IMG/VR virus record: IMGVR_UViG_3300045999_011735
Span: 1 to 64,000 of that record
Direction: 5' to 3' (one strand)
Source: a virus
Length of the DNA stretch: 64,000 nt
Positions 1-64,000 of the stretch are shown here, piece after piece. A program made the translations under genes and the position numbers. Under the pieces are notes generated by a model that had not been told where the DNA came from, did not search any database, and was given only the letters and a program-made list of their open reading frames with translations. Positions within the stretch are counted from its first letter, which is position 1, and the number at the start of each line of letters is the position of its first letter.

Positions 1-519
1 GCTGGTTTGTCCTCCTGTTCCTAAAGCTGAGTTTTGAGATCCTGCTGCTCCTAAAAATTGTTGTCTACCTGTAATTAATGCTCCACCTGCTGACCACGAA
101 GTACCATTGTATTCTTCTGTACATGTTACGTTAGCTGGTGTTTGGCCTCCAAAGTATAAAGCTAAATTTTGCTGGCCAGTAGTTCCTCCAGCAACGTGAG
201 CAGATATAATAGCTCCACCAGCTGTCCATACGTTAGAAATTCCATCATATTCTTCTGTGCATGTGAAAAATGGAGAAAAAGGAGCAGGCCAACCACTAAC
301 ACCAAGAGCCGAATTTTGAGTACCAGTAACTCCTATATATTGTCTAGCGGTAATTAAATTTCCTCCTGATGACCAGGAAGTTCCATTATATTCTTCTGTA
401 ACGTTTGTAACAAAAGACCCTCCTGTTGATCCACCAACAGCTAAACCAGCATTTTGTGTACCTGCTCCCCCTAAACTTTGCCTAGTTGTAATTAGATTAC
501 CACCTGTAGACCATGACAT
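1..519 (-). CDS. Kelch-repeat (beta-propeller) protein, partial (runs off left edge); probable tail/receptor-binding accessory
   Basis: Not in the ORF track. Translated by hand from ATG at 519: MSWSTGGNLITTRQSLGGAGTQNAGLAVGG...TEEYNGTSWSSGGNLITARQYIGVTGTQNSAL. Repeats of ~47 aa with GG, E-Y and W are typical of Kelch blades. Confidence 0.8.
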   Translation of the reverse strand, partial: MSWSTGGNLITTRQSLGGAGTQNAGLAVGGSTGGSFVTNVTEEYNGTSWSSGGNLITARQYIGVTGTQNSALGVSGWPAPFSPFFTCTEEYDGISNVWTAGGAIISAHVAGGTTGQQNLALYFGGQTPANVTCTEEYNGTSWSAGGALITGRQQFLGAAGSQNSALGTGGQTS

Positions 520-547
520 GCTTTTTTTATTTTATCTGTTTACAACT

Positions 548-2395
548 TTATTGATAATTAAAACTTGTTTGTATAGTAATTTCTTTTGGAGTACCTGTAA
601 GGCTTATAAGTCTAAAAGCAAGTATATCACCAACAGCAAAGTTTTGATTTTGTAAAGTTGAACTTGATACCCAAGTATCGAGAGAATTGTTTGTAAGATC
701 ACTTGCAAGTAATGCATTTCCATTTTTTAATGCATTTACAGCTACAGACGAACCTGAATCTTGGTACATTAACACCATACTAGCTGTACAAGCTACATTA
801 CATCTCCATATTTGAAAGGTTCCAATATCATTAGATGAAATATTACTATTATTAATCATCGCAAATGATTTTGAAAAACCACCTGCAACAGATGTAGCTA
901 CAGAAGCTGTACTAGCAAATGAAGACGTTGCAGCAAACGAAGCGGTAGCTACATAAGAGGCAGTTGTTGCATTTCCTTCTAAAGATCCTGTAAAGCCTCC
1001 TGTACTGGTTACACTGCCACTAAAAATAGTAGGGCCAATATTTGTAAAAGTATTACTTCCACTTACTGTTAAGCTTCCACTAATAAATACAGATCCTGAA
1101 ATTGTTAAATCCTGTGTTAAAGTGTTTATGTATGAAGAAGTTAAAGCATTAATAGCCCAACTAGCTGTCCCAAATAATGAACTAGTTACTCTATTAATAT
1201 TTAAACTACCAACTGAAACAATAGATCCACTTGTGAAAATTGAACCTGTAAAAGTTAAAACATCAGCATTAGCTGAAAATAATGTTATACCTGTGTCTCC
1301 TACAAGATTGGTTGATCCAGTAACTGTTAAAGAACCAGATATTTTTACTGCTTGATAAAGTGGATCAACATACGATGCTGTAGAAGAAAATGAAGCACTT
1401 AAAGCTTGTGTTGCGTATGAAGCAGATACTGCATTTAATACATAAGATGCTGTAGTAGCATTTGCTGCTTGTGTAGCAAATGATGCACTTAATGCTTGAG
1501 TAGCATAAGATGCAGTTCCAAATAGTGAACCTGTAAATGAACCATTAAAGTCACCATTGAATGATCCTGTGTTGCTTAAGAATTGGTCTACTCTATTTGC
1601 TGTTGCAATAACTGAAGGTATACCTGGATGTGCACTTGATGATGCTTCAGCAAACAATCTCATACCCGTATCAGCTGATGACCATATAATTTGGTAATAA
1701 TCATTGGTTGCTGATTGAACAAACCAGTTCCAAGCTGCTACTACTTTAGTATTATTATTTATTAAAGTTATTTTTGTTGCAGTATCAATAAGATCAATAC
1801 CATTTTTTCTAATCCAAATATCAATTTCATCTGTACCACTATCTGTTTTATCTACTTGTGCTGAGAATTGAATATTGTAAACACCAGCATTTTCTGTTTT
1901 AATGTAGGTATTAAAAGGATTTGTTGAACCACTTATTGAAACGCCATTTGTAATAGCAGTTTCATTAAATGACATTGAGCGTGCTACATTAGCTACTGGA
2001 TTTGTTTGTGTAGTAGTGTCATAGAAACTACCATATGAGCCTGTTGCTGTATTAAAATTGCCTGAGCCTGTTCCTGTTGAAGAAATAGTAACTTGGCCTT
2101 TACCACTTAATGGTGATATTGTGATATTTGGTCCTGCTAATATTTGTGTTACGCCGCCGTTATCAGCAAACGATGCATATGATGCTGTTAAAGCAAATGA
2201 TGAACTTATAACACTATTTGATCCAAAAGGACCAAATACATTAGAGGCGGTTATGAATGATGATGTTAATGCTTGTGAAGCACTAATAGAATAAGATGCA
2301 GTTCCAAACAATGATCCTGTAACACCATTAGTTACATTTAATGAATTTAAAGCAGCGTCTGAGCCGCTTACAATGACTTTTTTCCAATTCGGCAT
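548..2395 (-). CDS. Tail fibre-like virion protein
   Basis: 615 aa, S/G/T/A-rich, with repeated GSLFGTASYA motifs. Its N-terminus WKKVIVSGS is shared with 2952..4001. Confidence 0.7.
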   Translation of the reverse strand: MPNWKKVIVSGSDAALNSLNVTNGVTGSLFGTASYSISASQALTSSFITASNVFGPFGSNSVISSSFALTASYASFADNGGVTQILAGPNITISPLSGKGQVTISSTGTGSGNFNTATGSYGSFYDTTTQTNPVANVARSMSFNETAITNGVSISGSTNPFNTYIKTENAGVYNIQFSAQVDKTDSGTDEIDIWIRKNGIDLIDTATKITLINNNTKVVAAWNWFVQSATNDYYQIIWSSADTGMRLFAEASSSAHPGIPSVIATANRVDQFLSNTGSFNGDFNGSFTGSLFGTASYATQALSASFATQAANATTASYVLNAVSASYATQALSASFSSTASYVDPLYQAVKISGSLTVTGSTNLVGDTGITLFSANADVLTFTGSIFTSGSIVSVGSLNINRVTSSLFGTASWAINALTSSYINTLTQDLTISGSVFISGSLTVSGSNTFTNIGPTIFSGSVTSTGGFTGSLEGNATTASYVATASFAATSSFASTASVATSVAGGFSKSFAMINNSNISSNDIGTFQIWRCNVACTASMVLMYQDSGSSVAVNALKNGNALLASDLTNNSLDTWVSSSTLQNQNFAVGDILAFRLISLTGTPKEITIQTSFNYQ

Positions 2396-2410
2396 AGTAA
2401 TATTGTTTTT

Positions 2411-2476
2411 ATATTGCGGTTAGATACATACACTTATGCCGTGTATATGCCTACTTCCCTAGAGGGCCAGCAATAT
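2411..2476 (-). ncRNA. Structured 5' leader (three-way junction) of tail fibre gene
   Basis: Closing stem ATATTGC(T)GG/CCGCAATAT, hairpin CCC-TCTA-GGG and hairpin ATATACAC/GTGTATGT. Begins 7 nt downstream of a late promoter motif. Confidence 0.55.
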
Positions 2477-2496
2477 TCTACAATAAATATGCTAAA

Positions 2497-2721
2497 TTAT
2501 TTTTTGGATTGTTGTTTTTCTTTATCAATAGCCATTGCATTTGCAAGCTCTTGCATTTTCCTATCTTCTTGAATTTTTTGAATTTGTCCAATTTCATCTT
2601 CAAGTTTTGTTTGCAAGTCTGATAAAAATTTTGCATCTTTTCCTGTAATACTAACCATGTCTGATGCTTGACGAAGAAAAACCAATTCTGTTAATGTTAA
2701 ATCAACGGAAAATAAATTCAT
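2497..2721 (-). CDS. Small helical protein, putative fibre assembly chaperone
   Basis: 74 aa; aligns without gaps to the 2729..2932 product; lies between fibre genes. Confidence 0.55.
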   Translation of the reverse strand: MNLFSVDLTLTELVFLRQASDMVSITGKDAKFLSDLQTKLEDEIGQIQKIQEDRKMQELANAMAIDKEKQQSKK

Positions 2722-2728
2722 AACTTAA

Positions 2729-2932
2729 TTATTGTTTTGCTTTTGTATACTGTGTTTGTAGTTTTAATGTTGTATTAAAAACAACTTCTAAAGATTCACC
2801 CTTAAACGTTGATTGTTTAATAAGTAAAAGCAAGAACTCCAGTTCCTGAGCATTTAATTGTTCAGGAGCTGGAGTTACTATGTTTTGAGGCTGTGCGCCT
2901 TTTGGTTGGTTAATTTTATCTAAAATTCCCAT
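2729..2932 (-). CDS. Small helical protein, paralogue of 2497..2721
   Basis: Start re-assigned to ATG 2932 (MGILDKIN) because the track start overlaps the upstream gene. Confidence 0.55.
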   Translation of the reverse strand: MGILDKINQPKGAQPQNIVTPAPEQLNAQELEFLLLLIKQSTFKGESLEVVFNTTLKLQTQYTKAKQ

Positions 2933-2951
2933 AACTATTTTTAAAAACTTA

Positions 2952-4001
2952 TTAAGAATAAATCCAAATATTCTGATCATTTCCTATAAAGATATTACCT
3001 TTTGCTTGATATCTTGCTGCGATAGCTGTTGGATCACTTCCAGCACCACCATCAATAGCAGCAGCCACGAAAGCATCAGGAGTAAATGAACTACTTGAAC
3101 CATTGAAGGAACCGGTAAAGCCCCATCTTGTAGCACCACTATCAAATGCAAATAATTCACCTACATCTTGAGTACCTTGTTGAACTATAAGACCACCATC
3201 GCCTGTTGTATTAGAACCAGAAGCTAAAAGGATAAATCTATCCGCTACTTCTAAGTTTTGAGTATTTTGGAATGAAGCGGTACCTAATACTGTTAAGTTA
3301 TTACTAACAATTAAGTTGTTACCAATAGTAACATTATTTGGTAAGCCAATAGTTACTGTTTGAGCAGAAACTGAAGTTTCAATTTCATTGTTAGTACCAG
3401 TAATTGTTAAACCTTGGTTTAATAAATTAACTGAACCACTTGAACCGTTTGAACCAGTTACAGCTAAAGTTGTAACTAAACCAGTTAATTGAGAACCATC
3501 ACCAATAAATGAACCAGTGAAAGAACCAGTTAATACAGATGAAGCACCTGTTAATTGAATTGAAGTAGCACCTGTAAGTGTAGTACCGTTATCTGTTAAA
3601 CTTGAATTTACAAACTTACCATCTGCAGAGTTCCATTTTGTAATGGCATCATTACTTAATTGAGCAGCACCACTAACAGCTATTGTTTGGAAAGAAGAAC
3701 CATTATAATCAAATGGTACGATACCTGTACTTTGTGATAAGTGGTTTAATAATACAGAGGCAGAAACACCTGTTAAACCACTACCATCACCAATAAATGA
3801 ACCGGTAAAAGAACCAGTCATTACTACGTTAGTAGCACCAGTTGTAGCTAAGATATTGCCTGTACCGTTAATAGCGGTTACAGATAAGTTACCAGCGGTT
3901 CCACCACCAATAACTACTGATCCTGATGTTAAATTGTCTACTTGTAAAGCGGCTAAATTTGCACTACTACCAGAGACAACGACTTTTTTCCAAGTTGCCA
4001 T
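2952..4001 (-). CDS. Tail fibre-like virion protein
   Basis: 349 aa; TGSFTGSFIGDGS repeats; N-terminal WKKVVVSGS. Confidence 0.7.
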   Translation of the reverse strand: MATWKKVVVSGSSANLAALQVDNLTSGSVVIGGGTAGNLSVTAINGTGNILATTGATNVVMTGSFTGSFIGDGSGLTGVSASVLLNHLSQSTGIVPFDYNGSSFQTIAVSGAAQLSNDAITKWNSADGKFVNSSLTDNGTTLTGATSIQLTGASSVLTGSFTGSFIGDGSQLTGLVTTLAVTGSNGSSGSVNLLNQGLTITGTNNEIETSVSAQTVTIGLPNNVTIGNNLIVSNNLTVLGTASFQNTQNLEVADRFILLASGSNTTGDGGLIVQQGTQDVGELFAFDSGATRWGFTGSFNGSSSSFTPDAFVAAAIDGGAGSDPTAIAARYQAKGNIFIGNDQNIWIYS

Positions 4002-4052
4002 GTTATTTTAATTTTTTTGTTGTTTTTGTGTTTTGTGATAATAAATATTAAA

Positions 4053-5951
4053 CTATTCTAACCCCACATAAAAAGAAGACGAAGTAAACCATATACTTCC
4101 TGCTTCTATTGAACCTGTTGGATTGAATGATTGAGTTGCAAATCTTACAACACTTTCAGTTATTAATAGTTGTGTTGAAGCGGTAGCTGCATTTGTAGAG
4201 CCATCAGAAACAATTACACGACCTGGAGCAGCATTATTTATTGCATCAAAACCAGCACCTGGAGAACCTACAGGTATAAATGCAAATTGATCTCCATCAT
4301 TTGGATCAGGTCCTGAAGAAGCAATTTGTGTTACTGCGTATGCTTCATATCCTGTTTGATAAGGAATAGTTGATGTTACTTGTAAAATTTTATATGTTGA
4401 AGGACTACTTAAACTTACGAGTTTAATTATAGTACCTGCGCCTAATGAATCTAAATAACTTGAAAATAAAACATTAGGATCATAAGCAAAGTCATCAAAC
4501 GCAGCAACAGTAGGAGCTAAAGGCCAAGAATTATTTAATTTAAAATATCCATTTCCTGGGTCTATGTTTGTGGTAAAGCTTGATGTGTATCTCCAAATAG
4601 CTAAATATCCACCTGTTTGAGCTTCAAATGAAACACCATTTACAGATAAAGAACCTGTTATATTAACACTACCTGTAAAGGCATGTTGGTTTGTTAGTAA
4701 ATGTCCTGCTGTAAAATTATTTCTTACAATTGTAGAACCAGATATTGTAGTATTTGTATTTACAACAAATCCATTAGTTGGAGAAATAGAGGCAGTAGCA
4801 CTACCACTTGATATTTGAGATAAATTTAATCCAACTATACTTGAGGCAGGAATATTAATTAATTGACTTCCGTCACCAGCAAATGATCCTGAAAAATATC
4901 CAACACCACTTCCTGAAATAGAACCTGTAATTGCTCCAACAACCCATAAATCATTAAGTATTTTTAATGAGCCTGTTAAAGCATGTTGGTTATTACTTCT
5001 TAAAATTAATTTGGTATAAGTGTCAACATTATCTCCACCAACAAAAAACCCTACATGGGACACATAACCAGGTCCATTTGAAGAAGCATTACCAATATGA
5101 AGATTAGATCCTATATTAAATAAGTAACCATCATTTGGACCTCCAAGAAAACCAGTATAGGTACTACTATTGATACCCATATTAATATAGTTATCAAATT
5201 CATCCCCATTATTTGCTGTAGCTACTATATCTGTAGAAGCATTATTTCCAGCACTTTCATTTCTAACATTAATTTGAGAATAATTATTTACATTACTTTC
5301 AAATGTAGCTACATTAATTGATGATGTATTTGGTTGGAATACAAATAGTGCTTCTGGATTAAGACCAGTACCAAATTCTCTGTTAATAACAATACTAGTA
5401 TCTAACCACTGACGAGCAGCACTTGAAGACATACTATTTTCTGAATCAAAAAATGGTATGTGACTTGTAGCAAATTGAATATTGCTTTGAAAACTAGAAG
5501 TTCCTGCATCTTCAGCATACGATGCTGTTGCTCCTGGATTAAAATTAAGGGCATAAGAAGCTGTAACTGCATTTTCTGCATTATCAGCAAATGAAGCTGT
5601 TCCAAATAATGAACCTGTAAAACTACTATTACCTCCTGCTATAAAACTGCCAGAAATTAAAGTTAAATTTCCTGAAAATATATTTACACTACCTGAAAAT
5701 ATAGCAGGACCAACATTTGTAAAAGTATTAGATCCACTTATAAGAACACTTCCTGATACTGTTACACTACCAGATATTACTTGATTACCTTTAAATACAT
5801 TTGATCCTGTAGTAGCAAAAGAACCAGTATCTCCCATTGAACCTGATGGACCAGGAGGACCTTGTGGTCCTGGTGTTGATACCTCAATTATATATGAATT
5901 TTGAGGATCAATTGATACTATATTGTAGGGGCTAACAACGTTACAGCTCAT
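4053..5951 (-). CDS. Tail fibre-like virion protein
   Basis: 632 aa; short collagen-like GPQGPPGPSG, FATTGSN motif, NQHAxTGS repeats and a GSFAGDGS motif. Confidence 0.7.
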   Translation of the reverse strand: MSCNVVSPYNIVSIDPQNSYIIEVSTPGPQGPPGPSGSMGDTGSFATTGSNVFKGNQVISGSVTVSGSVLISGSNTFTNVGPAIFSGSVNIFSGNLTLISGSFIAGGNSSFTGSLFGTASFADNAENAVTASYALNFNPGATASYAEDAGTSSFQSNIQFATSHIPFFDSENSMSSSAARQWLDTSIVINREFGTGLNPEALFVFQPNTSSINVATFESNVNNYSQINVRNESAGNNASTDIVATANNGDEFDNYINMGINSSTYTGFLGGPNDGYLFNIGSNLHIGNASSNGPGYVSHVGFFVGGDNVDTYTKLILRSNNQHALTGSLKILNDLWVVGAITGSISGSGVGYFSGSFAGDGSQLINIPASSIVGLNLSQISSGSATASISPTNGFVVNTNTTISGSTIVRNNFTAGHLLTNQHAFTGSVNITGSLSVNGVSFEAQTGGYLAIWRYTSSFTTNIDPGNGYFKLNNSWPLAPTVAAFDDFAYDPNVLFSSYLDSLGAGTIIKLVSLSSPSTYKILQVTSTIPYQTGYEAYAVTQIASSGPDPNDGDQFAFIPVGSPGAGFDAINNAAPGRVIVSDGSTNAATASTQLLITESVVRFATQSFNPTGSIEAGSIWFTSSSFYVGLE

Positions 5952-5952
5952 T

Positions 5953-6330
5953 TTATACTTCGGTTACTTCTTGACTTAATTTAACATTACCTTCTAGTAT
6001 TCTATTTACATAAGGGCAGGGACCACTTCCTGAAATTATATCCAAGTCGTAAACGGCTTGATTAAATGTAAATTGGGAAGAAGTACATGAAGCAATATAT
6101 ATAGTAATTGCTCCTGATACAGCATTAGACATATTTAACCCTGTTCCATCTCCGTTTAAACTACTACTTAATGTAATAATTACATTAGGAGAACCAACGT
6201 ATGGTCTAATTTGCATTTTTGCGCCATAATTTTGCAAATTTATTGGGGTTCCGTTTGAATCTTTGTAAACTATTGTGTAGTTAACCGTAGATCCCTGTTC
6301 TATAGTAAATGAGTACCTTCCTGCTGCCAT
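5953..6330 (-). CDS. Fibre attachment / beta-sandwich structural protein (LtfC/BppU-like)
   Basis: IEQGST...PINLxxYxAKMQIR...AVYDL...RILEG pattern; directly upstream of the fibre genes. Confidence 0.55.
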   Translation of the reverse strand: MAAGRYSFTIEQGSTVNYTIVYKDSNGTPINLQNYGAKMQIRPYVGSPNVIITLSSSLNGDGTGLNMSNAVSGAITIYIASCTSSQFTFNQAVYDLDIISGSGPCPYVNRILEGNVKLSQEVTEV

Positions 6331-6371
6331 AATATATTAGAAATTACTGGCTATAAATATTGTTTTGTTTG

Positions 6372-7040
6372 CTATTTACCGTATTCGTACTCAAGTATTT
6401 TCCCGACTAGATCCGATCTATGGTTTTCTTTCAATTTAATCCATTTAATTTCATCAATTTTTTTAGATAATTCAATAACATATGAAAGTCCGTTTAATTC
6501 CCCAGTATGTATTTTTACATCGGTTTGCTCGTTATCACCGTTAATGACGATTTTACCGGTTTTTCCTAAACGAGTTAATATAGCTAACATTTCACCCTTA
6601 GTAAGATTTTGTGCTTCTTCTACTATCAAGATATCATCAATTGTTTTACCTCTTATGAATTGTACAGGTAATGCTTTAACTTTACCTTCAGTAATTAAAT
6701 CAGATACTTCATTTTTATTAGTACAACACTTATTAAGATTTTCAACAAGTGCTTCCATATAAGGATCAAATTTACCATTAATATCTCCAGGTAAAAATCC
6801 TAAACTTTTACCTACTTCAATAGCTGCTCTTGTATTGTAAATACAGCTAATTTGTTTTTTTTTAAGAAAATCTAATGCTGCTTGAGCACATACTAAACTT
6901 TTACCACTACCTGCTCTTCCTGTTATAACTACTACTTGGTTTTCTACTATTAATCTTTTTGCTTCTTTTTGCTCTTCATTTAATTGAATAGCATTAATTA
7001 GTTTAATGTCGTTTTTTCTCTCACGATTTGGTTCACGCAT
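6372..7040 (-). CDS. phoH: PhoH-family ATPase
   Basis: Walker A GRAGSGKS, LGFLPGD, FIRGKT, EEAQN, LTRLG, GDNEQTD and the C-terminal HRS motif. Confidence 0.93.
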   Translation of the reverse strand: MREPNRERKNDIKLINAIQLNEEQKEAKRLIVENQVVVITGRAGSGKSLVCAQAALDFLKKKQISCIYNTRAAIEVGKSLGFLPGDINGKFDPYMEALVENLNKCCTNKNEVSDLITEGKVKALPVQFIRGKTIDDILIVEEAQNLTKGEMLAILTRLGKTGKIVINGDNEQTDVKIHTGELNGLSYVIELSKKIDEIKWIKLKENHRSDLVGKILEYEYGK

Positions 7041-7055
7041 ATAACACTGTTTGAT

Positions 7056-7063
7056 ATAAATAT
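7056..7063 (-). promoter_or_regulatory. Representative late promoter motif ATATTTAT (coding strand)
   Basis: One of 19 copies found just upstream of late genes; see findings. Confidence 0.7.
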
Positions 7064-7064
7064 G

Positions 7065-7098
7065 AAAAAAAAAGAGTCGAGCTTGCGCTCGACCCTTT
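7065..7098 (-). terminator. Rho-independent terminator after major capsid gene
   Basis: GTCGAGC-GCAA-GCTCGAC stem with a GNRA loop, followed by a T9 tract on the minus strand. Confidence 0.85.
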
Positions 7099-7121
7099 TA
7101 TTATTCTAACAGGTTAGATTA

Positions 7122-8783
7122 TTATAAACCTAAGGTATTTAAACCGTTTACAAACACCTTACCATAGAATTCTGGACGTACCATCTTCTTAGCGTAACGA
7201 GTCATGATACCTTTTCTTGGAGTGAAGGTATTTGGATCGTACACTAATGGAGTCATTAATAATGGTACATAAGGAGCGTAAACAGCACCTGATTCAAGGA
7301 ACTGAGCACCTTTGTAACCCATTAAGATTACGTTGTCGCTGAAATATGGGTTAACGTATACTTTGTAACGAGAGTTCAAAGTACCGATTTTCTGACTTCC
7401 AAAGTTAAATACTTTCTCAAGATCAGCACCAGCATCAGAAGCATATCCTGGGATAGACTGCATGATAGTAGCTACTTGAGGAGAAGTAACTAAGAAATTA
7501 GCTGCACCACGAAGAGTCTTTTGTAAGATCTTGTTAGATACAGACTGAAGAACAGTACCTAAAGTACTAAACCAACCACCCTGAGTGTTATAAAAACCAC
7601 CAGTAGTAGATGAAGTTTGACTGAATGCAGTACCATTCCAGAAGTTGTTATTGATAGCAGACCAGTAACCAATAGTAGCCGCTTCTTCAGTTAACATAGA
7701 AAGGATTTCTAAATCGATTTCCATTGCAATGTACTGAGATAAAAGACCTGTTAATTCAGCTTCAGCGTCGATGTTCTGATAAGCGTTAAGGTCTTGAGCT
7801 AATTCTGGTGTCCATTGAGCCTTTAACTTACGAGTTTTAGCAACGATAGCGTCAGACTTCAACTGAATGTTGATAGTTGGGATATCGATCTGTACAGGAT
7901 CAGCGGCGTTTGGAATGGCGATACCAGTATTGTCAGCTTCGAAATCACCACGTAAAGCTGGGGTAGTTTGCTTGTTGTAGAATAATACTACATTACCACC
8001 ATTTGGAGCAGCAGTTGTAACGAAAGTCAAACCAGAACCACTAGCATAAGTAGTAAACTGTTGTAATACAGAAGCTGGAGTTACACCAGAACCACTAGGA
8101 ATCCAAGCTTGAACTGATAAGAAATCAGGTAAGCTTAATGCAGAAGCTAACTGAGCGTCAGTCATAGTAATAGTATACAACTGAGTTCCGAAGAAACGAG
8201 AATCGTAGTTGATGTATGGAGCTACAGAAGCAGAAGCAGCAGCAGCATAAGAAGCTGTTGTGTTAGCTACAGAAGCTGAAAATTGGTTCATAGAATAACC
8301 GTAACGACCTTGACCATAAAGACCACCTGTTGGATCTACGTTGGTAATATCGAAATCAGTACCTTGAACATCAGCTAATGAACCGTAAAGTGAAGTACCT
8401 TGTACGAAAGGAGTTTTGTTGTTACCGTACTCGAAGTCTAAGTAGAATACAAGACCAGAAGGCATAGCCATTGGCTGTACAGATACGAAGTCTTTTGCTA
8501 CGATTTCAGCAAATACACGGCGAACGAGTGGTAAAGCAATACCAGCCCAGTTTTCACCAGTTCCACCTAACATAGAGTTAGTACCAGAAGTAATGTTAGT
8601 AGATTCAACTACTAATTGTTTAGCTTGGTTTTCGAGGATAACGGCCATGTTATTCTTTTCAATTTCATTGCCAAATCCTTCAAGAAGACCGCTTTTTTCC
8701 CATTTAGAGGCAACTTTAGCTGCTTCAGCTTGTTGGCTCTTCCATGGATTTGCGCTTTCTAAAAGCATGTTTAAATTTTCCAT
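7122..8783 (-). CDS. gp23: Major capsid protein, T4 gp23-like
   Basis: LPLVRRVF, VSVQPM..PSGLVFYLDF, KTRKLKAQWTPELAQDL, YAPYVPL and PRKGIMTRYA motifs. Start re-assigned to ATG 8783 (MENLNMLLESA). Confidence 0.95.
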   Translation of the reverse strand: MENLNMLLESANPWKSQQAEAAKVASKWEKSGLLEGFGNEIEKNNMAVILENQAKQLVVESTNITSGTNSMLGGTGENWAGIALPLVRRVFAEIVAKDFVSVQPMAMPSGLVFYLDFEYGNNKTPFVQGTSLYGSLADVQGTDFDITNVDPTGGLYGQGRYGYSMNQFSASVANTTASYAAAASASVAPYINYDSRFFGTQLYTITMTDAQLASALSLPDFLSVQAWIPSGSGVTPASVLQQFTTYASGSGLTFVTTAAPNGGNVVLFYNKQTTPALRGDFEADNTGIAIPNAADPVQIDIPTINIQLKSDAIVAKTRKLKAQWTPELAQDLNAYQNIDAEAELTGLLSQYIAMEIDLEILSMLTEEAATIGYWSAINNNFWNGTAFSQTSSTTGGFYNTQGGWFSTLGTVLQSVSNKILQKTLRGAANFLVTSPQVATIMQSIPGYASDAGADLEKVFNFGSQKIGTLNSRYKVYVNPYFSDNVILMGYKGAQFLESGAVYAPYVPLLMTPLVYDPNTFTPRKGIMTRYAKKMVRPEFYGKVFVNGLNTLGL

Positions 8784-8808
8784 TTCTAGAGATTTTTGTT
8801 TTTTAAAA

Positions 8809-10173
8809 TTATTTAATGTTTGCAAGTTTCTGCATACGAGCAATCCATTGGTTGCTCTCAACAATTTGTTGAGATTTTTCTGCAACACCAGCTGCTTTAG
8901 ATGCAAATCCTAAAGATTCTTTGATTTGGGCTTTTTCAGCTTTAACTGCAAATGTTTCGTTTAATGATTCATAAACGAGTTTTGCTTCTTTAGCTGATTC
9001 AGCTTTATCAAAAGCTTGTACAACCTTAATTTTCTGAGACTCTGTTAAGTTTTTAGCTTTGAAGAGCTTATTAACGTAAAGTAATTTAGCGTTTAATAAG
9101 TTTACTTCTTGAAGTTCTTGACGAAGAGTTTGAATAGTAGAAATTGCTTCTTCAAGTTCAGCTTCAGCAATACCAGTAGTTTTACTTGCAACTACAGCAC
9201 CACCTTTGCTTACAATACACTTTTGGAAAGCAGACATACGCTTGTCTGAAAGGAATCCCTGTTTTGGAACTTCTTTCGTAGCTTGTTCTCTACATGCTTT
9301 AACATCATCAGCAGTTAACTTCTTAGATGAAGTGCTGTATGAGCTAGCAACGGCAGAATCGTACTTGTCAGAAAGCCAGTTTGAAGCATCTTTAAAGAAA
9401 TCTTTAAGACCTTCGTCTAAATTTTTCTTTTTGTAATCTTCAACACCTTCTTCTTCAGCAGTGTCTTTTTTGTCGCCACGCTTGTCAGCAGGTACATCGC
9501 CTTTGTTTCCACCATACTTTTTTCTCTCTTCAAGAGAATCTTCTTCACCTAATAACTCAGCTAGAATTTCTTCTAAATTAACTTCATCATCAGTTGTGTC
9601 AGGCAATTCAGCGTCTACATCAACGTCAGCATCAACGTCAACATCTTCGCCATCAGGCCCCATTTCTTGAGAAACTATGTCGCGGATTAGTTCCTCTAAT
9701 TCATCCATAGAAAGTTCAGATACTTCTTTATCTTCCTCTTTTTCTTCTTCTTCATCAGATTCTTCGTCTTCAACGTCTTCTTCAGCTTCGATTTCTTCTT
9801 CTTCTTTAGCTTCTTTAAGATCGTCTTTTTTCTCAGACAATTCTTCATCTAATTCGGCAAGAATTTCATCAAGGTTGATTTCTTCGAGACTATTATCGTC
9901 ATCGTCGAATTTTTCCATATCTGTCATTTCTTCCATTTTTTCTTTGGCCTCTTTAGCTTTAGCTTCTTCAACTGCATCTGCATCATCCATCATCTCTTCC
10001 ATTGGCTTTTTTTCTTCGTCTTCATCCATAGCTTCTGCTAATTTAGCAGCAAACATAGATTGTAAACGTGGAGTAAAAGCCTCTTCGAGAGCAAGTTTGG
10101 CTTGAGCAAGAGCAGTTTCGCGTACAGCTTTAGCGTCAGCAATGGCCTCCTTTAAAAGGTCTTTTGTGTTCAT
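8809..10173 (-). CDS. Prohead core/scaffold protein (gp22-like)
   Basis: 454 aa acidic coiled coil immediately upstream of the MCP, with many (L/I)-x-E sites. Confidence 0.8.
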   Translation of the reverse strand: MNTKDLLKEAIADAKAVRETALAQAKLALEEAFTPRLQSMFAAKLAEAMDEDEEKKPMEEMMDDADAVEEAKAKEAKEKMEEMTDMEKFDDDDNSLEEINLDEILAELDEELSEKKDDLKEAKEEEEIEAEEDVEDEESDEEEEKEEDKEVSELSMDELEELIRDIVSQEMGPDGEDVDVDADVDVDAELPDTTDDEVNLEEILAELLGEEDSLEERKKYGGNKGDVPADKRGDKKDTAEEEGVEDYKKKNLDEGLKDFFKDASNWLSDKYDSAVASSYSTSSKKLTADDVKACREQATKEVPKQGFLSDKRMSAFQKCIVSKGGAVVASKTTGIAEAELEEAISTIQTLRQELQEVNLLNAKLLYVNKLFKAKNLTESQKIKVVQAFDKAESAKEAKLVYESLNETFAVKAEKAQIKESLGFASKAAGVAEKSQQIVESNQWIARMQKLANIK

Positions 10174-10179
10174 TTTTCC

Positions 10180-10280
10180 TTAAATTTAAATTTCGGAAGT
10201 AAGCTTATTGTAGAAAAGCTTAATGGGGGTTAATTATTCGTGACGGAGCTATAAAATAGAGTGGGATAGCTCATTAGTCG
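10180..10280 (-). promoter_or_regulatory. Structured 5' leader of scaffold-MCP operon
   Basis: Hairpins GAGCTAT/ATAGCTC and TAAGCTT/AAGCTTA lie between the late promoter (10284-10291) and the ATG at 10173. Confidence 0.45.
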
Positions 10281-10303
10281 TACATAAATATATGTAGAGA
10301 TAC

Positions 10304-10327
10304 AAAAACCACATCTTTGATGTGGTT
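10304..10327 (-). terminator. Rho-independent terminator
   Basis: AACCACATC/GATGTGGTT stem followed by Ts on the minus strand. Confidence 0.7.
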
Positions 10328-10337
10328 CTTTTTATTT

Positions 10338-10466
10338 TTATCGTCCTTGTCCTCGGTATGCAGAAACCTTTTTATCTTTTGGGCCACGAGATTTAGCTGC
10401 TTTGCCTCCTTTACGTTTTCCAAATGTAACTTTTCTGGAATCACCTTTTGATGAACCTTTTGCCAT
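10338..10466 (-). CDS. Small very basic protein (YRGQG-type)
   Basis: Not in the track. 42 aa MAKGSSKGDSRKVTFGKRKGGKAAKSRGPKDKKVSAYRGQGR, between the ferritin-like gene and a terminator. Confidence 0.75.
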   Translation of the reverse strand: MAKGSSKGDSRKVTFGKRKGGKAAKSRGPKDKKVSAYRGQGR

Positions 10467-10475
10467 GACTTTTAA

Positions 10476-10847
10476 TTATTGTAAATTAACCAATTTATAT
10501 TTTGTAGAATAAAGTAGATTTACTACGTTATCTATTTCATTTTGAATAAAACTATCAGATAAGTTTGGTGCTTGTCTTAAAGTGCACACAATAGAAATTA
10601 ATTTTTCAAAATATTTTACAATATTTGATACATCACAATTGTTATCTAAACCAGCTACTGGTCTAAATTGGATTAAACCATATTTTCCTTGGTAGGATTC
10701 AACTAATCCATCAATTAAATCAACTATTTCATCATAATATTTGTTTAATGCTTTATGAGCAGAATAGGCACCCGGACCATTTACACCTAAGTGGAAAACG
10801 TGTGCTTGAGTTCTTGAATGCATTAAAATTGATGCTAATTCTTCCAT
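10476..10847 (-). CDS. Ferritin/Dps-like four-helix protein (DUF5856-like)
   Basis: QAHVFH...AHKALNKYYDEIVDLIDGLVESYQGKYG...TKYKL pattern. Confidence 0.7.
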   Translation of the reverse strand: MEELASILMHSRTQAHVFHLGVNGPGAYSAHKALNKYYDEIVDLIDGLVESYQGKYGLIQFRPVAGLDNNCDVSNIVKYFEKLISIVCTLRQAPNLSDSFIQNEIDNVVNLLYSTKYKLVNLQ

Positions 10848-10859
10848 TGTTGTGTTGTT

Positions 10860-11501
10860 TTAATAGCCAGGTAATTCACAAGTACAGAAACCAGCGCGAT
10901 TGCAAAGAATTTCTGTTACAAGTTCGTTAACTTTGTCTAATTTATATTGTTGTTCTTTAGTATATTGATTGTATTGTTTAGATTCGCTAACAATTTCCAT
11001 AAAAGCACCTTGTGTTGATGGAGTTGACACGAAATCCCAACAAAGTAATTCAAAATCTGGTTGTACTTCAACAGTTTCACCAATTTGTTTTACAGAGCCC
11101 ATACCACGTGATGAAATACCTACAGTAATACCAGCAACTAATAATGCTTTTAAAATATTTCCTGAAGGTGTAGGTAAAATTTCAATTTTTCCCATTACAT
11201 CATCACCATCCCACCATAAAGATTTGATATTATGGCATACATTTTTTAAGTTAATAATTGGAGATTCTGGATGGTCCAACTCTCCCAATGCTCTATTTTC
11301 TTTAATGTATGTGTCTTTGTATTTTTGTACTTCTCTTTCAAGAGTATCTTTAGGGTATACACGACCATTGCCGTTTTTTGCTTCAGCACGTTGTACTAAA
11401 CCTTGAACAATAAGACGTCCACCGTTATTTTTAACGGATTCCTCCAATAAAGTTGGAGTAATATTAAAATTAGTAATACGTTCTATTAATAGCTCTTTCA
11501 T
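10860..11501 (-). CDS. gp21: Prohead core protein protease, T4 gp21-like
   Basis: NGNGRVYP, ALGELDHP, GISSRGMGS and DFVSTPS motifs. Confidence 0.93.
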   Translation of the reverse strand: MKELLIERITNFNITPTLLEESVKNNGGRLIVQGLVQRAEAKNGNGRVYPKDTLEREVQKYKDTYIKENRALGELDHPESPIINLKNVCHNIKSLWWDGDDVMGKIEILPTPSGNILKALLVAGITVGISSRGMGSVKQIGETVEVQPDFELLCWDFVSTPSTQGAFMEIVSESKQYNQYTKEQQYKLDKVNELVTEILCNRAGFCTCELPGY

Positions 11502-12628
11502 TATTTAATATTATATCCTTGTTTTTTTAATTCAGCTACAGCACCATCAATAATAGCTTCAAATTGATCATCGCTATAACGATGTCCTATTTTATCTTGA
11601 AAATTATTTAATTCATCTTCTATGTCTTTGGCATTAAATTCTAAATTAAGATCATTAGATTCAATGTCATTAATTATAGCTTTTACAATCATGTCTATAA
11701 CACCTGGTACAGATGGAGCTTCATCACTTTCATCTCCTTCTTCATATTCATTTATGAAATCATGAAGCATTTCTTTAATTTTATCTTTCAATTTGTTAGC
11801 AGATTCACCAGGAGCACTAGCACCTGCAGAGCGAAATTGGCCTAAAAAATCTTTAATTTTATCTTGTGCTTGAGGAGACATTTTTACACTAGTTCCAGGA
11901 ACTAATGATGGAGATTTATCTTTTTTTTTGTCGTCTTCAGTTTCTTTTAATGGCTTTCCTAATACTAAAGCATCTAATTCAGAATAGTCACCAGTTGACA
12001 TTCCTTTTTTTGCAGCAGATTTGATACTACTAGCACTACCCGCTTCAAATATAGGAGCTGTAAATAAAGCTACAGCTATATCTTGCTCAGAAACACCTAA
12101 TGCTTTAGCAACATCAGAAAATGTAGTTTGGGGATTTTTCCCAAACATTTCGTTGTATTTGTCTTGAATTTGTTTAGGAGTAACGTTAGCTTCAGTTAAG
12201 TTTTTTTTTGACTCTTTAACGATACGAACTTTCTTCATCTCGTTTTTAGTGTCATTAGGTTTGATTGGTTCTAAACCATCAGGCCTATTTTTACTCTTAA
12301 TTGGCTTACTAACTTCCTCTTTAGGAATATCTGTTACAGTAGTAGCAGGATAAATACCATCTTGTTCATCAACTTCTGGCTCTTGTACAACTTTCTTGTA
12401 CTTAGCTGGTTGTGTTGGGTAGTCATATGATGGAGCTTTATCAGGAGTACCCTTTACAGCATCACCTTCGTTTAGTAATCCTTTATTTTTAAGGATTTTA
12501 ACGGAGTCATCAAATGAATTATGGTTAGTTACAAAGTTAGGGAACATCATTCTTGCATTGCGCAAAAATTGATGTCTATTTATTTTACCCTCTTTTAATT
12601 CTTGGTATTGTACGCTAATACTTTTCAT
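11501..12628 (-). CDS. Hypothetical modular protein (putative internal head protein, HTH-like module)
   Basis: 375 aa; modules separated by LNE, VKE, LTE, LKE and INE; segment FSDVAKALGVSEQDI is HTH-like. Confidence 0.55.
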   Translation of the reverse strand: MKSISVQYQELKEGKINRHQFLRNARMMFPNFVTNHNSFDDSVKILKNKGLLNEGDAVKGTPDKAPSYDYPTQPAKYKKVVQEPEVDEQDGIYPATTVTDIPKEEVSKPIKSKNRPDGLEPIKPNDTKNEMKKVRIVKESKKNLTEANVTPKQIQDKYNEMFGKNPQTTFSDVAKALGVSEQDIAVALFTAPIFEAGSASSIKSAAKKGMSTGDYSELDALVLGKPLKETEDDKKKDKSPSLVPGTSVKMSPQAQDKIKDFLGQFRSAGASAPGESANKLKDKIKEMLHDFINEYEEGDESDEAPSVPGVIDMIVKAIINDIESNDLNLEFNAKDIEDELNNFQDKIGHRYSDDQFEAIIDGAVAELKKQGYNIK

Positions 12629-13128
12629 TATTCTTCGGTTTTTTCTTCTTTACCAACTAATTTTTCCAAAATGTCAGCTAAATCTTCTCTCATTTTGTCA
12701 GTAGGGAATACAGTAGCGTATGATTTTGGGTTTTTCTTATAAAATTGTTCGGTTTGCTTTTTAGCTTTTGGTAAAGCTGCTTTAATTTTTGCAGCCATAT
12801 CCATAAGTTCTTCAAAAGCAGCAATTCTTTTTTCTTGAAGTTTTTCTCTTTCTTCAACTTTTTTAGAATCTTCTTCTTTTTCTTCAGCTAAAGATGCTAA
12901 AATATCTTCAAGTTGTAAAGATTCAGCTTCAGTTTTTAACATTCTTTCGTACGTCATTTTCATTTCACGATATCCCTTCATTAACTCAGCAATATCAGTT
13001 TTATGAGCACTAGCTACGCTATCGTCAGAGTTTTTAGCTTCAGATACACGATACTTGATTTCATCACCAAGTTCGTCAAGTTTTCTCTTAAGCTCTTCTT
13101 TACTTAATACTCTTTTATCGTCTTTCAT
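12628..13128 (-). CDS. Hypothetical coiled-coil protein
   Basis: 166-aa ORF, translationally coupled to its neighbour. Confidence 0.6.
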   Translation of the reverse strand: MKDDKRVLSKEELKRKLDELGDEIKYRVSEAKNSDDSVASAHKTDIAELMKGYREMKMTYERMLKTEAESLQLEDILASLAEEKEEDSKKVEEREKLQEKRIAAFEELMDMAAKIKAALPKAKKQTEQFYKKNPKSYATVFPTDKMREDLADILEKLVGKEEKTEE

Positions 13129-13141
13129 ATAATTATTTTAA

Positions 13142-13513
13142 TTAAATATTATACCAAATAGCAACCATTTTTTTACCTGCTAAATTAAAAAATTCAGGAT
13201 CATTTTCTTCCTCATAAAAGCTAGGATCTTTGTCTACATCTTCAGCAAATCTAAAAGATACACCTATTTCTTTGTCTGGTGTTGCATCAAAATTTCCATC
13301 CTCTGTAAATCCTTGAACACTATTAACTAAATTTTTTCTTTTTTCAGCTTCCTCTGGTTTTAATCCATCAAATACTAAGTGATTAATCATGTATTTTTTA
13401 ACTTCATCTATATTGCTATTCAAAAAATTAATTACCGGTTGACCAGTTTCTTCTTTTAAAATACCAGCTAATTGCTGCATTCTTTTAGCTTCTTTAATTA
13501 ATTGTTTTTTCAT
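13142..13513 (-). CDS. Putative internal head protein with RMQxLA leader
   Basis: N-terminus MKKQLIKEAKRMQQLAGILKE. Confidence 0.6.
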   Translation of the reverse strand: MKKQLIKEAKRMQQLAGILKEETGQPVINFLNSNIDEVKKYMINHLVFDGLKPEEAEKRKNLVNSVQGFTEDGNFDATPDKEIGVSFRFAEDVDKDPSFYEEENDPEFFNLAGKKMVAIWYNI

Positions 13514-13527
13514 TGTGATTTATTTTT

Positions 13528-14100
13528 TTATTGTGATAAGTTTCTGATTTTGTTTGATAATGAGTTTAATCTTTCAGATAAAGCACTTAATTGGTTTGTT
13601 TTAGATACCCAAAATGATTCGTTTTTTACAACGTTTTCAGTTTTTAATCTATTTGAATATTCAATTACTTGCTCAATTTCTCTAATGCGTTTTGCTACTT
13701 CTTGTAATGCACGAGCAATTTTTCTTTCAGTTGTAACTTTAGAAACATTTTCGCTAAAACGACGATATGAAATCTCGTTTATTTGTTCTTGATCTTCTTT
13801 ATACAACTTGAATGTTTTTGGTTTTGGTGTTGAAGGAAATTGCTTATAATCAAACATTTTAGAATCTGATGGCATTCCTTCTTTAGCTGGTGTGAAACCA
13901 TCTTTGGTATATGTACTAATATTGGCTTTTCCTGCAGCTAATGTTGGTGTTTTACCTTCTGATTTTTCTCGTTTTTTAAGAAAATACTTACCAGTGTATT
14001 CACCACCAGCGCTAGCAGTAGTAGATGTAGCACCATCCATTTCCTCTAAATTCTGCTTAATTAACTCGTCAATATATTTTTTTAATGCTTCAGGTATCAT
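13528..14100 (-). CDS. Hypothetical protein (putative head-associated)
   Basis: 190 aa; leader ALKKYIDELIKQNLEE; C-terminal coiled coil. Confidence 0.6.
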   Translation of the reverse strand: MIPEALKKYIDELIKQNLEEMDGATSTTASAGGEYTGKYFLKKREKSEGKTPTLAAGKANISTYTKDGFTPAKEGMPSDSKMFDYKQFPSTPKPKTFKLYKEDQEQINEISYRRFSENVSKVTTERKIARALQEVAKRIREIEQVIEYSNRLKTENVVKNESFWVSKTNQLSALSERLNSLSNKIRNLSQ

Positions 14101-14948
14101 AGTGATTTAATTTCATGAATTAGTTCATGGAATTGAAGTAAATTTAAAATATCTTCATCTTTAACTGATTCATTTTTGTCAATTGGCTTAATAATTGATT
14201 GTAATTCTTTAAGCTTAATTTGAGTTCTTTGATCAACTACTTTATCAGTCAATTCAGTTAATGTATTTTTAATATTTGCAAAGCTTTCATTTACGTAATC
14301 ACGTAAAGATACAGTATTAGAAATCTTATTAATGTAGATTTTTAATACATCACGCTGTTCAGGCAATAAATTTGCGTATTTTTCGTTAAATTTCTCAATC
14401 ATTATTTTAGAAATCAACGCACGCGTATTTTTGTCTTGAGAAGCATATTCAGTCATTACTTGATCTTCAACTTTATTTTTGTCTACGTTTTGTTTTGTCA
14501 AAAACTCAAGTAAAGTTATTTTATTTTCAATAACAAATGTAGGTTCTATAAATTCAGTTGATAATTGTGCCTCGATCAAGTTATAAACCGCAGCGTATGC
14601 TTTATAATTATGTATTTTTGCTTTGAAAAATTCTTCTAAATCGTAATGTTTCTTAATCTCTTTAATTAAGTTGTACTTTTCTTTGCGCAATGATGTACGA
14701 TTCAAACGTTCAGACAACTTAATAGTAGAACTAAGTATAGTTTCAGCTTTAATTTCACTTAAAGCATTAGCTTTAGTTAAAGCTTGATACAACTTATATT
14801 CTTTAGCAAGTTCTCCACGCGAAAAATAACTTTTTACGATATCAACAGCGGATGACTCTTTGTTAGACATGATGTCAGCTGTGATTTGCCTGGTAAGAAG
14901 TTCAAATAAAATACCAGTATTTTTAAATTTGTTATGCTTTAGTTTCAC
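14097..14948 (-). CDS. Hypothetical helical protein in head module
   Basis: 283 aa, GTG start, immediately downstream of the portal gene, with its own late promoter. Confidence 0.65.
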   Translation of the reverse strand: MKLKHNKFKNTGILFELLTRQITADIMSNKESSAVDIVKSYFSRGELAKEYKLYQALTKANALSEIKAETILSSTIKLSERLNRTSLRKEKYNLIKEIKKHYDLEEFFKAKIHNYKAYAAVYNLIEAQLSTEFIEPTFVIENKITLLEFLTKQNVDKNKVEDQVMTEYASQDKNTRALISKIMIEKFNEKYANLLPEQRDVLKIYINKISNTVSLRDYVNESFANIKNTLTELTDKVVDQRTQIKLKELQSIIKPIDKNESVKDEDILNLLQFHELIHEIKSL

Positions 14949-14983
14949 ACTATAGATTTAACTAATTATAAATATGTATTTTA

Positions 14984-16846
14984 TTATATATCTTTAATAT
15001 TTGATTCGTCGAGCAATGAATCTCCATTATCTTTTGCATTAAATACATTGGATTTTTTAAACATTTCTTGCAACATTTGCTTATTTTGCTCATATATTGC
15101 TCTAGTTCCCTCAAGTGCTAACGGAGAACCACCTTTTGGTTCAGGAGCTTTACCTTTATCTGGTTGTAAATCATATCCTTTTCCAAGTGGATCTTTACCA
15201 AGTATACGTTTTTGTGTATTGTATACTGATGTTTTTACTTGTGGTCTTCCAACAGGATTAGTTTCATCATATTCTGGTGGTACACCGGTTCCGTTACGTC
15301 CTTTGCCATAAAGCGAAGCTAAATCATGTGGTGTTCCATATGACTGACCACTTGCAACTGGATCGTTACCTTCATTTTCAATCTGAGATAAACGGAACAT
15401 GCGTTTTTTATCTTCAACAATTTGATCACGTAAGTCACTGTATTTGTCTTCGCTCATATGGAATAAGTAATCATAAACATAGTCTGATGGGAATAGACTA
15501 GCATCCATAATATTTTTAGCTAAATCAACTTTTTCCTTCATTAATGCTACACGTTCTTGGTCGTATACAATTGATGGTGTTGTTAATTCAAGCTCAAAAT
15601 TCGTTAAATTTTCATCAGTATAACCTTGCGCATATAAGTGTACTAAGGCTATTTTAGTTAATTCACTCACAACTATGCGCTGTATACGCTCAATTGTACG
15701 AGCGAAACGAATATCTTGTTGTGCTAATGTAGATTTACCTTCAACGTCAGCTTCGTATCCCAAGAATGCCTTAGGAACTTTCATAGCAGCTAACATTTTA
15801 TCTCTTAAGTATACTACGTCTTCAATTGCATTATACTCAAGACCAGGTAATGTATCAATTTTAGTACTTGTATTTCCACCTCTTACAGGTACATAGAAGT
15901 CTTCATTTACGTTCATCATGTTGTAACGTAAATTATATTCACCTGTTTTTGGATCAACAAATGGAGTACGTTGTGTTTGTGTTTTAAGTTTTTCCATGTA
16001 TGTTGGGATTTCATTCGGTGGAATGTTACCCATATCAACATAGTAAACACGACGTTGAGGTGCTCTTAAAATACGGTGAATCAACATTGCATCTTCCATC
16101 AATGCTAATTGCTTAAATATCTTACGAGCAGGTTCAATATATGAACGACCATAAGGAAGAAAGTTATAGTCACCTAATAGTCTAAAGTTTGCCATTTCAT
16201 AGTTTTCAAACTTAATACTATCATTATCTACTCCTGATACCATACCGGTATATGAAGCATTTGGTGCTATTCTAAATTGTACGTAAGCTGGATTTTTAGG
16301 GTCAAGTCCTTCTTCTCTAATAACATTATAAACATTAAGAGGAATTACTTGATATACACCATATTTTTCTGAAATATGGAGGTGTAAATAGAAATCACCA
16401 TACTTACACATTGAACGAACCCAACCCCATAAATTAAATTCAATATTTAATATATCATAGAATAAATTATATAATATTCTTTGAATGTTTTCGTCAGGTG
16501 ATTTGATAGCTAACACTTCACCTGCACCATTTTTAAGTGTAGATTCATCAGCTACAATATCTAATACAGATGCTACAATTGGATCACCATCCATTACTTC
16601 ATAGTCGTTATACAACTGCGGTCTTATAACGGTGTAGTTAGAATAAGGAGCATTACCAACATAGGTACCTAAACCACCAGTGTATATACGCTGGTATCTT
16701 TCAGGGTACATATTGGTTTGTACAACTCCTGTTGATTGTATATGGTCAGTATCGATTACTGCTACCTGATTTCCACCAACATTGCGGATAATAACATCAG
16801 TTGAAAATAATCTTTTTAACCTACCAAATAAAGATGTGTCTATCAT
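14984..16846 (-). CDS. gp20: Portal protein, T4 gp20-like
   Basis: LMEDAMLIHRILRAPQRRVYYVDMGN, EDFYVPVRG, TKIDTLPG and AMKVPKAFL motifs. Start re-assigned to ATG 16846. Confidence 0.93.
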   Translation of the reverse strand: MIDTSLFGRLKRLFSTDVIIRNVGGNQVAVIDTDHIQSTGVVQTNMYPERYQRIYTGGLGTYVGNAPYSNYTVIRPQLYNDYEVMDGDPIVASVLDIVADESTLKNGAGEVLAIKSPDENIQRILYNLFYDILNIEFNLWGWVRSMCKYGDFYLHLHISEKYGVYQVIPLNVYNVIREEGLDPKNPAYVQFRIAPNASYTGMVSGVDNDSIKFENYEMANFRLLGDYNFLPYGRSYIEPARKIFKQLALMEDAMLIHRILRAPQRRVYYVDMGNIPPNEIPTYMEKLKTQTQRTPFVDPKTGEYNLRYNMMNVNEDFYVPVRGGNTSTKIDTLPGLEYNAIEDVVYLRDKMLAAMKVPKAFLGYEADVEGKSTLAQQDIRFARTIERIQRIVVSELTKIALVHLYAQGYTDENLTNFELELTTPSIVYDQERVALMKEKVDLAKNIMDASLFPSDYVYDYLFHMSEDKYSDLRDQIVEDKKRMFRLSQIENEGNDPVASGQSYGTPHDLASLYGKGRNGTGVPPEYDETNPVGRPQVKTSVYNTQKRILGKDPLGKGYDLQPDKGKAPEPKGGSPLALEGTRAIYEQNKQMLQEMFKKSNVFNAKDNGDSLLDESNIKDI

Positions 16847-16860
16847 GTGTATAAATATTT

Positions 16861-18438
16861 TTACCTTATTAACCAAGTAATATCTTCATTACCATATTCT
16901 GTGGGCATTTGCCAAGGATTATTAGGACCATTGCCTCTAGCAGCATATGGATTCATAAAGCCTCGTTCTACTGAAAATCCAGTTAGTGAGGCTCTATCCT
17001 GCTCCATATTGTGCTTTCTAAATCTTAATGCAGTATCACGCAAGTAAAGACCCATACTAAATGACATTACTAAGTCGTCATTATATCCATCTTGAGCTTG
17101 TGCTTTACTATTTTTCCAAATAAAAACCTTCATTTCTTCTATTAATCGTTTTGAGCGTATAGTACACGATTTTTCATGTGTATACTCTCTAAATTTTTCA
17201 ATCATTAATGGTCTAGTTTTTACAGACGTTGTAAAACCAGCTATTAAATTATTATTTCCATCCATTCTTCTAGCCCATTGATCAGAGGTTAAAGCATCTT
17301 GTTTTGGAGAATAATACAAATTCGCATATCCCCTATCAATTGCTGTTTGTACTGTATCCCAACCTACGTTAGCGTTTTCTATTGATAATAGAGCATCATT
17401 ATATTCTGATGCTATTCCTACTAACATATGTCCGTAATCACGAGTACCAATTTGTCCTCTATATTCTGCTACTTGTGTTGCTGTTTCAATATCAAACACA
17501 TGACACGCAGAATAGTCTTTACCATCTCCTCTTGCTACGTCAGCTACTACTAAATAACTTTTACTATAGTTTGGTTGTTCCCAAATCCACAAGTTACCAT
17601 CTACTCCTCTTTTTTCAACTGGTTCTATTAAATTAGCTTCAAACCAACCTATAGTATCAGGTTCAAATACTGTATCACCTGAGGTTGCAAAATCGCAATC
17701 ACATTCTTGTGCTGCCATTCTTAAACCTAAATCACTGTCCTGTCTAATTCTCCACTCCTGATTTCTTTCAGGGTGTACACTCCAAGGCAAACGAATAGGA
17801 ACAAATGAATTGTCTCCAATTTCTGATTTTTGCCATGTTTGGTGGAACCAATTACCAGTACCATTAGGAGTAGATAATGCTATACATCCACCACCCGTAG
17901 CTAACGTTTGTTGAGCAGAAGCAAATATCTCTTCAATGTTTTCAATGAACGCGGCCTCGTCTATTATTAGTAAAGATACAGCTTCAGATCTACCAGCATC
18001 ACCAGCAGCAGAAACAGCTTTTACTTGAGAGCCATTTGCCAATTTAAGTAAGAGTTTGTTGTTCTCCAAAGGTTTCTCAGCTCCCTTTAACCATGAAGGT
18101 AAGTTATCATACATAAATCTTACCTTAGTAACCATGTTTTTGGCAGTATCTTGTTTAGTTGCTATACACAACACGTTTTTGTCTTTATGGAACAACATCA
18201 TCCATAAAGAGAAACCAGCTACAAGAGTAGAGATACCTAACTGACGAGATTTAAGTACTATATTATAATTATTTTTCTGGAATTGGTATAGTACTTTTTC
18301 TTGGAAAGGATATAAATGGAATTGTATGCGACCCCTAGTTGGGTGTTGGATCATACAATATTTTTTCATAAAGTGGGCAGGATCGGTCATGCACTTTACA
18401 TACTCCTGCTTAATTATGTCTTTAATATTTTCGCTCAT
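16861..18438 (-). CDS. terL: Terminase large subunit, T4 gp17-like
   Basis: LKSRQLGIST (Walker A-like), LLIIDEAAFI (Walker B), LSTPNG, nuclease motifs ADVARGDGKDYS and NDDLVMS. Confidence 0.95.
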   Translation of the reverse strand: MSENIKDIIKQEYVKCMTDPAHFMKKYCMIQHPTRGRIQFHLYPFQEKVLYQFQKNNYNIVLKSRQLGISTLVAGFSLWMMLFHKDKNVLCIATKQDTAKNMVTKVRFMYDNLPSWLKGAEKPLENNKLLLKLANGSQVKAVSAAGDAGRSEAVSLLIIDEAAFIENIEEIFASAQQTLATGGGCIALSTPNGTGNWFHQTWQKSEIGDNSFVPIRLPWSVHPERNQEWRIRQDSDLGLRMAAQECDCDFATSGDTVFEPDTIGWFEANLIEPVEKRGVDGNLWIWEQPNYSKSYLVVADVARGDGKDYSACHVFDIETATQVAEYRGQIGTRDYGHMLVGIASEYNDALLSIENANVGWDTVQTAIDRGYANLYYSPKQDALTSDQWARRMDGNNNLIAGFTTSVKTRPLMIEKFREYTHEKSCTIRSKRLIEEMKVFIWKNSKAQAQDGYNDDLVMSFSMGLYLRDTALRFRKHNMEQDRASLTGFSVERGFMNPYAARGNGPNNPWQMPTEYGNEDITWLIR

Positions 18439-18680
18439 TAACCGTTAAATTTGATTCTTGAATATCTCGACAATAATATATAGGATAACCAAAAACAACC
18501 TGAAATGGAATAAAAGACGGCGTCCGCGGCCCAATAAGATCCAGTCAGGTCCATAATCAGCTTGAATAGGGCGTCGTAGCCAAGCGGCAGGAAGAACATA
18601 GCTAACATCAATGATAAGTTTTTGTATAGCTCTATTCGCTTCTTTTTTGATTGTTTTAAATATTTTATTTTTCGAATCAC
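18438..18680 (-). CDS. Small two-TM membrane protein (overlapped by a second open frame 18445..18690)
   Basis: Two hydrophobic segments; its stop overlaps the terL ATG (TAATG). Confidence 0.55.
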   Translation of the reverse strand: MIRKIKYLKQSKKKRIELYKNLSLMLAMFFLPLGYDALFKLIMDLTGSYWAADAVFYSISGCFWLSYILLSRYSRIKFNG

Positions 18681-18744
18681 CGTCGTCCATATATTTTTAG
18701 GTTAGTTAAACAATTTATAACCTGTTATATATAAATATATAATT

Positions 18745-18773
18745 AGAAAGAAAGCTCGCATTATAGCGAGCTT
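18745..18773 (-). terminator. Rho-independent terminator
   Basis: AAGCTCGC/GCGAGCTT stem with a T-rich tail. Confidence 0.65.
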
Positions 18774-18796
18774 AACTTAATTTATAACATCATATA

Positions 18797-19525
18797 TTAT
18801 TTTACCAATAATCCTAAAACAGTACCAGCAGCAATACCAACGCCAACGCCTTTAAACTTATTCCAAAATGCTTTCTTTTGAGCAGCTTTAAGATCTTTCT
18901 TAAGGTATTCACTTACTTGTTGTTGCATTTCGAATTGTTTTGACTTTAAAGCAATAGCTGAATCGGCTTGTACTAATGCTGCTTTAGAAAACATAAGTGA
19001 ATTTTGCAATGCACCAACTTGATTAGTTAAAGCACCGTTTTCTTGTTTTGATGTAGCTAATTCACCTACTAAATGATCTTTTTCTACTAGTTCAATAACA
19101 ATAGCGTTACCAACATTTTGATCAAGTGCTAAATCAACACCTATTTTAGGTACAGTATCATATCGTTTTACAAAAAACGTATCAATTACTTCTTTTGGTA
19201 AATTACGAAGAGCAGCTAGTGCCTCTTCTTTTGCTTTACGTTGCTGTTCTGCTTTAATTTTGAGAGCATCTACTAATATACCAGATTGTTCTGCAATACC
19301 TTCATATAATTCAGAAGAATCTTTAAAACGTTCTTTTTCTGCTACTGCTTCTTCAAATTGATCTTGCACTACAGCAATTTCTTTTTCTAAAAGTTGAACT
19401 TCTTTTTTGTATTTACTAGAACACCCAGTATCACGAATTAAAAACAATAAGATAAAACATAAAACTACAGTTATTGGAGTTTTATTACGTCCTACAAAAT
19501 CTAAAAAAGCATCAAAATATTTCAT
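18797..19525 (-). CDS. Membrane-anchored coiled-coil protein (spanin candidate)
   Basis: N-terminal hydrophobic segment followed by TGC, a long coiled coil, and a C-terminal hydrophobic GVGVGIAAGTVLGLLV. Confidence 0.5.
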   Translation of the reverse strand: MKYFDAFLDFVGRNKTPITVVLCFILLFLIRDTGCSSKYKKEVQLLEKEIAVVQDQFEEAVAEKERFKDSSELYEGIAEQSGILVDALKIKAEQQRKAKEEALAALRNLPKEVIDTFFVKRYDTVPKIGVDLALDQNVGNAIVIELVEKDHLVGELATSKQENGALTNQVGALQNSLMFSKAALVQADSAIALKSKQFEMQQQVSEYLKKDLKAAQKKAFWNKFKGVGVGIAAGTVLGLLVK

Positions 19526-19528
19526 TTA

Positions 19529-20569
19529 TTATTTTGTTTTAGAAACTTCATAGATGCTATCATAATCTTTAAAAGATTCTCCACTATTATCAATATCTTC
19601 AACACCTGAATCTTCCATTAATTCTTCATCATCAAGATCTACAATATCAACATCGGCTGCTTTAACAGAAGCAGGTTTAATTTCTTTACCTAATTTTTTA
19701 GATAATATTTTAGAAATGCTAGCAGCATCTACTGATTTGAATTTGAAATCCAAAGTAGTAAGTACTTTGTCTAATACTTCTGGTTCTAATTCTTTAAGTT
19801 TTGTAACTAAAGTATCAAGTCTTTTAGCTAAGATATCAGTACTAGCTTCTTTACCTTTTTGTAATGCTTTTTTATAGTCAGCAGCACTTAAATCGCCTTC
19901 TTCTTCGCGAATAGCACCAAGACGAATCTTAGAATCTTTATAGGATCTGATAATAGATTGAATTAAAGAATCATTATCAATAGTAAAAGAAGTTGCTTTT
20001 TGTGTTACAGGATCTAAAGTAACAGCTTGTGCTTTTTCAATATTTGCATCAACTGGTTCTTCTTCTGGTTCAGGAGCAGGACCACCTGAAATAAATTCTT
20101 CTTCCTCTTTATCAGAAACTTCTTCTGTTTCAGTACCACCAGTTGCTGTAAGACCATCTACACTAATCAAAGCAGCAAATACAGGATATATACGAGGCAT
20201 CAATGCTTTTCCTTTTTCATCTACAAACCCTAAACCAGCAGCAATTTCAGGACCAGTAATTTCACTTTTTCCTTCCAAAAACTTCAAAGTATCAGCTAAT
20301 TTTGATGGGCTAATAGGACCACCAGTTTTAATATCTTTAGCTTTTTCTTTAATATCGTCAGCTACTTTAAAGACAACAGCTTTACGAGCCATTTCCTCTA
20401 ATTCAACTGAACCACCAGCTCTAAGTGTTTTTTCAATATCAGCCTTATCTGTTGGTTTTAATCTACTGTAGTCAGGATCGGCCTTAGCCATATTAACTGA
20501 ACTAGGTCCGGCAAATAATTTTTCACGGATTTGAGCCTTAATGTATTCTTTTAAATCGCTTTTATTCAT
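19529..20569 (-). CDS. Modular putative internal head protein with winged-HTH-like module
   Basis: Leader MNKSDLKEYIKAQIRE and an LEE|MAR module. Start re-assigned because the late promoter abuts the track start. Confidence 0.55.
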   Translation of the reverse strand: MNKSDLKEYIKAQIREKLFAGPSSVNMAKADPDYSRLKPTDKADIEKTLRAGGSVELEEMARKAVVFKVADDIKEKAKDIKTGGPISPSKLADTLKFLEGKSEITGPEIAAGLGFVDEKGKALMPRIYPVFAALISVDGLTATGGTETEEVSDKEEEEFISGGPAPEPEEEPVDANIEKAQAVTLDPVTQKATSFTIDNDSLIQSIIRSYKDSKIRLGAIREEEGDLSAADYKKALQKGKEASTDILAKRLDTLVTKLKELEPEVLDKVLTTLDFKFKSVDAASISKILSKKLGKEIKPASVKAADVDIVDLDDEELMEDSGVEDIDNSGESFKDYDSIYEVSKTK

Positions 20570-20589
20570 TTGTTTATAGTTTGTGTCCA

Positions 20590-21120
20590 TTATAAATATT
20601 TACTAACCGCTTCTAACACAGCTTTAACGCGTTCCTCTGTTGTTCCTTTAACTTTTACTAATAGATGTGGTGGATTAGCTGCGAGTAAATCGCGTATAGT
20701 TTTGTCAATTTTATTTCTATATGCAATATCTGTTGTTCTAACGCCGTTATCTTCAACGTCTACACCAGCAGGATCTACGTAAACTACAAGATCATATTCG
20801 TTTTTTAGCATTAATGCTGTTTGTATAAACGACATTTTTTCATGCTCACTAATTGAACTTGCATTCATTGTAAATGCACACACATCCCAAATAGTACGAT
20901 CTGTAATAATATTTGGTTGTAGCAATTCACTAGTACGTTCAGCTAAAAATATAAATTGACCTTTTAATGTAGAATCTGTATTAAGTGGAATGCCCAAATC
21001 GCGCAAATATTTGCTACGTTCAGTTTGTACATTATGATCTTTTAAACGATCAGTTTCACCTAATGCTTTAGCTAATGTAGTTTTACCTACACTCATTGTT
21101 CCTACTAATCCTATTTTCAT
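20590..21120 (-). CDS. P-loop NTPase / nucleotide kinase (AAA_28, NadR-like)
   Basis: GTMSVGKTT, ITDRTIWD and EDNGVR motifs. Confidence 0.8.
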   Translation of the reverse strand: MKIGLVGTMSVGKTTLAKALGETDRLKDHNVQTERSKYLRDLGIPLNTDSTLKGQFIFLAERTSELLQPNIITDRTIWDVCAFTMNASSISEHEKMSFIQTALMLKNEYDLVVYVDPAGVDVEDNGVRTTDIAYRNKIDKTIRDLLAANPPHLLVKVKGTTEERVKAVLEAVSKYL

Positions 21121-21398
21121 TATAAACGAGTTTTAAATAATGGGTTTTTTGCTGGTGGGAGGCCATTATGGTTGCGTCTAAAATCTTTCATAACTTCAAC
21201 ATTACTACCTTGATAAATGCCCCAAAAATAATATTCTTTTTTTCCACCTGAAATTAATGCAGGACCTTCAGTATTATGGAGTACCCAAATTTTTTCTTTT
21301 GCTTTAGGATCTTTTTTATCCATAACATCATGCCCTAAGCGTGTTGTTTGGGAAATATACAACACCTCACCTTTTTCGGTTTTAATTCTTCTTTCCAT
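21120..21398 (-). CDS. Hypothetical protein
   Basis: 92 aa with an LHNTEGPALI...KEYY motif. Confidence 0.6.
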   Translation of the reverse strand: MERRIKTEKGEVLYISQTTRLGHDVMDKKDPKAKEKIWVLHNTEGPALISGGKKEYYFWGIYQGSNVEVMKDFRRNHNGLPPAKNPLFKTRL

Positions 21399-21648
21399 TT
21401 TGTTTTTCGTTTATTTTTTTCATTTGTTTTGCTATCTTTTTTTCTTGCTTTGCTTCTTTAGCTCTTAATTTAAGTGCTTTTTCAGCACCAGCTTTGTATT
21501 TAATGTCTACTAAAACAGGTCCATTTGGGTTTTTATCTAAATCAAAAGTCCATGTTTCAGTAGTAAGTTCATCTTCATATACACGAGTAAACTTACGTGG
21601 TTTTTCTTCTATTGATACGTCTTTTGGTCTACCTCTTCTTTCTTCCAT
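21382..21648 (-). CDS. Hypothetical protein with N-terminal RGRP (AT-hook-like)
   Basis: 88 aa; preceded by a host-type promoter. Confidence 0.6.
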   Translation of the reverse strand: MEERRGRPKDVSIEEKPRKFTRVYEDELTTETWTFDLDKNPNGPVLVDIKYKAGAEKALKLRAKEAKQEKKIAKQMKKINEKQNGKKN

Positions 21649-21667
21649 AACCTAAAATTACAAAATA

Positions 21668-23053
21668 TTATTCTGTTTCCAAAACTTGTGTTAATTCTAC
21701 AAGATGACTGTGTTGAATCAATTTTTCAGCTACATAAATACCTTGTGCACCTGCAACTGTAATACCACGAGCTGATAATGCATCGCCTACAAAGTGTACA
21801 TTATTAAAATTCACTAATGATAAATCGTGATAATTAACTAGTGGTTCAGGAGACAAATATTTTACTTCAGGAATATACATACCCCAATCGTCACCAAATT
21901 CAAATACTTTATTCATATTATCAATAAAGTTCATTATATAATTTCCATATTCTCCCATTATTTGGTTTAATTGAACTCCAATAATAGTATGAGAGGATAA
22001 TACAGAACATTTAATTGGTTGTCCTTCAGATGTTAAAGATGGTTTTCGACTTGGTGAATAATATAATCCGGCTTTGTCTCCATCATCCTTCCATTCACTA
22101 TCTTTATCAATAAAATCTTGACATTTTTGTACTACATCACGTGACCATTTAAATGGATCTTCAATACCCTTAATTTCCATTAGGATACCAAAATTGGTCA
22201 TATCATTTCGGAATTGTTCTCCTTTTTTAGCGTGGCCGTTGTAGCTGACGTCGCCATAAGTTTCCTCCACAGCAACGTAAGCCGCATTGTTATTAGTACA
22301 AAAGCTACGGAGAGATACATTATCAAATTTCTGATATAATTTGAAATCATATGATACATCAATTAATTTTTGGAAATATTTTTGTGGTGCTTCAAATCGA
22401 ACACCAATTTGTACTGATTTAGGTTCAGTAGGAAACGAATATTCATCAGATAGTTTTTGAGCAAAGTCAATACCTGATTTACCTACTGCAAATATAAGAG
22501 TATCATAGTTAATAAATTTAACATATTCTTGTTTTGGTTGAGAATATTCAACATAATTGTCTTTAAAGCTAATATCTGTTACTTCAGTAGTCCACATAAA
22601 TTTTACACCCTTATCTAACAAATATTGATACCATGCTTTAGCAATCTCGTGAAGGAAATTACTTCCAATGTGCCATACAGGAAACATTCTCAAACCAAAA
22701 TATGGTTTAATAAATTCAGGTTCCTCTTGTGGATCAGACATGAATATTTCTTCTGGTTTAGGATGAAAACGTCTAAAGTTACTAATAACTTGATCCATTA
22801 GTTCCATTGCCTTTTCATCACCACAATACTTGTTTAATTGGCCTCCAATTGCTGTATGGTAAGTTAATTTACCATCAGACCAACCACCAGCACCTAACAT
22901 GCCTGTCATTACTTCCTCAGGCAAACGATTAATAGGGTCGTTACCTTTGTCTATAATAGTGATTAATTCACCAGGATAGCCATTATCAACTAATTTAGTT
23001 GCTGCGTTAATACCAGCAACTCCTGCTCCTACAATTACGATTCTTTTATCCAT
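21668..23053 (-). CDS. FAD-dependent oxidoreductase (COG2509-like)
   Basis: Rossmann motif IVGAGVAG, GAGGWSDGKL, IGVRFE, RSFCTN, NGHA and FVGD. Confidence 0.85.
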   Translation of the reverse strand: MDKRIVIVGAGVAGINAATKLVDNGYPGELITIIDKGNDPINRLPEEVMTGMLGAGGWSDGKLTYHTAIGGQLNKYCGDEKAMELMDQVISNFRRFHPKPEEIFMSDPQEEPEFIKPYFGLRMFPVWHIGSNFLHEIAKAWYQYLLDKGVKFMWTTEVTDISFKDNYVEYSQPKQEYVKFINYDTLIFAVGKSGIDFAQKLSDEYSFPTEPKSVQIGVRFEAPQKYFQKLIDVSYDFKLYQKFDNVSLRSFCTNNNAAYVAVEETYGDVSYNGHAKKGEQFRNDMTNFGILMEIKGIEDPFKWSRDVVQKCQDFIDKDSEWKDDGDKAGLYYSPSRKPSLTSEGQPIKCSVLSSHTIIGVQLNQIMGEYGNYIMNFIDNMNKVFEFGDDWGMYIPEVKYLSPEPLVNYHDLSLVNFNNVHFVGDALSARGITVAGAQGIYVAEKLIQHSHLVELTQVLETE

Positions 23054-23511
23054 ATTGGTTTATTGTTTAATTTGTTCCAGTTTAATCCTTTAATTTTTAC
23101 TTTATCTTGAATATAATAAGTTTTATAGGCCTCAATTGTATCTTCATTTTTATATTCTTCAGGCATTGCTTGTGGTGGTGGAGTAAAACCAGCATCGGGA
23201 ATATTAGGTTCATTATCACGACACCATTCAATTACATCTTGTGTTTTATGACGTTTGCCATAACGTTTATTAAATTCATAACACACCTCAAGACCGTGTT
23301 TTACAAGCCAACGATAATGTTGAATTGATTCACGTGTCCATTTAGTTGATGGATGGTTGAAGTGAGCACGTTTGTAAGGTGCTTCACCACCAACAGCCCA
23401 ATGGGCAGTACATAACATTTGAGCTGATTCAATTTGCATTTTGCGAACATGATCGTCGCAAAGCTCTTGTGCAGCAACAATTGGATCAGCGTTAATATAA
23501 AATATATTCAT
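23035..23511 (-). CDS. Pyrimidine-dimer DNA glycosylase / endonuclease V-like protein
   Basis: MNIF...CDDHVRKMQIESAQMLCTAH...HFNHPS..W...PPQAMP...AYKTYY pattern. Confidence 0.75.
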   Translation of the reverse strand: MNIFYINADPIVAAQELCDDHVRKMQIESAQMLCTAHWAVGGEAPYKRAHFNHPSTKWTRESIQHYRWLVKHGLEVCYEFNKRYGKRHKTQDVIEWCRDNEPNIPDAGFTPPPQAMPEEYKNEDTIEAYKTYYIQDKVKIKGLNWNKLNNKPIWIKES

Positions 23512-23543
23512 ATTTTAAAAATAATATTTTTATTTGGTTTCCC

Positions 23544-23575
23544 AAAATAAAAAGTGGCGCACTTTCGTGCGCCAC
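23544..23575 (-). terminator. Rho-independent terminator
   Basis: Perfect 9-bp stem GTGGCGCAC-GAAA-GTGCGCCAC followed by TTTTTATTTT. Confidence 0.85.
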
Positions 23576-23640
23576 AGCTGCTATATATATAGAACCTCTA
23601 ATGAGGCGACTAGGCTATGAATCTAGTCTAATGTTTGTTA

Positions 23641-24447
23641 TTATTTTATATTTTGTTCAACCCATTTTCTAATTTCAATAGCTTGGGCTTTGTTATCTGT
23701 TGCTAATATATTAATATCATCTTCTATAAATTCTTCAACAGAACTAAAGTCTTTTGCTTTATTTAACATATCTCCATAATCTCCACCTAAATCACCACCA
23801 CCTAAATCTAAAAGATATTCGTAATATTTTTTCAATTTATCTTTATCAATATCTTCATTTAAACCACCACTAATTTCTTTGATTTTTTCTTGACAAAATT
23901 TAATGATGTCTTGTAAGTAATCAATTTGACCTTCTGTATTTTCAAAACCACCATTCATTAAATCTTGTTTAATGTCGTTGTAGATTGCTGGTTGGTTTTC
24001 ACTTAACTCTTTTTTTGACTCTTCGATATCTAAATCGCCTAACATAGCATCAACATCAGGTCTTGGTCTAGATGTTTTTGGTTCTTGTTGTTTTGAAGTA
24101 TATCCTTCTTTAGATATTAATTCTTTAACTTCTAAACTATTAAAAATAGGATTTACTGCTGGTTGAGGTACATTTCTTTCTTTAGCATAATCAATTTTTT
24201 GTACTCTTTTGCCGTCTTTTTTAGCTTTAAATAAGAATACTAAAGCAGCAAGTTCGCTATTTTTAATGCCTTCAGGTGCTTTACCAGAGGCTTTAGCTTG
24301 CTTTAAAATTTCTTCACCTTTTTCAGTGATTGTATAAGCACCACCAGTACCAGCTGTACGAGCCATTTCTGGAAGAGCCATTTCACTAATAGGCATATTA
24401 GCTAGTTTTTGCATTCTTTGTGCCTCTGAAATAAATTGTTTACTCAT
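23641..24447 (-). CDS. Modular putative internal head protein with RMQKLA leader and wHTH-like module
   Basis: MSKQFISEAQRMQKLANMPISE; modules follow LPE|MAR, LSE| and LNE|. Confidence 0.6.
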   Translation of the reverse strand: MSKQFISEAQRMQKLANMPISEMALPEMARTAGTGGAYTITEKGEEILKQAKASGKAPEGIKNSELAALVFLFKAKKDGKRVQKIDYAKERNVPQPAVNPIFNSLEVKELISKEGYTSKQQEPKTSRPRPDVDAMLGDLDIEESKKELSENQPAIYNDIKQDLMNGGFENTEGQIDYLQDIIKFCQEKIKEISGGLNEDIDKDKLKKYYEYLLDLGGGDLGGDYGDMLNKAKDFSSVEEFIEDDINILATDNKAQAIEIRKWVEQNIK

Positions 24448-24452
24448 GTTAT

Positions 24453-24791
24453 TTATTTTACAATGTATTGTTGATTTCCAATATTTGCACCTAAAAGTGT
24501 GCTTGTATTAATCATACGATATTCACCTTTTTGAACATCAAATACTGGTAGTAATCCTTTAGCAATTGGATCATAAGGTAATTCACCACCTTTTAGGTAT
24601 TTTTTTACACCAAAGCGAGCATTCATTACACGAGTAGTACCATCTTTTTTAATAAATGTTACAGTAAAAAAGGCACCTTTAGTGTCTTTAATCTTTTGGA
24701 CTAATTCATCACGACTAATAGGTACCGCTTGTTCTTTAACAAGTTTTTTTACTTCGGTAATAAGATTTTGTTTGAACTCACTTAGTTTCAT
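24453..24791 (-). CDS. SH3/WYL_2-like beta-barrel protein with leader
   Basis: FFTVTFIKKDGTTRVMNAR...VFDVQKGEYRMIN pattern. Confidence 0.6.
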   Translation of the reverse strand: MKLSEFKQNLITEVKKLVKEQAVPISRDELVQKIKDTKGAFFTVTFIKKDGTTRVMNARFGVKKYLKGGELPYDPIAKGLLPVFDVQKGEYRMINTSTLLGANIGNQQYIVK

Positions 24792-24814
24792 GTATATAAA
24801 TATACAACAAAACG

Positions 24815-25573
24815 TTATTCCTTCGTATTTGCTTCGTATGTTCTATTGGAAACAGTGTGGTATTTATGACAACTATTACATTGTAATTGGATTCGTGCCA
24901 ATCCTGATGCAGTATAACGTCTTTGTGAAAATCTCATATCAGTAGAACCACATTCAGGACATGAACATTTATCATCTGTTTGAGCAACACCGTAATGTAC
25001 TTTGTGTGGAACGTAGTTGGCAATTTCGTTATATACTTTTTCAAGTATTCCAACATCGTTTTTACAATAGTCAACCATTTGTTTTAAGGCTTTCTTGTCT
25101 TTTTTCAAAACAATGTCTTTCCATAAATCAAATCCGGTTTCTAATTTTTCACCTACGTTAAGGAATTGTGCAATGTAATCCAAACGATTACTATTAAAAC
25201 GGAATTTAGAACGAGCGTGTTTTAATGTATCAATTGTAGTATAAGTAGGAAATACTGGAATACGATGAAATAAGCAGCGTGTGCGAATCCAAGGTAAATC
25301 GAATTTATCGCTATTATGTCCTACTAATTCAGATGCTTCGTTAGCTACAGTCATAAACTGTTCTAACATTTCTTTATCGTCTTGGTTTTCATCCCATGTA
25401 AGAGAATAAACCTTGTTTTCATCTGCCCATTTGTAACAGATACAGATGATAGCTCTTTCTTTGATAATATTACTATATGGCACATTTAGCTTATAGCCAG
25501 ATTGCCAAAAGAACCCGATGTTTGGGCTAGTTTCTATATCAAAGAATAGCCTTTTCTTTTTGATTTTACTCAT
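24815..25573 (-). CDS. RNase H-like (DEDD/YprB-type) exonuclease with C-terminal Zn ribbon
   Basis: FFDIETS, GHNSDKFDLPW, RLDYIA and YCKNDV motifs; CPECG...CNSC. Confidence 0.8.
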   Translation of the reverse strand: MSKIKKKRLFFDIETSPNIGFFWQSGYKLNVPYSNIIKERAIICICYKWADENKVYSLTWDENQDDKEMLEQFMTVANEASELVGHNSDKFDLPWIRTRCLFHRIPVFPTYTTIDTLKHARSKFRFNSNRLDYIAQFLNVGEKLETGFDLWKDIVLKKDKKALKQMVDYCKNDVGILEKVYNEIANYVPHKVHYGVAQTDDKCSCPECGSTDMRFSQRRYTASGLARIQLQCNSCHKYHTVSNRTYEANTKE

Positions 25574-25632
25574 AACGAATATAATTTGACTGTAAACGTA
25601 ATACCCAAGAATTGGGTATCCAAATTTGTTTT

Positions 25633-25887
25633 TTAATCTAATTCAAAATCGTCGTTACGATCTAGAATAAAGAAATCACTAACACCGTCTTGATTTATAA
25701 GTGTTATTTTAACGTCGTTACCATATGCTTCAACGTCGTCAACTTTCACTTTATCACCTTGGCTTAATTTACCTAATTGAGCCATTAACGTGTATTCAGC
25801 ACCTACTTTAACACTACCTGCTTTAATTTCATTTACCATACCAGCAAGTTTTTGCATTCTTTGTGCTTCGTTGATATATTGTTTCAT
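25633..25887 (-). CDS. Putative internal head protein with RMQKLA leader
   Basis: MKQYINEAQRMQKLAGMVNE. Confidence 0.6.
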   Translation of the reverse strand: MKQYINEAQRMQKLAGMVNEIKAGSVKVGAEYTLMAQLGKLSQGDKVKVDDVEAYGNDVKITLINQDGVSDFFILDRNDDFELD

Positions 25888-25891
25888 ATTA

Positions 25892-26374
25892 TTATTTTTG
25901 TGTTTCAGTTGATGGTGGAGTACTTACTGGTTCTCCTTTAGCAGGTGTTAATTGTTGTTGTGCTAGATCTTCAGGGGACAAATTACTACTTATAGGACCA
26001 TACTGTAATAATTCAGCTACTTCTTTAGTAGCTCTTTCACGTTCCTTAAGCGTTAACATATCGTACTTAATTCCTCCTATTCTAGCAAGAAAATCTTCTG
26101 TATTCCAAATTAAAGTAAATGTTTGATTATTTGCAAGAACAACTCTAAATGTAGTTGGTTTTGGAGCAACCCATTGAATGTCATTTACAAATATTCTAAA
26201 TTGGAATCCCATTAGTTTTTCTAATGCTTGACGTAATTGAGGGAATCTATAAAGCATCACATTCATAGGTGAATTAGGATCACCTTGATAGGCTGCTTCT
26301 TCTTGTTTTCCCATTATTTGACGTACACGGCCTCTAATATGGGCTACTAATTCTTCTTTTGATTGAAATTCCAT
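25892..26374 (-). CDS. Hypothetical protein
   Basis: 160 aa; WVAPKPTTFRVVL motif; helical leader. Confidence 0.6.
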   Translation of the reverse strand: MEFQSKEELVAHIRGRVRQIMGKQEEAAYQGDPNSPMNVMLYRFPQLRQALEKLMGFQFRIFVNDIQWVAPKPTTFRVVLANNQTFTLIWNTEDFLARIGGIKYDMLTLKERERATKEVAELLQYGPISSNLSPEDLAQQQLTPAKGEPVSTPPSTETQK

Positions 26375-26376
26375 AA

Positions 26377-27132
26377 TTATTTCTTTTTAGCCATTTGTGC
26401 TTTAATAGCAATATCTCTTCCTATTTTCCAATCTTCACTATCTACATCACCATCGCCATCTCGATCTTTACCTTTCTTTTCTGCTACTACTACATCTAAT
26501 GGATCTTTTTCTTCAATTTTTAAGGCATCCATTGTAGCATCAATTTTAGCTACATTTTCTTCACCATCTAAGTAATCAAAAGCACCTTGTAAATAGTCTT
26601 TAGCTTTGATAATATTTGATTGCCACCATTGTGGAAAATCTATTTCAGCACCTGTATCACCGTATGCTTTAATTTTCTTATATAACATAGCAGCCATTTT
26701 AGCTGTTCTAGTTAATTCATTTTTAAGCATTCCTGGTTCATCATCTTGATGGCCTATGTCAATATCTTCATTAACAAATTTATTTTCTTCTCTATCTTTT
26801 TCAATAAGAGCTAACACATTAATTAATTCAGCGTATGCTTGATCTAAACCTTTAATTACTTCAGGATCCTGGTCCATACCAAAGTCCATAGCTGCTTCTA
26901 CTTTTTTAAGTGTAGAACCAATATCAAATATTTTACCAGTTAATTCTGTGCCTTGAACTTCAGCTATTTTTTTAGCTTTAGCAGTAGCGATAGCATACAT
27001 AGATGCTTCGTCACCTTTAAAGGATTTTTTCATTCCTTTAACGATATCTTCTTTTTTCTTTTTCTCCGCTTTAGTAAGAGCTCTTTCTCTTACAGCACGG
27101 CGTATCATTTCTTTTAATTCTGAATGTTTCAT
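26377..27132 (-). CDS. Modular putative internal head protein; C-terminal DxDGDG Ca-binding loop
   Basis: Leader MKHSELKEMIRRAVRE; DRDGDGDVDSED. Confidence 0.6.
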   Translation of the reverse strand: MKHSELKEMIRRAVRERALTKAEKKKKEDIVKGMKKSFKGDEASMYAIATAKAKKIAEVQGTELTGKIFDIGSTLKKVEAAMDFGMDQDPEVIKGLDQAYAELINVLALIEKDREENKFVNEDIDIGHQDDEPGMLKNELTRTAKMAAMLYKKIKAYGDTGAEIDFPQWWQSNIIKAKDYLQGAFDYLDGEENVAKIDATMDALKIEEKDPLDVVVAEKKGKDRDGDGDVDSEDWKIGRDIAIKAQMAKKK

Positions 27133-28223
27133 TTATTAAGTTTTACTTTTGCTTTTTCAGTATTAGGAACAAATTGTTTTCCTTTTTTAGAGCCAGCTAC
27201 TTTCTTACGAGCAGTAGCAGCGCGTTCATCTTTAGTCAAGCGATTTGCTTTAGCGCGAGGGAGACAACGAGTAGTTGCTTTACCTTTTTTCATTGTGCCA
27301 CAAGGACCTGTAATGTTGCCTTGAGTATCAATACGAACCCAATCTTCTTTTTGGAACCAATCGCGTAAGGATTCATCAATATTTCTTTTTGCAATATATT
27401 CTTCTACTTTATCTTCTTTATATCCTAATAATCGGCCTATTTCTCTAGTATCTTCAGCTGTAGCGTTTGATGCTAGATATCCATTATATTTTTCAGCTAA
27501 TGCTTTTAATTTTAATGCTTTTTCTTTAGATTCAGGTAAATAAGCGACATATGCCTCATATGGATTTCCTTCAACACTCATTACTTTAATACCATTGTCT
27601 TTTATAACTTGTTGAACACGTTCCCAATTTTCAGGAGTATTCGATTTTTTAACTATAAAAGCAATATCACGTTTTTTATTAGCCAATGTAGTAATAGCAT
27701 CAACATCAGTATATGCTTCGGATGGGTCTATATCTTCACTCATTAATCCTTTACATACTTTAACAGCGCGTCCTGATAGATATGCAGATGGTTTTTCACC
27801 AGCTGCGATGCGACGATTATAGTAAGCTCTGCCTTTAGGGCATAGCTTTTTTTCATTTAATTCAAATGGACGCTCATCAGGATAATTTTCATAATAACTA
27901 TCCATTATACTAGAAGCTGTATCTTTATCTAGAATAGCGACCCAGGTAGAATTATCATCTTCTATTCCATATGCTTTAAGAAAAACTTTTTCTTGATTTT
28001 TTGATTGGTTATAAAGTAAATCTTTAACAGTTTGTAACGGTATTGAAAATTTTACTCTTTCATCACCCCAACTATCTGGATCAACCCCTGATGGGATAAT
28101 ATCAAATACGAATATTACTTCATCGGGTTCACTAAAATCCCATTCATCAGCATCGCTTAAATCAATGTTGATGTTTTGATTTTCTTTTAGTACTTCTAAT
28201 AGTATGTCTGTTAATTTAATCAA
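27129..28223 (-). CDS. Polyprotein-like putative internal head protein (C-terminal DUF5872-like module)
   Basis: Leader MIKLTDILLEVLKE; modules follow LNE|, MSE| and IDE|SLRDWFQKEDWV...CLPRAK. Confidence 0.6.
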   Translation of the reverse strand: MIKLTDILLEVLKENQNINIDLSDADEWDFSEPDEVIFVFDIIPSGVDPDSWGDERVKFSIPLQTVKDLLYNQSKNQEKVFLKAYGIEDDNSTWVAILDKDTASSIMDSYYENYPDERPFELNEKKLCPKGRAYYNRRIAAGEKPSAYLSGRAVKVCKGLMSEDIDPSEAYTDVDAITTLANKKRDIAFIVKKSNTPENWERVQQVIKDNGIKVMSVEGNPYEAYVAYLPESKEKALKLKALAEKYNGYLASNATAEDTREIGRLLGYKEDKVEEYIAKRNIDESLRDWFQKEDWVRIDTQGNITGPCGTMKKGKATTRCLPRAKANRLTKDERAATARKKVAGSKKGKQFVPNTEKAKVKLNK

Positions 28224-28483
28224 CGCTTATATATTTTTAAACGCAAAGGCCCCGTACCTTTTATAGCACGATGCCAAGTATGTCTCGGTATAAATATTGG
28301 TTGATTTAACGAAGTGGGCAAACTATTTTCAAGTTGTAATTGCCAATCTGTGTGTCCTATTATTTCTATTGTGCGATCTTCATCATCGCGATGCCACAAC
28401 AATTCGATAGGGTCTATATTTTCATCAAATTCACGAATGATATAGAAATCATTATTTTCTATATCGGTGTATGGATGACTCAT
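28220..28483 (-). CDS. Small cupin-like protein
   Basis: WHRD...WQLQ...IFIPRHTWHRAIKG cupin-type motif. Confidence 0.6.
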   Translation of the reverse strand: MSHPYTDIENNDFYIIREFDENIDPIELLWHRDDEDRTIEIIGHTDWQLQLENSLPTSLNQPIFIPRHTWHRAIKGTGPLRLKIYKR

Positions 28484-28485
28484 AA

Positions 28486-28803
28486 CTACTTGTTTCTAAT
28501 CAAAAGTTCGCCTAATACTTCCAAACGCCCAACCTCTCTTTGAAATTCAGTTTGGGTCATATCTAGCGATATTTTTTTATAAGTATCTTCAAATTCACTT
28601 TTAGCTTTTTCCATATCAAGTTTACCTTCAGCTGCTTTCTTATAGTATGGGGCTTTTACTTTAAAGTGGTGCCATGTTAATAATGATAATCCACCTTTTT
28701 CTTCAGCATTTGATGCTATTTTAGCAGCGCCTTTGCCACGGATAGTAGCAAAACTTTCAAATGTTTCTTTTACTTCAGTTAGTATATCTAGTAGTTTAAT
28801 CAT
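28486..28803 (-). CDS. Putative internal head protein with IKLxDILxE leader
   Basis: MIKLLDILTE. Confidence 0.55.
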   Translation of the reverse strand: MIKLLDILTEVKETFESFATIRGKGAAKIASNAEEKGGLSLLTWHHFKVKAPYYKKAAEGKLDMEKAKSEFEDTYKKISLDMTQTEFQREVGRLEVLGELLIRNK

Positions 28804-28813
28804 ATTTTATATA

Positions 28814-29455
28814 TTACCAAAATCCTGAAAATGATGTTTTAAAACCTAATAGTTTGGCGTAACGTGGTAGACGACAGCTCCAATATGATGCTTTTGTTCT
28901 ATCTTTTTTATTTGGACAATCATGACGTTTTGAAAACGCTTGACGTGCTTTTGGATTATTTAATTTTGCACGTAACCCTGTAGTATCACCAAATGATACT
29001 TTTTTAATTTTACCTTTATCTCTAACGTAAACGTAGAATTTCTTTGAACCACCACGCTTTGGTTTTCCAATTGGTGGTGTTTTTTTCTTTTTATCTGCTT
29101 CCTCAAGCTCTAACTCCTCATGTAATTGTACTAATTCATCAACTGAAATTGGGTAGTCTAATGGTACTCTAACGCCGTTATAAAACGCGTATTCCCCGAT
29201 ATTTGACTCAAGTAATTCAGCATCATCTTCTGTCACAGACAATAAACCTTCTTCGTATAACTCGCGTGCTTCGCGAAATAAAGAAAAATAATTTTCAGAT
29301 AGTGGGCGATAAATGTTATGAATTAATTGTCTACCTTCTTCAATATGATATTGTAAACCTTCAGATAGTGTAATTAGTGCTTGTCCTTCTTTAAGCATTA
29401 ATTTAGGACCATTACACCCACAATCATCAACTTCGTAAATTAATTGTTTTTTCAT
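28814..29455 (-). CDS. Two-module protein; basic C-terminal module
   Basis: An acidic N-terminal module, then LEE|ADKKK...KFYVYV...KKVSFG...RHDC...YWSC. Confidence 0.6.
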   Translation of the reverse strand: MKKQLIYEVDDCGCNGPKLMLKEGQALITLSEGLQYHIEEGRQLIHNIYRPLSENYFSLFREARELYEEGLLSVTEDDAELLESNIGEYAFYNGVRVPLDYPISVDELVQLHEELELEEADKKKKTPPIGKPKRGGSKKFYVYVRDKGKIKKVSFGDTTGLRAKLNNPKARQAFSKRHDCPNKKDRTKASYWSCRLPRYAKLLGFKTSFSGFW

Positions 29456-29461
29456 ACTATA

Positions 29462-29698
29462 TTATTTTGCATGCCACCAATTGCAACAATATTCGTCTGC
29501 TGGTGCCGGAATTTTAGCATCACCATCATGCCATTGAAGCCAGTATTTGTTATTACATAAATTGCCTTTTTCAACCCAATACTCACAGTTAGCACACATT
29601 GAACCACCTTTAGTTACACGCATGCCCGGTTTATGATCTGCTGGGTATTCAATTTTGCCTTCAGCAATAAGTCCTAATAATTCGCTTAATTTATGCAT
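29462..29698 (-). CDS. Small Cys-rich protein, HiPIP-like
   Basis: CANCEYW...C...YCCNWW. Confidence 0.5.
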   Translation of the reverse strand: MHKLSELLGLIAEGKIEYPADHKPGMRVTKGGSMCANCEYWVEKGNLCNNKYWLQWHDGDAKIPAPADEYCCNWWHAK

Positions 29699-29967
29699 TA
29701 TTTTTGTTTTTCAAAAAAATCAACTTTAACACGTAATGCTGCTACTTCTCTAGTAAGATCAAGTACCATTTTACGTAATTCATCTTTTTCACGAGCAGAT
29801 TCAACAAGTAATGCTTCTAGTTTAGCAATTCTATCTTTGCAATCATGACGGATAAAATCTTCGTCACGTTCTCTTTGCATTGATTTTTTTTCGTAAAAAC
29901 GAAAAGCCGCGGCACTACCTAATACCGTAATTGCTGTCATCAAAACCGTATAGATATTGTCGTTCAT
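29698..29967 (-). CDS. Single-TM coiled-coil protein (holin/lysis candidate)
   Basis: N-terminal hydrophobic helix followed by a coiled coil. Confidence 0.5.
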   Translation of the reverse strand: MNDNIYTVLMTAITVLGSAAAFRFYEKKSMQRERDEDFIRHDCKDRIAKLEALLVESAREKDELRKMVLDLTREVAALRVKVDFFEKQK

Positions 29968-29990
29968 TTCCTAGAATTTTGATATAAATA

Positions 29991-30560
29991 TTAAGAGTTT
30001 ATTTTATTTTTTAATTGTTGTATACGATCCATAATTTGCTTTTTAACTTCTGCTTTATCTAACCCATTTCCCACCCAATTTTGGATAGTACCATCTTCCA
30101 TTACATAAGTTCCATTAATTAAATCATCTAAAAATTGATCAATGCCATCAGTAATATTATCAGCAAAATATTGTGCATTTTTATGAATCATATTGCGTTC
30201 GTATTCTTCATATTTGCCTTCTAATTTTAATAGGCTTTCCATTTCTGTAACACAATGTAAACACATTTGATGGATTCCATACATTTGTTTGTCAAATCTA
30301 TGTTTCATTGGTTTTGAACATTTTGGGCAAAGTACAGGAGTTCCTACAGCATCGGTTTTACGTAATGTACGTTTAATACCGTTTTTAATAGTCCATGTTT
30401 TACCATTTTCTTCCCAAACATCACCTTCAACGTGATGTTCTTCTGCTTTAGTATAACCAACAGAAGTAACGGTTTTATCATGTACTTTTTTTTGCGCTAG
30501 ATTTCTCATGCGCTGTAGATCTCGTTCAGTAAATTGTTTCTTTAGTGTAGTTTCTTTCAT
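29991..30560 (-). CDS. Hypothetical Zn-finger protein
   Basis: GDVWEENGKTWTIKNG; CPKC...CLHC. Confidence 0.6.
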   Translation of the reverse strand: MKETTLKKQFTERDLQRMRNLAQKKVHDKTVTSVGYTKAEEHHVEGDVWEENGKTWTIKNGIKRTLRKTDAVGTPVLCPKCSKPMKHRFDKQMYGIHQMCLHCVTEMESLLKLEGKYEEYERNMIHKNAQYFADNITDGIDQFLDDLINGTYVMEDGTIQNWVGNGLDKAEVKKQIMDRIQQLKNKINS

Positions 30561-30564
30561 AACT

Positions 30565-31773
30565 TTATTTTGTACTTAAATATCCACTTTCAATATCTTC
30601 AAACTCGTCTTCGTAATTTTTAATTAACATGATGTCTACTTTTATAGGATTGGCAGCGTTAATTACTTCATCTTCTAATTGATCACTCAATTTATCCATA
30701 AACTTTGGATTAAAGAACAATTCAGCATCGCCTGCTTTGGCTCTCATTACTACAGGTACACCTTCACCTTTTCGTTCAGCAGTACTAATAGCAAATGAAG
30801 CTGCAGGATAATAACGAGTGCTCCATGAAGATAATTTACGACGAGAAGAATATTCTTGATTTGGAATTATAATAGTATCTTTAGTTTCCTCTTTATTAGG
30901 ATTTTTATATAGTTTTGCTGCTTCTTCTTCACTTATAAAGGTTCCTCTATAAATGTAAGTATCAGGTGACAATCCAGTATCTCCTATTTCTGGGTAGTCT
31001 TTTTTTAATATTCTAAATGTTTCTAAATATGGATCTAAATTTATACTGCTGTATATATTAGATTCAGAGTCAGCATATTTTTTTAAAAAATCAAATAGTT
31101 TTTCTTCAGTAGGAGTGTCTACTTCTACTTCATCTTTATACCATCCTATTTTAACACCTGAATCTTTATCTCCAAATAAAAAATCTCCATATTCACCTTC
31201 TTTAATTAAATGCTCAAATAAATTAGGTTTTGCTTGAGCAAAGTTACGCATAATAACAGCTGCTCTAGAATTTGCTTCATTTTCATCATCACTACCTGTT
31301 TCACCAGATGTAGGAGTTAAACGACCGTCTAAATCTTGTTTATAGTGAACTAATTCATGAGCCAAAGTTCTAAATACATCAGCAGGATGTCTTTTAGCTA
31401 TTACTATATGAATTGACTTATCACTTGGTCTATACCCACCCCAAGAGCGTAAATCAATAGCTTCTTGAGAATCATCAGATAATGTAATTTTAGGTAATTT
31501 ATCTAAGTGAAGTTCATCCATTACGTGTTTCATGAACTCACTAACTAGATCTTTATTTAAATTTTCTTCTAAATTTAACTTAGCAAGTTTTGTATAATAT
31601 TTTGGATCTTCTGTAAGATGGTCTTTGGCAATGCGTCCAGCAACTTTTGGATCTTTTGTATGTTCCATTTCAACTTTAACGCCTTTTTTCCATTCTTTTT
31701 TAAGAATGTCAATGTCAACACCATGTTTATTTGCAATGTCTTGCAATGTCATTCCTTTTGATAATCCTGCCAT
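30565..31773 (-). CDS. Three-module protein: DUF5661-like + HExxH zinc peptidase + ADP-ribosyltransferase-like
   Basis: GVKVEMEH...AKDHLTEDPKYYTKL; LAHELVH...ENEAN; IYRG...SSWST...EDEVI. Start re-assigned to ATG 31773, downstream of the promoter and terminator. Confidence 0.65.
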   Translation of the reverse strand: MAGLSKGMTLQDIANKHGVDIDILKKEWKKGVKVEMEHTKDPKVAGRIAKDHLTEDPKYYTKLAKLNLEENLNKDLVSEFMKHVMDELHLDKLPKITLSDDSQEAIDLRSWGGYRPSDKSIHIVIAKRHPADVFRTLAHELVHYKQDLDGRLTPTSGETGSDDENEANSRAAVIMRNFAQAKPNLFEHLIKEGEYGDFLFGDKDSGVKIGWYKDEVEVDTPTEEKLFDFLKKYADSESNIYSSINLDPYLETFRILKKDYPEIGDTGLSPDTYIYRGTFISEEEAAKLYKNPNKEETKDTIIIPNQEYSSRRKLSSWSTRYYPAASFAISTAERKGEGVPVVMRAKAGDAELFFNPKFMDKLSDQLEDEVINAANPIKVDIMLIKNYEDEFEDIESGYLSTK

Positions 31774-31804
31774 AGTAAATATAGTATATACTACATATAA
31801 ATAT

Positions 31805-31834
31805 AAAAAAAAGACCTGGGATAACCCAGGTCTT
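31805..31834 (-). terminator. Rho-independent terminator
   Basis: 10-bp stem AAGACCTGGG/CCCAGGTCTT with a T tract. Confidence 0.85.
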
Positions 31835-31855
31835 AAATTAAAATAATCGATATTT

Positions 31856-32392
31856 TTAGAATCGATATAAAATTCCAAATTTAGGTGCGTTCAATTGATT
31901 ATTAACACCTGTAAATCCAATTGAAAATGTAGATGTAGAACCAACATCTGTGTAGTCAATCAAACTAGCCAATGATGTACTAAGGGCTAAGTTTTTAGAT
32001 ACAAAGTAGTTAGCGCCAAGACCTACGTTTGCGTTTTTAACTGACGTTTCGTTATTGCCAGCTTTAGTAGTAGTGCTTGACAAACTTAATTGAGAGTAAA
32101 CGTGAAATTTACTTCCAACACTTAATACGTAACATCTTCCAAAAGCACCAACACCATTTACTTTGGTGGTTGGGTTTTTACTAAATTCACCAGAAACACC
32201 TACGGCAAATTTATCAGTTAAAAAATATCCAGCGGCTGGATTGAGAAGGTACTGTCCATCAGTACCAGTTGCTTTTAAGTAAGACACTGTTCCTTCAGCA
32301 AATTTTTCTGCTTTTTTAAACTGTGCTTTTGTTGTAAACGACACTAGCATTAATGATAATGCGGTCACAACGAATTTTACTTGTTTTTTCAT
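31856..32392 (-). CDS. Outer-membrane beta-barrel protein (Bacteroidota OMP type)
   Basis: Signal peptide MKKQVKFVVTALSLMLVSFTTKA|Q, alternating beta strands, GYFLTDKFAVG, and a C-terminal GILYRF (BAM signal Phe). Confidence 0.8.
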   Translation of the reverse strand: MKKQVKFVVTALSLMLVSFTTKAQFKKAEKFAEGTVSYLKATGTDGQYLLNPAAGYFLTDKFAVGVSGEFSKNPTTKVNGVGAFGRCYVLSVGSKFHVYSQLSLSSTTTKAGNNETSVKNANVGLGANYFVSKNLALSTSLASLIDYTDVGSTSTFSIGFTGVNNQLNAPKFGILYRF

Positions 32393-32519
32393 AATTGTTT
32401 TTTTGGTTAAAAAATAAAAAAGCAGAGACATAATGTCCCCGCTAGCGCGTTATGCATACTTGTATTATAATATGTCTGTAGCAGTATTTTTGAAATTTTT
32501 AGTTTCATGTATAAATATG

Positions 32520-33302
32520 TTAAGATAGCTTTACTGAGGTGGGCAATAGCTCAGTCATGGGTTTAGAGTCAGGGTTCTCTAGTTTATATATGTCGTATAT
32601 TTTAAGAAACATTTCAAAATTACGATCAATATCACCTATTGTTTTTAATTGCCATCCTTTACCTTGAATTGCATCACCTTTACCTTCACCCCTAGTAGAT
32701 GCTTTCAACCATAAAATACCTGTTTCCTCAATTGGTGTGTCATGTGTTTCATTCCATGCTTTAGCATAGGAAGCTAACTGTAAATCGTATGATGTATGGA
32801 GTGAATTTGATGTTTTAACATCCAGTAACCACACTTTACCTTTTAATTTAACAATTAAGTCGGCTGTACCAGCATACTTATGGTTGTCTGAAAATAAGTG
32901 GTATTCAGTAGCTATAAGCTCAGGTTTATGTGTATTCCAAAATTCAGAGAATTTAAGAATCATTTTCCAAACATCAAGTGAATAAATAGCACTTCCAAAT
33001 TCATCAATCCATTTAATTTCCTCTCCATTTAAAAATGCTTCTACTGCGTTATGTACTTGAGTACCTTCAGCAGCAGCTCTAGAGGCAATAATATCACTAT
33101 TATGTCCTACATCTTTAAGCCATGAGTGGAAGAATTGGTTTTTAGGAAAATAATTTAAAATAGAGGAAACAGAAGGGTAATACTCTTCGTTGCGTCTATA
33201 GAATCGTTGATCCAAAACATTAATTTGTTTATTATCCGCACTATATTCTACAATACGTTTAATTTTTGGATCCTTAATAATGTTTACATTTTTATCTATC
33301 AT
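32520..33302 (-). CDS. PD-(D/E)XK exonuclease
   Basis: YPSVSSIL, GTQVH, YAGTADL, LLDVKTS and QLASYA motifs. Confidence 0.85.
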   Translation of the reverse strand: MIDKNVNIIKDPKIKRIVEYSADNKQINVLDQRFYRRNEEYYPSVSSILNYFPKNQFFHSWLKDVGHNSDIIASRAAAEGTQVHNAVEAFLNGEEIKWIDEFGSAIYSLDVWKMILKFSEFWNTHKPELIATEYHLFSDNHKYAGTADLIVKLKGKVWLLDVKTSNSLHTSYDLQLASYAKAWNETHDTPIEETGILWLKASTRGEGKGDAIQGKGWQLKTIGDIDRNFEMFLKIYDIYKLENPDSKPMTELLPTSVKLS

Positions 33303-34252
33303 ATTAATTCTAATTTTTTACTTACAAGAGTAGAAAAAGTTAGGGGCGGAGTGGCTTCGATGTTCTCAAGGAAACGTTCGAAGCCGATTTCGTTTGCATC
33401 TTTTCCACCTAGTTCTACTAAATAAACTTCTTTACCGTATGAAAGTAGTTTTTCACAATGCTTAATTGCTTCTTTTAAAGCATCATTGTCAAGTGCAATA
33501 TACACCTTTTGTACTTGGGAACCAACTATTTTTTTCATTAGTTGTTCTGAAATGTTTTTTCCAAATAACGGAATAACGTTGCGTTTAATTGTTAAAGCAT
33601 CAAATATACCTTCAACAAGAATAATAGGTGTATTCCAATTAATGTAATATTCCCAACCAATAATATTTCTATCTACTGCTGGGTTTTTATATTTTTGTGG
33701 ATCGTCTGAAAGATAGGTGCGTGTGGAATAAAAGTTTAAAATACCATTTTCATTATATGATGGTATGACAATGCGTTTTGAAAAATTACCTTCAGCACAA
33801 AATCCAATGTTATATTTAATTATATCGTTTTCAGTAATACCACGTTGCTTAAGAAATTTAATGGCATGACGTGCTTCAATTTGTGAAATTTTATCTAGGC
33901 TGGGTGTGTTAGAGAGGGGAATAAATTCTTTAGGGAGAGAAATTGTATAGGATTGTTGTTCTTGTTTTTTTCCGGGTTTGATAAGGGAATTTAATTCGGC
34001 TATACGATGTGAAGGTGCCTTAATTTTTTTAAATAATGAAGAAATAGATTTACCCTTTTCCTCACAAACCCAACAATGCCAAGGATTTTCCTTTTTTTCG
34101 TTTGTGTGAAGTTGAATTTCTAATTTAAACTTAGTATGATGGCAAAATGGGCACCTAAATGCCGCATTATTTCTTGCTGTTGAACGGCCTTTACCAAGTA
34201 CCGATTCTAACAACACCATTAACATTTTTTCCCTTATTCCCTCTTCATTCAT
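33299..34252 (-). CDS. dnaG: DNA primase (Zn finger + TOPRIM)
   Basis: CPFC...HCWVC, RIVIPS, KYKNP, LVEGIFDA and ALDNDA motifs. Confidence 0.88.
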   Translation of the reverse strand: MNEEGIREKMLMVLLESVLGKGRSTARNNAAFRCPFCHHTKFKLEIQLHTNEKKENPWHCWVCEEKGKSISSLFKKIKAPSHRIAELNSLIKPGKKQEQQSYTISLPKEFIPLSNTPSLDKISQIEARHAIKFLKQRGITENDIIKYNIGFCAEGNFSKRIVIPSYNENGILNFYSTRTYLSDDPQKYKNPAVDRNIIGWEYYINWNTPIILVEGIFDALTIKRNVIPLFGKNISEQLMKKIVGSQVQKVYIALDNDALKEAIKHCEKLLSYGKEVYLVELGGKDANEIGFERFLENIEATPPLTFSTLVSKKLELI

Positions 34253-34299
34253 AACATTTTTTTTCAAAACCCCTGTAGGTTAAAGTTACGGGAAATTCT

Positions 34300-34728
34300 T
34301 TAGTCTACCAAATCTTTCTTGAAAAACTTTCCTAAGATATTATCATTATAGGAGAGACTAGGTGAAACAAGGCATTCAAACTTACATTGGTAATGCATTT
34401 CATAGTATGTAAGTTGTTTTTTAGTTTTACATGGTTTAAGTATCATACATTCAAAATGATCCTCACCTAATACTCTAACAGCTTCAAGTAATTCTTTAGA
34501 AGAACCCCAATATGTTTTCCAGTCACTTTCAACACGGACTATTTCGGTAGTAGGTTTACGTCCTGGTCCTATTTGTTCTGCTAGTTGTTTTTTGGTTAAT
34601 TTTTTCTTTTTATTAAACCAAAAATATTTTTTACCAATGTAAAATTTTCCGTCTGTTAGGTTTGTAATTTTATAAACAAAACCTAAGTAATCTTCAGGAT
34701 TTAATATATCCCAATAATTCCATTTCAT
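34300..34728 (-). CDS. GIY-YIG (Seg-like) endonuclease
   Basis: GFVYKITN...FYIGKK...YWGSS...YNDNI. Confidence 0.8.
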   Translation of the reverse strand: MKWNYWDILNPEDYLGFVYKITNLTDGKFYIGKKYFWFNKKKKLTKKQLAEQIGPGRKPTTEIVRVESDWKTYWGSSKELLEAVRVLGEDHFECMILKPCKTKKQLTYYEMHYQCKFECLVSPSLSYNDNILGKFFKKDLVD

Positions 34729-34734
34729 AACATA

Positions 34735-35085
34735 TTATTTATCATATTTAACCACAAAAGTCATATCAGTATTTTGTGATAGAGGAATTGGTTGTGCCAA
34801 TTTAGCTACAGCCAATAAATCGTTTTGTTCATTATATAAACCAACTGTTGTAACATAAGGTTCAAAATAGGATGCAGTAACAAAATATTTTACTTCAGGA
34901 ATAGGAGAAGTTAATGATTGACTAAAAAATCCACTTCCACTAAATAAATTATCCTGTAATAAAGTAGGGTTGTATGACAGATTAAATTCATTATCCTTTA
35001 CATGACAAATTACGTTTTGCTCATATATAACCATTTCATTTTGAAATGATAGATTAAAACTTGGAGCTAAAGCAACTGAAGGCAT
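34735..35085 (-). CDS. Virion structural protein; homologous to C-terminal part of 41777..42799
   Basis: PYVTTVGLYNEQNDLLAVAKLAQP versus TFITTVGLYNDQNELLAVAKLSRP. Confidence 0.7.
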   Translation of the reverse strand: MPSVALAPSFNLSFQNEMVIYEQNVICHVKDNEFNLSYNPTLLQDNLFSGSGFFSQSLTSPIPEVKYFVTASYFEPYVTTVGLYNEQNDLLAVAKLAQPIPLSQNTDMTFVVKYDK

Positions 35086-35104
35086 AATTTAAATAATTTA
35101 TATT

Positions 35105-35845
35105 TTAAGAACATTGAGGAAAAGCATAAGCTGAAACCCAATTATAGTTTGAATCAAATTGCCACAACCCACCATTTATAAAAACATAAAGAGGGCCATC
35201 ATTACTTAATGGAAGATTTCCACCTGAGTCTGTATAGAGAGGACAAAAAACTCCAAAATTTCCAAGGTTACAAAGAGACCAAAGACTTTGAGGGTTATAA
35301 GCAGCATTGTTACATGCATCAAATGCTGTTGCTCCCCAACCACATCCTATAAATTCAGTAAAAACTAATGGTGGTGGTGATGAAGGAGTTATAGATGGTG
35401 TTCTAGTAATTGTTGGTGTTGGTGTCGGTGATTGAGAGGCACCTATAGTAGGTGATGGAGTAACAGAAAGTGTAACACTTGGAGTAACTGTTCTAGTTGG
35501 AGTAACTGTTGGTGTTAATGTTCTAGAAGGAGTTACAGTTGGAGTAACTGTGGCGCTAATACTGCGTGTTGGAGTAATTGAAGGAGTAATAGTAGGAGTT
35601 GGTGTAACTGAAAGTGATGGGGAAGGAAATGGTAATATTTCTTCATTTGCACAACCAAACGCTTCATTAGTAACTACAATAGATGATGAAGGAACACCAA
35701 GAGGAACATTTACAAGATATCCTGCCTCTAATTCAGGTCTAGTTACGTTAGAGGCATACAAGGTTTGTCCACTGCTACCTGAAAGATAGACATTAAATGG
35801 TCCTGGTGAATTTCCTTGATCATAATATATTACGTAAGTAGGCAT
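35105..35845 (-). CDS. Thr/Pro-repeat virion protein with Cys-rich C-terminal domain
   Basis: About 85 aa of TPT/TPS repeats between globular ends. Confidence 0.7.
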   Translation of the reverse strand: MPTYVIYYDQGNSPGPFNVYLSGSSGQTLYASNVTRPELEAGYLVNVPLGVPSSSIVVTNEAFGCANEEILPFPSPSLSVTPTPTITPSITPTRSISATVTPTVTPSRTLTPTVTPTRTVTPSVTLSVTPSPTIGASQSPTPTPTITRTPSITPSSPPPLVFTEFIGCGWGATAFDACNNAAYNPQSLWSLCNLGNFGVFCPLYTDSGGNLPLSNDGPLYVFINGGLWQFDSNYNWVSAYAFPQCS

Positions 35846-35899
35846 ATTGTTTTTATATCAATGTAATGAAAAATATTGATATCTCCACATAAATATATT

Positions 35900-38800
35900 T
35901 TAACATGGACCTATATCTAAATACACATAATAATCATAAGTACCTGATACAATAGTAATACTACAATAAGCAGATGCTGTAAATAAGTCACATTGTGAAT
36001 TACTACAACCACCAGTACCACTAACACCTGCTGCTACTTGTGCTCCACTGGCATTAGCAGCTAATTCTATAGTATCACCAACAGATACACCAAATGTTCC
36101 ACTATTAGTTACTGATTGAAATACTTCAATATTAGAATTTTTATAAATGGCCATATCTCCAGAAGTAGAATCTGTATTTGTAGTTTGCCAAATAACTTGA
36201 TAAACTGGTGTAGGAGTAATAGTTGGTGTTGGTGTTGGAGTAGCGGTTATACTAGGAGTAGGTGTTATTGATGGAGTAGCGGTTATTGATGGTGTAGGTG
36301 TTATACTTGGTGTTTGAGTTCTAGTTGGTGTAGGTGTAATAGTTGGTGTAGGTGTTACACTAGGACAAGCTCCTAATGATGTAACTATACCTCCAGTTCC
36401 AATATAACATTGACCACCAACTGAGAAATGTTTTAAAACTGTTGTTACTGTACAAGTAGCATTACTATATAATTGTTTACCTGCTGCTAGTACACCACAA
36501 GTATATACAGTTTGAGGAGAACTAGTTTGTGCACAAGCTTCAGCACAATCATTTCCCTCATAAACTACAGTTGCTGTACAATTACAAGGTGTAACAGTAG
36601 GAGTTGGTGTTAATGTTCTAGTAGGTGTAATACTAGAAGTTGGTGTAATTGTTCTAGTAGGAGTGATACTTGGAGTAGCAGTAATACTAGGTGTAGCTGT
36701 TCTAGTAGGGGTAATTGTAACAGTTGGTGTAATAGAAGCTGTTGGTGTAATACTAGGTGTTCTACTAAATGTTGGTGTTGGAGTAATAGATGGTGTTGAT
36801 GTTATTGATGGTGTTATAGTTCTAGTAGGAGTTACAGTAGGAGTAGCAGTAACAGACGGTGTAGGTGTTATACTAGGTGTAGCAGTTATACTAGGTGTAA
36901 TTGTTCGTGTTGGAGTAATACTAGGTGTAGCTGTTATAGATGGTGTAGCAGTTATACTAGGTGTAGCTGTAATTGATGGAGTTATTGTTCTAGTTGGTGT
37001 TATACTAGGAGTAGCTGTAATACTAGGTGTTGGAGTGATAGAAGGTGTTACAGTTACACTTGGTGTTACAGTTTGAGAAGGTGTAATTGTACTAGTAGGT
37101 GTAATTGATGGTGTTACTGTTACACTTGGAGTAACAGTTACAGATGGAGTTACAGTACTAGAAGGTGTAATTGTTCTAGTTGGTGTAATTGATGGAGTTA
37201 CAGTTACACTAGGTGTTATAGTAACAGTAGGAGTTACAGTTTGTGAAGGTGTAATTGTTGTAGTTGGAGTTATACTAGGTGTTATAGTAACAGATGGCGT
37301 TACTGTACTTGTAGGAGTAATACTAGGAGTAGCAGTTACTGTTACAGTTGGTGTTATACTAGGAGTAATTGTAACTGATGGTGTAATTGTACTTGTAGGA
37401 GTAATGCTCGGTGTTACAGTTATTGTAACTGATGGTGTAATAGAAGGTGTTATAGTAATACTAGGTGTAATAGTAGAAGTCGGAGTAATTGATGGAGTTA
37501 CTGTAACAGTAGGAGTAATTGATGATGTTGGGGTTATAGTAACTGTAGGGGTAATACTTGGAGTAACAGTCACACTAGGTGTAACTGTACTAGTTGGTGT
37601 TATACTTGGGGTTACAGTTACAGTTGGAGTAACCGTCACACTTGGAGTTACAGTTACAGATGGAGTAATAGTACTAGTTGGTGTAACACTTGGTGTTATA
37701 GTAACAGTTGGAGTTATACTAGATGTAGGTGTAATAGTTGGTGTTGGTGTTTCACTAGGTGTTACAGTTACACTTGGAGTAATAGTTTGAGAGGGAGTTA
37801 CAGTAATAGTTGGGGTTATAGAAGGTGTTACTGTTACTGTTGGTGTTACAGATGCTGTAGGTGTAACTGTTAAAGTAGGAGTTATACTTGGAGTCTCAGT
37901 TATACTAGGAGTTATTGTAACAGTAGGGGTTACAGTTACACTAGGAGTAACAGTAATGGTTGGAGTTGTAGATACAACAGGTGTTGCTGTTACACTAGGA
38001 GTGGGTGTTATAGTTGGAGTAATAGATGGAGTAACTGTTGATGTTGGTGTTTCACTAGGTGTTACAGTTACAGTTACAGTAGGAGTTACTGTTTCACTAG
38101 GAGTAACAGTCACTGTAGGTGTAATAGTAACACTAGGTGTTATTGAAGGGGTTTCTGTTATAGAAGGTGTAATAGTAACAGATGGGGTAACAGTCACACT
38201 TGGAGTAATAGTAGAAGTTGGAGTAATACTTGGAGTAACAGTTACACTAGGAGTTACAGTTTCCGAAGGAGTAATTGTTACACTAGGTGTTACAGTAAAA
38301 GTTGGTGTAACTGAAGGTGTTATAGTTACAGTAGGTGTAATAGTTTGAGTTGGAGTAACCGTCACACTTGGAGTAACAGTTACAGTTACAGACGGTGTTA
38401 CTGTTTCACTTGGAGTTACAGTAACAGTTGGTGTTACAGTTTCACTCGGAGTAACAGTCACACTTGGAGTTACTGTAGCTGTAGGAGTTACAGTAGGTGT
38501 AATTGTTTCAGAAGGAGTAATTGTAACAGTAGGAGTTATTGTTTGTGAAGGTGTAATTGTTGTTGTTGGTGTAATTGAAGGTGTGATTGTAACTGTAGGA
38601 GTTACAGTTTCACTTGGTGTAATTGTAACAGTAGGAGTAATATTAGGTGTTTCTGTTATAGAAGGTGTAATTGTTACAGTTGGTGTTACAGTAGGAGTAA
38701 TTGTCTCACTTGGAGTAATAGTAACTGTTGGTGTTACTGTTTGAGATGGAGTAATAGTAGTAGTAGGAGTAACACTAGGTGTTACAGTTTCACTAGGTGT

Positions 38801-40738
38801 TACAGTTACAGTAGCTGTAGGTGTTATAGAAGGTGTTACTGTTACAGACGGAGTAACAGTAGGAGTTACAGTCTCACTAGGTGTTATAGTAACTGAAGGA
38901 GTAATTGTTTGAGTTGGAGTGACAGTTGTACTTGGAGTTACAGTTACAGTAACACTTGGTGTTATAGTTGATGTAGGTGTTACAGTAGAAGTAGGAGTAA
39001 TAGTTGGTGTTTCAGTAATAGTAGGTGTAATAGTAACTGTTGGTGTTACTGTTTCACTCGGAGTTATCGTAACTGAAGGGGTAATTGTAGAAGTTGGCGT
39101 TACAGTTGGTGTAACTGTTTCACTTGGAGTAATCGTAACACTAGGAGTTATTGTTGGGGTTGTACTTGGAGTAGTAGTAACTGTAGGAGTTACAGTTACA
39201 GAAGCCTCTATAGTTGCTGATGGTGTAAAAGAAGGTGTTCTACTTACTGTATGGCTTGGTGTTACAGTGACAGTAGGAGTAACAGTTGGTGTTTCAGTTG
39301 GTGTAAGTGAAGGTGTTGATGTTATTGATGGAGTAACAGTTGCTGTAGGGGTTTCACTTGGTGTAACAGATACAGTAGGAGTAATAGTTTCACTTGGAGT
39401 GATTGTAACAGTAGGGGTTAATGTTGATGTTGGTGTTACTGTAGGAGTAATACTTTCACTCGGAGTTATTGTTACTGATGGAGTGATAGTTGTAGTAGGA
39501 GTAACAGATGGTGTTTCTGATGGTGTAACAGTAGGTGTTGGAGTTTCAGTTGCAGTAGGTGTAATCGTTGCAGTAGGTGTAATTGAAGGTGTTTCAGTTA
39601 TACTAGGAGTGATTGTAACTGTTGGTGTTACAGTTTCACTTGGAGTTATTGTAGGAGTAACAGTTATACTTGGGGTAATAGTAGATGTCGGTGTTATAGA
39701 TGGTGTTACAGTAACAGTAGGTGTTATAGTACTTGTAGGAGTAATACTAGGTGTTTCTGTAATGCTAGGTGTAATTGTTACAGTAGGTGTAATTGTTTCA
39801 CTCGGAGTGATAGTTGGTGTTGGTGTTAATGTTTGAGTTGGAGTTATAGTAGGGGTTACTGTTGCACTTGGTGTTACAGTTACTGTTGGAGTTATAGTTT
39901 GAGTTGGTGTTACAGTAGCAGTAGGTGTAATAGTAGGTGTTATAGTTTCACTCGGTGTGATTGTTACTGTTGGCGTTATAGTAACTGATGGTGTAACAGT
40001 TGCTGTTGGAGTTATTGTTGTTGCTACAGTACTTGTAGGAGTAACTGTAGGAGTAATAGTTTCACTTGGAGTTATAGTAACTGATGGTGTAATAGTTTGA
40101 GTTGGAGTAATACTTGGAGTAACAGTTACACTTGGAGTTACTGTTTGAGATGGTGTAACAGTTACACTTGGAGTTACAGTTTCACTAGGTGTAATTGTAA
40201 CTGTAGGAGTTATAGTTTCACTAGGAGTAATAGTTCTAGTTGGTGTAATAGTTGGTGTTGTACTAGGAGTTACAGTTACTGTTGGAGTTATAGTAGAGGT
40301 AACAGTAGCTGTAGGTGTTATAGACGGTGTTATTGTTTTAGTAGGAGTTATAGTAACCGATGGAGTAACAGTTGCGGTAGGAGTAATAGTTGAAGCTACA
40401 GTTGCTGTAGGAGTAACTGAAAGGGTTTTTGTTATGGTAGGAGTTATAGAAGGAGTTCTAGTGATACTTGGAGTAATACTAGGTGTTGCAGTTACTGTTA
40501 CAGTAGGTGTAGGTGTAAAAGTTGGAGGAGGAGTAAATAATATAAGTGTATTACTTTGAAAAAAAGGATCAACCGCTTGTATATAAGCAGCATATGTTGC
40601 TGAAGGAACAGGAGCATAAGAAGCAGATCCACTTGAGTTATTAGCATATATAATGACATCCTGCAAACCAGTTTCATAATACTGGTCTACATAAAGCACT
40701 GAAGCTGTAACATCAAATGAAGCTGAAGTGTATCCCAT
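35900..40738 (-). CDS. Giant mucin-like Thr/Pro-repeat protein
   Basis: 1612 aa; ~1300 aa of hexapeptide T-x-T-P-(S/T)-x repeats and two Cys-rich C-terminal domains. Confidence 0.8.
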   Translation of the reverse strand: MGYTSASFDVTASVLYVDQYYETGLQDVIIYANNSSGSASYAPVPSATYAAYIQAVDPFFQSNTLILFTPPPTFTPTPTVTVTATPSITPSITRTPSITPTITKTLSVTPTATVASTITPTATVTPSVTITPTKTITPSITPTATVTSTITPTVTVTPSTTPTITPTRTITPSETITPTVTITPSETVTPSVTVTPSQTVTPSVTVTPSITPTQTITPSVTITPSETITPTVTPTSTVATTITPTATVTPSVTITPTVTITPSETITPTITPTATVTPTQTITPTVTVTPSATVTPTITPTQTLTPTPTITPSETITPTVTITPSITETPSITPTSTITPTVTVTPSITPTSTITPSITVTPTITPSETVTPTVTITPSITETPSITPTATITPTATETPTPTVTPSETPSVTPTTTITPSVTITPSESITPTVTPTSTLTPTVTITPSETITPTVSVTPSETPTATVTPSITSTPSLTPTETPTVTPTVTVTPSHTVSRTPSFTPSATIEASVTVTPTVTTTPSTTPTITPSVTITPSETVTPTVTPTSTITPSVTITPSETVTPTVTITPTITETPTITPTSTVTPTSTITPSVTVTVTPSTTVTPTQTITPSVTITPSETVTPTVTPSVTVTPSITPTATVTVTPSETVTPSVTPTTTITPSQTVTPTVTITPSETITPTVTPTVTITPSITETPNITPTVTITPSETVTPTVTITPSITPTTTITPSQTITPTVTITPSETITPTVTPTATVTPSVTVTPSETVTPTVTVTPSETVTPSVTVTVTPSVTVTPTQTITPTVTITPSVTPTFTVTPSVTITPSETVTPSVTVTPSITPTSTITPSVTVTPSVTITPSITETPSITPSVTITPTVTVTPSETVTPTVTVTVTPSETPTSTVTPSITPTITPTPSVTATPVVSTTPTITVTPSVTVTPTVTITPSITETPSITPTLTVTPTASVTPTVTVTPSITPTITVTPSQTITPSVTVTPSETPTPTITPTSSITPTVTITPSVTPTSTITPSVTVTPSVTVTPTVTVTPSITPTSTVTPSVTVTPSITPTVTITPTSSITPTVTVTPSITPTSTITPSITITPSITPSVTITVTPSITPTSTITPSVTITPSITPTVTVTATPSITPTSTVTPSVTITPSITPTTTITPSQTVTPTVTITPSVTVTPSITPTRTITPSSTVTPSVTVTPSVTVTPSITPTSTITPSQTVTPSVTVTPSITPTPSITATPSITPTRTITPSITATPSITATPSITATPSITPTRTITPSITATPSITPTPSVTATPTVTPTRTITPSITSTPSITPTPTFSRTPSITPTASITPTVTITPTRTATPSITATPSITPTRTITPTSSITPTRTLTPTPTVTPCNCTATVVYEGNDCAEACAQTSSPQTVYTCGVLAAGKQLYSNATCTVTTVLKHFSVGGQCYIGTGGIVTSLGACPSVTPTPTITPTPTRTQTPSITPTPSITATPSITPTPSITATPTPTPTITPTPVYQVIWQTTNTDSTSGDMAIYKNSNIEVFQSVTNSGTFGVSVGDTIELAANASGAQVAAGVSGTGGCSNSQCDLFTASAYCSITIVSGTYDYYVYLDIGPC
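36587..40535 (-). repeat. Degenerate 18-nt coding tandem repeat (Thr-Pro hexapeptide)
   Basis: Recurrent GGTGT/GGAGT...ACAGT/ATAGT units with heavily varied synonymous codons. Confidence 0.9.
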
Positions 40739-40753
40739 TTTCTTTTTTCTTTT

Positions 40754-41755
40754 TTATGGTGCTAATTGAGTAAATTCTACAACCAATTCACCACTTCCAC
40801 TTACTAAAGGAGAAGCTAATATAATTAATGATGGTTCTCCTATAGACATTTCAAATTCACAATTTGGATCTAATACATTAACTCTTATCTTTCCTAAGTT
40901 ACTTGTTAATGGATTACAATATGATCCTGTAACTTGGAATGTATAGAAGGTTTCATAAACACCTACTCCAAGCCCACTAAAGGACATTGTTACTGTATTA
41001 TTAGAACCTGTGCTAAAGAATTGTATATCTCCTCCTGATAGTTGTATTGATTGATTTATAAGGATATTTCCATTTAAAACATCATTGGCTAATGGAGATA
41101 TTGAAATACTAACAGGGTTTCCATAATCACTTCTTGTAATAGTAACAACATCATCGTAAGCAATAGGAGTTAATGGGAATATTCCTTGATAATCTTGATT
41201 TGTAAGTACTACAATACCTTCTGGGTAGAAAATATTTCCTGAATGGGTTGTGTAATTATCATATATATTTCCTTTACCATCATCTGTAAGGTTATATGTA
41301 GATGAAGTCATTTGGAAACTGTATGGTAATATTCTTTCACCATAAATTTTAGGGGATATAGAAAGCACTTTAATAGATTCTCCAACACCAGTTGGAAAAT
41401 TGCTAATAAATGCTGGGTCGTTGTTGAAATCAAAATATGAGCGAGATGCTCTTAATCCTGTAGGATTTCCACTATAATAAATTGAGGAAGCAAGAGAAGC
41501 AGTTGATAGATATAAATTATCTCCGTATTCATGATAAAACATTTGGTTTATCATGTCATACATTAATCTATCATATTGTCCATTTGTAATAGGTTCTCCA
41601 CCTGGGTCGAAAGTACCTGTTATATAAGTACCATTGTATATGTCGACATAAGGATCATCTACTGGTAAAGGACAATAGTTAAAATTCCATTGCTTGTTAG
41701 CTATAACAGGTACTGTTATAACATCTGAAGACTTTAACTTTTTGAATGATCCCAT
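40754..41755 (-). CDS. Virion structural protein; N-part paralogous to 41777..42799, with Ig-like C-terminal module
   Basis: YGERILPYSF...LTDDGKGNI...GNIFYPEGIVVLT; PIAYDD...PLAND Ig/cadherin-like motif. Confidence 0.65.
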   Translation of the reverse strand: MGSFKKLKSSDVITVPVIANKQWNFNYCPLPVDDPYVDIYNGTYITGTFDPGGEPITNGQYDRLMYDMINQMFYHEYGDNLYLSTASLASSIYYSGNPTGLRASRSYFDFNNDPAFISNFPTGVGESIKVLSISPKIYGERILPYSFQMTSSTYNLTDDGKGNIYDNYTTHSGNIFYPEGIVVLTNQDYQGIFPLTPIAYDDVVTITRSDYGNPVSISISPLANDVLNGNILINQSIQLSGGDIQFFSTGSNNTVTMSFSGLGVGVYETFYTFQVTGSYCNPLTSNLGKIRVNVLDPNCEFEMSIGEPSLIILASPLVSGSGELVVEFTQLAP

Positions 41756-41776
41756 TTAATAACATTATTATCTAGA

Positions 41777-42799
41777 TTAGTAGTCTAATTTAACTTTAAT
41801 TAAGGCTTCCTTAGTAAAATCTTTAACTAATGGTCTACTTAATTTAGCAACCGCTAATAATTCATTTTGGTCGTTATATAAACCAACTGTTGTAATGAAT
41901 GTTTGTGGATTGTTAATTAACGTGGTGTAAATTAAATTACCATTACTATCTATGATTGAAGGGTTTGTTGTATAATTAAAGTCTTGGTTTTTAACTCTTG
42001 TAAAGAAATAATGTGATGATACATCTTCAGCTGATTGTAGAGCAAAATAAGCACTAGATGACATTGCTGTATAAAATTGAAACTGAATGTTACTATCAGT
42101 TCCAGGAGCAGCTACAGCTGGATTAAAGTTGATACCACCATTTGCTTGAGACTTAGATAATGCTGTTGGATTTAAAATGATAATATCATTATCTGGGAAC
42201 AAATATCCATAAATAGAAGCTGAAGCAGCAGCTGTATATTGTGTGCCACCACTACCACTAATTAAATTATAATATAATAAACCATTAGTTGTATAGTTAG
42301 TAGTAGAAGTAATTTGACTATCATCAGTTAAAGATATTTCGTAAGTAGTATTCTTTAATTTTAATGTCATAGAACCAGGTTGGATATGTTCCTTATATCT
42401 ATTTCTAGCTACGTTAATAACATATATACCATTTGGATTATCATTACCAAATTCAAAACTTCCACTTTCTGTCCCCAATAACAATGTTCTATATTGGCCA
42501 TAAACTACCCTAGTAGGTGTTATAGCAGAACCATCTGGTAAATTTGTAGTTACTGATGGGCTTATGTAATTGGAACCACTTCCGTATTTGTTGCCGTATT
42601 GTACGGCCATTTGTATAGAGGAAGAAGTAGAAGTTAAAGCACCTGGGTATTCACTATATACATTTAAATAGAATGAACTGGTGATTACACTAGAAGTAAA
42701 GAAAGTAGATAATACATTAGTATCACCACTCCACATTGGACGTACTACTGTTTCCGTACTTACTACTGAATCTTCTGGGTTATATCTTACGAATGACAT
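41777..42799 (-). CDS. Virion (baseplate/tail) structural protein
   Basis: 340 aa in the baseplate operon; RYKEHIQPGS...LTDD; C-terminal VGLYN..ELLAVAKLS. Confidence 0.7.
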   Translation of the reverse strand: MSFVRYNPEDSVVSTETVVRPMWSGDTNVLSTFFTSSVITSSFYLNVYSEYPGALTSTSSSIQMAVQYGNKYGSGSNYISPSVTTNLPDGSAITPTRVVYGQYRTLLLGTESGSFEFGNDNPNGIYVINVARNRYKEHIQPGSMTLKLKNTTYEISLTDDSQITSTTNYTTNGLLYYNLISGSGGTQYTAAASASIYGYLFPDNDIIILNPTALSKSQANGGINFNPAVAAPGTDSNIQFQFYTAMSSSAYFALQSAEDVSSHYFFTRVKNQDFNYTTNPSIIDSNGNLIYTTLINNPQTFITTVGLYNDQNELLAVAKLSRPLVKDFTKEALIKVKLDY

Positions 42800-42810
42800 A
42801 TATTAATTTA

Positions 42811-43473
42811 TTAAGAATTTGTTTTTGTTATAGTTAACGGAATAGTAATTCTAGCACCACTATCTCTACCTAATACTGTAATTGTAGTTGATATTTGAGT
42901 TAAACTAGAACCAAACAATGTATTAATTGTAGTACCAGTTAATGTGAATGAAGTACCAATTAAAGTTTGGCTTACAGATGAACCAAGTGTTTGAGTAACA
43001 CCAGTTGCTGTAACTTCAGCACCTGCAACACCAGTTGAAGAGAATGTAGATAAGAATCTAACATCAGCTACTGTTATGGCATATCCATTGGCTTCAAAAG
43101 TACTTGTAGCACCTAAGTAGTTCAATGTTTGTGGAGTAATTGTAATTGTTGAACCTTGTCTTAAATTAATTGCATTGTATCCTACACTAATTACTGGTAA
43201 CTTAGCAGTACCTCTTGGTAATGTTACTAGCTTAAAGATCATGATTTGTGTATCATCTGGGAAAGCTTCAATTAAAGGCATTGCCTCAATAGCTTGACCA
43301 TAAAATGCAGACCCTGATGGATGTTGAGGGTTATACAAAGTATAGTCAACTTCATCGTCTGCTAATGAAAACTGTGTGATTTGGAACGACCCGTCGTTGC
43401 GAGCCATTAATTCCCTACCTTTAGCTGTTAAAACTGCATCAATTGTTACAGTATTGTTATTTAAAATAGCCAT
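42811..43473 (-). CDS. Virion (baseplate) structural protein
   Basis: IDAVLTAKGRELMA...ITQFSLADDEVDY motif. Confidence 0.7.
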   Translation of the reverse strand: MAILNNNTVTIDAVLTAKGRELMARNDGSFQITQFSLADDEVDYTLYNPQHPSGSAFYGQAIEAMPLIEAFPDDTQIMIFKLVTLPRGTAKLPVISVGYNAINLRQGSTITITPQTLNYLGATSTFEANGYAITVADVRFLSTFSSTGVAGAEVTATGVTQTLGSSVSQTLIGTSFTLTGTTINTLFGSSLTQISTTITVLGRDSGARITIPLTITKTNS

Positions 43474-43521
43474 TCTTTTAATGTATTTTGATTATAAATA
43501 TTTAATTCTTGTGGATCTAGA

Positions 43522-46500
43522 TTATGTAGTTACACCAACTCCAACGTCTACTAACTGTTGATTTACGTTTCTATTTATGGTATCTATGTTAGCCATTACT
43601 GCTGGGCTAATGTTTTGTGGAATTATATAGCCATATGATGTTTTTCCTTCTGGTTTTGGAAAATCAAGTATTACACTTGTTTCATCTATAATGCGTTTTA
43701 TAAATAAAATTTTATAATATTGACTACATAAATTTCCAAAATAACCATCTATATCTTCATAAGTAACAAAGTATATAAATGATGTATTATTAGGACCAGC
43801 TACTGTAACTACACTTTTAACAGTATATTCTAGAATAGGACCGTTTGCGTTTGTGATTTGTATTACTATCTTATCGTTTGGTTCTAAAGAGAATGGATAG
43901 AAAATATCACCATAATCTTCATACAAACTACCATAAGAAGCAGATACTTGAGAATCTAAAGGATTAAAGAATAAAGAAGGTCCATAAAAATTAGATAAAT
44001 TATTATTTAAGTAAAAAGCATTTTGTGTTTGGTCTACACATACTTCTATATTATTAGCAATTAAATTTCCATTTGTAGGAACCACTTTAATGGATCCATA
44101 AGGATTTAAATAAGCCTGAGAAACACCACCAGAATCAATAAAAAATCTAAATTCCACTTTATCCCCAGGATTTACAGACCCCGTTGTATTTATATCTATT
44201 GATCTTCTAAATAAAAATGATTGATTTGCATTTCCCGTTACTGGAATAGAATCTATATTAGTATAATATGTTATGTTAAAAATATTACCCATAGTAGGAA
44301 TAGTAGGTAACTCTACCCAAATTATTCCTAAATAAACAAACTGATCATCTCCAAAACTTGGTACATATATCCTACCAGTTACGTCATATGCTCTAAATGT
44401 TTTATCACCTCCTGTAATAGAAATAGTATTTACAACTTGTCCAAAAACATTCACTTGACGTATGTCATATCCGTTAAGTAAAATAATATCAAAGACATCT
44501 TGGCTTGGAGTAAATGAATATTGATTATATCCATTTGGTAAATTTTCTAAAACAGCATTATAATATCCACCTTGATAAGCAACCGTTTGTTTATTTTGAT
44601 CTAAAAGAGTATAAGTACCTGTTGAACTACTTAACCACAATTCCATACTAGCTGTAAAAGTATTAGCAGGATTTATTATAGAAGCGGTTGTTTGGATATT
44701 AAAATCATAAGTAAATTGATAAATACCTTCAGCTGGTATTTGATAATATGAAGATGTTGAGTTAAAAGAAGTGCCACCAGGACCAGAACCTGTAAAGAAG
44801 TATCCTCCAAAACTAGTATTTGATCCTGTTATATTAAATAAATTCCACACTTCTTGCATATTAACAGTACCAGCAGCAGAATAACTTGATGACACATAAG
44901 GGGAACCAAGTTGCCCCACAGGCACTAAACTTCCTGAAGAAGCAAAAACAGTAAAGTAACGGTTAACTATGTTTGAAGAACTACCTACTACAGAATTAAA
45001 CACAGCAGATGCTGTCCAGTTTGCTGGGGCTGATTCTGAACCATAGGCATAAAATATTGGGAAATAACTATACCCACTTTCTGCTATAAGTTTATTTCCG
45101 TTAGTTTGAATTTGATTTCCAAATTTCTTAGGATCAAATAACGATACATTTAAAAAGTCTCCTGTTTCAAATGTATTTTGAACTTCCTCCCAGTTTCTAT
45201 TACGTAAGTTTAATTCTGTTAAACTACCACTTTCATTTACAAGGTATTTTAAAGTAGCATTAGTTTTATAGGGTAAATAACGGTTTTCTACCACTTCAGT
45301 AAATAAACCTAATTTTTTAACATTATAATTAATTACTGGGGATTGGCCATATGAGTTATCTCCCACAGACCATGTATTAAATTGTCTTCCATATAATTGA
45401 ACACCACTATATCTAGGACGTGTATATGCTGTTAAACTTAAATATGAATCTTGTAATTCAACAGATCCACTAATTGAATATGAGGTAAAGTTTCTTCCTA
45501 AAGCATCTGTAGATAAAATAGGTATTAATTTTTTTCTATACTCTGATGTTAAACTTACGTCAACATTATTTTGTAATACGTTAAAGTCAGAATTTAAAAA
45601 GAAGTTTTCTGGTCTAGGTGAATCATAATTTAATACGAAATCCGTATTTCCACTTATAAATCCTGGAGGAATATATCCAATAGTATTGTCTACTAAAAAT
45701 GGATTTCTATTATTTTCCTGAAAAACTAAATAAGTATCAAGAGAAGAACCAGGTATATTACCATTATAATAATCTGCTTTGTCTCCTGCTAAATAATAAT
45801 AGTACGGATCATAAACAGGTTCTAATGAAGCACTTTCTGGTGTAGCGGAAAATTCATTTGTTCTAAAGAATAAAGGTTGGTATTGAGCAACTTTAGGCCT
45901 TTCAAGTACAGGGGATTTAATAGAAACACCTGTCCAAGTATTACCTCTAGCAGGTGTAAAATCTTTGACCATTTTAAATAATGAATTGTCAAAGAATTGT
46001 ATTAATCTTATAAACCCACCATAATCAAATGGTTCATTAAATGTTTGTCCAAACCAGTATTCACGTTCATATGATAATGAAGGATATGTATTTAATTGTA
46101 AATCTCTTGGGTCTCCAATATAATCATCTAATATCCAATTAGGATTAATAGCAACAATTGAAGCTGATACGGCGGCATCAATTTGTGTTTCTGGTGAAAA
46201 CGAAACATCAATAAAATGTAAATCTTGGCTTTTAACAGCTCTAGATGATGTAGGTGATGTTTCTAATCGTTTGATTGGAGATAATACACTACCTGTAATG
46301 ATATTTGAACCAATATTAATTTTATCTGTAGTATATCCTTTTAATTCTTGAGAATCAGTCATTCCACCATATTCCTTAATAGGAAGAATAGAACCTGTAA
46401 TGCCAAATAATGTAATTAATCCTTCTAAACCACCATGTGCTCCTTTAGCTTTAAATAAATAAGGAAGATTATGGTATAAACGTTTGTAAGAATCTAATGT

Positions 46501-48117
46501 TAAATCTTTTCTTGGAACGTTGTTTAAGAAACTACTTGATGGTGAATAATCACCATTAAAGTCAACACTACCACTATATCCACCCACTTGGTAATCCAAC
46601 ACAGTTTGATCACCTTGCGAGTTATATAATTTCATTCCAAATGATTGTAACCAATCATATACTAAATCTTGAGAAATACCTCTATTAAGATTATTGTTAT
46701 TATCCCAAAGGTCTGTTAATTTATCAATATAGATCCAAACATTATCAAAATATTGACCTATCATATTGACAAATGTCAAATATGGGAGATAATTAGAAGG
46801 ATCGTCTGTAATATAAGACGGAATTGATCCTAATAAAATATCTTTATTATTAATATCATAAGCAACTGCTACTTCAGAAGCACTAAAAAACCAATTCTGT
46901 GCTGTTGATGATGCTGATGGGTATAATGTGTATGGTTGTGTAGAATTAGTTTTAGGATAAGGAGCAATATTGTATTCAAAGAATGATCCTGTTTCTAAAG
47001 TATATTCTACAATAGAAGATGTTAATGAACTTGAAGTATAATATAAGTAATACTCAAACCCATCAAACTTAGAAATTATTTCATTTATACTTGAACTAGC
47101 TCTAGTTACGGAAGAAACTAATGATGGATTACTAGCTGTTAAAGGAGAATTATTGTTAATTTCTGCTTGATAAGAGGTAATTTCACCTATTTTATACATG
47201 AAATTATACACCCTATTTTCAGCAGAACTGTAATGTATAAAGTCGTTTAAAACACTAAAATCTATATTAATATTAGTATTCTGGTTGTTAATTACATTTA
47301 AAACAACTTGATAATAAGATCCTGTAAGTGAAGAAACAAGTTGATTGTAATTATTATAAGGTGTAGGAACTACATTTTTTAATTCTAAATCAATATCAAA
47401 GTTAGGTCCTTTTAATCTAGGTTGAGGTGGAGGAGTAATTAATTTGTCTAAATTAAGATCAAATATATAAGGATTAACTATTTCCTCTACAACCCAAAAT
47501 GTATCTTTTAAAGCAATATTGTTAGGAAGTGGATTAGCTAATTTAAATAATATACTAGCATTTCCATCACTATCAACATCACTTACTGCATTAACGGCTA
47601 TTGATTGGTTATTACTTCCAAAGTTTAATATTACATAGTAATAGTAAGGAACAGTAGCTTGTCTTTGAGTAAAACTTGAAACTATTGAAAGTAATTGATC
47701 ATTCGTTAAGATGGTCGAATTTACTCTTACTTCAGTTCTATCGGTAGAAATCTGCTGGATAAATAGCTGGTTACTAAAAGGTTCACCTGATATTTTTCTA
47801 AAGAAATTATATCTAGTGGTTACTTCACCTGATTCATATCCTAAATTTCTAATATCTTGAATAGGGTCTATTTCAAGAACAGGAAGTAAACTTTGAGAAT
47901 ACCCAACATTAGAAGGTAACTTATATGATTGATAATTATAGTTTGTATTTAATACACTACCTCCAAGATCAAAAACATAAAACTCAATATAATCGTTAGA
48001 AGCACCAAACGTTTCTTGTTGTACACTAGGAAGTAATAATCTTTCATCCTGTAGTGGATAACGATTAATTATGTCTGTATTAAGAACTTCGCCTACTATA
48101 GTAATATTAGATGCCAT
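43522..48117 (-). CDS. Large baseplate wedge-like structural protein
   Basis: 1531 aa; RLYHNLPYLFKAKG...IKEYGG and VKDFTPAR motifs resemble wedge/P2 gpI-like proteins; downstream of the gp6-like gene. Confidence 0.65.
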   Translation of the reverse strand: MASNITIVGEVLNTDIINRYPLQDERLLLPSVQQETFGASNDYIEFYVFDLGGSVLNTNYNYQSYKLPSNVGYSQSLLPVLEIDPIQDIRNLGYESGEVTTRYNFFRKISGEPFSNQLFIQQISTDRTEVRVNSTILTNDQLLSIVSSFTQRQATVPYYYYVILNFGSNNQSIAVNAVSDVDSDGNASILFKLANPLPNNIALKDTFWVVEEIVNPYIFDLNLDKLITPPPQPRLKGPNFDIDLELKNVVPTPYNNYNQLVSSLTGSYYQVVLNVINNQNTNINIDFSVLNDFIHYSSAENRVYNFMYKIGEITSYQAEINNNSPLTASNPSLVSSVTRASSSINEIISKFDGFEYYLYYTSSSLTSSIVEYTLETGSFFEYNIAPYPKTNSTQPYTLYPSASSTAQNWFFSASEVAVAYDINNKDILLGSIPSYITDDPSNYLPYLTFVNMIGQYFDNVWIYIDKLTDLWDNNNNLNRGISQDLVYDWLQSFGMKLYNSQGDQTVLDYQVGGYSGSVDFNGDYSPSSSFLNNVPRKDLTLDSYKRLYHNLPYLFKAKGAHGGLEGLITLFGITGSILPIKEYGGMTDSQELKGYTTDKINIGSNIITGSVLSPIKRLETSPTSSRAVKSQDLHFIDVSFSPETQIDAAVSASIVAINPNWILDDYIGDPRDLQLNTYPSLSYEREYWFGQTFNEPFDYGGFIRLIQFFDNSLFKMVKDFTPARGNTWTGVSIKSPVLERPKVAQYQPLFFRTNEFSATPESASLEPVYDPYYYYLAGDKADYYNGNIPGSSLDTYLVFQENNRNPFLVDNTIGYIPPGFISGNTDFVLNYDSPRPENFFLNSDFNVLQNNVDVSLTSEYRKKLIPILSTDALGRNFTSYSISGSVELQDSYLSLTAYTRPRYSGVQLYGRQFNTWSVGDNSYGQSPVINYNVKKLGLFTEVVENRYLPYKTNATLKYLVNESGSLTELNLRNRNWEEVQNTFETGDFLNVSLFDPKKFGNQIQTNGNKLIAESGYSYFPIFYAYGSESAPANWTASAVFNSVVGSSSNIVNRYFTVFASSGSLVPVGQLGSPYVSSSYSAAGTVNMQEVWNLFNITGSNTSFGGYFFTGSGPGGTSFNSTSSYYQIPAEGIYQFTYDFNIQTTASIINPANTFTASMELWLSSSTGTYTLLDQNKQTVAYQGGYYNAVLENLPNGYNQYSFTPSQDVFDIILLNGYDIRQVNVFGQVVNTISITGGDKTFRAYDVTGRIYVPSFGDDQFVYLGIIWVELPTIPTMGNIFNITYYTNIDSIPVTGNANQSFLFRRSIDINTTGSVNPGDKVEFRFFIDSGGVSQAYLNPYGSIKVVPTNGNLIANNIEVCVDQTQNAFYLNNNLSNFYGPSLFFNPLDSQVSASYGSLYEDYGDIFYPFSLEPNDKIVIQITNANGPILEYTVKSVVTVAGPNNTSFIYFVTYEDIDGYFGNLCSQYYKILFIKRIIDETSVILDFPKPEGKTSYGYIIPQNISPAVMANIDTINRNVNQQLVDVGVGVTT

Positions 48118-48460
48118 TATTTGCTAGTTGTTGTGTTAAATTTGCATTTTGGGTTTCTGCGTCTAATAATTGTTGTCTTAAATCAGTTATTTCTTGTAGT
48201 AAAGCTTGAACATCAACATCCTCAGCAAAAGTAACACCTAAATATTCTGCTTCTCTGTTTAATATATAAGTGTGTGAATTGATTTCTCCTTCTCTAGGTA
48301 TCTCAAAAAATAACTCATCATATAAAGCAAAAAATTCATCTATTGTTATTTCAGGAACCGTTGGTTCTGTAACACCTAATTCTCTAAATTGTGTGTCTAT
48401 AACTTTAGAGAATCTATTCTTGTCGTATATTGCACGTCTAACAGGAATATTTTCTGCCAT
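48107..48460 (-). CDS. Hypothetical baseplate-module protein
   Basis: 117 aa with a C-terminal coiled coil; coupled to its neighbours. Confidence 0.6.
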   Translation of the reverse strand: MAENIPVRRAIYDKNRFSKVIDTQFRELGVTEPTVPEITIDEFFALYDELFFEIPREGEINSHTYILNREAEYLGVTFAEDVDVQALLQEITDLRQQLLDAETQNANLTQQLANNGI

Positions 48461-49548
48461 TATTTATTTATTTTAAATGTATATTGATTATCAAATACCA
48501 TTGTAGATCCATTAGAAAAAGTAGATTTAATTAATATCTTATAAAGTCTTTCAGGTTGAAGACCATTCATATATAAATTAAAATAGTTTCCGTTTGGATC
48601 ACAACTTACTTTAGTGTAGTTAACATCATAGTCTATAACATAATCTCCTGTATCTACGTCTTGAAGAGCATAATAAGAGGCAGATGGTAAAGCACTATTT
48701 AAAGTATAAACAGATACTGTTGTAAATTGTCTTGCAGGGTATATAGGTCTAGCGTTTACTCTAAACTGATATTTGGTATCTCTATCATATTGGCCTATAT
48801 TATTCCCTACAGTAACTGTGGTATTATTATTAGATAATACAGCTAAAGAACCAGTATTGTATACACTATCATTCCACCTAATTTCAAGTTGTGGAGGATA
48901 AATAGTATGGGTATCTTTAGAAAAGAATTTTAATGAATAAGATGATGAAGGATTAAATTCATATCCTGATTCCATTCTAACTAGGAAACCATCATTTTTA
49001 ACATTTAGATTATTAAAATTACCTACAATATCAGTAACTTCAATATCTGTATCTTTTGTACTATTAATAGCAAAAGATTGAGAATCTTCAAACAATGTGT
49101 ACCATGTTGCTCCTCCAGGGCTATCGTTTTGAAACGATGCCGTAGTATCAGCAGCAAAACTAGAAGTACGCCAATTATTAGTACTATTTCTTTGTTTCCA
49201 TGTACAATCTGTTGTTACCGATGGATCATATAAAAATCTACCTGTACCTACTTCCCAAGATTGAGAAACAGGATTAACAAATAATGTGTAATTATCTGGC
49301 AATTCAGTACCATCAGCAACGAATAATTTTAAAAATGCTTTGTAGTTCCCGGGACCACCAGCTTTAACAATAGTTTCTTGAATTTCTGAAAGAGGGAATT
49401 GAACTAGAATTCGTGATACCTGCGCATCGTTATTAGAAGATGATGGTTCATTTTGAATTTCTAATATTTGATCAAGCCCCGTATTCATTAGGGGATATGC
49501 GGAGTAAATAGTAGTGTCCTTTTCAGGATATATTTTATAGATGGCCAT
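48460..49548 (-). CDS. Virion protein with DNRLRE-like domain
   Basis: KDTTIYS...NTGLDQILEI...SRILVQF...SQSWEVGTG...PPQLEIRW pattern. Confidence 0.6.
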   Translation of the reverse strand: MAIYKIYPEKDTTIYSAYPLMNTGLDQILEIQNEPSSSNNDAQVSRILVQFPLSEIQETIVKAGGPGNYKAFLKLFVADGTELPDNYTLFVNPVSQSWEVGTGRFLYDPSVTTDCTWKQRNSTNNWRTSSFAADTTASFQNDSPGGATWYTLFEDSQSFAINSTKDTDIEVTDIVGNFNNLNVKNDGFLVRMESGYEFNPSSSYSLKFFSKDTHTIYPPQLEIRWNDSVYNTGSLAVLSNNNTTVTVGNNIGQYDRDTKYQFRVNARPIYPARQFTTVSVYTLNSALPSASYYALQDVDTGDYVIDYDVNYTKVSCDPNGNYFNLYMNGLQPERLYKILIKSTFSNGSTMVFDNQYTFKINK

Positions 49549-49580
49549 CTATTAATTTATTTACAATAAATATAGAATTA

Positions 49581-51395
49581 TTAGAAAGTTACAACTCTAC
49601 CTTGGATATCCAAGTCAGGGAATCTAACCTCAAATATAGATGGATCTAACGAAGGATACAAAATATCATTTCTAATAGCACCCTGTACGTCATAACTGTA
49701 TGGAGAATAATTACCTCCTGAAAGATTTGTAAAGCTAAACTTTACAACTGACTGTACACCTTTAATTTGTAATAAAAGACCAGCAACATCTGATATAATA
49801 ACTGGCTGGTTAATTTGCCATTTATCTATATCAAAGTAGTCTTGTAGTGCTAAAATACAATCAGATAATATTTGTTGGTTACTTAACCCTGGAATAACTG
49901 TTATATCAAAGTTAATACCTATATTAATGTAAAAGGCATCTTTGATAGTAATAGCATCTGTAACCATTCTAAATGGTTGTAAGTATTCCTTTAAATTAGT
50001 TTTAAGATCAAGTGTAGCGTTTTCTAATTGTTTATTATCATTATAAGCTAAAATATACATTGATAAAGCAAGCGGGTTATTATCAATTAATGGGTCATTA
50101 CCTGCTTGAACCGATAAAGCGGATGCTTGTTCTACGTATACTTTAGCAATAGTACCAAATTGGGATGGCATACTTAAAGCACGAGTCATATAATCGTCTT
50201 TAGTTACTGATCTCAATTGGGCTGAAAATGCATTTAATGTATTCAAACGAATTTCTTCTACTGTATCTCCTCCTCTACCACCACTTGAAGGTATTGGATT
50301 AGTACAAACTAATGTAGTTAAAGAAGTATTTGTATTAGCAGGGTTTGTAGCTGTTATACCTGCTGTTGATAATATTTGTATAATATCTCCTGCTGGTAAA
50401 TTAGACTCAACACCTCCTCCTACTGTGTATTGAACATATAAACTAATATTAGCAGGTACAGTACCATACTGTTTAGTATAGAACACAGCAGCCTGATTGT
50501 AATTATTTACTAGGTCAGATGTATCTGCTGGTGGTATTAATCCAAGTTGAATTGTATTTGGGTTTGGAATAATAACATCATCAGGATCATTTACATACAT
50601 TCCTGAACCAAACTGTAATTCTACAATATCGTCTGTTTTAATTCTTGTAACATAACGATTTGGTGTTTGTAATAAACTTAATAAATAAGGAACTTTATCA
50701 ATATTAGCTCCCGTATTAACAGTTTTATTAATGATATTAGATTGAGCTAAATAAGGTACTTCATACCATACACTACTATCACTTCCTGTTACTTGTAATA
50801 CCTGTAAAAAGTTAGGTTCATTTAATTCAACTGAAGTGAACTTAACAGGTGCTCCAAAAGTAAAATTTGTACTTTTAATTTCAGCAGAAATTGCTCTTGT
50901 AGATTTTTTAAATAGATAATTACTTGCATTAAACAAACTAATTTCTACAGATCCAGTATCATTAAAATCTACTCTATCAACTGTTAAAAATTTAATACCT
51001 GTAGATACAGAAGCAAGTTGTGTATTTTCTGGGATTGTTAATGCATAGCTTAAATCAGGTTGACCTGCTACAATAGGTACTCTTTGGTAAAAGTCAATTG
51101 TAGTAACAGCAGCATAAGATGTTTTAGGGCGGTATCCTAATGAATAGGCCATGTTTAACAAATTCTGTTTTTCAACAGCCGTTAAAACAAAGTTTTCTTG
51201 AATTTGGGTATCAGTATAAAACGATAATACATCACCAACATAAGCAGCCATTTCAATAAACATCGTACCAGGGGATGCTTCTGAAAAGTCTGTATAAGTG
51301 TTTGGGAAATAATTTTTTGCAAACTCAATAAGGGAAGCCTTAAATTGAGTAAAATTCTTATTTAAATATGATATGTTTTTATTATTGTTTGCCAT
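49581..51395 (-). CDS. gp6: Baseplate wedge subunit, T4 gp6/P2 gpJ-like
   Basis: FPNTYTDFSEASPG...AYVGDVLSFY, LGYRP, LQFGSG, GG..GDTVEEIR and RSVTKDDY motifs. Confidence 0.85.
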   Translation of the reverse strand: MANNNKNISYLNKNFTQFKASLIEFAKNYFPNTYTDFSEASPGTMFIEMAAYVGDVLSFYTDTQIQENFVLTAVEKQNLLNMAYSLGYRPKTSYAAVTTIDFYQRVPIVAGQPDLSYALTIPENTQLASVSTGIKFLTVDRVDFNDTGSVEISLFNASNYLFKKSTRAISAEIKSTNFTFGAPVKFTSVELNEPNFLQVLQVTGSDSSVWYEVPYLAQSNIINKTVNTGANIDKVPYLLSLLQTPNRYVTRIKTDDIVELQFGSGMYVNDPDDVIIPNPNTIQLGLIPPADTSDLVNNYNQAAVFYTKQYGTVPANISLYVQYTVGGGVESNLPAGDIIQILSTAGITATNPANTNTSLTTLVCTNPIPSSGGRGGDTVEEIRLNTLNAFSAQLRSVTKDDYMTRALSMPSQFGTIAKVYVEQASALSVQAGNDPLIDNNPLALSMYILAYNDNKQLENATLDLKTNLKEYLQPFRMVTDAITIKDAFYINIGINFDITVIPGLSNQQILSDCILALQDYFDIDKWQINQPVIISDVAGLLLQIKGVQSVVKFSFTNLSGGNYSPYSYDVQGAIRNDILYPSLDPSIFEVRFPDLDIQGRVVTF

Positions 51396-51811
51396 TACTC
51401 AAAATTAACTGTTACTGTGTCTGTTTGTCCTGAAATTAGAATTTGATATATTATTTTAATAACTAAAGAATTACTAACATTATTTGGTTCTTGTGTAAAT
51501 TCTATATTATTAATTGATATTTCAGGAATATACACTTGAACACTGTCTCTAATACTATCTTCAATATCGCTAAAAGAGGCTTCAGTCATTGGGTTAAATA
51601 ACTGAGATCTTAAAGTTGTTCCAAAATTAGGATTGTCAATCCTTTCACCTTGGGAGGTTAATATTAGATTAATTAAATTATATTTCAATTGGTCTTTAGT
51701 TGAAAAAGTACTATAAAATACACCAGGAGCGTTAAACGGAAGTCTAACGCCTATTGCTGTGTTTCGCTGTAGATCTCTAGGATCAACTCTAGTACTTCTT
51801 ACGTAAGCCAT
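51395..51811 (-). CDS. gp25: Baseplate wedge subunit, gp25/GPW-like
   Basis: NLINLILTSQGERIDNPNFGTTL motif. Confidence 0.85.
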   Translation of the reverse strand: MAYVRSTRVDPRDLQRNTAIGVRLPFNAPGVFYSTFSTKDQLKYNLINLILTSQGERIDNPNFGTTLRSQLFNPMTEASFSDIEDSIRDSVQVYIPEISINNIEFTQEPNNVSNSLVIKIIYQILISGQTDTVTVNFE

Positions 51812-52137
51812 TATTGAACATTTCTAAAATTACTAACTTCACCTGGATTTTGTCTCATTTCTGCAGCAACTTGAGCCAGCATGTTTTGGTAAACATTTTG
51901 TTTTTGAGCTGGTGTAGTTGGTTTGGCTTGTGGCGCTCCTTGCATTCCCATTTGATCCATCAAACTTTGACGGAAAGCAGCAGGGTTAACATTTTTAGTA
52001 GTTAAATTAACTGTAGGCCATTCCTCAGTAGCAGCTAATGATTCCTGGATTTTTTGTTTGCCGATATTGGCTAGTTCTTCTTTCAAAACTTCCCTAACGG
52101 CTTCTTTAATTAGATTTTTTAAGTCTTGTGTTTTCAT
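51811..52137 (-). CDS. Hypothetical protein with LKxLIKEAVRE leader
   Basis: 108 aa with its own late promoter. Confidence 0.6.
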   Translation of the reverse strand: MKTQDLKNLIKEAVREVLKEELANIGKQKIQESLAATEEWPTVNLTTKNVNPAAFRQSLMDQMGMQGAPQAKPTTPAQKQNVYQNMLAQVAAEMRQNPGEVSNFRNVQ

Positions 52138-52148
52138 ATCAATAAATA

Positions 52149-53456
52149 TTAAGCTTCGAGATTTCGTTCGTCGATTTGGAGTTTTAAATCTTCAATTAAA
52201 ACATCAGAATTTAATGTAAATGATGGTTGTGTACGTAATACGATAAATCCACTTCTATCTAAAGCAACAGCATATCTACGTTTATTTCCATCTACTACAA
52301 ATTTAGGATCATTTTCTTCATATATTGCAAAAGTAAATCCTTTATATGAAACATTAGGTACTGCACCTAATTGACCACCACCTTCTAACTGTGCTACTAA
52401 TGCATTAATTTCATTTGGTGATAAGTCATTGTCAATTGCTTTATCAATAATATCGCTAATTGGTAATAATCTTGATTTTTGGTATTGTACTTCAATTACT
52501 AATCCATTTAATGCTTCTCTAGTAATTCCTAACATTACTGTTATAGAATCTAATGTCATTATAGCATCTGTTATTTTTTTAACAGTACCCGGAGTTGCTG
52601 GGGTAGGGATTAATAATAGTATTCTAACAACTATAGAAATAATTCTTAATATTCTTTCTAAAGTTCTAATTGTATTTCTAATTTTAGTAATTTGACGTTC
52701 AGCTTTATTTAATTCAACTAAAGCAGCATTTCGTACTACCCTTGCTCTTAATACATCCTGTTTAGTTTGAATATTTAAAATTTGTTCGTTTACTCTATCA
52801 ACTAAATCAGTTAATTGCTGTACTATTTTAGCTAATCGCTGAACTTCTCTATTCAATAATTTAGATATGATAAATAGAGCTGCGGCTTTAGCTAATGATC
52901 TAATTGCTGAACTATTTTTCTTTGCAATTGCTCTAGCATCATTTATTTTAATTTTTTTAACATCTTGTTTAACAATAGTATCACTTTTCCTTTCAGATGC
53001 TTCTACTGTTTGTTTTAATTCTCTTTTCCTAAATATATTTCCTACTCTTCTTGTAAGATCATCTACTTTAGTTTGAACAGCTTCTAAAAATTTAGTAAGT
53101 TGTTGAACTTCTTTTTCTGCTTTTTTCTTTTTTTCCTCTGCAACTTTTAACTTTTTATCGGCTTCATTTGATAAATTTTGTCTTATTTGTTCTGAATTTG
53201 CTCCTGGTTGGTTAGCTTGTTGGTTGAATGTTGCTGGGTCTGGAGCAAGAGTAGCAGCAGCAGCTAAAGCAGCATCAGCAGATAATTGTTTGTTACTTAA
53301 AGTACCAGCATATGATTTAGCTTGTATAGCAGCTGCTTTAGCTTGTTCATATAGTGCTTTAGCATTTTCATACCTACGTCTTCCCTCTTCGTATAGTTTA
53401 CGATTTTCCTCTATCTCTTTTTGAGTATTTTCTATCCTTTCATCAATAGTAGCCAT
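52149..53456 (-). CDS. Long coiled-coil protein with hydrophobic segments
   Basis: 435 aa, between the gp5-like and gp25-like genes. Confidence 0.6.
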   Translation of the reverse strand: MATIDERIENTQKEIEENRKLYEEGRRRYENAKALYEQAKAAAIQAKSYAGTLSNKQLSADAALAAAATLAPDPATFNQQANQPGANSEQIRQNLSNEADKKLKVAEEKKKKAEKEVQQLTKFLEAVQTKVDDLTRRVGNIFRKRELKQTVEASERKSDTIVKQDVKKIKINDARAIAKKNSSAIRSLAKAAALFIISKLLNREVQRLAKIVQQLTDLVDRVNEQILNIQTKQDVLRARVVRNAALVELNKAERQITKIRNTIRTLERILRIISIVVRILLLIPTPATPGTVKKITDAIMTLDSITVMLGITREALNGLVIEVQYQKSRLLPISDIIDKAIDNDLSPNEINALVAQLEGGGQLGAVPNVSYKGFTFAIYEENDPKFVVDGNKRRYAVALDRSGFIVLRTQPSFTLNSDVLIEDLKLQIDERNLEA

Positions 53457-54664
53457 TATAAGGTCTTTACAGTTTTAGAAAGTAAATTATCTTTATTTAA
53501 CTTTTTAGTATTATTACTAAGATATGTTTGTAATTTTTCGGCAGCTAAAGCTATATCCATAATAGTTATACCTTCAGGAGTAGCCTTAGCATCAATTATA
53601 TCAGTGCTAAAATCACTTAATGCCTTATATAATCCAGATAAAAGTTGTCTTAAATTATTTCCTAAAACAACAGGTTGAAGTTTATTAAATGAAGTATCTA
53701 TTGATGGTCCTAAAGCAATAATATTATCTTGTATAGTTATTCCTGTTTTATCACTTTGCATATAAACAGGACCTTGAGAATATAATTCAACACCTGTTCT
53801 ACCAAATACTAATACTTCATCTGATTTAGAAGAAATAATAGTTCTATCAGCATTTATAATTGCTTGAGGATTTGAATAGGAAGATATACCAATAGGTTCA
53901 GTAATATTACTTAAACGTACGTTACCTATATTTAAAGGAACAATTTGTTGAGATGTTAAGTAAAATGAAGATCCATCTTGGTTAATATTTTCAACGTATA
54001 AATCAGAACCTGAAGGTTTAAATCCATGTTCATTTGAAAGAATAAGAATAGGATTACTATTTAATTCTCCTGGGTTGGTAGACCATGGTGTTAAATCTTT
54101 ATCTCCTGATCTATTTGTACTTCCAAAACGAAGTGAATTTCCAAATCGACCTTCTAAAACATAGTCACCTTCAAATGTTTGTACTCCTCTAAAATCAGAA
54201 TTTTGTGTAAATGAATTATATAATAAATCTTTATTTTCATTAATAAATAATCCGTTAAATTGAGGGCTATTCCATGCATTAATTACACTTAAGTAATAAG
54301 TTTCTTCTGTTTTATTTGTAATAGGAGAAGGTGCTGATGGTAAATCCATCAACAATACTATTTCACCTGGTAATGGGAAATACTTTTGGTTTGGATATAA
54401 AGGTAAAGCAGTAGGTAACGTAGCAAGAGTAGCATCATTCAACTGATCCAAAGGAATTTCAGTTGATTCATCATATATTTGATACAATATAGTTCCTACA
54501 CCAGCCCAACCACCATTAGCATCCCATACTTTTTCAGGGACACTAGTTGGGCCTAATATAACAGCATAAACCTTTCCTGTCTTAAATTGAAAAGGAGGCA
54601 AAAAGTTATTATTACCAATAGAGGTAGTAATAAACGATAGACCTTCTCTTATTCTAGTACTCAT
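53456..54664 (-). CDS. Baseplate hub/spike protein (gp5-like, no lysozyme domain)
   Basis: PLPGEIV OB-fold-like N-part, EGRFGNSLRFGS, beta-repeat region, PVVLG. Confidence 0.55.
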   Translation of the reverse strand: MSTRIREGLSFITTSIGNNNFLPPFQFKTGKVYAVILGPTSVPEKVWDANGGWAGVGTILYQIYDESTEIPLDQLNDATLATLPTALPLYPNQKYFPLPGEIVLLMDLPSAPSPITNKTEETYYLSVINAWNSPQFNGLFINENKDLLYNSFTQNSDFRGVQTFEGDYVLEGRFGNSLRFGSTNRSGDKDLTPWSTNPGELNSNPILILSNEHGFKPSGSDLYVENINQDGSSFYLTSQQIVPLNIGNVRLSNITEPIGISSYSNPQAIINADRTIISSKSDEVLVFGRTGVELYSQGPVYMQSDKTGITIQDNIIALGPSIDTSFNKLQPVVLGNNLRQLLSGLYKALSDFSTDIIDAKATPEGITIMDIALAAEKLQTYLSNNTKKLNKDNLLSKTVKTL

Positions 54665-54665
54665 A

Positions 54666-55019
54666 TTAGTTATTTGTAGGTCCGCTAATGTTGTCTCCTA
54701 CTTCTTTTACAGCAGAAAACAATTGTTCTTTTTCAGCCTCACTTAAAATATAACTAGCAGCTTCATCACTATTACTAGATAATGCACGCTGAACAATACC
54801 TGCTAATTTAACAAGTTGTTCATCATTTTTAACACTAATATTAAGGTGCTCAGCAATTAAAGGAACAATCATAAGAGCCGATTGAGCGTCACTGACCAAT
54901 GGTTTAAGAGTCTCAATTAGGTCTCTAATTTGCTTTTCTTTATCCTTAGAATTGGTATATATGTCCTTGAGTAAATCAGAAAACTTTTTACTGCCCCACA
55001 TTACTTGATCAAAATTCAT
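54666..55019 (-). CDS. Hypothetical helical protein
   Basis: 117 aa with its own late promoter. Confidence 0.6.
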   Translation of the reverse strand: MNFDQVMWGSKKFSDLLKDIYTNSKDKEKQIRDLIETLKPLVSDAQSALMIVPLIAEHLNISVKNDEQLVKLAGIVQRALSSNSDEAASYILSEAEKEQLFSAVKEVGDNISGPTNN

Positions 55020-55058
55020 TGTCTAATTTTTGACTATAAATATAGAAGCAGTAAAAGT

Positions 55059-55862
55059 TTATATATTTACATACCCCTGTTCGTAATATGAATTATATAA
55101 TTGAACATAAACAACCTTTAACTTTTTAATTATTTTAGTGATTTGGGGTGTTTCAACATCAACCATCTCACGTATATAAATGTAAAGGGCTTTTTTATTG
55201 AATATGTCTAATGATTCACATTTACGAAATAGCTCCATTATAGCATCAGCTGTTTTAGCATCATTTTCTTTAGGGAATAATTTATTAAGATTTTTATCTA
55301 TATACTTAATATACAATCCCATGAACTCTGTAAGGCTATAGTCTTGGCTATAATGCTCATTTAGTGTTTCTTCTTTAATTTTTTTATCATCATCTACTTC
55401 GGCCAAGTCACCTTTGTCTTGTAGTTTTTGATAATTTTTCTTATTTTTAAGGATAAGGTAACGCTTTGCAATAGTACCAAAATATGAATAAGCTTTACCT
55501 TTATGTGGTTTATAAAGCTTAAGTTTTTCAAGTAAAAATGCAATTACTTCCTGCTGCATATCTTCTACGGATTCACCATCCATATAATAAAACTTAAACG
55601 TATGAATAATATTTTGGGTTAATTTAAAAAACCCATACTCAATACGTTCGCGATACACAGTATTTCTAAACTCCTGGTCATCTGAGGCTACATATTCCAC
55701 AATAGCGTTTTGAGTATCCTCAGTAAAATAAGTATTAGATGTTTTAGGTTTACGTTTGCGTACTTTTCCAGATTTAGTATACTCGACAGTTACTAAATTA
55801 TCTTCTACTAGAAGACTATTGGTTTGGTTGTTGTCCACGCTTTTTATTAATGTTAAAGTCAT
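55059..55862 (-). CDS. gp55: Late-transcription sigma factor, T4 gp55-like
   Basis: YFTEDTQNAIVEY, IIHTFKFYY, EDMQQE and KAYSYFGTIAKRYL (sigma region 2-like). Exact start uncertain. Confidence 0.7.
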   Translation of the reverse strand: MTLTLIKSVDNNQTNSLLVEDNLVTVEYTKSGKVRKRKPKTSNTYFTEDTQNAIVEYVASDDQEFRNTVYRERIEYGFFKLTQNIIHTFKFYYMDGESVEDMQQEVIAFLLEKLKLYKPHKGKAYSYFGTIAKRYLILKNKKNYQKLQDKGDLAEVDDDKKIKEETLNEHYSQDYSLTEFMGLYIKYIDKNLNKLFPKENDAKTADAIMELFRKCESLDIFNKKALYIYIREMVDVETPQITKIIKKLKVVYVQLYNSYYEQGYVNI

Positions 55863-56124
55863 TTAATTCGCTTTGTAATGTTTTTACACTCTCAAAGAAC
55901 CAACCAATTTCATCATCAGAATGAAACGTACCTTTAGCATCTATATCTTCCAAACGTCTATTAGTATTATTTACAGCATTAGAAAAAAGGGCAATATATT
56001 GATCTTGTGAATCAACAATTTTTTCCAACTTTTCTACTTTTTTAAATAAATTATAAGACACATATCCCGAAATAGAAGCCAAAGCCGATAAAATAATAAT
56101 TGTTATAATCATAATTAGTTCCAT
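55816..56124 (-). CDS. Single-TM coiled-coil protein
   Basis: Hydrophobic N-terminus; DAKGTFHSDDEIGWFF motif. Confidence 0.6.
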   Translation of the reverse strand: MELIMIITIIILSALASISGYVSYNLFKKVEKLEKIVDSQDQYIALFSNAVNNTNRRLEDIDAKGTFHSDDEIGWFFESVKTLQSELNDFNINKKRGQQPNQ

Positions 56125-56297
56125 TCATCGTTTTCAATAGAAATATTATCCTGCAACTGTTGAAGTAACGTTTTAATCATTTCTAATCTAGCATTAACTT
56201 GTTGAAGTGAACCTCCACGATTCAAATCAATTTCTAATGCACGTAATTGATGTTCAAGTTTTTCGATTTTTGAAAGTGCTTGTTGTTTATATTTCAT
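56115..56297 (-). CDS. Small coiled-coil protein
   Basis: Start re-assigned to MKYKQ, downstream of a host-type promoter. Confidence 0.55.
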   Translation of the reverse strand: MKYKQQALSKIEKLEHQLRALEIDLNRGGSLQQVNARLEMIKTLLQQLQDNISIENDEWN

Positions 56298-56461
56298 AAA
56301 ATATTTTTTAAGTATTATCACAATATACGACCTTTATTTTCAATAACCAAGTTTTCAACGCCCTATTTTTAGAGCGATTTTACCCTTACTCCTCAATAAA
56401 TACGTATATACACGCATTTTAACAAGAAAGATAGCCTAAAAGGTTTTTACACACTTTAGAC

Positions 56462-56728
56462 TTAACGACGAGACGCCTCAACCATTTGTTTGAGGTTAAT
56501 TTTCTTAATTGGATACGAAAAAGTCTTCTTATCAATCAACTTATCAAGCAATTGTATCTCAATTGGATTATCAGTTATAAAGATACATTTATCATCAGCA
56601 CCATCACCAGGAATATCAATAAAATTTTGAGTATTAAGCTTAGTACCAGGTTTAACCTGACCAAGAAAATCATTCATTTTGTTAGTGAAGGCTGCTTTAT
56701 CGCGATCGCGCATTAAATATTCTGCCAT
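56462..56728 (-). CDS. Hypothetical protein
   Basis: 88 aa; late promoter at 56755-56762. Confidence 0.6.
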   Translation of the reverse strand: MAEYLMRDRDKAAFTNKMNDFLGQVKPGTKLNTQNFIDIPGDGADDKCIFITDNPIEIQLLDKLIDKKTFSYPIKKINLKQMVEASRR

Positions 56729-56773
56729 GATATAATTTTGAGTATATACTGGATATAAATATATGAAAGGACT

Positions 56774-56965
56774 TTAGGTACCGTGCTTTTTGGATTTGCG
56801 CTTATGTTTATCCAATTCAAACTTATAATAACGAATATTATTACCCTTAGCAGAGAAAAATTCCTTAATTTCCGGCTTACCATAATTAGTCTCAATATTC
56901 ATAACCAACTCGGGACTAATAGTATGGATATAATCAACAGTAAATTGAGAATAAATAAGAATCAT
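56774..56965 (-). CDS. Hypothetical protein
   Basis: 63 aa; its ATG directly follows the upstream TAG. Confidence 0.45.
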   Translation of the reverse strand: MILIYSQFTVDYIHTISPELVMNIETNYGKPEIKEFFSAKGNNIRYYKFELDKHKRKSKKHGT

Positions 56966-57436
56966 CTAAATACCAGCATTGTTTTCACCAATAATACGAA
57001 TAATAACATCCTCAGCCATCTTGGGAGTAACGGCAAACCCCTCCTTATTAACGTGATACTCCCACAATTGTGTATGGACCATACCCTCAATATGCGATGG
57101 GGCCTTACAAGCAAATGAATTAATAATATACCACGGGGTAATAACACCCGTACCACCATTAATTTCTTTTAAACGCGATTGGGGTGTACGATCCGTATAT
57201 CCAATTTTTAATATACCTGGTTGTCCTTTATTTTCCAACACGTATATATAACCTTCATTAAATGATAATTGGGCATCAAAACTGTGTCGCTTAATCCAAT
57301 AATGAACAAGTTCAAATTCTGGATCATGTGGATCTGGTGTAAGTGTATAGGCATTGGCATATACAACGGATTCACCTTCATTTTTAGGGTAATACTCGCG
57401 TTTAGCCTCCTCCATTGTGATAAGCTTTATCATCAT
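56966..57436 (-). CDS. T5orf172/MUG113 GIY-YIG-like protein
   Basis: GYIYVL...LKIGYT.R.PQSRLKEI...E..VH..L motif. Confidence 0.75.
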   Translation of the reverse strand: MMIKLITMEEAKREYYPKNEGESVVYANAYTLTPDPHDPEFELVHYWIKRHSFDAQLSFNEGYIYVLENKGQPGILKIGYTDRTPQSRLKEINGGTGVITPWYIINSFACKAPSHIEGMVHTQLWEYHVNKEGFAVTPKMAEDVIIRIIGENNAGI

Positions 57437-57651
57437 AAGATAATACCTTTAACTACTACGTGCGTAGATGGGTTTAAAACAAATTTAGCATCTTCATGTG
57501 GACCATAATACCAAGCTTCATTTACATTCAAGGCAATTTCTTTTTCCTCACCTATAACAACATCACAATATCCACCTTCGTATCCATTAGTGAATACATG
57601 TAAATCGGGATCTAGCTGTTGTAATTGTTGGATTAATTCTTTAATGGTCAT
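57433..57651 (-). CDS. Hypothetical protein
   Basis: MTIKELIQQLQQLDPDL...GYEGG small phage protein pattern. Confidence 0.65.
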   Translation of the reverse strand: MTIKELIQQLQQLDPDLHVFTNGYEGGYCDVVIGEEKEIALNVNEAWYYGPHEDAKFVLNPSTHVVVKGIIL

Positions 57652-57845
57652 TTTCTAAATTTAGAGATGAAAAAATCAAAACAAAATAACCAATCAAACA
57701 TGATTGCTCGTGGAATACTAGAAACATACAAATCAAATGTAAGTGGTTGTTCAAAAACCTCTGCCTTAATAGATGCATAACGAAATGCTCCTAATGTTGA
57801 GGCAATTAAAACATAAACTAAAAGTACTAATTTTAATGTTTCCAT
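57648..57845 (-). CDS. Small membrane protein
   Basis: Start METLK chosen downstream of the promoter; hydrophobic. Confidence 0.5.
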   Translation of the reverse strand: METLKLVLLVYVLIASTLGAFRYASIKAEVFEQPLTFDLYVSSIPRAIMFDWLFCFDFFISKFRK

Positions 57846-57911
57846 GATTTTTAATTTAGACATTAATTTACGTATATACGCTTGGTTTCCAAAAAAAGAT
57901 TGTCAAAAGAA

Positions 57912-58140
57912 AGGTTTCACCCCCTATAGATATTTGGCGAAAGGGGTATAATGGATTTTGTGGAGCCAAAATCTAGCAATATTTTGTTGGATATTTGTAT
58001 ATATGCGCGCCTTGGGTAAAGATCGTAGTTTATCTGTGAGTACGGGGCAGGCCGCGACATATATGCGGCCCGTCGATGGACCGCTATTGCCGTGGGGTCA
58101 TAACGATAGCGGAGCGCTATCGCCCCGCTATCGAGTATCC
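57912..58140. other. GC-rich structured non-coding element at early/late boundary
   Basis: Multiple hairpins, and a CCGCTATYG motif present three times plus once inverted. Confidence 0.5.
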
Positions 58141-58154
58141 TTATTTTCTTTTTT

Positions 58155-58436
58155 TTATACCATTAACGGATTTGCCGCTACGATATTGTCAATTAACTTA
58201 TAATCACTATGACCATTATATAATTGATCATCAATTTGTATTGCAATGCCTAAGTTATTCTGTATACAATCATCTAATACAGTCAGTACTGATAACATAT
58301 CATAATTACTTAAGTCCATTTCAACATAATATATGTTATTAACTGCATCATCAATTTCAATATTAAATCCTAGTTTCTGATATTCAGATAATACTTTGTA
58401 ATTGGCATCTACAAATGCAAACATTAACTTTTTCAT
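58155..58436 (-). CDS. Hypothetical early protein
   Basis: 93 aa with its own promoter motif. Confidence 0.6.
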   Translation of the reverse strand: MKKLMFAFVDANYKVLSEYQKLGFNIEIDDAVNNIYYVEMDLSNYDMLSVLTVLDDCIQNNLGIAIQIDDQLYNGHSDYKLIDNIVAANPLMV

Positions 58437-58497
58437 AACTTTTAATTTTAATTATTTAATCATTTTAACATGTTAAATATAATAAATTTAGTTATGT

Positions 58498-58626
58498 TTA
58501 TTGAGGAACTCTTGTGATTAATTTGCTTCTACCTTTACACCCATATCCGTTTGTAGCACAGCTGGTTAATCCAGATAATAGAGCTAACATTACAATTATT
58601 AACAGTATTACTTGATGTGGCTTCAT
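58498..58626 (-). CDS. Small lipoprotein
   Basis: Not in the track. MKPHQVILLIIVMLALLSGLTSCATNGYGCKGRSKLITRVPQ, with lipobox LTSC. Confidence 0.7.
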   Translation of the reverse strand: MKPHQVILLIIVMLALLSGLTSCATNGYGCKGRSKLITRVPQ

Positions 58627-58627
58627 C

Positions 58628-58828
58628 TTATTTAATTTTATAAATTAATCGTTTAAGGTCATTTACTTCTTCCTTTTGTTCCTCTATAATCACGAAACAT
58701 AGGAACACGACTGCCATTAGTAAGGTGATGAACATGAATGTTAGATCTAAATTGGTTTTAGCTGTAAACATTAAATACAATGCTAACACCCCTAATACTA
58801 CACTGATAATACCATTTACTATTTTCAT
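58628..58828 (-). CDS. Two-TM early membrane protein
   Basis: 66 aa with two hydrophobic helices. Confidence 0.6.
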   Translation of the reverse strand: MKIVNGIISVVLGVLALYLMFTAKTNLDLTFMFITLLMAVVFLCFVIIEEQKEEVNDLKRLIYKIK

Positions 58829-58855
58829 ACTTATTAATTTTATAAATTAAATATA

Positions 58856-58880
58856 AGGAGGGGAATTGTGTTCCCCTCCT
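58856..58880 (-). terminator. Hairpin/terminator overlapping next promoter
   Basis: 10-bp stem AGGAGGGGAA/TTCCCCTCCT. Confidence 0.65.
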
Positions 58881-58886
58881 ATTCCG

Positions 58887-59132
58887 TTATATTCCAAATT
58901 TAGCTCTTGTTTCAACGTATTCATTATACAATCCACCTCGTTGATATATTACACCCAAGGCACTTAATAGCACTTTTGAAGTGCATTTATGACTTATCCC
59001 CATAAAATCACATACTTGTCTTTTGACATTAACGTAATTGGGGGCAAGGTGTTGTTTGTGTTTAATGTGCATTATAGTATCTAACAATAATGCTTTCACT
59101 TGCAGGCGATTGAATGTTACTGTTTGTTCCAT
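58887..59132 (-). CDS. Hypothetical early protein
   Basis: 81 aa; promoter at 59152-59182. Confidence 0.6.
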   Translation of the reverse strand: MEQTVTFNRLQVKALLLDTIMHIKHKQHLAPNYVNVKRQVCDFMGISHKCTSKVLLSALGVIYQRGGLYNEYVETRAKFGI

Positions 59133-59183
59133 ACGTTTTAATTTTATAAATTAAATATAACACAGTTTGTTGGGTTAACAAAT

Positions 59184-59205
59184 GGACCCCCTAGAAAGGG
59201 GGTCC
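59184..59205 (-). terminator. Rho-independent terminator
   Basis: GGACCCCCT/AGGGGGTCC stem. Confidence 0.7.
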
Positions 59206-59209
59206 GTAA

Positions 59210-59419
59210 TTAAAAATTAAAAGTATGAACAGTCTTTATTTGGCCATGATTCCAGTCTTCCATTATTTGATTTGCTCGATCAATTCCGTCTCTACTTCTA
59301 CACATTCTAGACACGTTCAATTGTTTCATCCATTCCTGGAATTTAGGGTCCAGTTGTGTTTGTAGTCGTTCTTGTTCAAGCCGTTCCCATTGTTCAATGG
59401 TAATGTCTTTTATGTTCAT
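59210..59419 (-). CDS. Hypothetical early protein
   Basis: Start re-assigned to MNIKDIT, after an A-rich leader and promoter. Confidence 0.6.
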   Translation of the reverse strand: MNIKDITIEQWERLEQERLQTQLDPKFQEWMKQLNVSRMCRSRDGIDRANQIMEDWNHGQIKTVHTFNF

Positions 59420-59453
59420 AACTTTTAATTTAAATAAAGATATGAAGAGGGGT

Positions 59454-59768
59454 TTAGTTCCCCTCTTCGTCCAAATAATTTCCAAGTACACCTTCAACCA
59501 CACGTTTAATTTTATTGTCATCAAACTCAATACTTGTTAACTCCACCTCACGATAATTCATTTCCAACTCATAATCACTAAGTACATCTGTACCCCAACT
59601 ACTAAATTCGTTTTGGAGTGCCTCCACAACGTCATCAATAATCTCTTTAGTGATACCTCCACCATTCAACTCATTTACCCATTTAATTACTTCACTTACT
59701 GGTACGTAAGCAATCTTTACTAATTCATCTGATGATTGGAGCTTGTCCAATAATTGTTGTTTTGTCAT
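59454..59768 (-). CDS. Acidic hypothetical early protein
   Basis: 104 aa, D/E-rich. Confidence 0.6.
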   Translation of the reverse strand: MTKQQLLDKLQSSDELVKIAYVPVSEVIKWVNELNGGGITKEIIDDVVEALQNEFSSWGTDVLSDYELEMNYREVELTSIEFDDNKIKRVVEGVLGNYLDEEGN

Positions 59769-59833
59769 AACCTTGATTTTTAATTTTTAATTAATCAAAT
59801 TAACAAGTTAAATATACACAAAAAAATTGTGTT

Positions 59834-60019
59834 TCAAAATGTTTCCCTAATTAATACTTCCACTCTAGCTTGTGTGTACTTTGCTTTTACATTTTCATAC
59901 ATCTCCATTGCTTCAATTAGTTGTGTTCTTACTGTACCTGATTGAAACTCATTATCAACCTTAATGTAATAGGTAACATCACCTATTGTATTAAATTCTT
60001 TAACTAATTCAATTGTCAT
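59834..60019 (-). CDS. Hypothetical early protein
   Basis: 61 aa with its own promoter. Confidence 0.6.
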   Translation of the reverse strand: MTIELVKEFNTIGDVTYYIKVDNEFQSGTVRTQLIEAMEMYENVKAKYTQARVEVLIRETF

Positions 60020-60080
60020 AACTTTTAATTTTATAAAATAAAGATATGTAAAATAATTATGTTTACAAGCTGAAAATTTG

Positions 60081-60111
60081 TTTGGAAACCAAATAATCTT
60101 TTTTACATTTA
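60081..60111 (+). promoter_or_regulatory. Plus-strand host-type promoter (TTTG-N19-TACATTTA)
   Basis: Same architecture as the minus-strand early promoters, including the GAAACCAAA spacer motif, but in the opposite orientation. Confidence 0.6.
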
Positions 60112-60206
60112 CATTGTCATTTGGACGGGCGCCCTATGAAATGGGTGGAGGGATCAGAGGTAGGCTGCCTAAGACGTCTTCCACTATCCCCAAAATAAAA
60201 TTGGTC

Positions 60207-60238
60207 TAAAATTACGAATAAGAATTTGGTTTCCCAAA
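60207..60238 (-). promoter_or_regulatory. Host-type promoter (TTTG-N20-TAATTTTA) facing the plus-strand promoter
   Basis: Motif match; no ORF directly downstream. Confidence 0.6.
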
Positions 60239-60253
60239 TCATACCAGGACAAC

Positions 60254-60290
60254 AAAAGACCCAGTTCATTAATTAAAACGAACCGGGTCT
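60254..60290 (-). terminator. Terminator after 60318..60569
   Basis: AGACCCGGTTC/GAACTGGGTCT stem followed by Ts. Confidence 0.6.
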
Positions 60291-60317
60291 AGTTGATAAC
60301 CCCTAAATTACCAACAA

Positions 60318-60569
60318 TTAAGCCACTTCTGTTGTGGCTTGTTTCTTTGGGCGTCCACGCTTCACAACTTCACCATTTGCAATTCGTTCTGCAAACGCTG
60401 CGAGACGTTGCTGGCGTGCACTGTTTTCATTTGGTTTACGTCCACGTTGAACACTTAATCCTTGCTCTGCCAATGCGGCACGAGTTGCAAGTTTCAACTG
60501 ACGAGCGCTGTTAGGATTTACCTTACGTCCACGCTGTTTTGTTTCGGTTGTCTGAATTGTTGTTTCCAT
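60318..60569 (-). CDS. Basic AT-hook-like (RGR x3) DNA-binding protein
   Basis: Two repeats of QRGRKxNxNSARQxxLA and a C-terminal KRGRPKK. Confidence 0.65.
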   Translation of the reverse strand: METTIQTTETKQRGRKVNPNSARQLKLATRAALAEQGLSVQRGRKPNENSARQQRLAAFAERIANGEVVKRGRPKKQATTEVA

Positions 60570-60615
60570 AACCTTGATTTTTGTTTTTTTTATTTATTTA
60601 ATCAAATTAACAAAC

Positions 60616-60646
60616 TAAATATACTATGTTTTTATTTGGTTTCAAA
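60616..60646 (-). promoter_or_regulatory. Representative Bacteroidota-type early promoter (TTTG-N19-TATATTTA)
   Basis: Matches the Bacteroidota -33 TTTG / -7 TAnnTTTG architecture and recurs upstream of many early genes. Confidence 0.7.
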
Positions 60647-60959
60647 ATTTTCCTTAACAAAAAAACATATTTCTGGATATACAAAAACATTTGAAATGAT
60701 TTGTTGATGTCGCGCTGAATTCATGCATACAAACACAACACCATTACCCACATTACTCTGTTTCATTCCACATATTATCAAATATCCATACATAAAAAAA
60801 TACCGATATGTTTATGTTTTGATATACTTATATGCTATCTTCCATATTTGGAACGTTTAACATATAACATAAATCTATGTTAATTTGTTGAGTTTCCCGC
60901 GTAAACTTCAATTACCTCTTGTCAATCACGCCTATGGTCACATAAAAAGAAGGCGCGGT

Positions 60960-61105
60960 AACTACGTTATATTCAACCATAATGTTATACCAGTATGTTC
61001 CCACGTAGGGACGTTACCCGTTTCTATCGTTCCCCCGTTTCACCGTCCGACGTTTACCCACATTACGTTTATCCACATTACGGTTCCCACGTAACGTTAT
61101 ATTCT
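60960..61105. repeat. Non-coding direct-repeat cluster with DnaA-box-like sites
   Basis: ACGTTATATTC x2, GTTCCCACGTA x2, tandem CGTTTA(C/T)CCACATTA; TTATCCACA at 61069-61077. Confidence 0.55.
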
Positions 61106-61153
61106 TTCCTGCTTTAATTGCATTAACAAAAAAACGCAACAGAAAAAAATTCA

Positions 61154-61369
61154 TTACTCGTCGTTTTTATTATCCAAAAATTCATCGGTACTCTCCGCCA
61201 CACGATATTTCATGTTCATATTATGTCTGAGTTCATCTTCTTCTAATATACGTTCCTTATTTGCTTCCCACCATTCCCTATAGCTTGGTGATGTTAACAT
61301 GCTTCGCTCATGTTGTTCATTATCCCATTGCTTTGCGTTTGGGTCCGTTTCATTGCTATAAACTGCCAT
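61154..61369 (-). CDS. Hypothetical early protein
   Basis: 71 aa. Confidence 0.55.
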   Translation of the reverse strand: MAVYSNETDPNAKQWDNEQHERSMLTSPSYREWWEANKERILEEDELRHNMNMKYRVAESTDEFLDNKNDE

Positions 61370-61383
61370 ATACTATGTTTAAT

Positions 61384-61617
61384 TTATTCATCAATATCAT
61401 TTCCGTCCATATCAAAATCCTCATACGTTTCACATACCTCTCTCAATTCTTGCCCTAGTTCCGATTTGACATCTATTGTTCCTTCATTATCACTTGTGAT
61501 GAACCAAAAATCTACTATTTCATCCTCTTGACATTGCACATAAAAAACATCGTCTGGTCCTTCAATAGTCCAATGAATTGTTCTGTAAATTACCTTGTCG
61601 GTTACTTGATAATCCAT
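61384..61617 (-). CDS. Acidic hypothetical early protein
   Basis: 77 aa; promoter at 61645-61675. Confidence 0.6.
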   Translation of the reverse strand: MDYQVTDKVIYRTIHWTIEGPDDVFYVQCQEDEIVDFWFITSDNEGTIDVKSELGQELREVCETYEDFDMDGNDIDE

Positions 61618-61666
61618 AACTTTTATTTTAATTATTTAATACGTTAAATATAAGAAAAAAACTTGG

Positions 61667-61870
61667 TCACTCAAAATATCCATTTTGTTGATGCCATACT
61701 CCGTTTATTTGTATCTCAATTGTGTAATCGCCGTTGTATTTTCTATTTTCGGGATGTGTTAACCATACCTTAACACCTTGTTCCCAAATTTTTAATTCAT
61801 CCCCGTCCCACGCTTGCTCAATGGTTTCTAGTTGTTGCAAATCGCGTTTGCTGTAACTAATTGTATTCAT
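61667..61870 (-). CDS. Hypothetical early protein
   Basis: 67 aa; promoter at 61892-61923. Confidence 0.6.
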   Translation of the reverse strand: MNTISYSKRDLQQLETIEQAWDGDELKIWEQGVKVWLTHPENRKYNGDYTIEIQINGVWHQQNGYFE

Positions 61871-61916
61871 AACTAATTTATTTAATTACCTTAAACATAC
61901 ACACAAAAAACTTGGT

Positions 61917-62159
61917 TTACAAATGATTACCCGTAAGCATATTTTGCTTAGTTGTAACCATTAGTGGTGTTTCCCTTGTTCCATACACCCAATGATATAA
62001 CAAATCATTTACCAATTCTGCATAAAATTCTGGATCTGCCTTGATATCTTCAAGCGTTGATTCAAATGCATTTTCAATTTGCTTTGACCTGTCTACATAG
62101 TTAATATCAAGGTAAGGATTGTACCTTTTGTCTGGTGCAAATAGTGGTGTTGTTGTCAT
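61917..62159 (-). CDS. Hypothetical early protein
   Basis: 80 aa. Confidence 0.55.
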   Translation of the reverse strand: MTTTPLFAPDKRYNPYLDINYVDRSKQIENAFESTLEDIKADPEFYAELVNDLLYHWVYGTRETPLMVTTKQNMLTGNHL

Positions 62160-62166
62160 AACCTAT

Positions 62167-62403
62167 TTATTTAATTACCTTAAAATACTTCTTTACATCA
62201 TTATATTCCCACCAACCATCATTACATTCACCTTTCCACTCACCTTCAATACAAATAAAATCCCCATCTTCATCTTTTTCCCACACATCACCTACAACCA
62301 ACAAATGAGAAAAAGAACTCTGAAATTCCTTCTCATCTATCATTCCTATACCACTCAAATCCTCGGACACATAGTAAGCGTTTTTTACTACTTTGATTTT
62401 CAT
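62167..62403 (-). CDS. Acidic hypothetical early protein
   Basis: 78 aa; promoter at 62423-62453. Confidence 0.6.
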   Translation of the reverse strand: MKIKVVKNAYYVSEDLSGIGMIDEKEFQSSFSHLLVVGDVWEKDEDGDFICIEGEWKGECNDGWWEYNDVKKYFKVIK

Positions 62404-62507
62404 ATGTTTTAATTTTATGAATTAAATATACAAACAAAAATTATGTTTCCAAGCGTATATACGTATGTTTGTATTGATGTGTTGTACTGCAAAAGCTCTG
62501 CTATTTT

Positions 62508-62750
62508 TTATTTAACAGAGCCGTAAACCATCAAGTTTTCAATAACACACATATACGACCCTTCTCTATTAAAACCATGTGCCTCGTACCATAACAACAA
62601 ATCTTCAATTGATTCACATTCGTTTATTTCATCTTTCATTCCGTTGATATACGGAACAGGGTCATTACCTTCATCGCTATGAAAATCGTTGAGCCATTCT
62701 GCTTCACTTTTGATAACGATTTGTTTCAAATCATTTAGTGTTATAGCCAT
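62508..62750 (-). CDS. Acidic hypothetical early protein
   Basis: 80 aa. Confidence 0.6.
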   Translation of the reverse strand: MAITLNDLKQIVIKSEAEWLNDFHSDEGNDPVPYINGMKDEINECESIEDLLLWYEAHGFNREGSYMCVIENLMVYGSVK

Positions 62751-62763
62751 AACCTTGATTTAA

Positions 62764-62955
62764 TTACATATAAATTTGTTCTGCTATGTATTCGGCTAAG
62801 TCATCATCATAAATCAATTCGTCCTTGTCGTTAAACAATTCCCAATCGATGATTTTACCTCTATCATCTAGATACTCCTTGTATGTGTATCTGTTTTCTT
62901 CTACTATTACTTCGTAAATAGTAGTTGTTGTTGTTAGTTGTGATAGTATTTGCAT
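62764..62955 (-). CDS. Acidic hypothetical early protein
   Basis: 63 aa; -7 box at 62971-62978. Confidence 0.6.
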   Translation of the reverse strand: MQILSQLTTTTTIYEVIVEENRYTYKEYLDDRGKIIDWELFNDKDELIYDDDLAEYIAEQIYM

Positions 62956-62993
62956 AACCTTTTATTTAGTTAAATGTATAAACAAAAACTGCG

Positions 62994-63185
62994 TTACCCA
63001 ATTTTGAAATCGGTGTATTGTTCTGCTAGTTCGATTACTTCACCTTCATCTAGTACCATTACACCACCTTCGTCATATAACCCCCAAATGCCATTGTTTA
63101 CAAATATCCATTTGTCTTCATGTTGTTGAAATTCTGCTCCGTATTTTTTTAATGCTTTCAAAGCACCATTTAAAATCATATTCAT
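62994..63185 (-). CDS. Hypothetical early protein
   Basis: 63 aa. Confidence 0.6.
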   Translation of the reverse strand: MNMILNGALKALKKYGAEFQQHEDKWIFVNNGIWGLYDEGGVMVLDEGEVIELAEQYTDFKIG

Positions 63186-63190
63186 AACTT

Positions 63191-63403
63191 TTATTTTATT
63201 GTAACGTTATAGTTTGTATCCATCATTTTAAAATGTACAACAAATTCCTTTGGACTAAAAATTAATTCCCAACCACTACACCAACCCCACTCTCCTTCAA
63301 CATACACTGATCCTTCTTCTGTTTTGATGAGTTTAACTGCATCACCTTGCATAGCAACAACATTTTCATTGTCTGCTATTCCTTTAATACATTCAAATTT
63401 CAT
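63191..63403 (-). CDS. Hypothetical early protein
   Basis: 70 aa; -7 box at 63420-63427. Confidence 0.6.
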   Translation of the reverse strand: MKFECIKGIADNENVVAMQGDAVKLIKTEEGSVYVEGEWGWCSGWELIFSPKEFVVHFKMMDTNYNVTIK

Positions 63404-63434
63404 AACTTATTTATTTAGTTAAATGTAAAAATAA

Positions 63435-63454
63435 AAGCTAGGTTTTCCTAGCTT
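63435..63454 (-). terminator. Rho-independent terminator
   Basis: AAGCTAGG/CCTAGCTT stem with a T-rich tail. Confidence 0.6.
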
Positions 63455-63861
63455 CATTCTGGATGTAATTCGTATAGATTTATTGTTTCCTTGGTATTTA
63501 TTTTGTAACACTCCCAATAATCACCATCAAACACATACAAATAATCTACATTGTCATCTTTAAGTAAATCATTAAAATATGCGGTTCGTTTACTTGTATC
63601 TGATTCACCTCTGTCTCGTCCATAGGCTAAACACCATTTTTCGTTGTGTGTAGTTCTATCGTTAAAATCTTGTTTTTCACCGATTTCTTCTGATAAAATA
63701 CTCAAACTACCTAAGTCAAGTAATTGCCTTACTTTGTTAATGTTTTGGTAGTGTTCAGCTAAAATTTTTCCGTTGTGCTGTGGATAACCATCATAGTGAC
63801 AATAAATGTAATCAATGGTTCCATCTGTGTTTCTAACACCAATGTGTGATCTTGTTGCCAT
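63454..63861 (-). CDS. Conserved phage protein (YCHxDGYP family)
   Basis: MATRSHIG...IYCHYDGYP...G..L...AYGRDRGE...YLYVF. Confidence 0.7.
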   Translation of the reverse strand: MATRSHIGVRNTDGTIDYIYCHYDGYPQHNGKILAEHYQNINKVRQLLDLGSLSILSEEIGEKQDFNDRTTHNEKWCLAYGRDRGESDTSKRTAYFNDLLKDDNVDYLYVFDGDYWECYKINTKETINLYELHPE

Positions 63862-63877
63862 AACCTTTATTTTTTAG

Positions 63878-63975
63878 TAGTCAGGACAGGATTCGAACCT
63901 GTAAATCTTTTCCTTGTGTACTCTAACAATTAAGAGTGTATAAGGTTTTTACGTCTAACATTCCGCCACCTGACT
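63878..63975 (-). ncRNA. tRNA-like RNA with non-canonical anticodon arm
   Basis: Acceptor stem AGTCAGG/CCTGACT, D-region TGGCGGAATGTTAGACG and T-arm ACAGG-TTCGAAT-CCTGT. The middle 49 nt form a long irregular hairpin, and no CCA is encoded. Confidence 0.7.
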
Positions 63976-64000
63976 ATCTTTTATTTATTTAAATATACAA

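Follow-up and report, generated by a model that had tools for sequence, protein, structure and literature searches.

N-terminal leaders that resemble prohead scaffold helices as probable capsid-targeting propeptides in a T4-like phage of Bacteroidota

Several proteins encoded by the phage described here begin with short peptides that resemble parts of its prohead scaffold, and the question raised by this locus is what such leaders do. The window analyzed was a stretch of 64,000 nucleotides (positions 1 to 64,000 of IMG/VR virus record IMGVR_UViG_3300045999_011735), and all features described below lie on its minus strand. An earlier note had proposed that three classes of leader (A, B, and C) were copied from three scaffold motifs and addressed a payload to the prohead. 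The peptides quoted in that proposal were all present in the sequence. However, the positions given for the leaders were the low coordinates of minus-strand ORFs, which mark 3′ ends and not N-termini; the true N-termini are therefore at the high ends, namely, 13513, 24447, 25887, 28223, 28803, 29698, 27132, 20590, 52137, 14100, and 24791.

The phage is T4-like, of Bacteroidota, and more than 100 uncultured relatives have the same tag arrangement. Pfam matches, PHROG matches, and gene position indicated that it encodes a prohead set consisting of a gp23-type shell, a gp22-position scaffold, a gp21/S77 protease, and a gp20 portal, and the T4-like head module that had been supposed was borne out. 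Specifically, the major capsid protein of the T4 gp23 family was found at 7122..8783 (Pfam Gp23, 6.4e-79; PDB matches to T4 gp23, 2e-30), the prohead protease of the T4 gp21 family at 10860..11501 (Pfam Peptidase_S77, 1.2e-30; phrog_207, 9e-62), and the portal protein of the T4 gp20 family at 14984..16876 (Pfam Portal_T4, 1.6e-67). Residues 5-7 of the protease were L-I-E, which resembles LIE-9 of T4 gp21 (PMC9026906). A late-promoter test was uninformative, as TATATTTA was found upstream both of genes that look early and of genes that look late.

The scaffolding protein (454 aa; 8809..10173) occupied the gp22 position, its gene lying directly upstream of that for the gp23-type capsid protein. 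The same gene order was seen in Flavobacterium phage immuto and in Mel-JY01; a gp23-type gene was also present in 87 of 120 IMG/VR loci, where it lay 3′ of the tail-bearing ORF whenever both ORFs were complete. The scaffold had no Pfam or PHROG match, and no related scaffold with a solved structure was found. An alignment of 62 homologues revealed its conserved blocks, which were short helices joined by long acidic linkers. Motif coordinates were worked out by hand. The N-terminal helix, ending in V-R-E (10117..10173), was kept in the 62 scaffolds. It was followed by acidic box 1 (INLDEILAE, aa 99-107; 9853..9879), which reads E-I-N/D-L-D-E-L-L-A-E-L in relatives, by the central helix (aa 156-170; 9664..9708), which is conserved among scaffold homologues and is the counterpart of the class C leaders, and by acidic box 2 (VNLEEILAE, aa 198-206; 9556..9582), also conserved in relatives. 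The tail (8812..8865) consisted of an I-V-E site at aa 437-439 and a 15-residue terminal peptide with the motif RMQKLANIK at exactly 8812-8838. An internal translation start before the central helix was considered and rejected; a Met was found there in only 33 of the 62 scaffolds, and the others had Leu or Ile.

The clearest link between leaders and scaffold was that of class A. The RMQKLAG motif occurred four times in the 115-kb genome, in the last residues of the scaffold and at three N-termini, and a search of all six frames with [RK]MQ.L[AS] yielded five matches, the fifth being a loose KMQELAN. The three proteins were a 123-aa protein encoded inside the head module (21-aa leader at 13451..13513; ORF 13142-13513), a 268-aa protein with a winged-helix-like domain (22-aa leader at 24382..24447; ORF 23641-24447), and an 84-aa protein (20-aa leader at 25828..25887; ORF 25633-25887). 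When N-termini were compared all against all, class A pairs scored 52-65, and control pairs scoring at least 40 numbered 0-1. Class A leaders were 17-24 aa long, had the motif 2-8 residues after a Met, and repeated the last dozen scaffold residues with 9-12 residues shared. The 84-aa protein had only close homologues (87-95% identity), and its leader was found on other bodies in relatives L129-L132.

A scan of 120 IMG/VR stretches placed every in-frame class A match at the end of a protein. About 90 of these matches were gp22-position scaffold tails, and 26 were leaders on almost wholly unrelated bodies. The expectation that the leaders would be found on unrelated bodies was confirmed when 31 class A proteins fell into 27 unrelated clusters, although the loci come from related phages and such counts are not independent events. 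A PSSM made from scaffold tails alone had N-terminal leaders as all of its top 22 matches, which substantiated the idea that class A leaders copy the scaffold C-terminal tail. The same tail and leader arrangement was seen in immuto (53% capsid-protein identity), and the Mel-JY01 scaffold tail was similar. Co-variation of tail and leader was not strict: in immuto, RWQ in the scaffold goes with RMQ in the leaders, and in relative L128 a single genome held four class A variants. Synonymous codons of the motif varied freely, which indicated that selection acts on the peptide and ruled out a DNA-level repeat or recombination signal.

Class C leaders, which were about 16 aa long with the motif 2-4 residues after a Met, were found on a 251-aa protein (16-aa leader at 27085..27132; ORF 26377-27132), a 353-aa protein (20522..20590; ORF 19529-20590), and a 108-aa protein (16-aa leader at 52090..52137; ORF 51811-52137). 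In the case of the 353-aa protein, the motif was 4 residues past the second Met and the start may be 20569; its orthologues in L129 and L131, located next to the terminase gene, have similar beginnings. The trio had pair scores of 36-40 and formed the cluster that ranked next after class A. The PSSM of the scaffold central helix returned N-terminal matches in 8 of its top 22. In the other direction, a matrix built from class C leaders gave 21 N-terminal matches (permuted mean, 0.3) and matched the central helix in 36 scaffold ORFs (permuted mean, 1.1). Within the genome, comparison of the scaffold N-terminal helix with class C leaders gave scores of 30-33. For the trio, then, the proposed copying of a scaffold helix held in both search directions and beat the permutations. 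It was not individually significant for two further proteins assigned to this class, a 190-aa head-module protein (loose class C-like leader at 14041..14100; ORF 13528-14100) and a 112-aa WYL_2/Sm-like protein (loose class C-like leader at 24732..24791; ORF 24453-24791; Pfam WYL_2, 2.5e-06). The window copy of the former leader was weak, but homologues of the 190-aa protein in L041, L051, and L009 ranked as top N-terminal matches of the scaffold-helix PSSM.

Class B leaders (MIKLxxILxE) were 10 residues long and were found on a 364-aa protein (28194..28223; ORF 27129-28223), which has a TTG start overlapping the upstream stop, and on a 105-aa protein (28774..28803; ORF 28486-28803), which has homologues with the same leader in L011, L078, and L095. 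The score of this pair (34) was noise when taken by itself. In 1.2 Mb of related DNA, however, MIKLxx[ILF][ILF]xE occurred 16 times after a Met, in addition to the window's own TTG start, versus 4 times elsewhere, and the class B matrix had 33 N-terminal matches versus a permuted mean of 0.6. The 16 proteins had bodies in 10 clusters. With hydrophobic residues at positions 4, 7, and 8 and Glu at position 10, class B is, as judged from these matches, a genuine N-terminal tag that is portable and is laid out like the T4 capsid-targeting sequence (CTS). What did not survive was its supposed derivation from INLDEILAE and VNLEEILAE, which failed both profile tests: the scaffold PSSMs returned acidic noise, and the leader matrix had 0 scaffold matches. 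A regex written from class B and scaffold-box contexts matched those two contexts only, a circular result. A 78-aa Cys-rich protein had a loose class B-like, 13-aa leader (29660..29698; ORF 29462-29698). The leaders of this protein and of the two loose class C-like proteins, 3 of the 11 in the window, were not individually significant. At least 8, and perhaps 11, otherwise unrelated proteins carry leaders.

The leaders are short and amphipathic and end in [ILV]-x-Glu, the type of site that is cut by gp21-family proteases. It is likely, in our judgment, that they are removable capsid-targeting propeptides of the T4 type, with classes A and C borrowing docking helices of the scaffold, and the tags most likely load small proteins into the capsid. 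During prohead assembly, each leader would take the site used by the matching scaffold helix, and a tagged protein held there would therefore be built into the core. For the tail, this site would most likely be the capsid protein's inner face or its N-terminal region, following the precedent of other phages; in P22, T7, SPP1, and 80alpha, the ends of the scaffold bind N-terminal regions of the capsid protein (PMC9546572). The protease would then cut after the [ILV]xE sites that bracket the docking peptide in scaffold and cargo, and the mature protein would be freed inside the head. Tagged proteins encoded in the head module are probably core components, and others, such as the winged-helix protein, may enter with the DNA.

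Gene placement and the cargo bodies bear on what becomes of the tagged proteins. The leader genes cluster beside the head genes: 10 of 11 lie within 8.8-29.7 kb (Fisher, 6.5e-8), interleaved with leaderless enzymes, and the gene for the 108-aa class C protein is the only one outside. One class A and one loose class C-like protein are encoded between portal and protease, which is the place of T4 genes 67 and 68. Relatives L129 and L131 likewise retain class A proteins there, and in some relatives the class A tag is at the C-terminus of scaffold-like proteins. The last three observations would suit tagged proteins that are accessory scaffold or core parts like T4 gp67 and gp68, degraded and expelled at maturation and not injected as payload. 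We consider such a role for the tagged proteins as a whole unlikely. Their bodies, at nearly one cluster per protein, are extremely diverse and differ between close relatives, for which accessory cargo is a better fit. In addition, one body has a winged-helix fold (in the Atlas model, residues 30-116 of the 268-aa protein had a TM of 0.70-0.75 to MarR-type domains, and there was a weak Pfam HTH_45 match) and another has the Sm-like WYL_2 domain. The bodies otherwise had almost no Pfam or PHROG matches, and the Atlas model was the one fold lead. Mature bodies, judged by eye, are not basic, unlike T4 internal proteins. The tagged immuto gp230 sits among nucleotide-metabolism genes, away from the head genes, and a tagged homologue in L122 sits among replication-looking genes (by eye only); a restriction of the tags to late proteins, which the earlier note had expected, therefore does not follow.

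The cleavage-type sites were examined in both scaffold and cargo. In agreement with the (L/I/V)-x-E endings described earlier, [ILVM]xE was found at a set distance, 1-4 residues after the class A motif, in 31/31 leaders versus 7.6% expected, and by our own count a site also preceded the motif in 26/31. Among C-terminal scaffold tails, 80/87 had [LIVM]xE within 14 residues before the motif, with a spacing of 6 in 64 of these. Because the motif always adjoins [ILV]xE sites in scaffold and cargo alike, the RMQKLAG-type and class C helices could be exosite elements that mark substrates and position these sites for the S77 protease, with incorporation depending on something else; gp21-family sites have few other determinants, and an exosite would be useful (PMC9026906). 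Several points make this quite improbable. The targeting and processing determinants of the T4 CTS are separable (PMC9026906), and in other phages a scaffold usually binds the shell through its conserved extreme C-terminus (PMC9546572, PMC5644958). Moreover, the capsid protein has stacked [LV]xE sites of its own in its N-terminal 60 residues (alignment of 40 sequences), and these are without such helices.

The leaders might instead serve a purpose outside the capsid, such as recruitment to the phage-encoded GroEL/GroES, a role as a degron, targeting to the membrane, or an influence on how translation starts. The genome encodes what we take by eye to be a GroEL/GroES-like pair, and Lys-rich N-terminal starts are common in AT-rich genomes. 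Such a purpose is nonetheless very unlikely, as it does not account for the identity with the scaffold end and central helix, for the protease-type sites at fixed positions, or for the clustering of the genes near the head module; the variation in codons rules out a signal at the RNA or DNA level, and the leaders have no hydrophobic stretch of the signal-peptide type. Chance or compositional likeness among N-terminal helices rich in Lys, Glu, Leu, and Ile, to which one might point because [LIVM]xE is present between residues 6 and 25 in a third of the proteins encoded here, control windows yield 3-5 pairs scoring at least 35, and the link of class B to the scaffold failed, is scarcely credible, being excluded for class A, for the class C trio, and for the N-terminal tag of class B, and it remains only for the leaders of 29462, 13528, and 24453.

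If the leaders are capsid-targeting propeptides, their receptor may be any of four proteins, namely, the capsid protein, the scaffold, the portal, or the protease. A more detailed arrangement, which we put forward tentatively and regard as doubtful, is that the scaffold consists of separate docking helices in series, of which at least two, the tail and the central helix, were copied onto cargo beside a T4-type 10-mer. Each of the three classes might then direct proteins to its own site or layer in the prohead core and determine their copy number, and the class A match would identify the kind of receptor used by the CTS in T4-like phages as the site that holds the scaffold tail.

The closest known counterparts are the CTSs of T4 IPI-IPIII and the propeptides of Alt, which gp21 removes; as here, an N-terminal propeptide that ends in (L/I)-x-Glu is carried by unrelated bodies in a phage with gp20-gp23 homologues (PMC9026906, PMC3012670). 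T-even internal proteins are diverse and have the CTS as their only common part (PMC3012670), in which targeting depends on residues 4 and 7 and processing on residues 8 and 10 (PMC9026906). Class B has the 10-aa length of the T4 CTS and also its layout, with hydrophobic residues at 4, 7, and 8 and Glu at 10, but is too short to show homology (PMC9026906, PMC3012670). Classes A and C, in contrast, have 16-24 residues, a different pattern, and far more conservation across distant relatives. The phage also differs from T4 in having three leader classes in one genome and a tag that can sit at the C-terminus. To our knowledge, leaders that are recognizable copies of scaffold helices have not been described for T4. 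As a separate lead, the N-terminus of T4 gp22 resembles the T4 CTS, a likeness too short to test. No description of the motif strings or of a scaffold-copy tag was found in the literature searched.

Other systems share parts of this arrangement. SaPI1 CpmB bears the capsid-binding end of the 80alpha scaffold and uses the docking site of that scaffold (PMC5644958), and the leaders here likewise resemble a scaffold end in sequence. Unlike the leaders, CpmB serves a parasite as an alternative scaffold and changes the size of the capsid; it does not act as a cargo tag, is not cut off as an N-terminal leader, and is not found on many bodies. In herpesviruses and lambda, protease and scaffold share C-terminal capsid-binding tails through nested genes, and the HK97 protease has a C-terminal targeting signal, so that non-scaffold proteins enter procapsids via a scaffold-type docking peptide. 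Their sharing occurs through nested or fused genes and involves the protease only, whereas in this phage the copied peptide is encoded by separate genes and sits at the opposite terminus. Encapsulin cargo-loading peptides, short terminal peptides by which diverse cargo docks onto the inner face of a shell with the HK97 fold, are an analogy only: encapsulins have no scaffold and no protease, their tag is permanent, and the peptides are unrelated in sequence, whereas this phage has a scaffold, a protease, and a cleavage-type site. In phiKZ, 201phi2-1, and SPN3US, many head proteins are likewise cut after Glu by a gp21-related protease at redundant stacked sites (PMC9026906, PMC5694885), but the site type differs (S/A-x-E), and no single portable, conserved leader or scaffold copy has been described.

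The binding partner of the CTS has been an open question since the T4 CTS was defined, and a leader that copies the conserved tail of the scaffold would be a direct and testable answer. The leaders also provide a simple sequence rule for listing virion-carried proteins in a large clade of Bacteroidota phages of aquatic origin and in a phage reported on Microcystis. The tagged proteins are candidates for early-acting, possibly anti-defense functions, and the tags, like the T4 CTS, could be used to bring foreign proteins into the capsids of these phages.

The window covered the initial 64 kb of one 114,996-bp contig on which nearly all genes were carried by the minus strand, and a T4-like head module spanned 7 to 18.5 kb of the window. 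The module contained the genes for the capsid protein (7122-8783, minus strand; Pfam Gp23, 6.4e-79, with PDB matches to T4 gp23), a 454-aa acidic protein at the gp22 position (8809-10173, minus strand; here called the scaffold), the prohead protease (10860-11501, minus strand; Peptidase_S77, 1.2e-30), the portal (14984-16876, minus strand; Portal_T4, 1.6e-67), and the large terminase (16861-18438). The closest cultured relative was Flavobacterium phage vB_FspM_immuto (immuto), with 53% capsid-protein identity and an identical gene order; Microcystis phage Mel-JY01 was more remote. A gene for a DUF5856 protein (10476-10847, minus strand; 8.5e-16) was located between the protease and scaffold genes, and a look-alike was present in L128, a related IMG/VR locus. 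A gene for a PhoH-like ATPase (6372-7040, minus strand; 3.9e-49) was found just downstream of the capsid gene, and PhoH genes were also close downstream of the capsid genes of immuto and Mel-JY01.

An earlier note proposed that three classes of N-terminal leaders were copied from three scaffold motifs: class A (RMQKLAG type) from the RMQKLANIK tail, class B (10 residues, MIKLxxILxE type) from the acidic boxes INLDEILAE and VNLEEILAE, and class C (about 16 residues) from a central helix. Our profile tests indicated that the scaffold was copied in classes A and C and not in class B. All of the peptides that were quoted exist in the window. The scaffold tail position (8812-8838) was exact; the leader positions were the low ends of minus-strand ORFs, whose true N-termini are at the high ends.

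Scanning the whole genome in six frames, we found the class A core only four times, at the scaffold end and at three N-termini. For an unbiased ranking, we also compared the N-terminal 25 residues of 171 genes all against all, with internal windows as controls. Class A pairs ranked highest (scores of 52 to 65), followed by two pairs of true paralogues, then by the class C trio (36 to 40), and then by the class B pair (34); the control windows yielded zero or one pair scoring at least 40. Of the 171 genes, 30 fell within 8.8 to 29.7 kb, and these included 10 of the 11 leader genes (Fisher 6.5e-8), which were interspersed with enzymes lacking a leader (an AAA_28 NTPase, an FAD oxidoreductase, a pyrimidine-dimer glycosylase, and an RNase H-like exonuclease). 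A class A protein and a loose class C-like protein occupied the portal-protease interval, which is the location of genes 67 and 68 in T4. Class A proteins were kept in this interval in two relatives (L129 and L131), and L128 carried five class A variants within 15 kb. The leader-bearing bodies were mostly orphans; a 268-aa class A protein had a winged-helix-like domain, and a 112-aa class C-like protein had a WYL_2 Sm-like domain.

A degenerate DNA pattern for the class A core matched at least 120 stretches in IMG/VR. Among the stretches listed, the motif was in frame and at a protein end with one exception (L040, where it was 48 residues ahead of the end of a 351-aa frame). About 90 of the listed matches were the last 9 to 12 residues of 300- to 470-aa proteins, and in 26 the motif came just after the initiator Met. 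A gp23-type gene was found in 87 of the 120 listed loci, and it followed the tail-bearing ORF wherever both ORFs were complete. In immuto, a near-identical tail ended the scaffold, and the leader started two small proteins, gp083 and gp230; one further immuto protein had a class B leader. Combining the listed IMG/VR leaders with the copies from the window and immuto gave 31 class A leader proteins, which had 27 BLAST-unrelated bodies.

All 31 leaders contained [ILVM]-x-Glu, a gp21/S77-type protease site, starting 1 to 4 residues past the motif, compared to 7.6% expected by chance (per-position frequency of 2%); by our own count, a site was also found ahead of the motif in 26 of them. In the C-terminal tails, a site was located within 14 residues upstream of the motif in 80 of 87 cases, for the most part with a constant spacing of 6. 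The Arg, Leu, Ala, and Gly codons differed freely between class A copies, indicating that the peptide and not the DNA was under selection. When a matrix built from 62 scaffold tails alone was used to search 3,687 non-scaffold ORFs, the best 22 matches were N-terminal leaders only; this result bore out the idea that class A leaders copy the scaffold tail.

A few non-scaffold proteins (in L017, L019, L077, and L089) carried the class A tag C-terminally, directly past a site. Those of L017, L019, and L077 (220 to 285 aa) also had a class C-like leader at the N-terminus, with [ILVM]xE beside each tag, and thus appear to be doubly tagged. A 213-aa protein in the window (28814-29455, minus strand) opened with eight residues that equal the beginning of the class A leader and end in I-x-E, and it lacked the RMQKLAG core. 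This start may represent a minimal leader of a fourth type; the C-terminus of the protein matched phrog_7595 (1.5e-12).

The central helix of the scaffold (9664-9708) was conserved in the scaffold alignment. With a central-helix matrix, 8 of the best 22 matches were N-terminal, compared to about 3% expected. The reciprocal matrix was derived from the three class C leaders of the window and run over relatives only, and nearly all of its best matches were N-terminal leaders of other proteins or the central helix of scaffold homologues. It found 21 N-terminal matches and 36 scaffold ORFs, and neither count was reached in 60 column permutations (means of 0.3 and 1.1, and maxima of 4 and 28, respectively). 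Because both search directions and the permutation controls agreed, the proposed match between class C and the central helix held; the looser members proposed for this class (the proteins with low ends at 13528 and 24453) did not stand alone.

In 1.2 Mb of related DNA, MIKLxx[ILF][ILF]xE was found 16 times after a Met, in addition to the window's TTG start, versus 4 times elsewhere. The class B leaders belonged to 10 body clusters, and their matrix gave 33 N-terminal matches versus a permuted mean of 0.6. Judged from these sequence counts, class B is a genuine portable tag. Its proposed origin from the acidic boxes failed in both profile directions: matrices of the scaffold boxes made no connection, and the leader matrix had 0 scaffold matches. 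In layout, class B fit the T4 capsid targeting sequence (CTS), with ten residues, hydrophobic residues at positions 4, 7, and 8, and Glu at position 10; of the CTS residues, those at 4 and 7 govern targeting and those at 8 and 10 govern processing (PMC9026906). The N-terminus of T4 gp22 (L126, genes 21 to 23) resembled the CTS in a common Q-x-hydrophobic-I-A-E ending, a match too short to test, which hints that the T4 tag may also stem from scaffold copying. A K-W...L-L-E-G motif in the N-terminal part of the capsid protein was common to T4 gp23 and the clade of the window phage.

Several other features of the contig were observed. Degenerate Thr/Pro-rich hexapeptide repeats of the TPS[VI]T[VI] type (Thr 39%, Pro 18%) made up about 1,300 residues of a 1612-aa ORF (35900-40738, minus strand), and a C-terminal domain containing Cys came after them; the ORF had no Pfam match, and its repeats accounted for the GC skew of 0.47 at 36 to 40 kb. 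Since the genome, by eye, apparently carries many glycosyltransferase-like genes, this protein is possibly a glycosylated fibre or linker. Two paralogous proteins (548-2395 and 2952-4001, minus strand) with their first 25 or so residues in common (N-terminal comparison score of 64) are probably fibre-like. A 191-aa protein (31856-32431, minus strand) with a signal-peptide-like start, a beta-barrel-like body, and a weak match to Phenol_MetA_deg (5e-4) as its sole Pfam match may be an outer-membrane protein produced during infection. Across the whole contig, the octamer TATATTTA was found 10 to 60 bases upstream of many starts, in 20 of 63 intergenic gaps (for example, at window positions 10292, 18739, 24804, 31805, 49574, and 55044). 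It may be a promoter element, and its presence did not tell early-looking from late-looking genes on the contig. Beyond the window, at about 79085-79279 and 97649-99751, we noted by eye an ORF resembling ribosomal protein bS21 and a GroEL/GroES pair; phages that encode bS21 and have a similar head module have been described (PMC9723584).

The module families, the portability of the tags and their location at protein ends, the identity of classes A and C with scaffold helices, and the fixed protease-type sites were all observed. We propose as the most likely mechanism that the tags would dock cargo at scaffold-helix sites while the prohead assembles, that the S77 protease would then cleave at both flanks of the docking peptide, in cargo as in scaffold, and that the bodies would remain in the head, with some delivered to the host. 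Candidate receptors are the capsid protein, scaffold, portal, and protease. Scaffold-tail and leader variants showed no strict co-variation, some tagged genes sat outside head clusters, and we found no solved structure of a related scaffold. Scaffold ends are established to bind the capsid protein at its N-terminal region in P22, T7, SPP1, and 80alpha and are suspected to do so in T4 (PMC9546572), and SaPI1 CpmB is a foreign protein able to use the scaffold's site (PMC5644958). In T-even phages, it is established that a shared CTS loads diverse proteins (PMC3012670, PMC9026906).

The mechanism class represented by the T4 CTS is well known. Our literature search found no published description of the class A motif or of the scaffold-copy concept. 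What is new here is that two leader classes are copies of the scaffold, that three classes occur in one genome, and that they are widely conserved.

Follow-up and report, generated by a model that had tools for sequence, protein, structure and literature searches.

Organization of the locus

Within the 64,000-nucleotide stretch of viral DNA that was analysed (the window), positions 30565..31773 of the minus strand hold an open reading frame of 402 codons without internal stops, closed by a stop codon. The source phage is a T4-like myovirus whose relatives indicate Bacteroidota hosts, and the T4-type head genes in the window include those for an S77/gp21 protease, the gp23 capsid protein and the gp20 portal. 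The gene of interest and two features of the head region are as follows.

30565..31773, minus strand: small polyvalent protein, whole gene, 402 aa plus stop (ORF translation; 516 homologues)
10860..11501, minus strand: T4 gp21-type prohead serine protease (Pfam Peptidase_S77, PF03420, E 1.2e-30; phrog_207)
8809..10173, minus strand: acidic, [LI]xE-rich ORF in scaffold position, flanked by the protease and capsid genes (motif count against shuffles)

Translation likely starts at the ATG at 31773, because the 402-aa homologues start MAGLSKG and the longer ORF that opens at a TTG (437 aa) runs into the gene upstream. The N-terminus, MAGLSKGMTLQD..., leads directly into a DUF5661 domain; an N-terminal capsid-targeting (CTS-like) leader was looked for on the 402-aa protein and none was found. 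An earlier note on this DNA had placed three modules in the interval, with borders at 31563, 31198 and 31197. These borders correspond to residues 71, 192 and 193, and the division is borne out, as are the motifs that the note had picked out (HELVH at 139-143, ENEAN at 164-168, YRG at 275-277, SSWST at 315-319 and EDEV at 367-370). Given the invariant residues, the predicted folds and a conserved family of 516 matches (E<=0.001), this module pattern lies far beyond chance.

The gene is found among replication genes, including a primase and an exonuclease, about 12 kb from the head genes. Its slot is bounded by a PD-(D/E)XK exonuclease gene on one side and by the gene of a 189-aa Zn-ribbon protein on the other, and a run of genes with MIKL leaders adjoins it. 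In all four related viral contigs the same slot encodes polyvalent proteins of differing domain make-up, and in two of the four (L002 and L004) a WW-type leader opens the slot protein. The product of 10860..11501 matches phrog_207 ('head maturation protease', E 9e-62), and an S77 protease is present in both of the two related records with a completeness of 90% or more; this enzyme is a candidate for acting on the L/I-x-E junctions described below. No Macro or ADP-ribosylglycohydrolase gene was found in the 115-kb record (67% complete), and hence no antidote partner.

A helical DUF5661 domain at the N-terminus

31576..31740, minus strand: module 1, DUF5661, small helical domain, residues 12-66 (Pfam PF18905, E 2.3e-14)

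The first module, previously described as DUF5661-like, matches PF18905 at 53.9 bits against a curated cut-off of 27, and a repeat scan gave 57.8 bits at the same place. In the predicted model the domain is built of helices at residues 10-17, 21-35 and 42-55. DUF5661 is also found in long polyvalent proteins, alongside ART-PolyVal, Kinase-PolyVal, NUDIX and 2H domains, and as a C-terminal fusion on Mu-type portals. Because it recurs in both settings, the role of a virion-associated adaptor is more probable for the domain than that of a third effector; judged by this distribution, it appears to be a promiscuous adaptor, helical and 60 residues long, that is shared by polyvalent proteins and Mu-type portals. 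The description of the protein as a 'three-effector fusion' therefore keeps its three modules, but three effectors are doubtful. Two matches to sigma-factor-like helical chains, at Z 5.2-5.3, were insufficient for an HTH call, and a search for the domain in the available literature found no paper.

A predicted zincin-like metallopeptidase in the centre

31198..31563, minus strand: module 2, zincin-like metallopeptidase, residues 71-192, folded core about 74-181 (phrog_87 and predicted fold)
31345..31359, minus strand: HELVH, H139-E140-x-x-H143, predicted metal-binding/catalytic motif (invariant in 35 sequences)
31270..31284, minus strand: ENEAN, residues 164-168, with E164 as candidate third zinc ligand on the next helix (conservation and model)

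The central module is matched by phrog_87 ('metallo-protease', E 8e-4). Across 35 sequences, H139, E140, H143, E164, A167 and N168 are invariant, and N165 and E166 are conserved at a level of at least 90%. In the model, a helix (74-88) and strands at 95-99, 112-115 and 120-124 are followed by two helices, the first of which (130-148) bears the HExxH motif and the second (162-181) the glutamate. This is the topology by which polyvalent MPTase domains are recognized, with HExxH on the first C-terminal helix and Glu on the next (PMC5512222). In a VIA structure search, module 2 matched 1oz9 (Z 9.1, 102 aligned residues, rmsd 2.9) and SPRTN (6mdx, Z 8.3), and the further neighbours over residues 70-180 include Wss1 (Z 7.7), selecase (Z 7.2) and ArdC (Z 6.8), with lethal factor also listed. 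SPRTN/Wss1, the minigluzincins (selecase and abylysin), the ArdC MPTase and the YbeY-like fold share a compact zincin core with module 2, but have no sequence-level match to it. YbeY itself is a nuclease and has another metal motif.

Searches of the PDB by sequence, with the whole protein and both profiles, gave nothing meaningful, and NCBIfam returned only sub-threshold matches on the HExxH region (e.g., XopG, 17 bits against a cut-off of 150). For the proposal that this module is gluzincin- or ImmA-like, the HExxH...E zincin signature and the fold stand, but 'ImmA-like' is probably too specific: the structural neighbours are generic small zincins, Pfam gives no M78 (ImmA/IrrE) match at E<=1, and IrrE appears in Foldseek as a weak match (E 0.16). 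Three homologues are labelled 'ImmA (M78 family)' by one source. The modelled fold and the conserved residues identify module 2 as a metallopeptidase of the zincin type, whose HExxH...E site is intact and for which zinc binding and proteolysis are predicted.

A predicted R-S-E ADP-ribosyltransferase at the C-terminus

30568..31197, minus strand: module 3, ADP-ribosyltransferase (ART) domain with N-terminal helical subdomain, residues 193-402 (predicted fold)
30943..30951, minus strand: Y275-R276-G277, Arg of the R-S-E triad, on module strand 81-88 (conservation and model)
30817..30831, minus strand: S315-S316-W317-S318-T319, S-x-S/T motif, strand then helix (conservation and model)
30667..30675, minus strand: E367-D368-E369, ExE motif, at a strand start (conservation and model)

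The third module was modelled with high confidence (pLDDT 92, pTM 0.86). In module numbering, the Arg, Ser and Glu of the triad lie on strands 81-88, 123-126 and 177-180, respectively, and a helix spans 129-143. The R-S-E pattern of ARTs that had been read in this module is upheld by both conservation and fold: R276, S316 and E369 (R84, S124 and E177 of the module) do not vary among 44 sequences with identities of 21-64%, in which E367 (E175 of the module), Y275, G277 and W317 are conserved at a level of at least 90%. The best match in the VIA search is Vis (4xzj; Z 6.9-7.0, 137-138 aligned residues, rmsd 3.6-3.7), and seven of the 48,161 chains searched reached a Z of at least 5, all seven of them ARTs by title. 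The ART fold call rests on the homogeneity of this match list, the Z scores themselves being moderate. Other VIA neighbours are C3, Certhrax, HopU1, Tre1 and Plx2a. A Foldseek comparison, which the earlier note had suggested as a check, also returned the ART fold, with Vis, KptA and pertussis S1 as top matches and Vis (4xzk, E 7e-3) as the best.

The closest structural parallel is with the C3-like and Vis/Certhrax mono-ARTs, which likewise combine an ART core with an N-terminal helical subdomain and carry the Arg, S-x-S/T and ExE on equivalent elements; Certhrax and C3bot2 align with module 3 at Z 5.5, and identity to enzymes of this type is 14-19%. In contrast to these enzymes, the phage protein is predicted to act on bacteria and has no secretion or translocation parts.

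Profile libraries did not name this module. No ART family matched the 402-aa protein in Pfam at E<=1; the 44 ART-family members gave scattered single Pfam matches, with no ART family among the best 25 of 34 families; and no PHROGs family matched the ART module. The module also differs from ART-PolyVal (PF18760), whose active site is H-Y-D (PMC5512222), in its R-S-E active site, and has no Pfam match to it. In 50,697 cultured-phage records, tblastn found no match to the ART module, the matches being confined to the DUF5661 and peptidase parts. One match, in S-SRM01, extends as far as residue 244, but it crosses a stop codon and is without an ART motif, and it was rejected. ESM Atlas clusters, consisting of unnamed ones and one DUF4765 cluster at 0.93 with low recognition, were set aside. 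As modelled, module 3 is an ART fold with an intact R-S-E-type site (Y-R-G / S-x-S-T / E-x-E), and ADP-ribosyl transfer is predicted.

L/I-x-E motifs at the module borders

31564..31587, minus strand: junction 1, residues 63-70, LAKLNLEE, with L68-E69-E70 as candidate L-x-E cut site (low pLDDT and motif)
31198..31221, minus strand: junction 2, residues 185-192, LFEHLIKE, with candidate cut sites L185-F-E187 and I190-K-E192 (low pLDDT and motif)

In the model, the three modules are connected by two short disordered linkers, each of which ends in [LI]-x-E. Internal pLDDT values below 50 occur only at residues 63-70 and 187-192 (model of the N-terminal half). The LEE and IKE sites that had been proposed to separate the modules thus fall in these linkers, with NLEE ending at residue 70 and LIKE at residue 192, and both match the motif L/I-X-E, after which T4 gp21 cuts (PMC9026906). 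Three of the five [LI]xE sites in the protein lie in the low-confidence linkers, and the remaining two (E55 and E282) are inside folded domains. For this protein alone the total (5 against 5.7 expected) is unremarkable, and the depletion in cores is not significant (2 against 4.9; 204 of 2000 shuffles were as low).

Across the family, 79 of the 91 distinct contexts of the ART module have an [LI]xE 2-12 residues before the domain starts (internal contexts, 53 of 55; N-terminal ones, 26 of 36), compared with 11.3% of 16,801 random positions. Within the cores of the ART (163 against 254 +/- 14) and the peptidase (34 against 138 +/- 11), the motif is rarer than in shuffles. These figures overstate independence because they are counted on related sequences. 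The replication and metabolic enzymes of the window have 36 such sites against 26.9 expected, and the scaffold-position ORF has 22 against 9.6 +/- 2.7 in shuffles. In stand-alone ART homologues the domain is immediately preceded by a leader, for example MIKLLDILKE, and these leaders resemble those on neighbouring genes of the window. An L-x-E also precedes the peptidase module in most contexts, regardless of which domain comes before it (DUF5661, ParB or another). The tail after DUF5661 reads xLE(E) in 66 occurrences (45 distinct tails; regular-expression count on the collected proteins), save for one LKE. Because the conserved form of this tail is LxLE, and the ParB-containing relatives read LE-IKV or LENIKV, with no L at P3, junction 1 may be a structural tail and not a cut site. 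In long relatives, L[DN]EIK[VI] occurs up to 12 times among many non-peptidase domains (1612-aa protein). Identity of the 1612-aa homologue (P0134) with the ORF of 1612 aa in the window was considered and rejected, as the sequences differ.

Proposed mode of action and alternatives

By the definition of Iyer et al. 2017, the 402-aa protein counts as a small polyvalent effector, one whose ART is of the R-S-E type, and it is probably a multi-part cargo for host delivery, a known strategy in a new form. The fuller reading, in which a three-module polyvalent effector is packaged, cut by the S77 protease and injected with the DNA, has in our estimate an even chance of being right; we infer packaging, cleavage, injection and a host target (takeover or anti-defence). 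In this scheme, the protein would be synthesized late and taken up into the prohead, which DUF5661 or the leader-like linkers may mediate. The S77 (gp21-type) prohead protease of the phage would then cut after E70 and after E187 and/or E192 to give three pieces, and the freed pieces would exit the head together with the DNA. Inside the host cell, the ART would catalyse the NAD+-dependent mono-ADP-ribosylation of a host protein, with arginine as the likely acceptor since ExE-type R-S-E enzymes are typically arginine-specific, and the peptidase would act on a host protein or aid processing.

A different division of labour would have the embedded zincin, not the prohead protease, free DUF5661 and the ART in the head or after injection, or would have the protein delivered and active uncut. 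The peptidase is positioned between the other two modules with its active site intact, and the ArdC peptidase is among its structural neighbours (Z 6.8). Iyer et al. 2017 describe MPTase domains as a polyvalent hub, probably autoprocessing, and N4 vRNAP and ArdC provide examples of delivery without cutting (PMC5512222). Nevertheless, stand-alone ART homologues that have no peptidase keep an N-terminal leader ending [LI][LI]xE directly before the domain, which suggests a trans-acting enzyme. In addition, the junction motif is the published specificity of the S77 family (PMC9026906), a member of which is encoded by the same phage, and the linker L[DN]EIK[VI] is repeated up to 12 times in long relatives between many domains that are not peptidases. 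We consider self-processing or uncut delivery unlikely.

In another account, the protein would stay unpackaged and, like T4 ModA/ModB, would be expressed inside the cell and modify host or phage proteins in the cytoplasm, with the [LI]xE linkers as mere flexible charged connectors inherited with shuffled cassettes. T4 does have ARTs that are not packaged (PMC5512222, PMC9503650), the 402-aa protein has no N-terminal leader, and its gene has a primase, an exonuclease and other replication genes as neighbours instead of head genes. The motif is also short and the proteins are rich in K, E, L and I, and the whole protein has 5 sites against 5.7 expected. This account is improbable, however: [LI]xE is clustered at module borders and depleted in cores family-wide, a leader opens the protein of the orthologous slot in two relatives, DUF5661 is fused to portal proteins, and the locus is next to a run of leader-bearing genes.

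It is very unlikely that module 3 is an NAD+ glycohydrolase, a nucleic-acid ART (Scabin, pierisin, DarT) or a phosphotransferase-like enzyme instead of a protein-arginine ART: the acceptor is not fixed by the fold, the module has no sequence family assignment and KptA/Tpt1, Arr, Scabin, pierisin and DarT are among its structural neighbours (Z 2.7-5.4), but the alignments that score best and extend furthest (130-151 residues, N-terminal helical subdomain included) are with the protein-targeting R-S-E enzymes Vis, Certhrax, C3, HopU1, Tre1 and Plx2a, whose signature is the invariant R, S and ExE, which KptA, Arr and DarT are not known to have.

Relation to known systems

As in the polyvalent proteins described by Iyer, Burroughs, Anand, de Souza and Aravind (2017, PMC5512222), a single phage polypeptide here joins unrelated enzymatic modules around a zincin-like MPTase hub, and the partners, which include ART and ParB, are heavily shuffled among relatives. 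For polyvalent proteins, delivery with the DNA was predicted and processing by the embedded peptidase proposed (PMC5512222). The 402-aa protein differs from them in its very small size, its three modules and its R-S-E ART, and its L/I-x-E module borders fit a trans-acting S77 protease, not the embedded-peptidase processing of that account (PMC5512222).

T4 Alt, a head-packaged ART that gp21 processes, is cleaved at ITE-6 and LTE-619 (PMC5694885) and is injected (PMC5694885, PMC9026906). The parallel with Alt drawn in the earlier note holds in part: the source is a T4-like phage with an S77 (gp21-type) protease, the ART is of the R-S-E type and the candidate cut sites lie on the N-terminal side of the ART module, as in Alt. 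It does not extend to sequence, since hhalign of the 44-sequence ART profile against T4 Alt gave a probability of 0.2% and no recognisable relationship. In addition, the module here shares its polypeptide with a peptidase and DUF5661, its gene lies in another genomic setting, and for the 402-aa protein we infer packaging.

T4 internal proteins are loaded by a 10-residue capsid targeting sequence (PMC9026906). The likeness to IPI-IPIII lies in short N-terminal leaders, ending hydrophobic-x-E, on unrelated small proteins of a variable locus, and stand-alone members of the ART family bear such leaders. In the 402-aa protein, in contrast, the leader-like sequences are internal, between the modules, and not N-terminal.

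Implications for Bacteroidota T4-like phages

Among the main means by which phages are thought to disarm or reprogramme a cell in the first seconds of infection are head-packaged ARTs and polyvalent effectors, and the evidence for this role is almost all computational or from T4 Alt. The present locus adds an ART family missed by current profile libraries and runs counter to the view, stated in 2017, that polyvalent proteins lack R-S-E ARTs (PMC5512222). It also adds a testable processing rule, namely that in a phage with a gp21-type protease an L/I-x-E marks every module border. If this rule is true, injected cargo would be predictable from sequence in uncultured Bacteroidota T4-like phages, and the quick shuffling of cargo at one locus would be explained.

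A broader and more tentative proposal, to which we give somewhat less than an even chance, is that the polyvalent effectors of Bacteroidota T4-like phages are cassette polyproteins, in which each module has its own L/I-x-E leader or cut site and the modules, strung together or single, are loaded into the prohead and released by S77 instead of by the embedded peptidase. The modules to which this would apply include ART, zincin, ParB, DUF5661 and many others, with the 12-linker, 1612-aa relative as the extreme. If true, the cassette reading would amount to plug-and-play evolution of injected cargo, including an unrecognised family of R-S-E ARTs.

The gene and its genome

The gene lies on the minus strand at 30565..31773 and translates to 402 residues. 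A longer, TTG-initiated form of 437 aa runs into the upstream gene; 402-aa homologues share the opening MAGLSKG, which makes the ATG at 31773 the likely initiation codon. A motif script recovered the motifs that the earlier note had read from the translation (HELVH, residues 139-143; ENEAN, 164-168; YRG, 275-277; SSWST, 315-319; EDEV, 367-370) together with its junction motifs LEE and IKE, which end at residues 70 and 192. The source record is a 115-kb viral contig with an estimated completeness of 67%, in which a Macro or ARH partner gene is absent. Scans of window ORFs against PHROG and Pfam (68 and 22 ORFs) revealed a T4-type head module, comprising a gp23-like capsid protein, a gp20-type portal and a large terminase, along with baseplate wedge proteins, a primase, an exonuclease and PhoH. 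Among cultured phages, portions of the protein find their closest matches in Flavobacterium phages (immuto), T4-like cyanophages and Caulobacter phage Cr30.

Features of the window
10860..11501, minus strand: Peptidase_S77 (gp21-type) prohead protease, E 1.2e-30
13142-13513, 23641-24447 and 25633-25887, minus strand: three ORFs with a common longer leader
29991-30560, minus strand: 189-aa CxxC...CxxC protein
30565..31773, minus strand: 402-aa polyvalent protein
31856-32431, minus strand: 191-aa ORF
35900-40738, minus strand: 1612-aa ORF, phrog_15511 at the C-terminus

An ADP-ribosyltransferase module missed by sequence libraries

Module 3 (residues 193-402) is unrecognised by Pfam, PHROGs and PDB sequences, a profile comparison with T4 Alt found nothing, and none of the cultured-phage records carries it, the sole long match having been checked. 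A HMMER search of 1.84 billion representatives returned 82 relatives at E<=0.001, of which 31 reach <=1e-10 and 24 reach <=1e-30; many of the relatives stand alone, at 200-250 aa. The module was aligned with 43 of the 82, picked for a length of at most ~330 aa and for matching in one stretch only, which share 21-64% identity with the query. In this alignment E31, R84, S124 and E177 are invariant and E175 is at least 90% conserved (E223, R276, S316, E369 and E367 in whole-protein numbering). In the model derived from the alignment (pLDDT 92.0, pTM 0.86), R276 is on strand 81-88, S316 is on strand 123-126 with a helix after it, and E367-x-E369 is at the start of strand 177-180 (strands in module numbering), a placement that we take to be the canonical R-S-E layout. 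Among 48,161 chains compared by VIA-align, 100 have Z>=2, seven have Z>=5 and none has Z>=8. The seven are Vis (6.9), Certhrax (twice), C3bot2, a Listeria ADP-ribosyltransferase (ART) toxin, the 6drh ART toxin and HopU1, and nearly all of the first 37 rows are members of the ART superfamily. A second VIA-align comparison gave Vis at Z 7.0 (138 aligned, rmsd 3.7) and Plx2a at Z 5.8, Vis is also the best Foldseek match (E 7e-3), and phage ARTs of the MuF-linked and Alt/ModB types are among the matches in a viral library. With Z values that are moderate, module 3 is assigned as an ART, in agreement with the R-S-E pattern proposed earlier, because the hit lists are homogeneous and the triad is invariant.

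The module ends in an acidic tail, YEDEFEDIESGYLSTK (residues 387-402; window 30568-30615, minus strand), which is predicted to be helical with dropping confidence and is kept to the last residues in the homologues P0020, P0027, P0032 and P0058, at an overall identity of only 52-57%. A C-terminal propeptide is present in T4 Alt, and by analogy the tail might be a targeting element.

The zincin-like metallopeptidase and DUF5661 modules

In module 2 (residues 71-192), H139, E140, H143, E164 and N168 are invariant (n=35). The AlphaFold model covering it (mean pLDDT 79.6) runs from a helix (74-88) through three strands to the HExxH helix (130-148) and then a Glu-bearing helix (162-181); the zincin-like MPTase of polyvalent proteins has the same topology (Iyer et al., PMC5512222). 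By VIA-align, 2 of 48,161 chains have Z>=8 and 52 have Z>=5. The top neighbours are AQ_1354 / YbeY-like (1oz9; Z 9.1, 102 aligned, rmsd 2.9), SPRTN (6mdx; 8.3), Wss1 (7.7), selecase (7.2), anthrax lethal factor (6.9), ArdC (6sna; 6.8) and many aminopeptidase catalytic domains. The same families came up, weakly, in Foldseek (E of 0.05 and above). Among PHROGs, phrog_87 ("metallo-protease") gives a match at E 8e-4, and no Pfam peptidase family matches. This peptidase type stands alone in cyanophages B23 and S-SRM01 and is embedded in a 907-aa protein from Flavobacterium phage immuto.

Module 1 (residues 1-70) is predicted to form three helices and matches Pfam DUF5661 on 12-66 (53.9 bits, cut-off 27). 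Two sigma-factor-like VIA-align rows (Z 5.2-5.3) touch on its fold, too few to call it an HTH, and a literature search returned nothing on DUF5661. When proteins of 705-2010 aa were searched with residues 1-70, 32 of 66 candidates gave a hit. Partner domains, taken from precomputed Pfam lists with 10 of the 32 hits rescanned, are cytidylyltransferase-like domains (9 proteins), ART-PolyVal (4), NUDIX (4), GNAT (2), Mu-type portal (2), 2H phosphoesterase, InPase and Kinase-PolyVal. On rescanning, P0226 has a portal domain (78-452) and then DUF5661 (512-551), and P0225 has the order portal, DUF5661, 2H. In Vibrio phage VPs20, DUF5661 matches within a DUF2213 protein encoded in the head-gene region, between the terminase and DUF2184 genes. 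Given this company, the portal fusions and the VPs20 position, DUF5661 behaves as a small module with many partners, found in polyvalent proteins linked to the virion, and an adaptor role is more likely for it than an enzymatic one.

Cytidylyltransferase/NMNAT-like domains are repeated companions of the peptidase or DUF5661, as neighbours or as fusion partners: neighbour genes encode them in S-SRM01 (locus L006) and Cr30 (L010; TagD), and they are fused in immuto (L008) and many metagenomic proteins (among them P0027, P0036, P0069 and P0200-P0213). This recurrence suggests a link of NAD+ or nucleotide metabolism to the cargo modules.

Module junctions carry the prohead protease motif

In the N-half model, pLDDT drops under 50 in three segments only (residues 1-4, 63-70 and 187-192), and three of the whole protein's five [LI]xE sites (ending E55, E70, E187, E192 and E282) fall within linkers 63-70 and 187-192. 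According to published work (PMC9026906, PMC5694885), T4 gp21 cleaves after Glu in L/I-X-E, T4 Alt is cut at ITE-6 and LTE-619, and the first 10 residues of T4 IPIII are a capsid targeting sequence. In the proteins gathered, 113 starts of the ART module were located, preceded by 91 distinct 14-mers. The motif ends 2-12 residues upstream of the ART in 79 of the 91 contexts (internal 53/55, N-terminal 26/36; 12 without it), compared with 11.3% of 16,801 positions drawn at random from these proteins, and at -2 to -5 in 47/91 against 4.4%. Stand-alone starts (e.g., MIKLLDILKEG-IYGDYLFG) can be compared with the fusion (HLIKEG-EYGDFLFG). The peptidase module is likewise preceded by L-x-E after DUF5661 (LEE) and ParB (ILKE), and by LNE, LSE, VNE or LDE after several other domains; one caveat is that the conserved tail after DUF5661 is LxLE, and that in ParB-bearing relatives it is without L at P3. 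The ART and peptidase cores are poorer in the motif than their shuffles, and these enrichment and depletion figures overstate independence because the sequences are related. For the target protein by itself, core depletion is not significant (2 vs 4.9; 204/2000 shuffles as low).

Occurrence of [LI]xE, observed and shuffled
108 ART cores: 163; 254.0 +/- 14.0
112 peptidase cores: 34; 138.3 +/- 10.8
8 window replication/metabolic enzymes: 36; 26.9
Scaffold-position ORF: 22; 9.6

In long relatives, L[DN]EIK[VI]-type linkers separate domains (12 in P0134, 1612 aa; 7 in P0129, also in IRV and ITV/ITI forms; 3-4 in P0124-P0126), and a WW leader (...WW...L.L.E; '...F.K.WW....L.L.E') is found in N-terminal and internal copies. 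The metagenomic proteins P0134, P0129, P0126, P0125 and P0124 carry the same peptidase and ART modules among many small domains and look like cargo polyproteins. Many window genes begin with leaders of the same form as the MIKL type. The three ORFs with the longer leader share a two-part form, MK.Q.I.EA.RMQ.LAG...E, and a similar ...LQKLAGIILE is on the stand-alone ART relative P0136.

A variable slot in related viruses

In 4/4 related viral contigs, the slot is flanked by a PD-(D/E)XK exonuclease gene on one side and by a conserved Zn-ribbon gene (189-194 aa) on the other, and adjoins a run of MIKL-leader genes; its protein is differently composed in each.

Slot proteins of related loci
L001: peptidase, ART
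L002, 502 aa: WW leader, unknown domain, peptidase, ART
L003, 304 aa: DUF5661, ParB-type, peptidase; without ART
L004, 585 aa: WW leader, unknown domain, peptidase, ART

Of the related records, the two with a completeness of 90% or more (174 kb, 155 kb) encode the S77 protease, and an S77 match is missing from two others, both fragments (33% and 18% complete). The gene of the 189-aa CxxC protein directly follows the polyvalent gene downstream, in the window as in all four related loci (43-84% identity); the protein has no family match and may be a functional partner. The 191-aa ORF, between the exonuclease and polyvalent genes, opens with a signal-peptide-like stretch (MKKQVKFVVTALSLMLVSFTTKAQ) and gives a weak Pfam match of beta-barrel type; an equivalent at this position is absent from all four related loci, and it may be a phage-borne outer-membrane protein moron. 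The 1612-aa ORF, in a region of raised GC and extreme GC skew of +0.42 to +0.53 (plus strand, 36-40 kb), is probably a repeat-rich fibre or surface protein.

Comparison with published polyvalent proteins

The polyvalent effector class and the idea of a head-packaged ART are already published (PMC5512222; PMC9503650). The present protein is set apart by an ART with an R-S-E site, from a family missed by libraries, and by a start in DUF5661 without an N-terminal leader. All of its module borders also bear the trans-acting S77 protease's motif, whereas PMC5512222 proposes that such proteins are processed by their own embedded peptidase. A literature search returned no paper titled on prohead-protease-processed ART or ejection polyproteins of T4-like phages. 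We infer the packaging, cleavage and injection of the protein, its ART activity, and its acceptor residue and target; the 402-aa protein is a small polyvalent effector.
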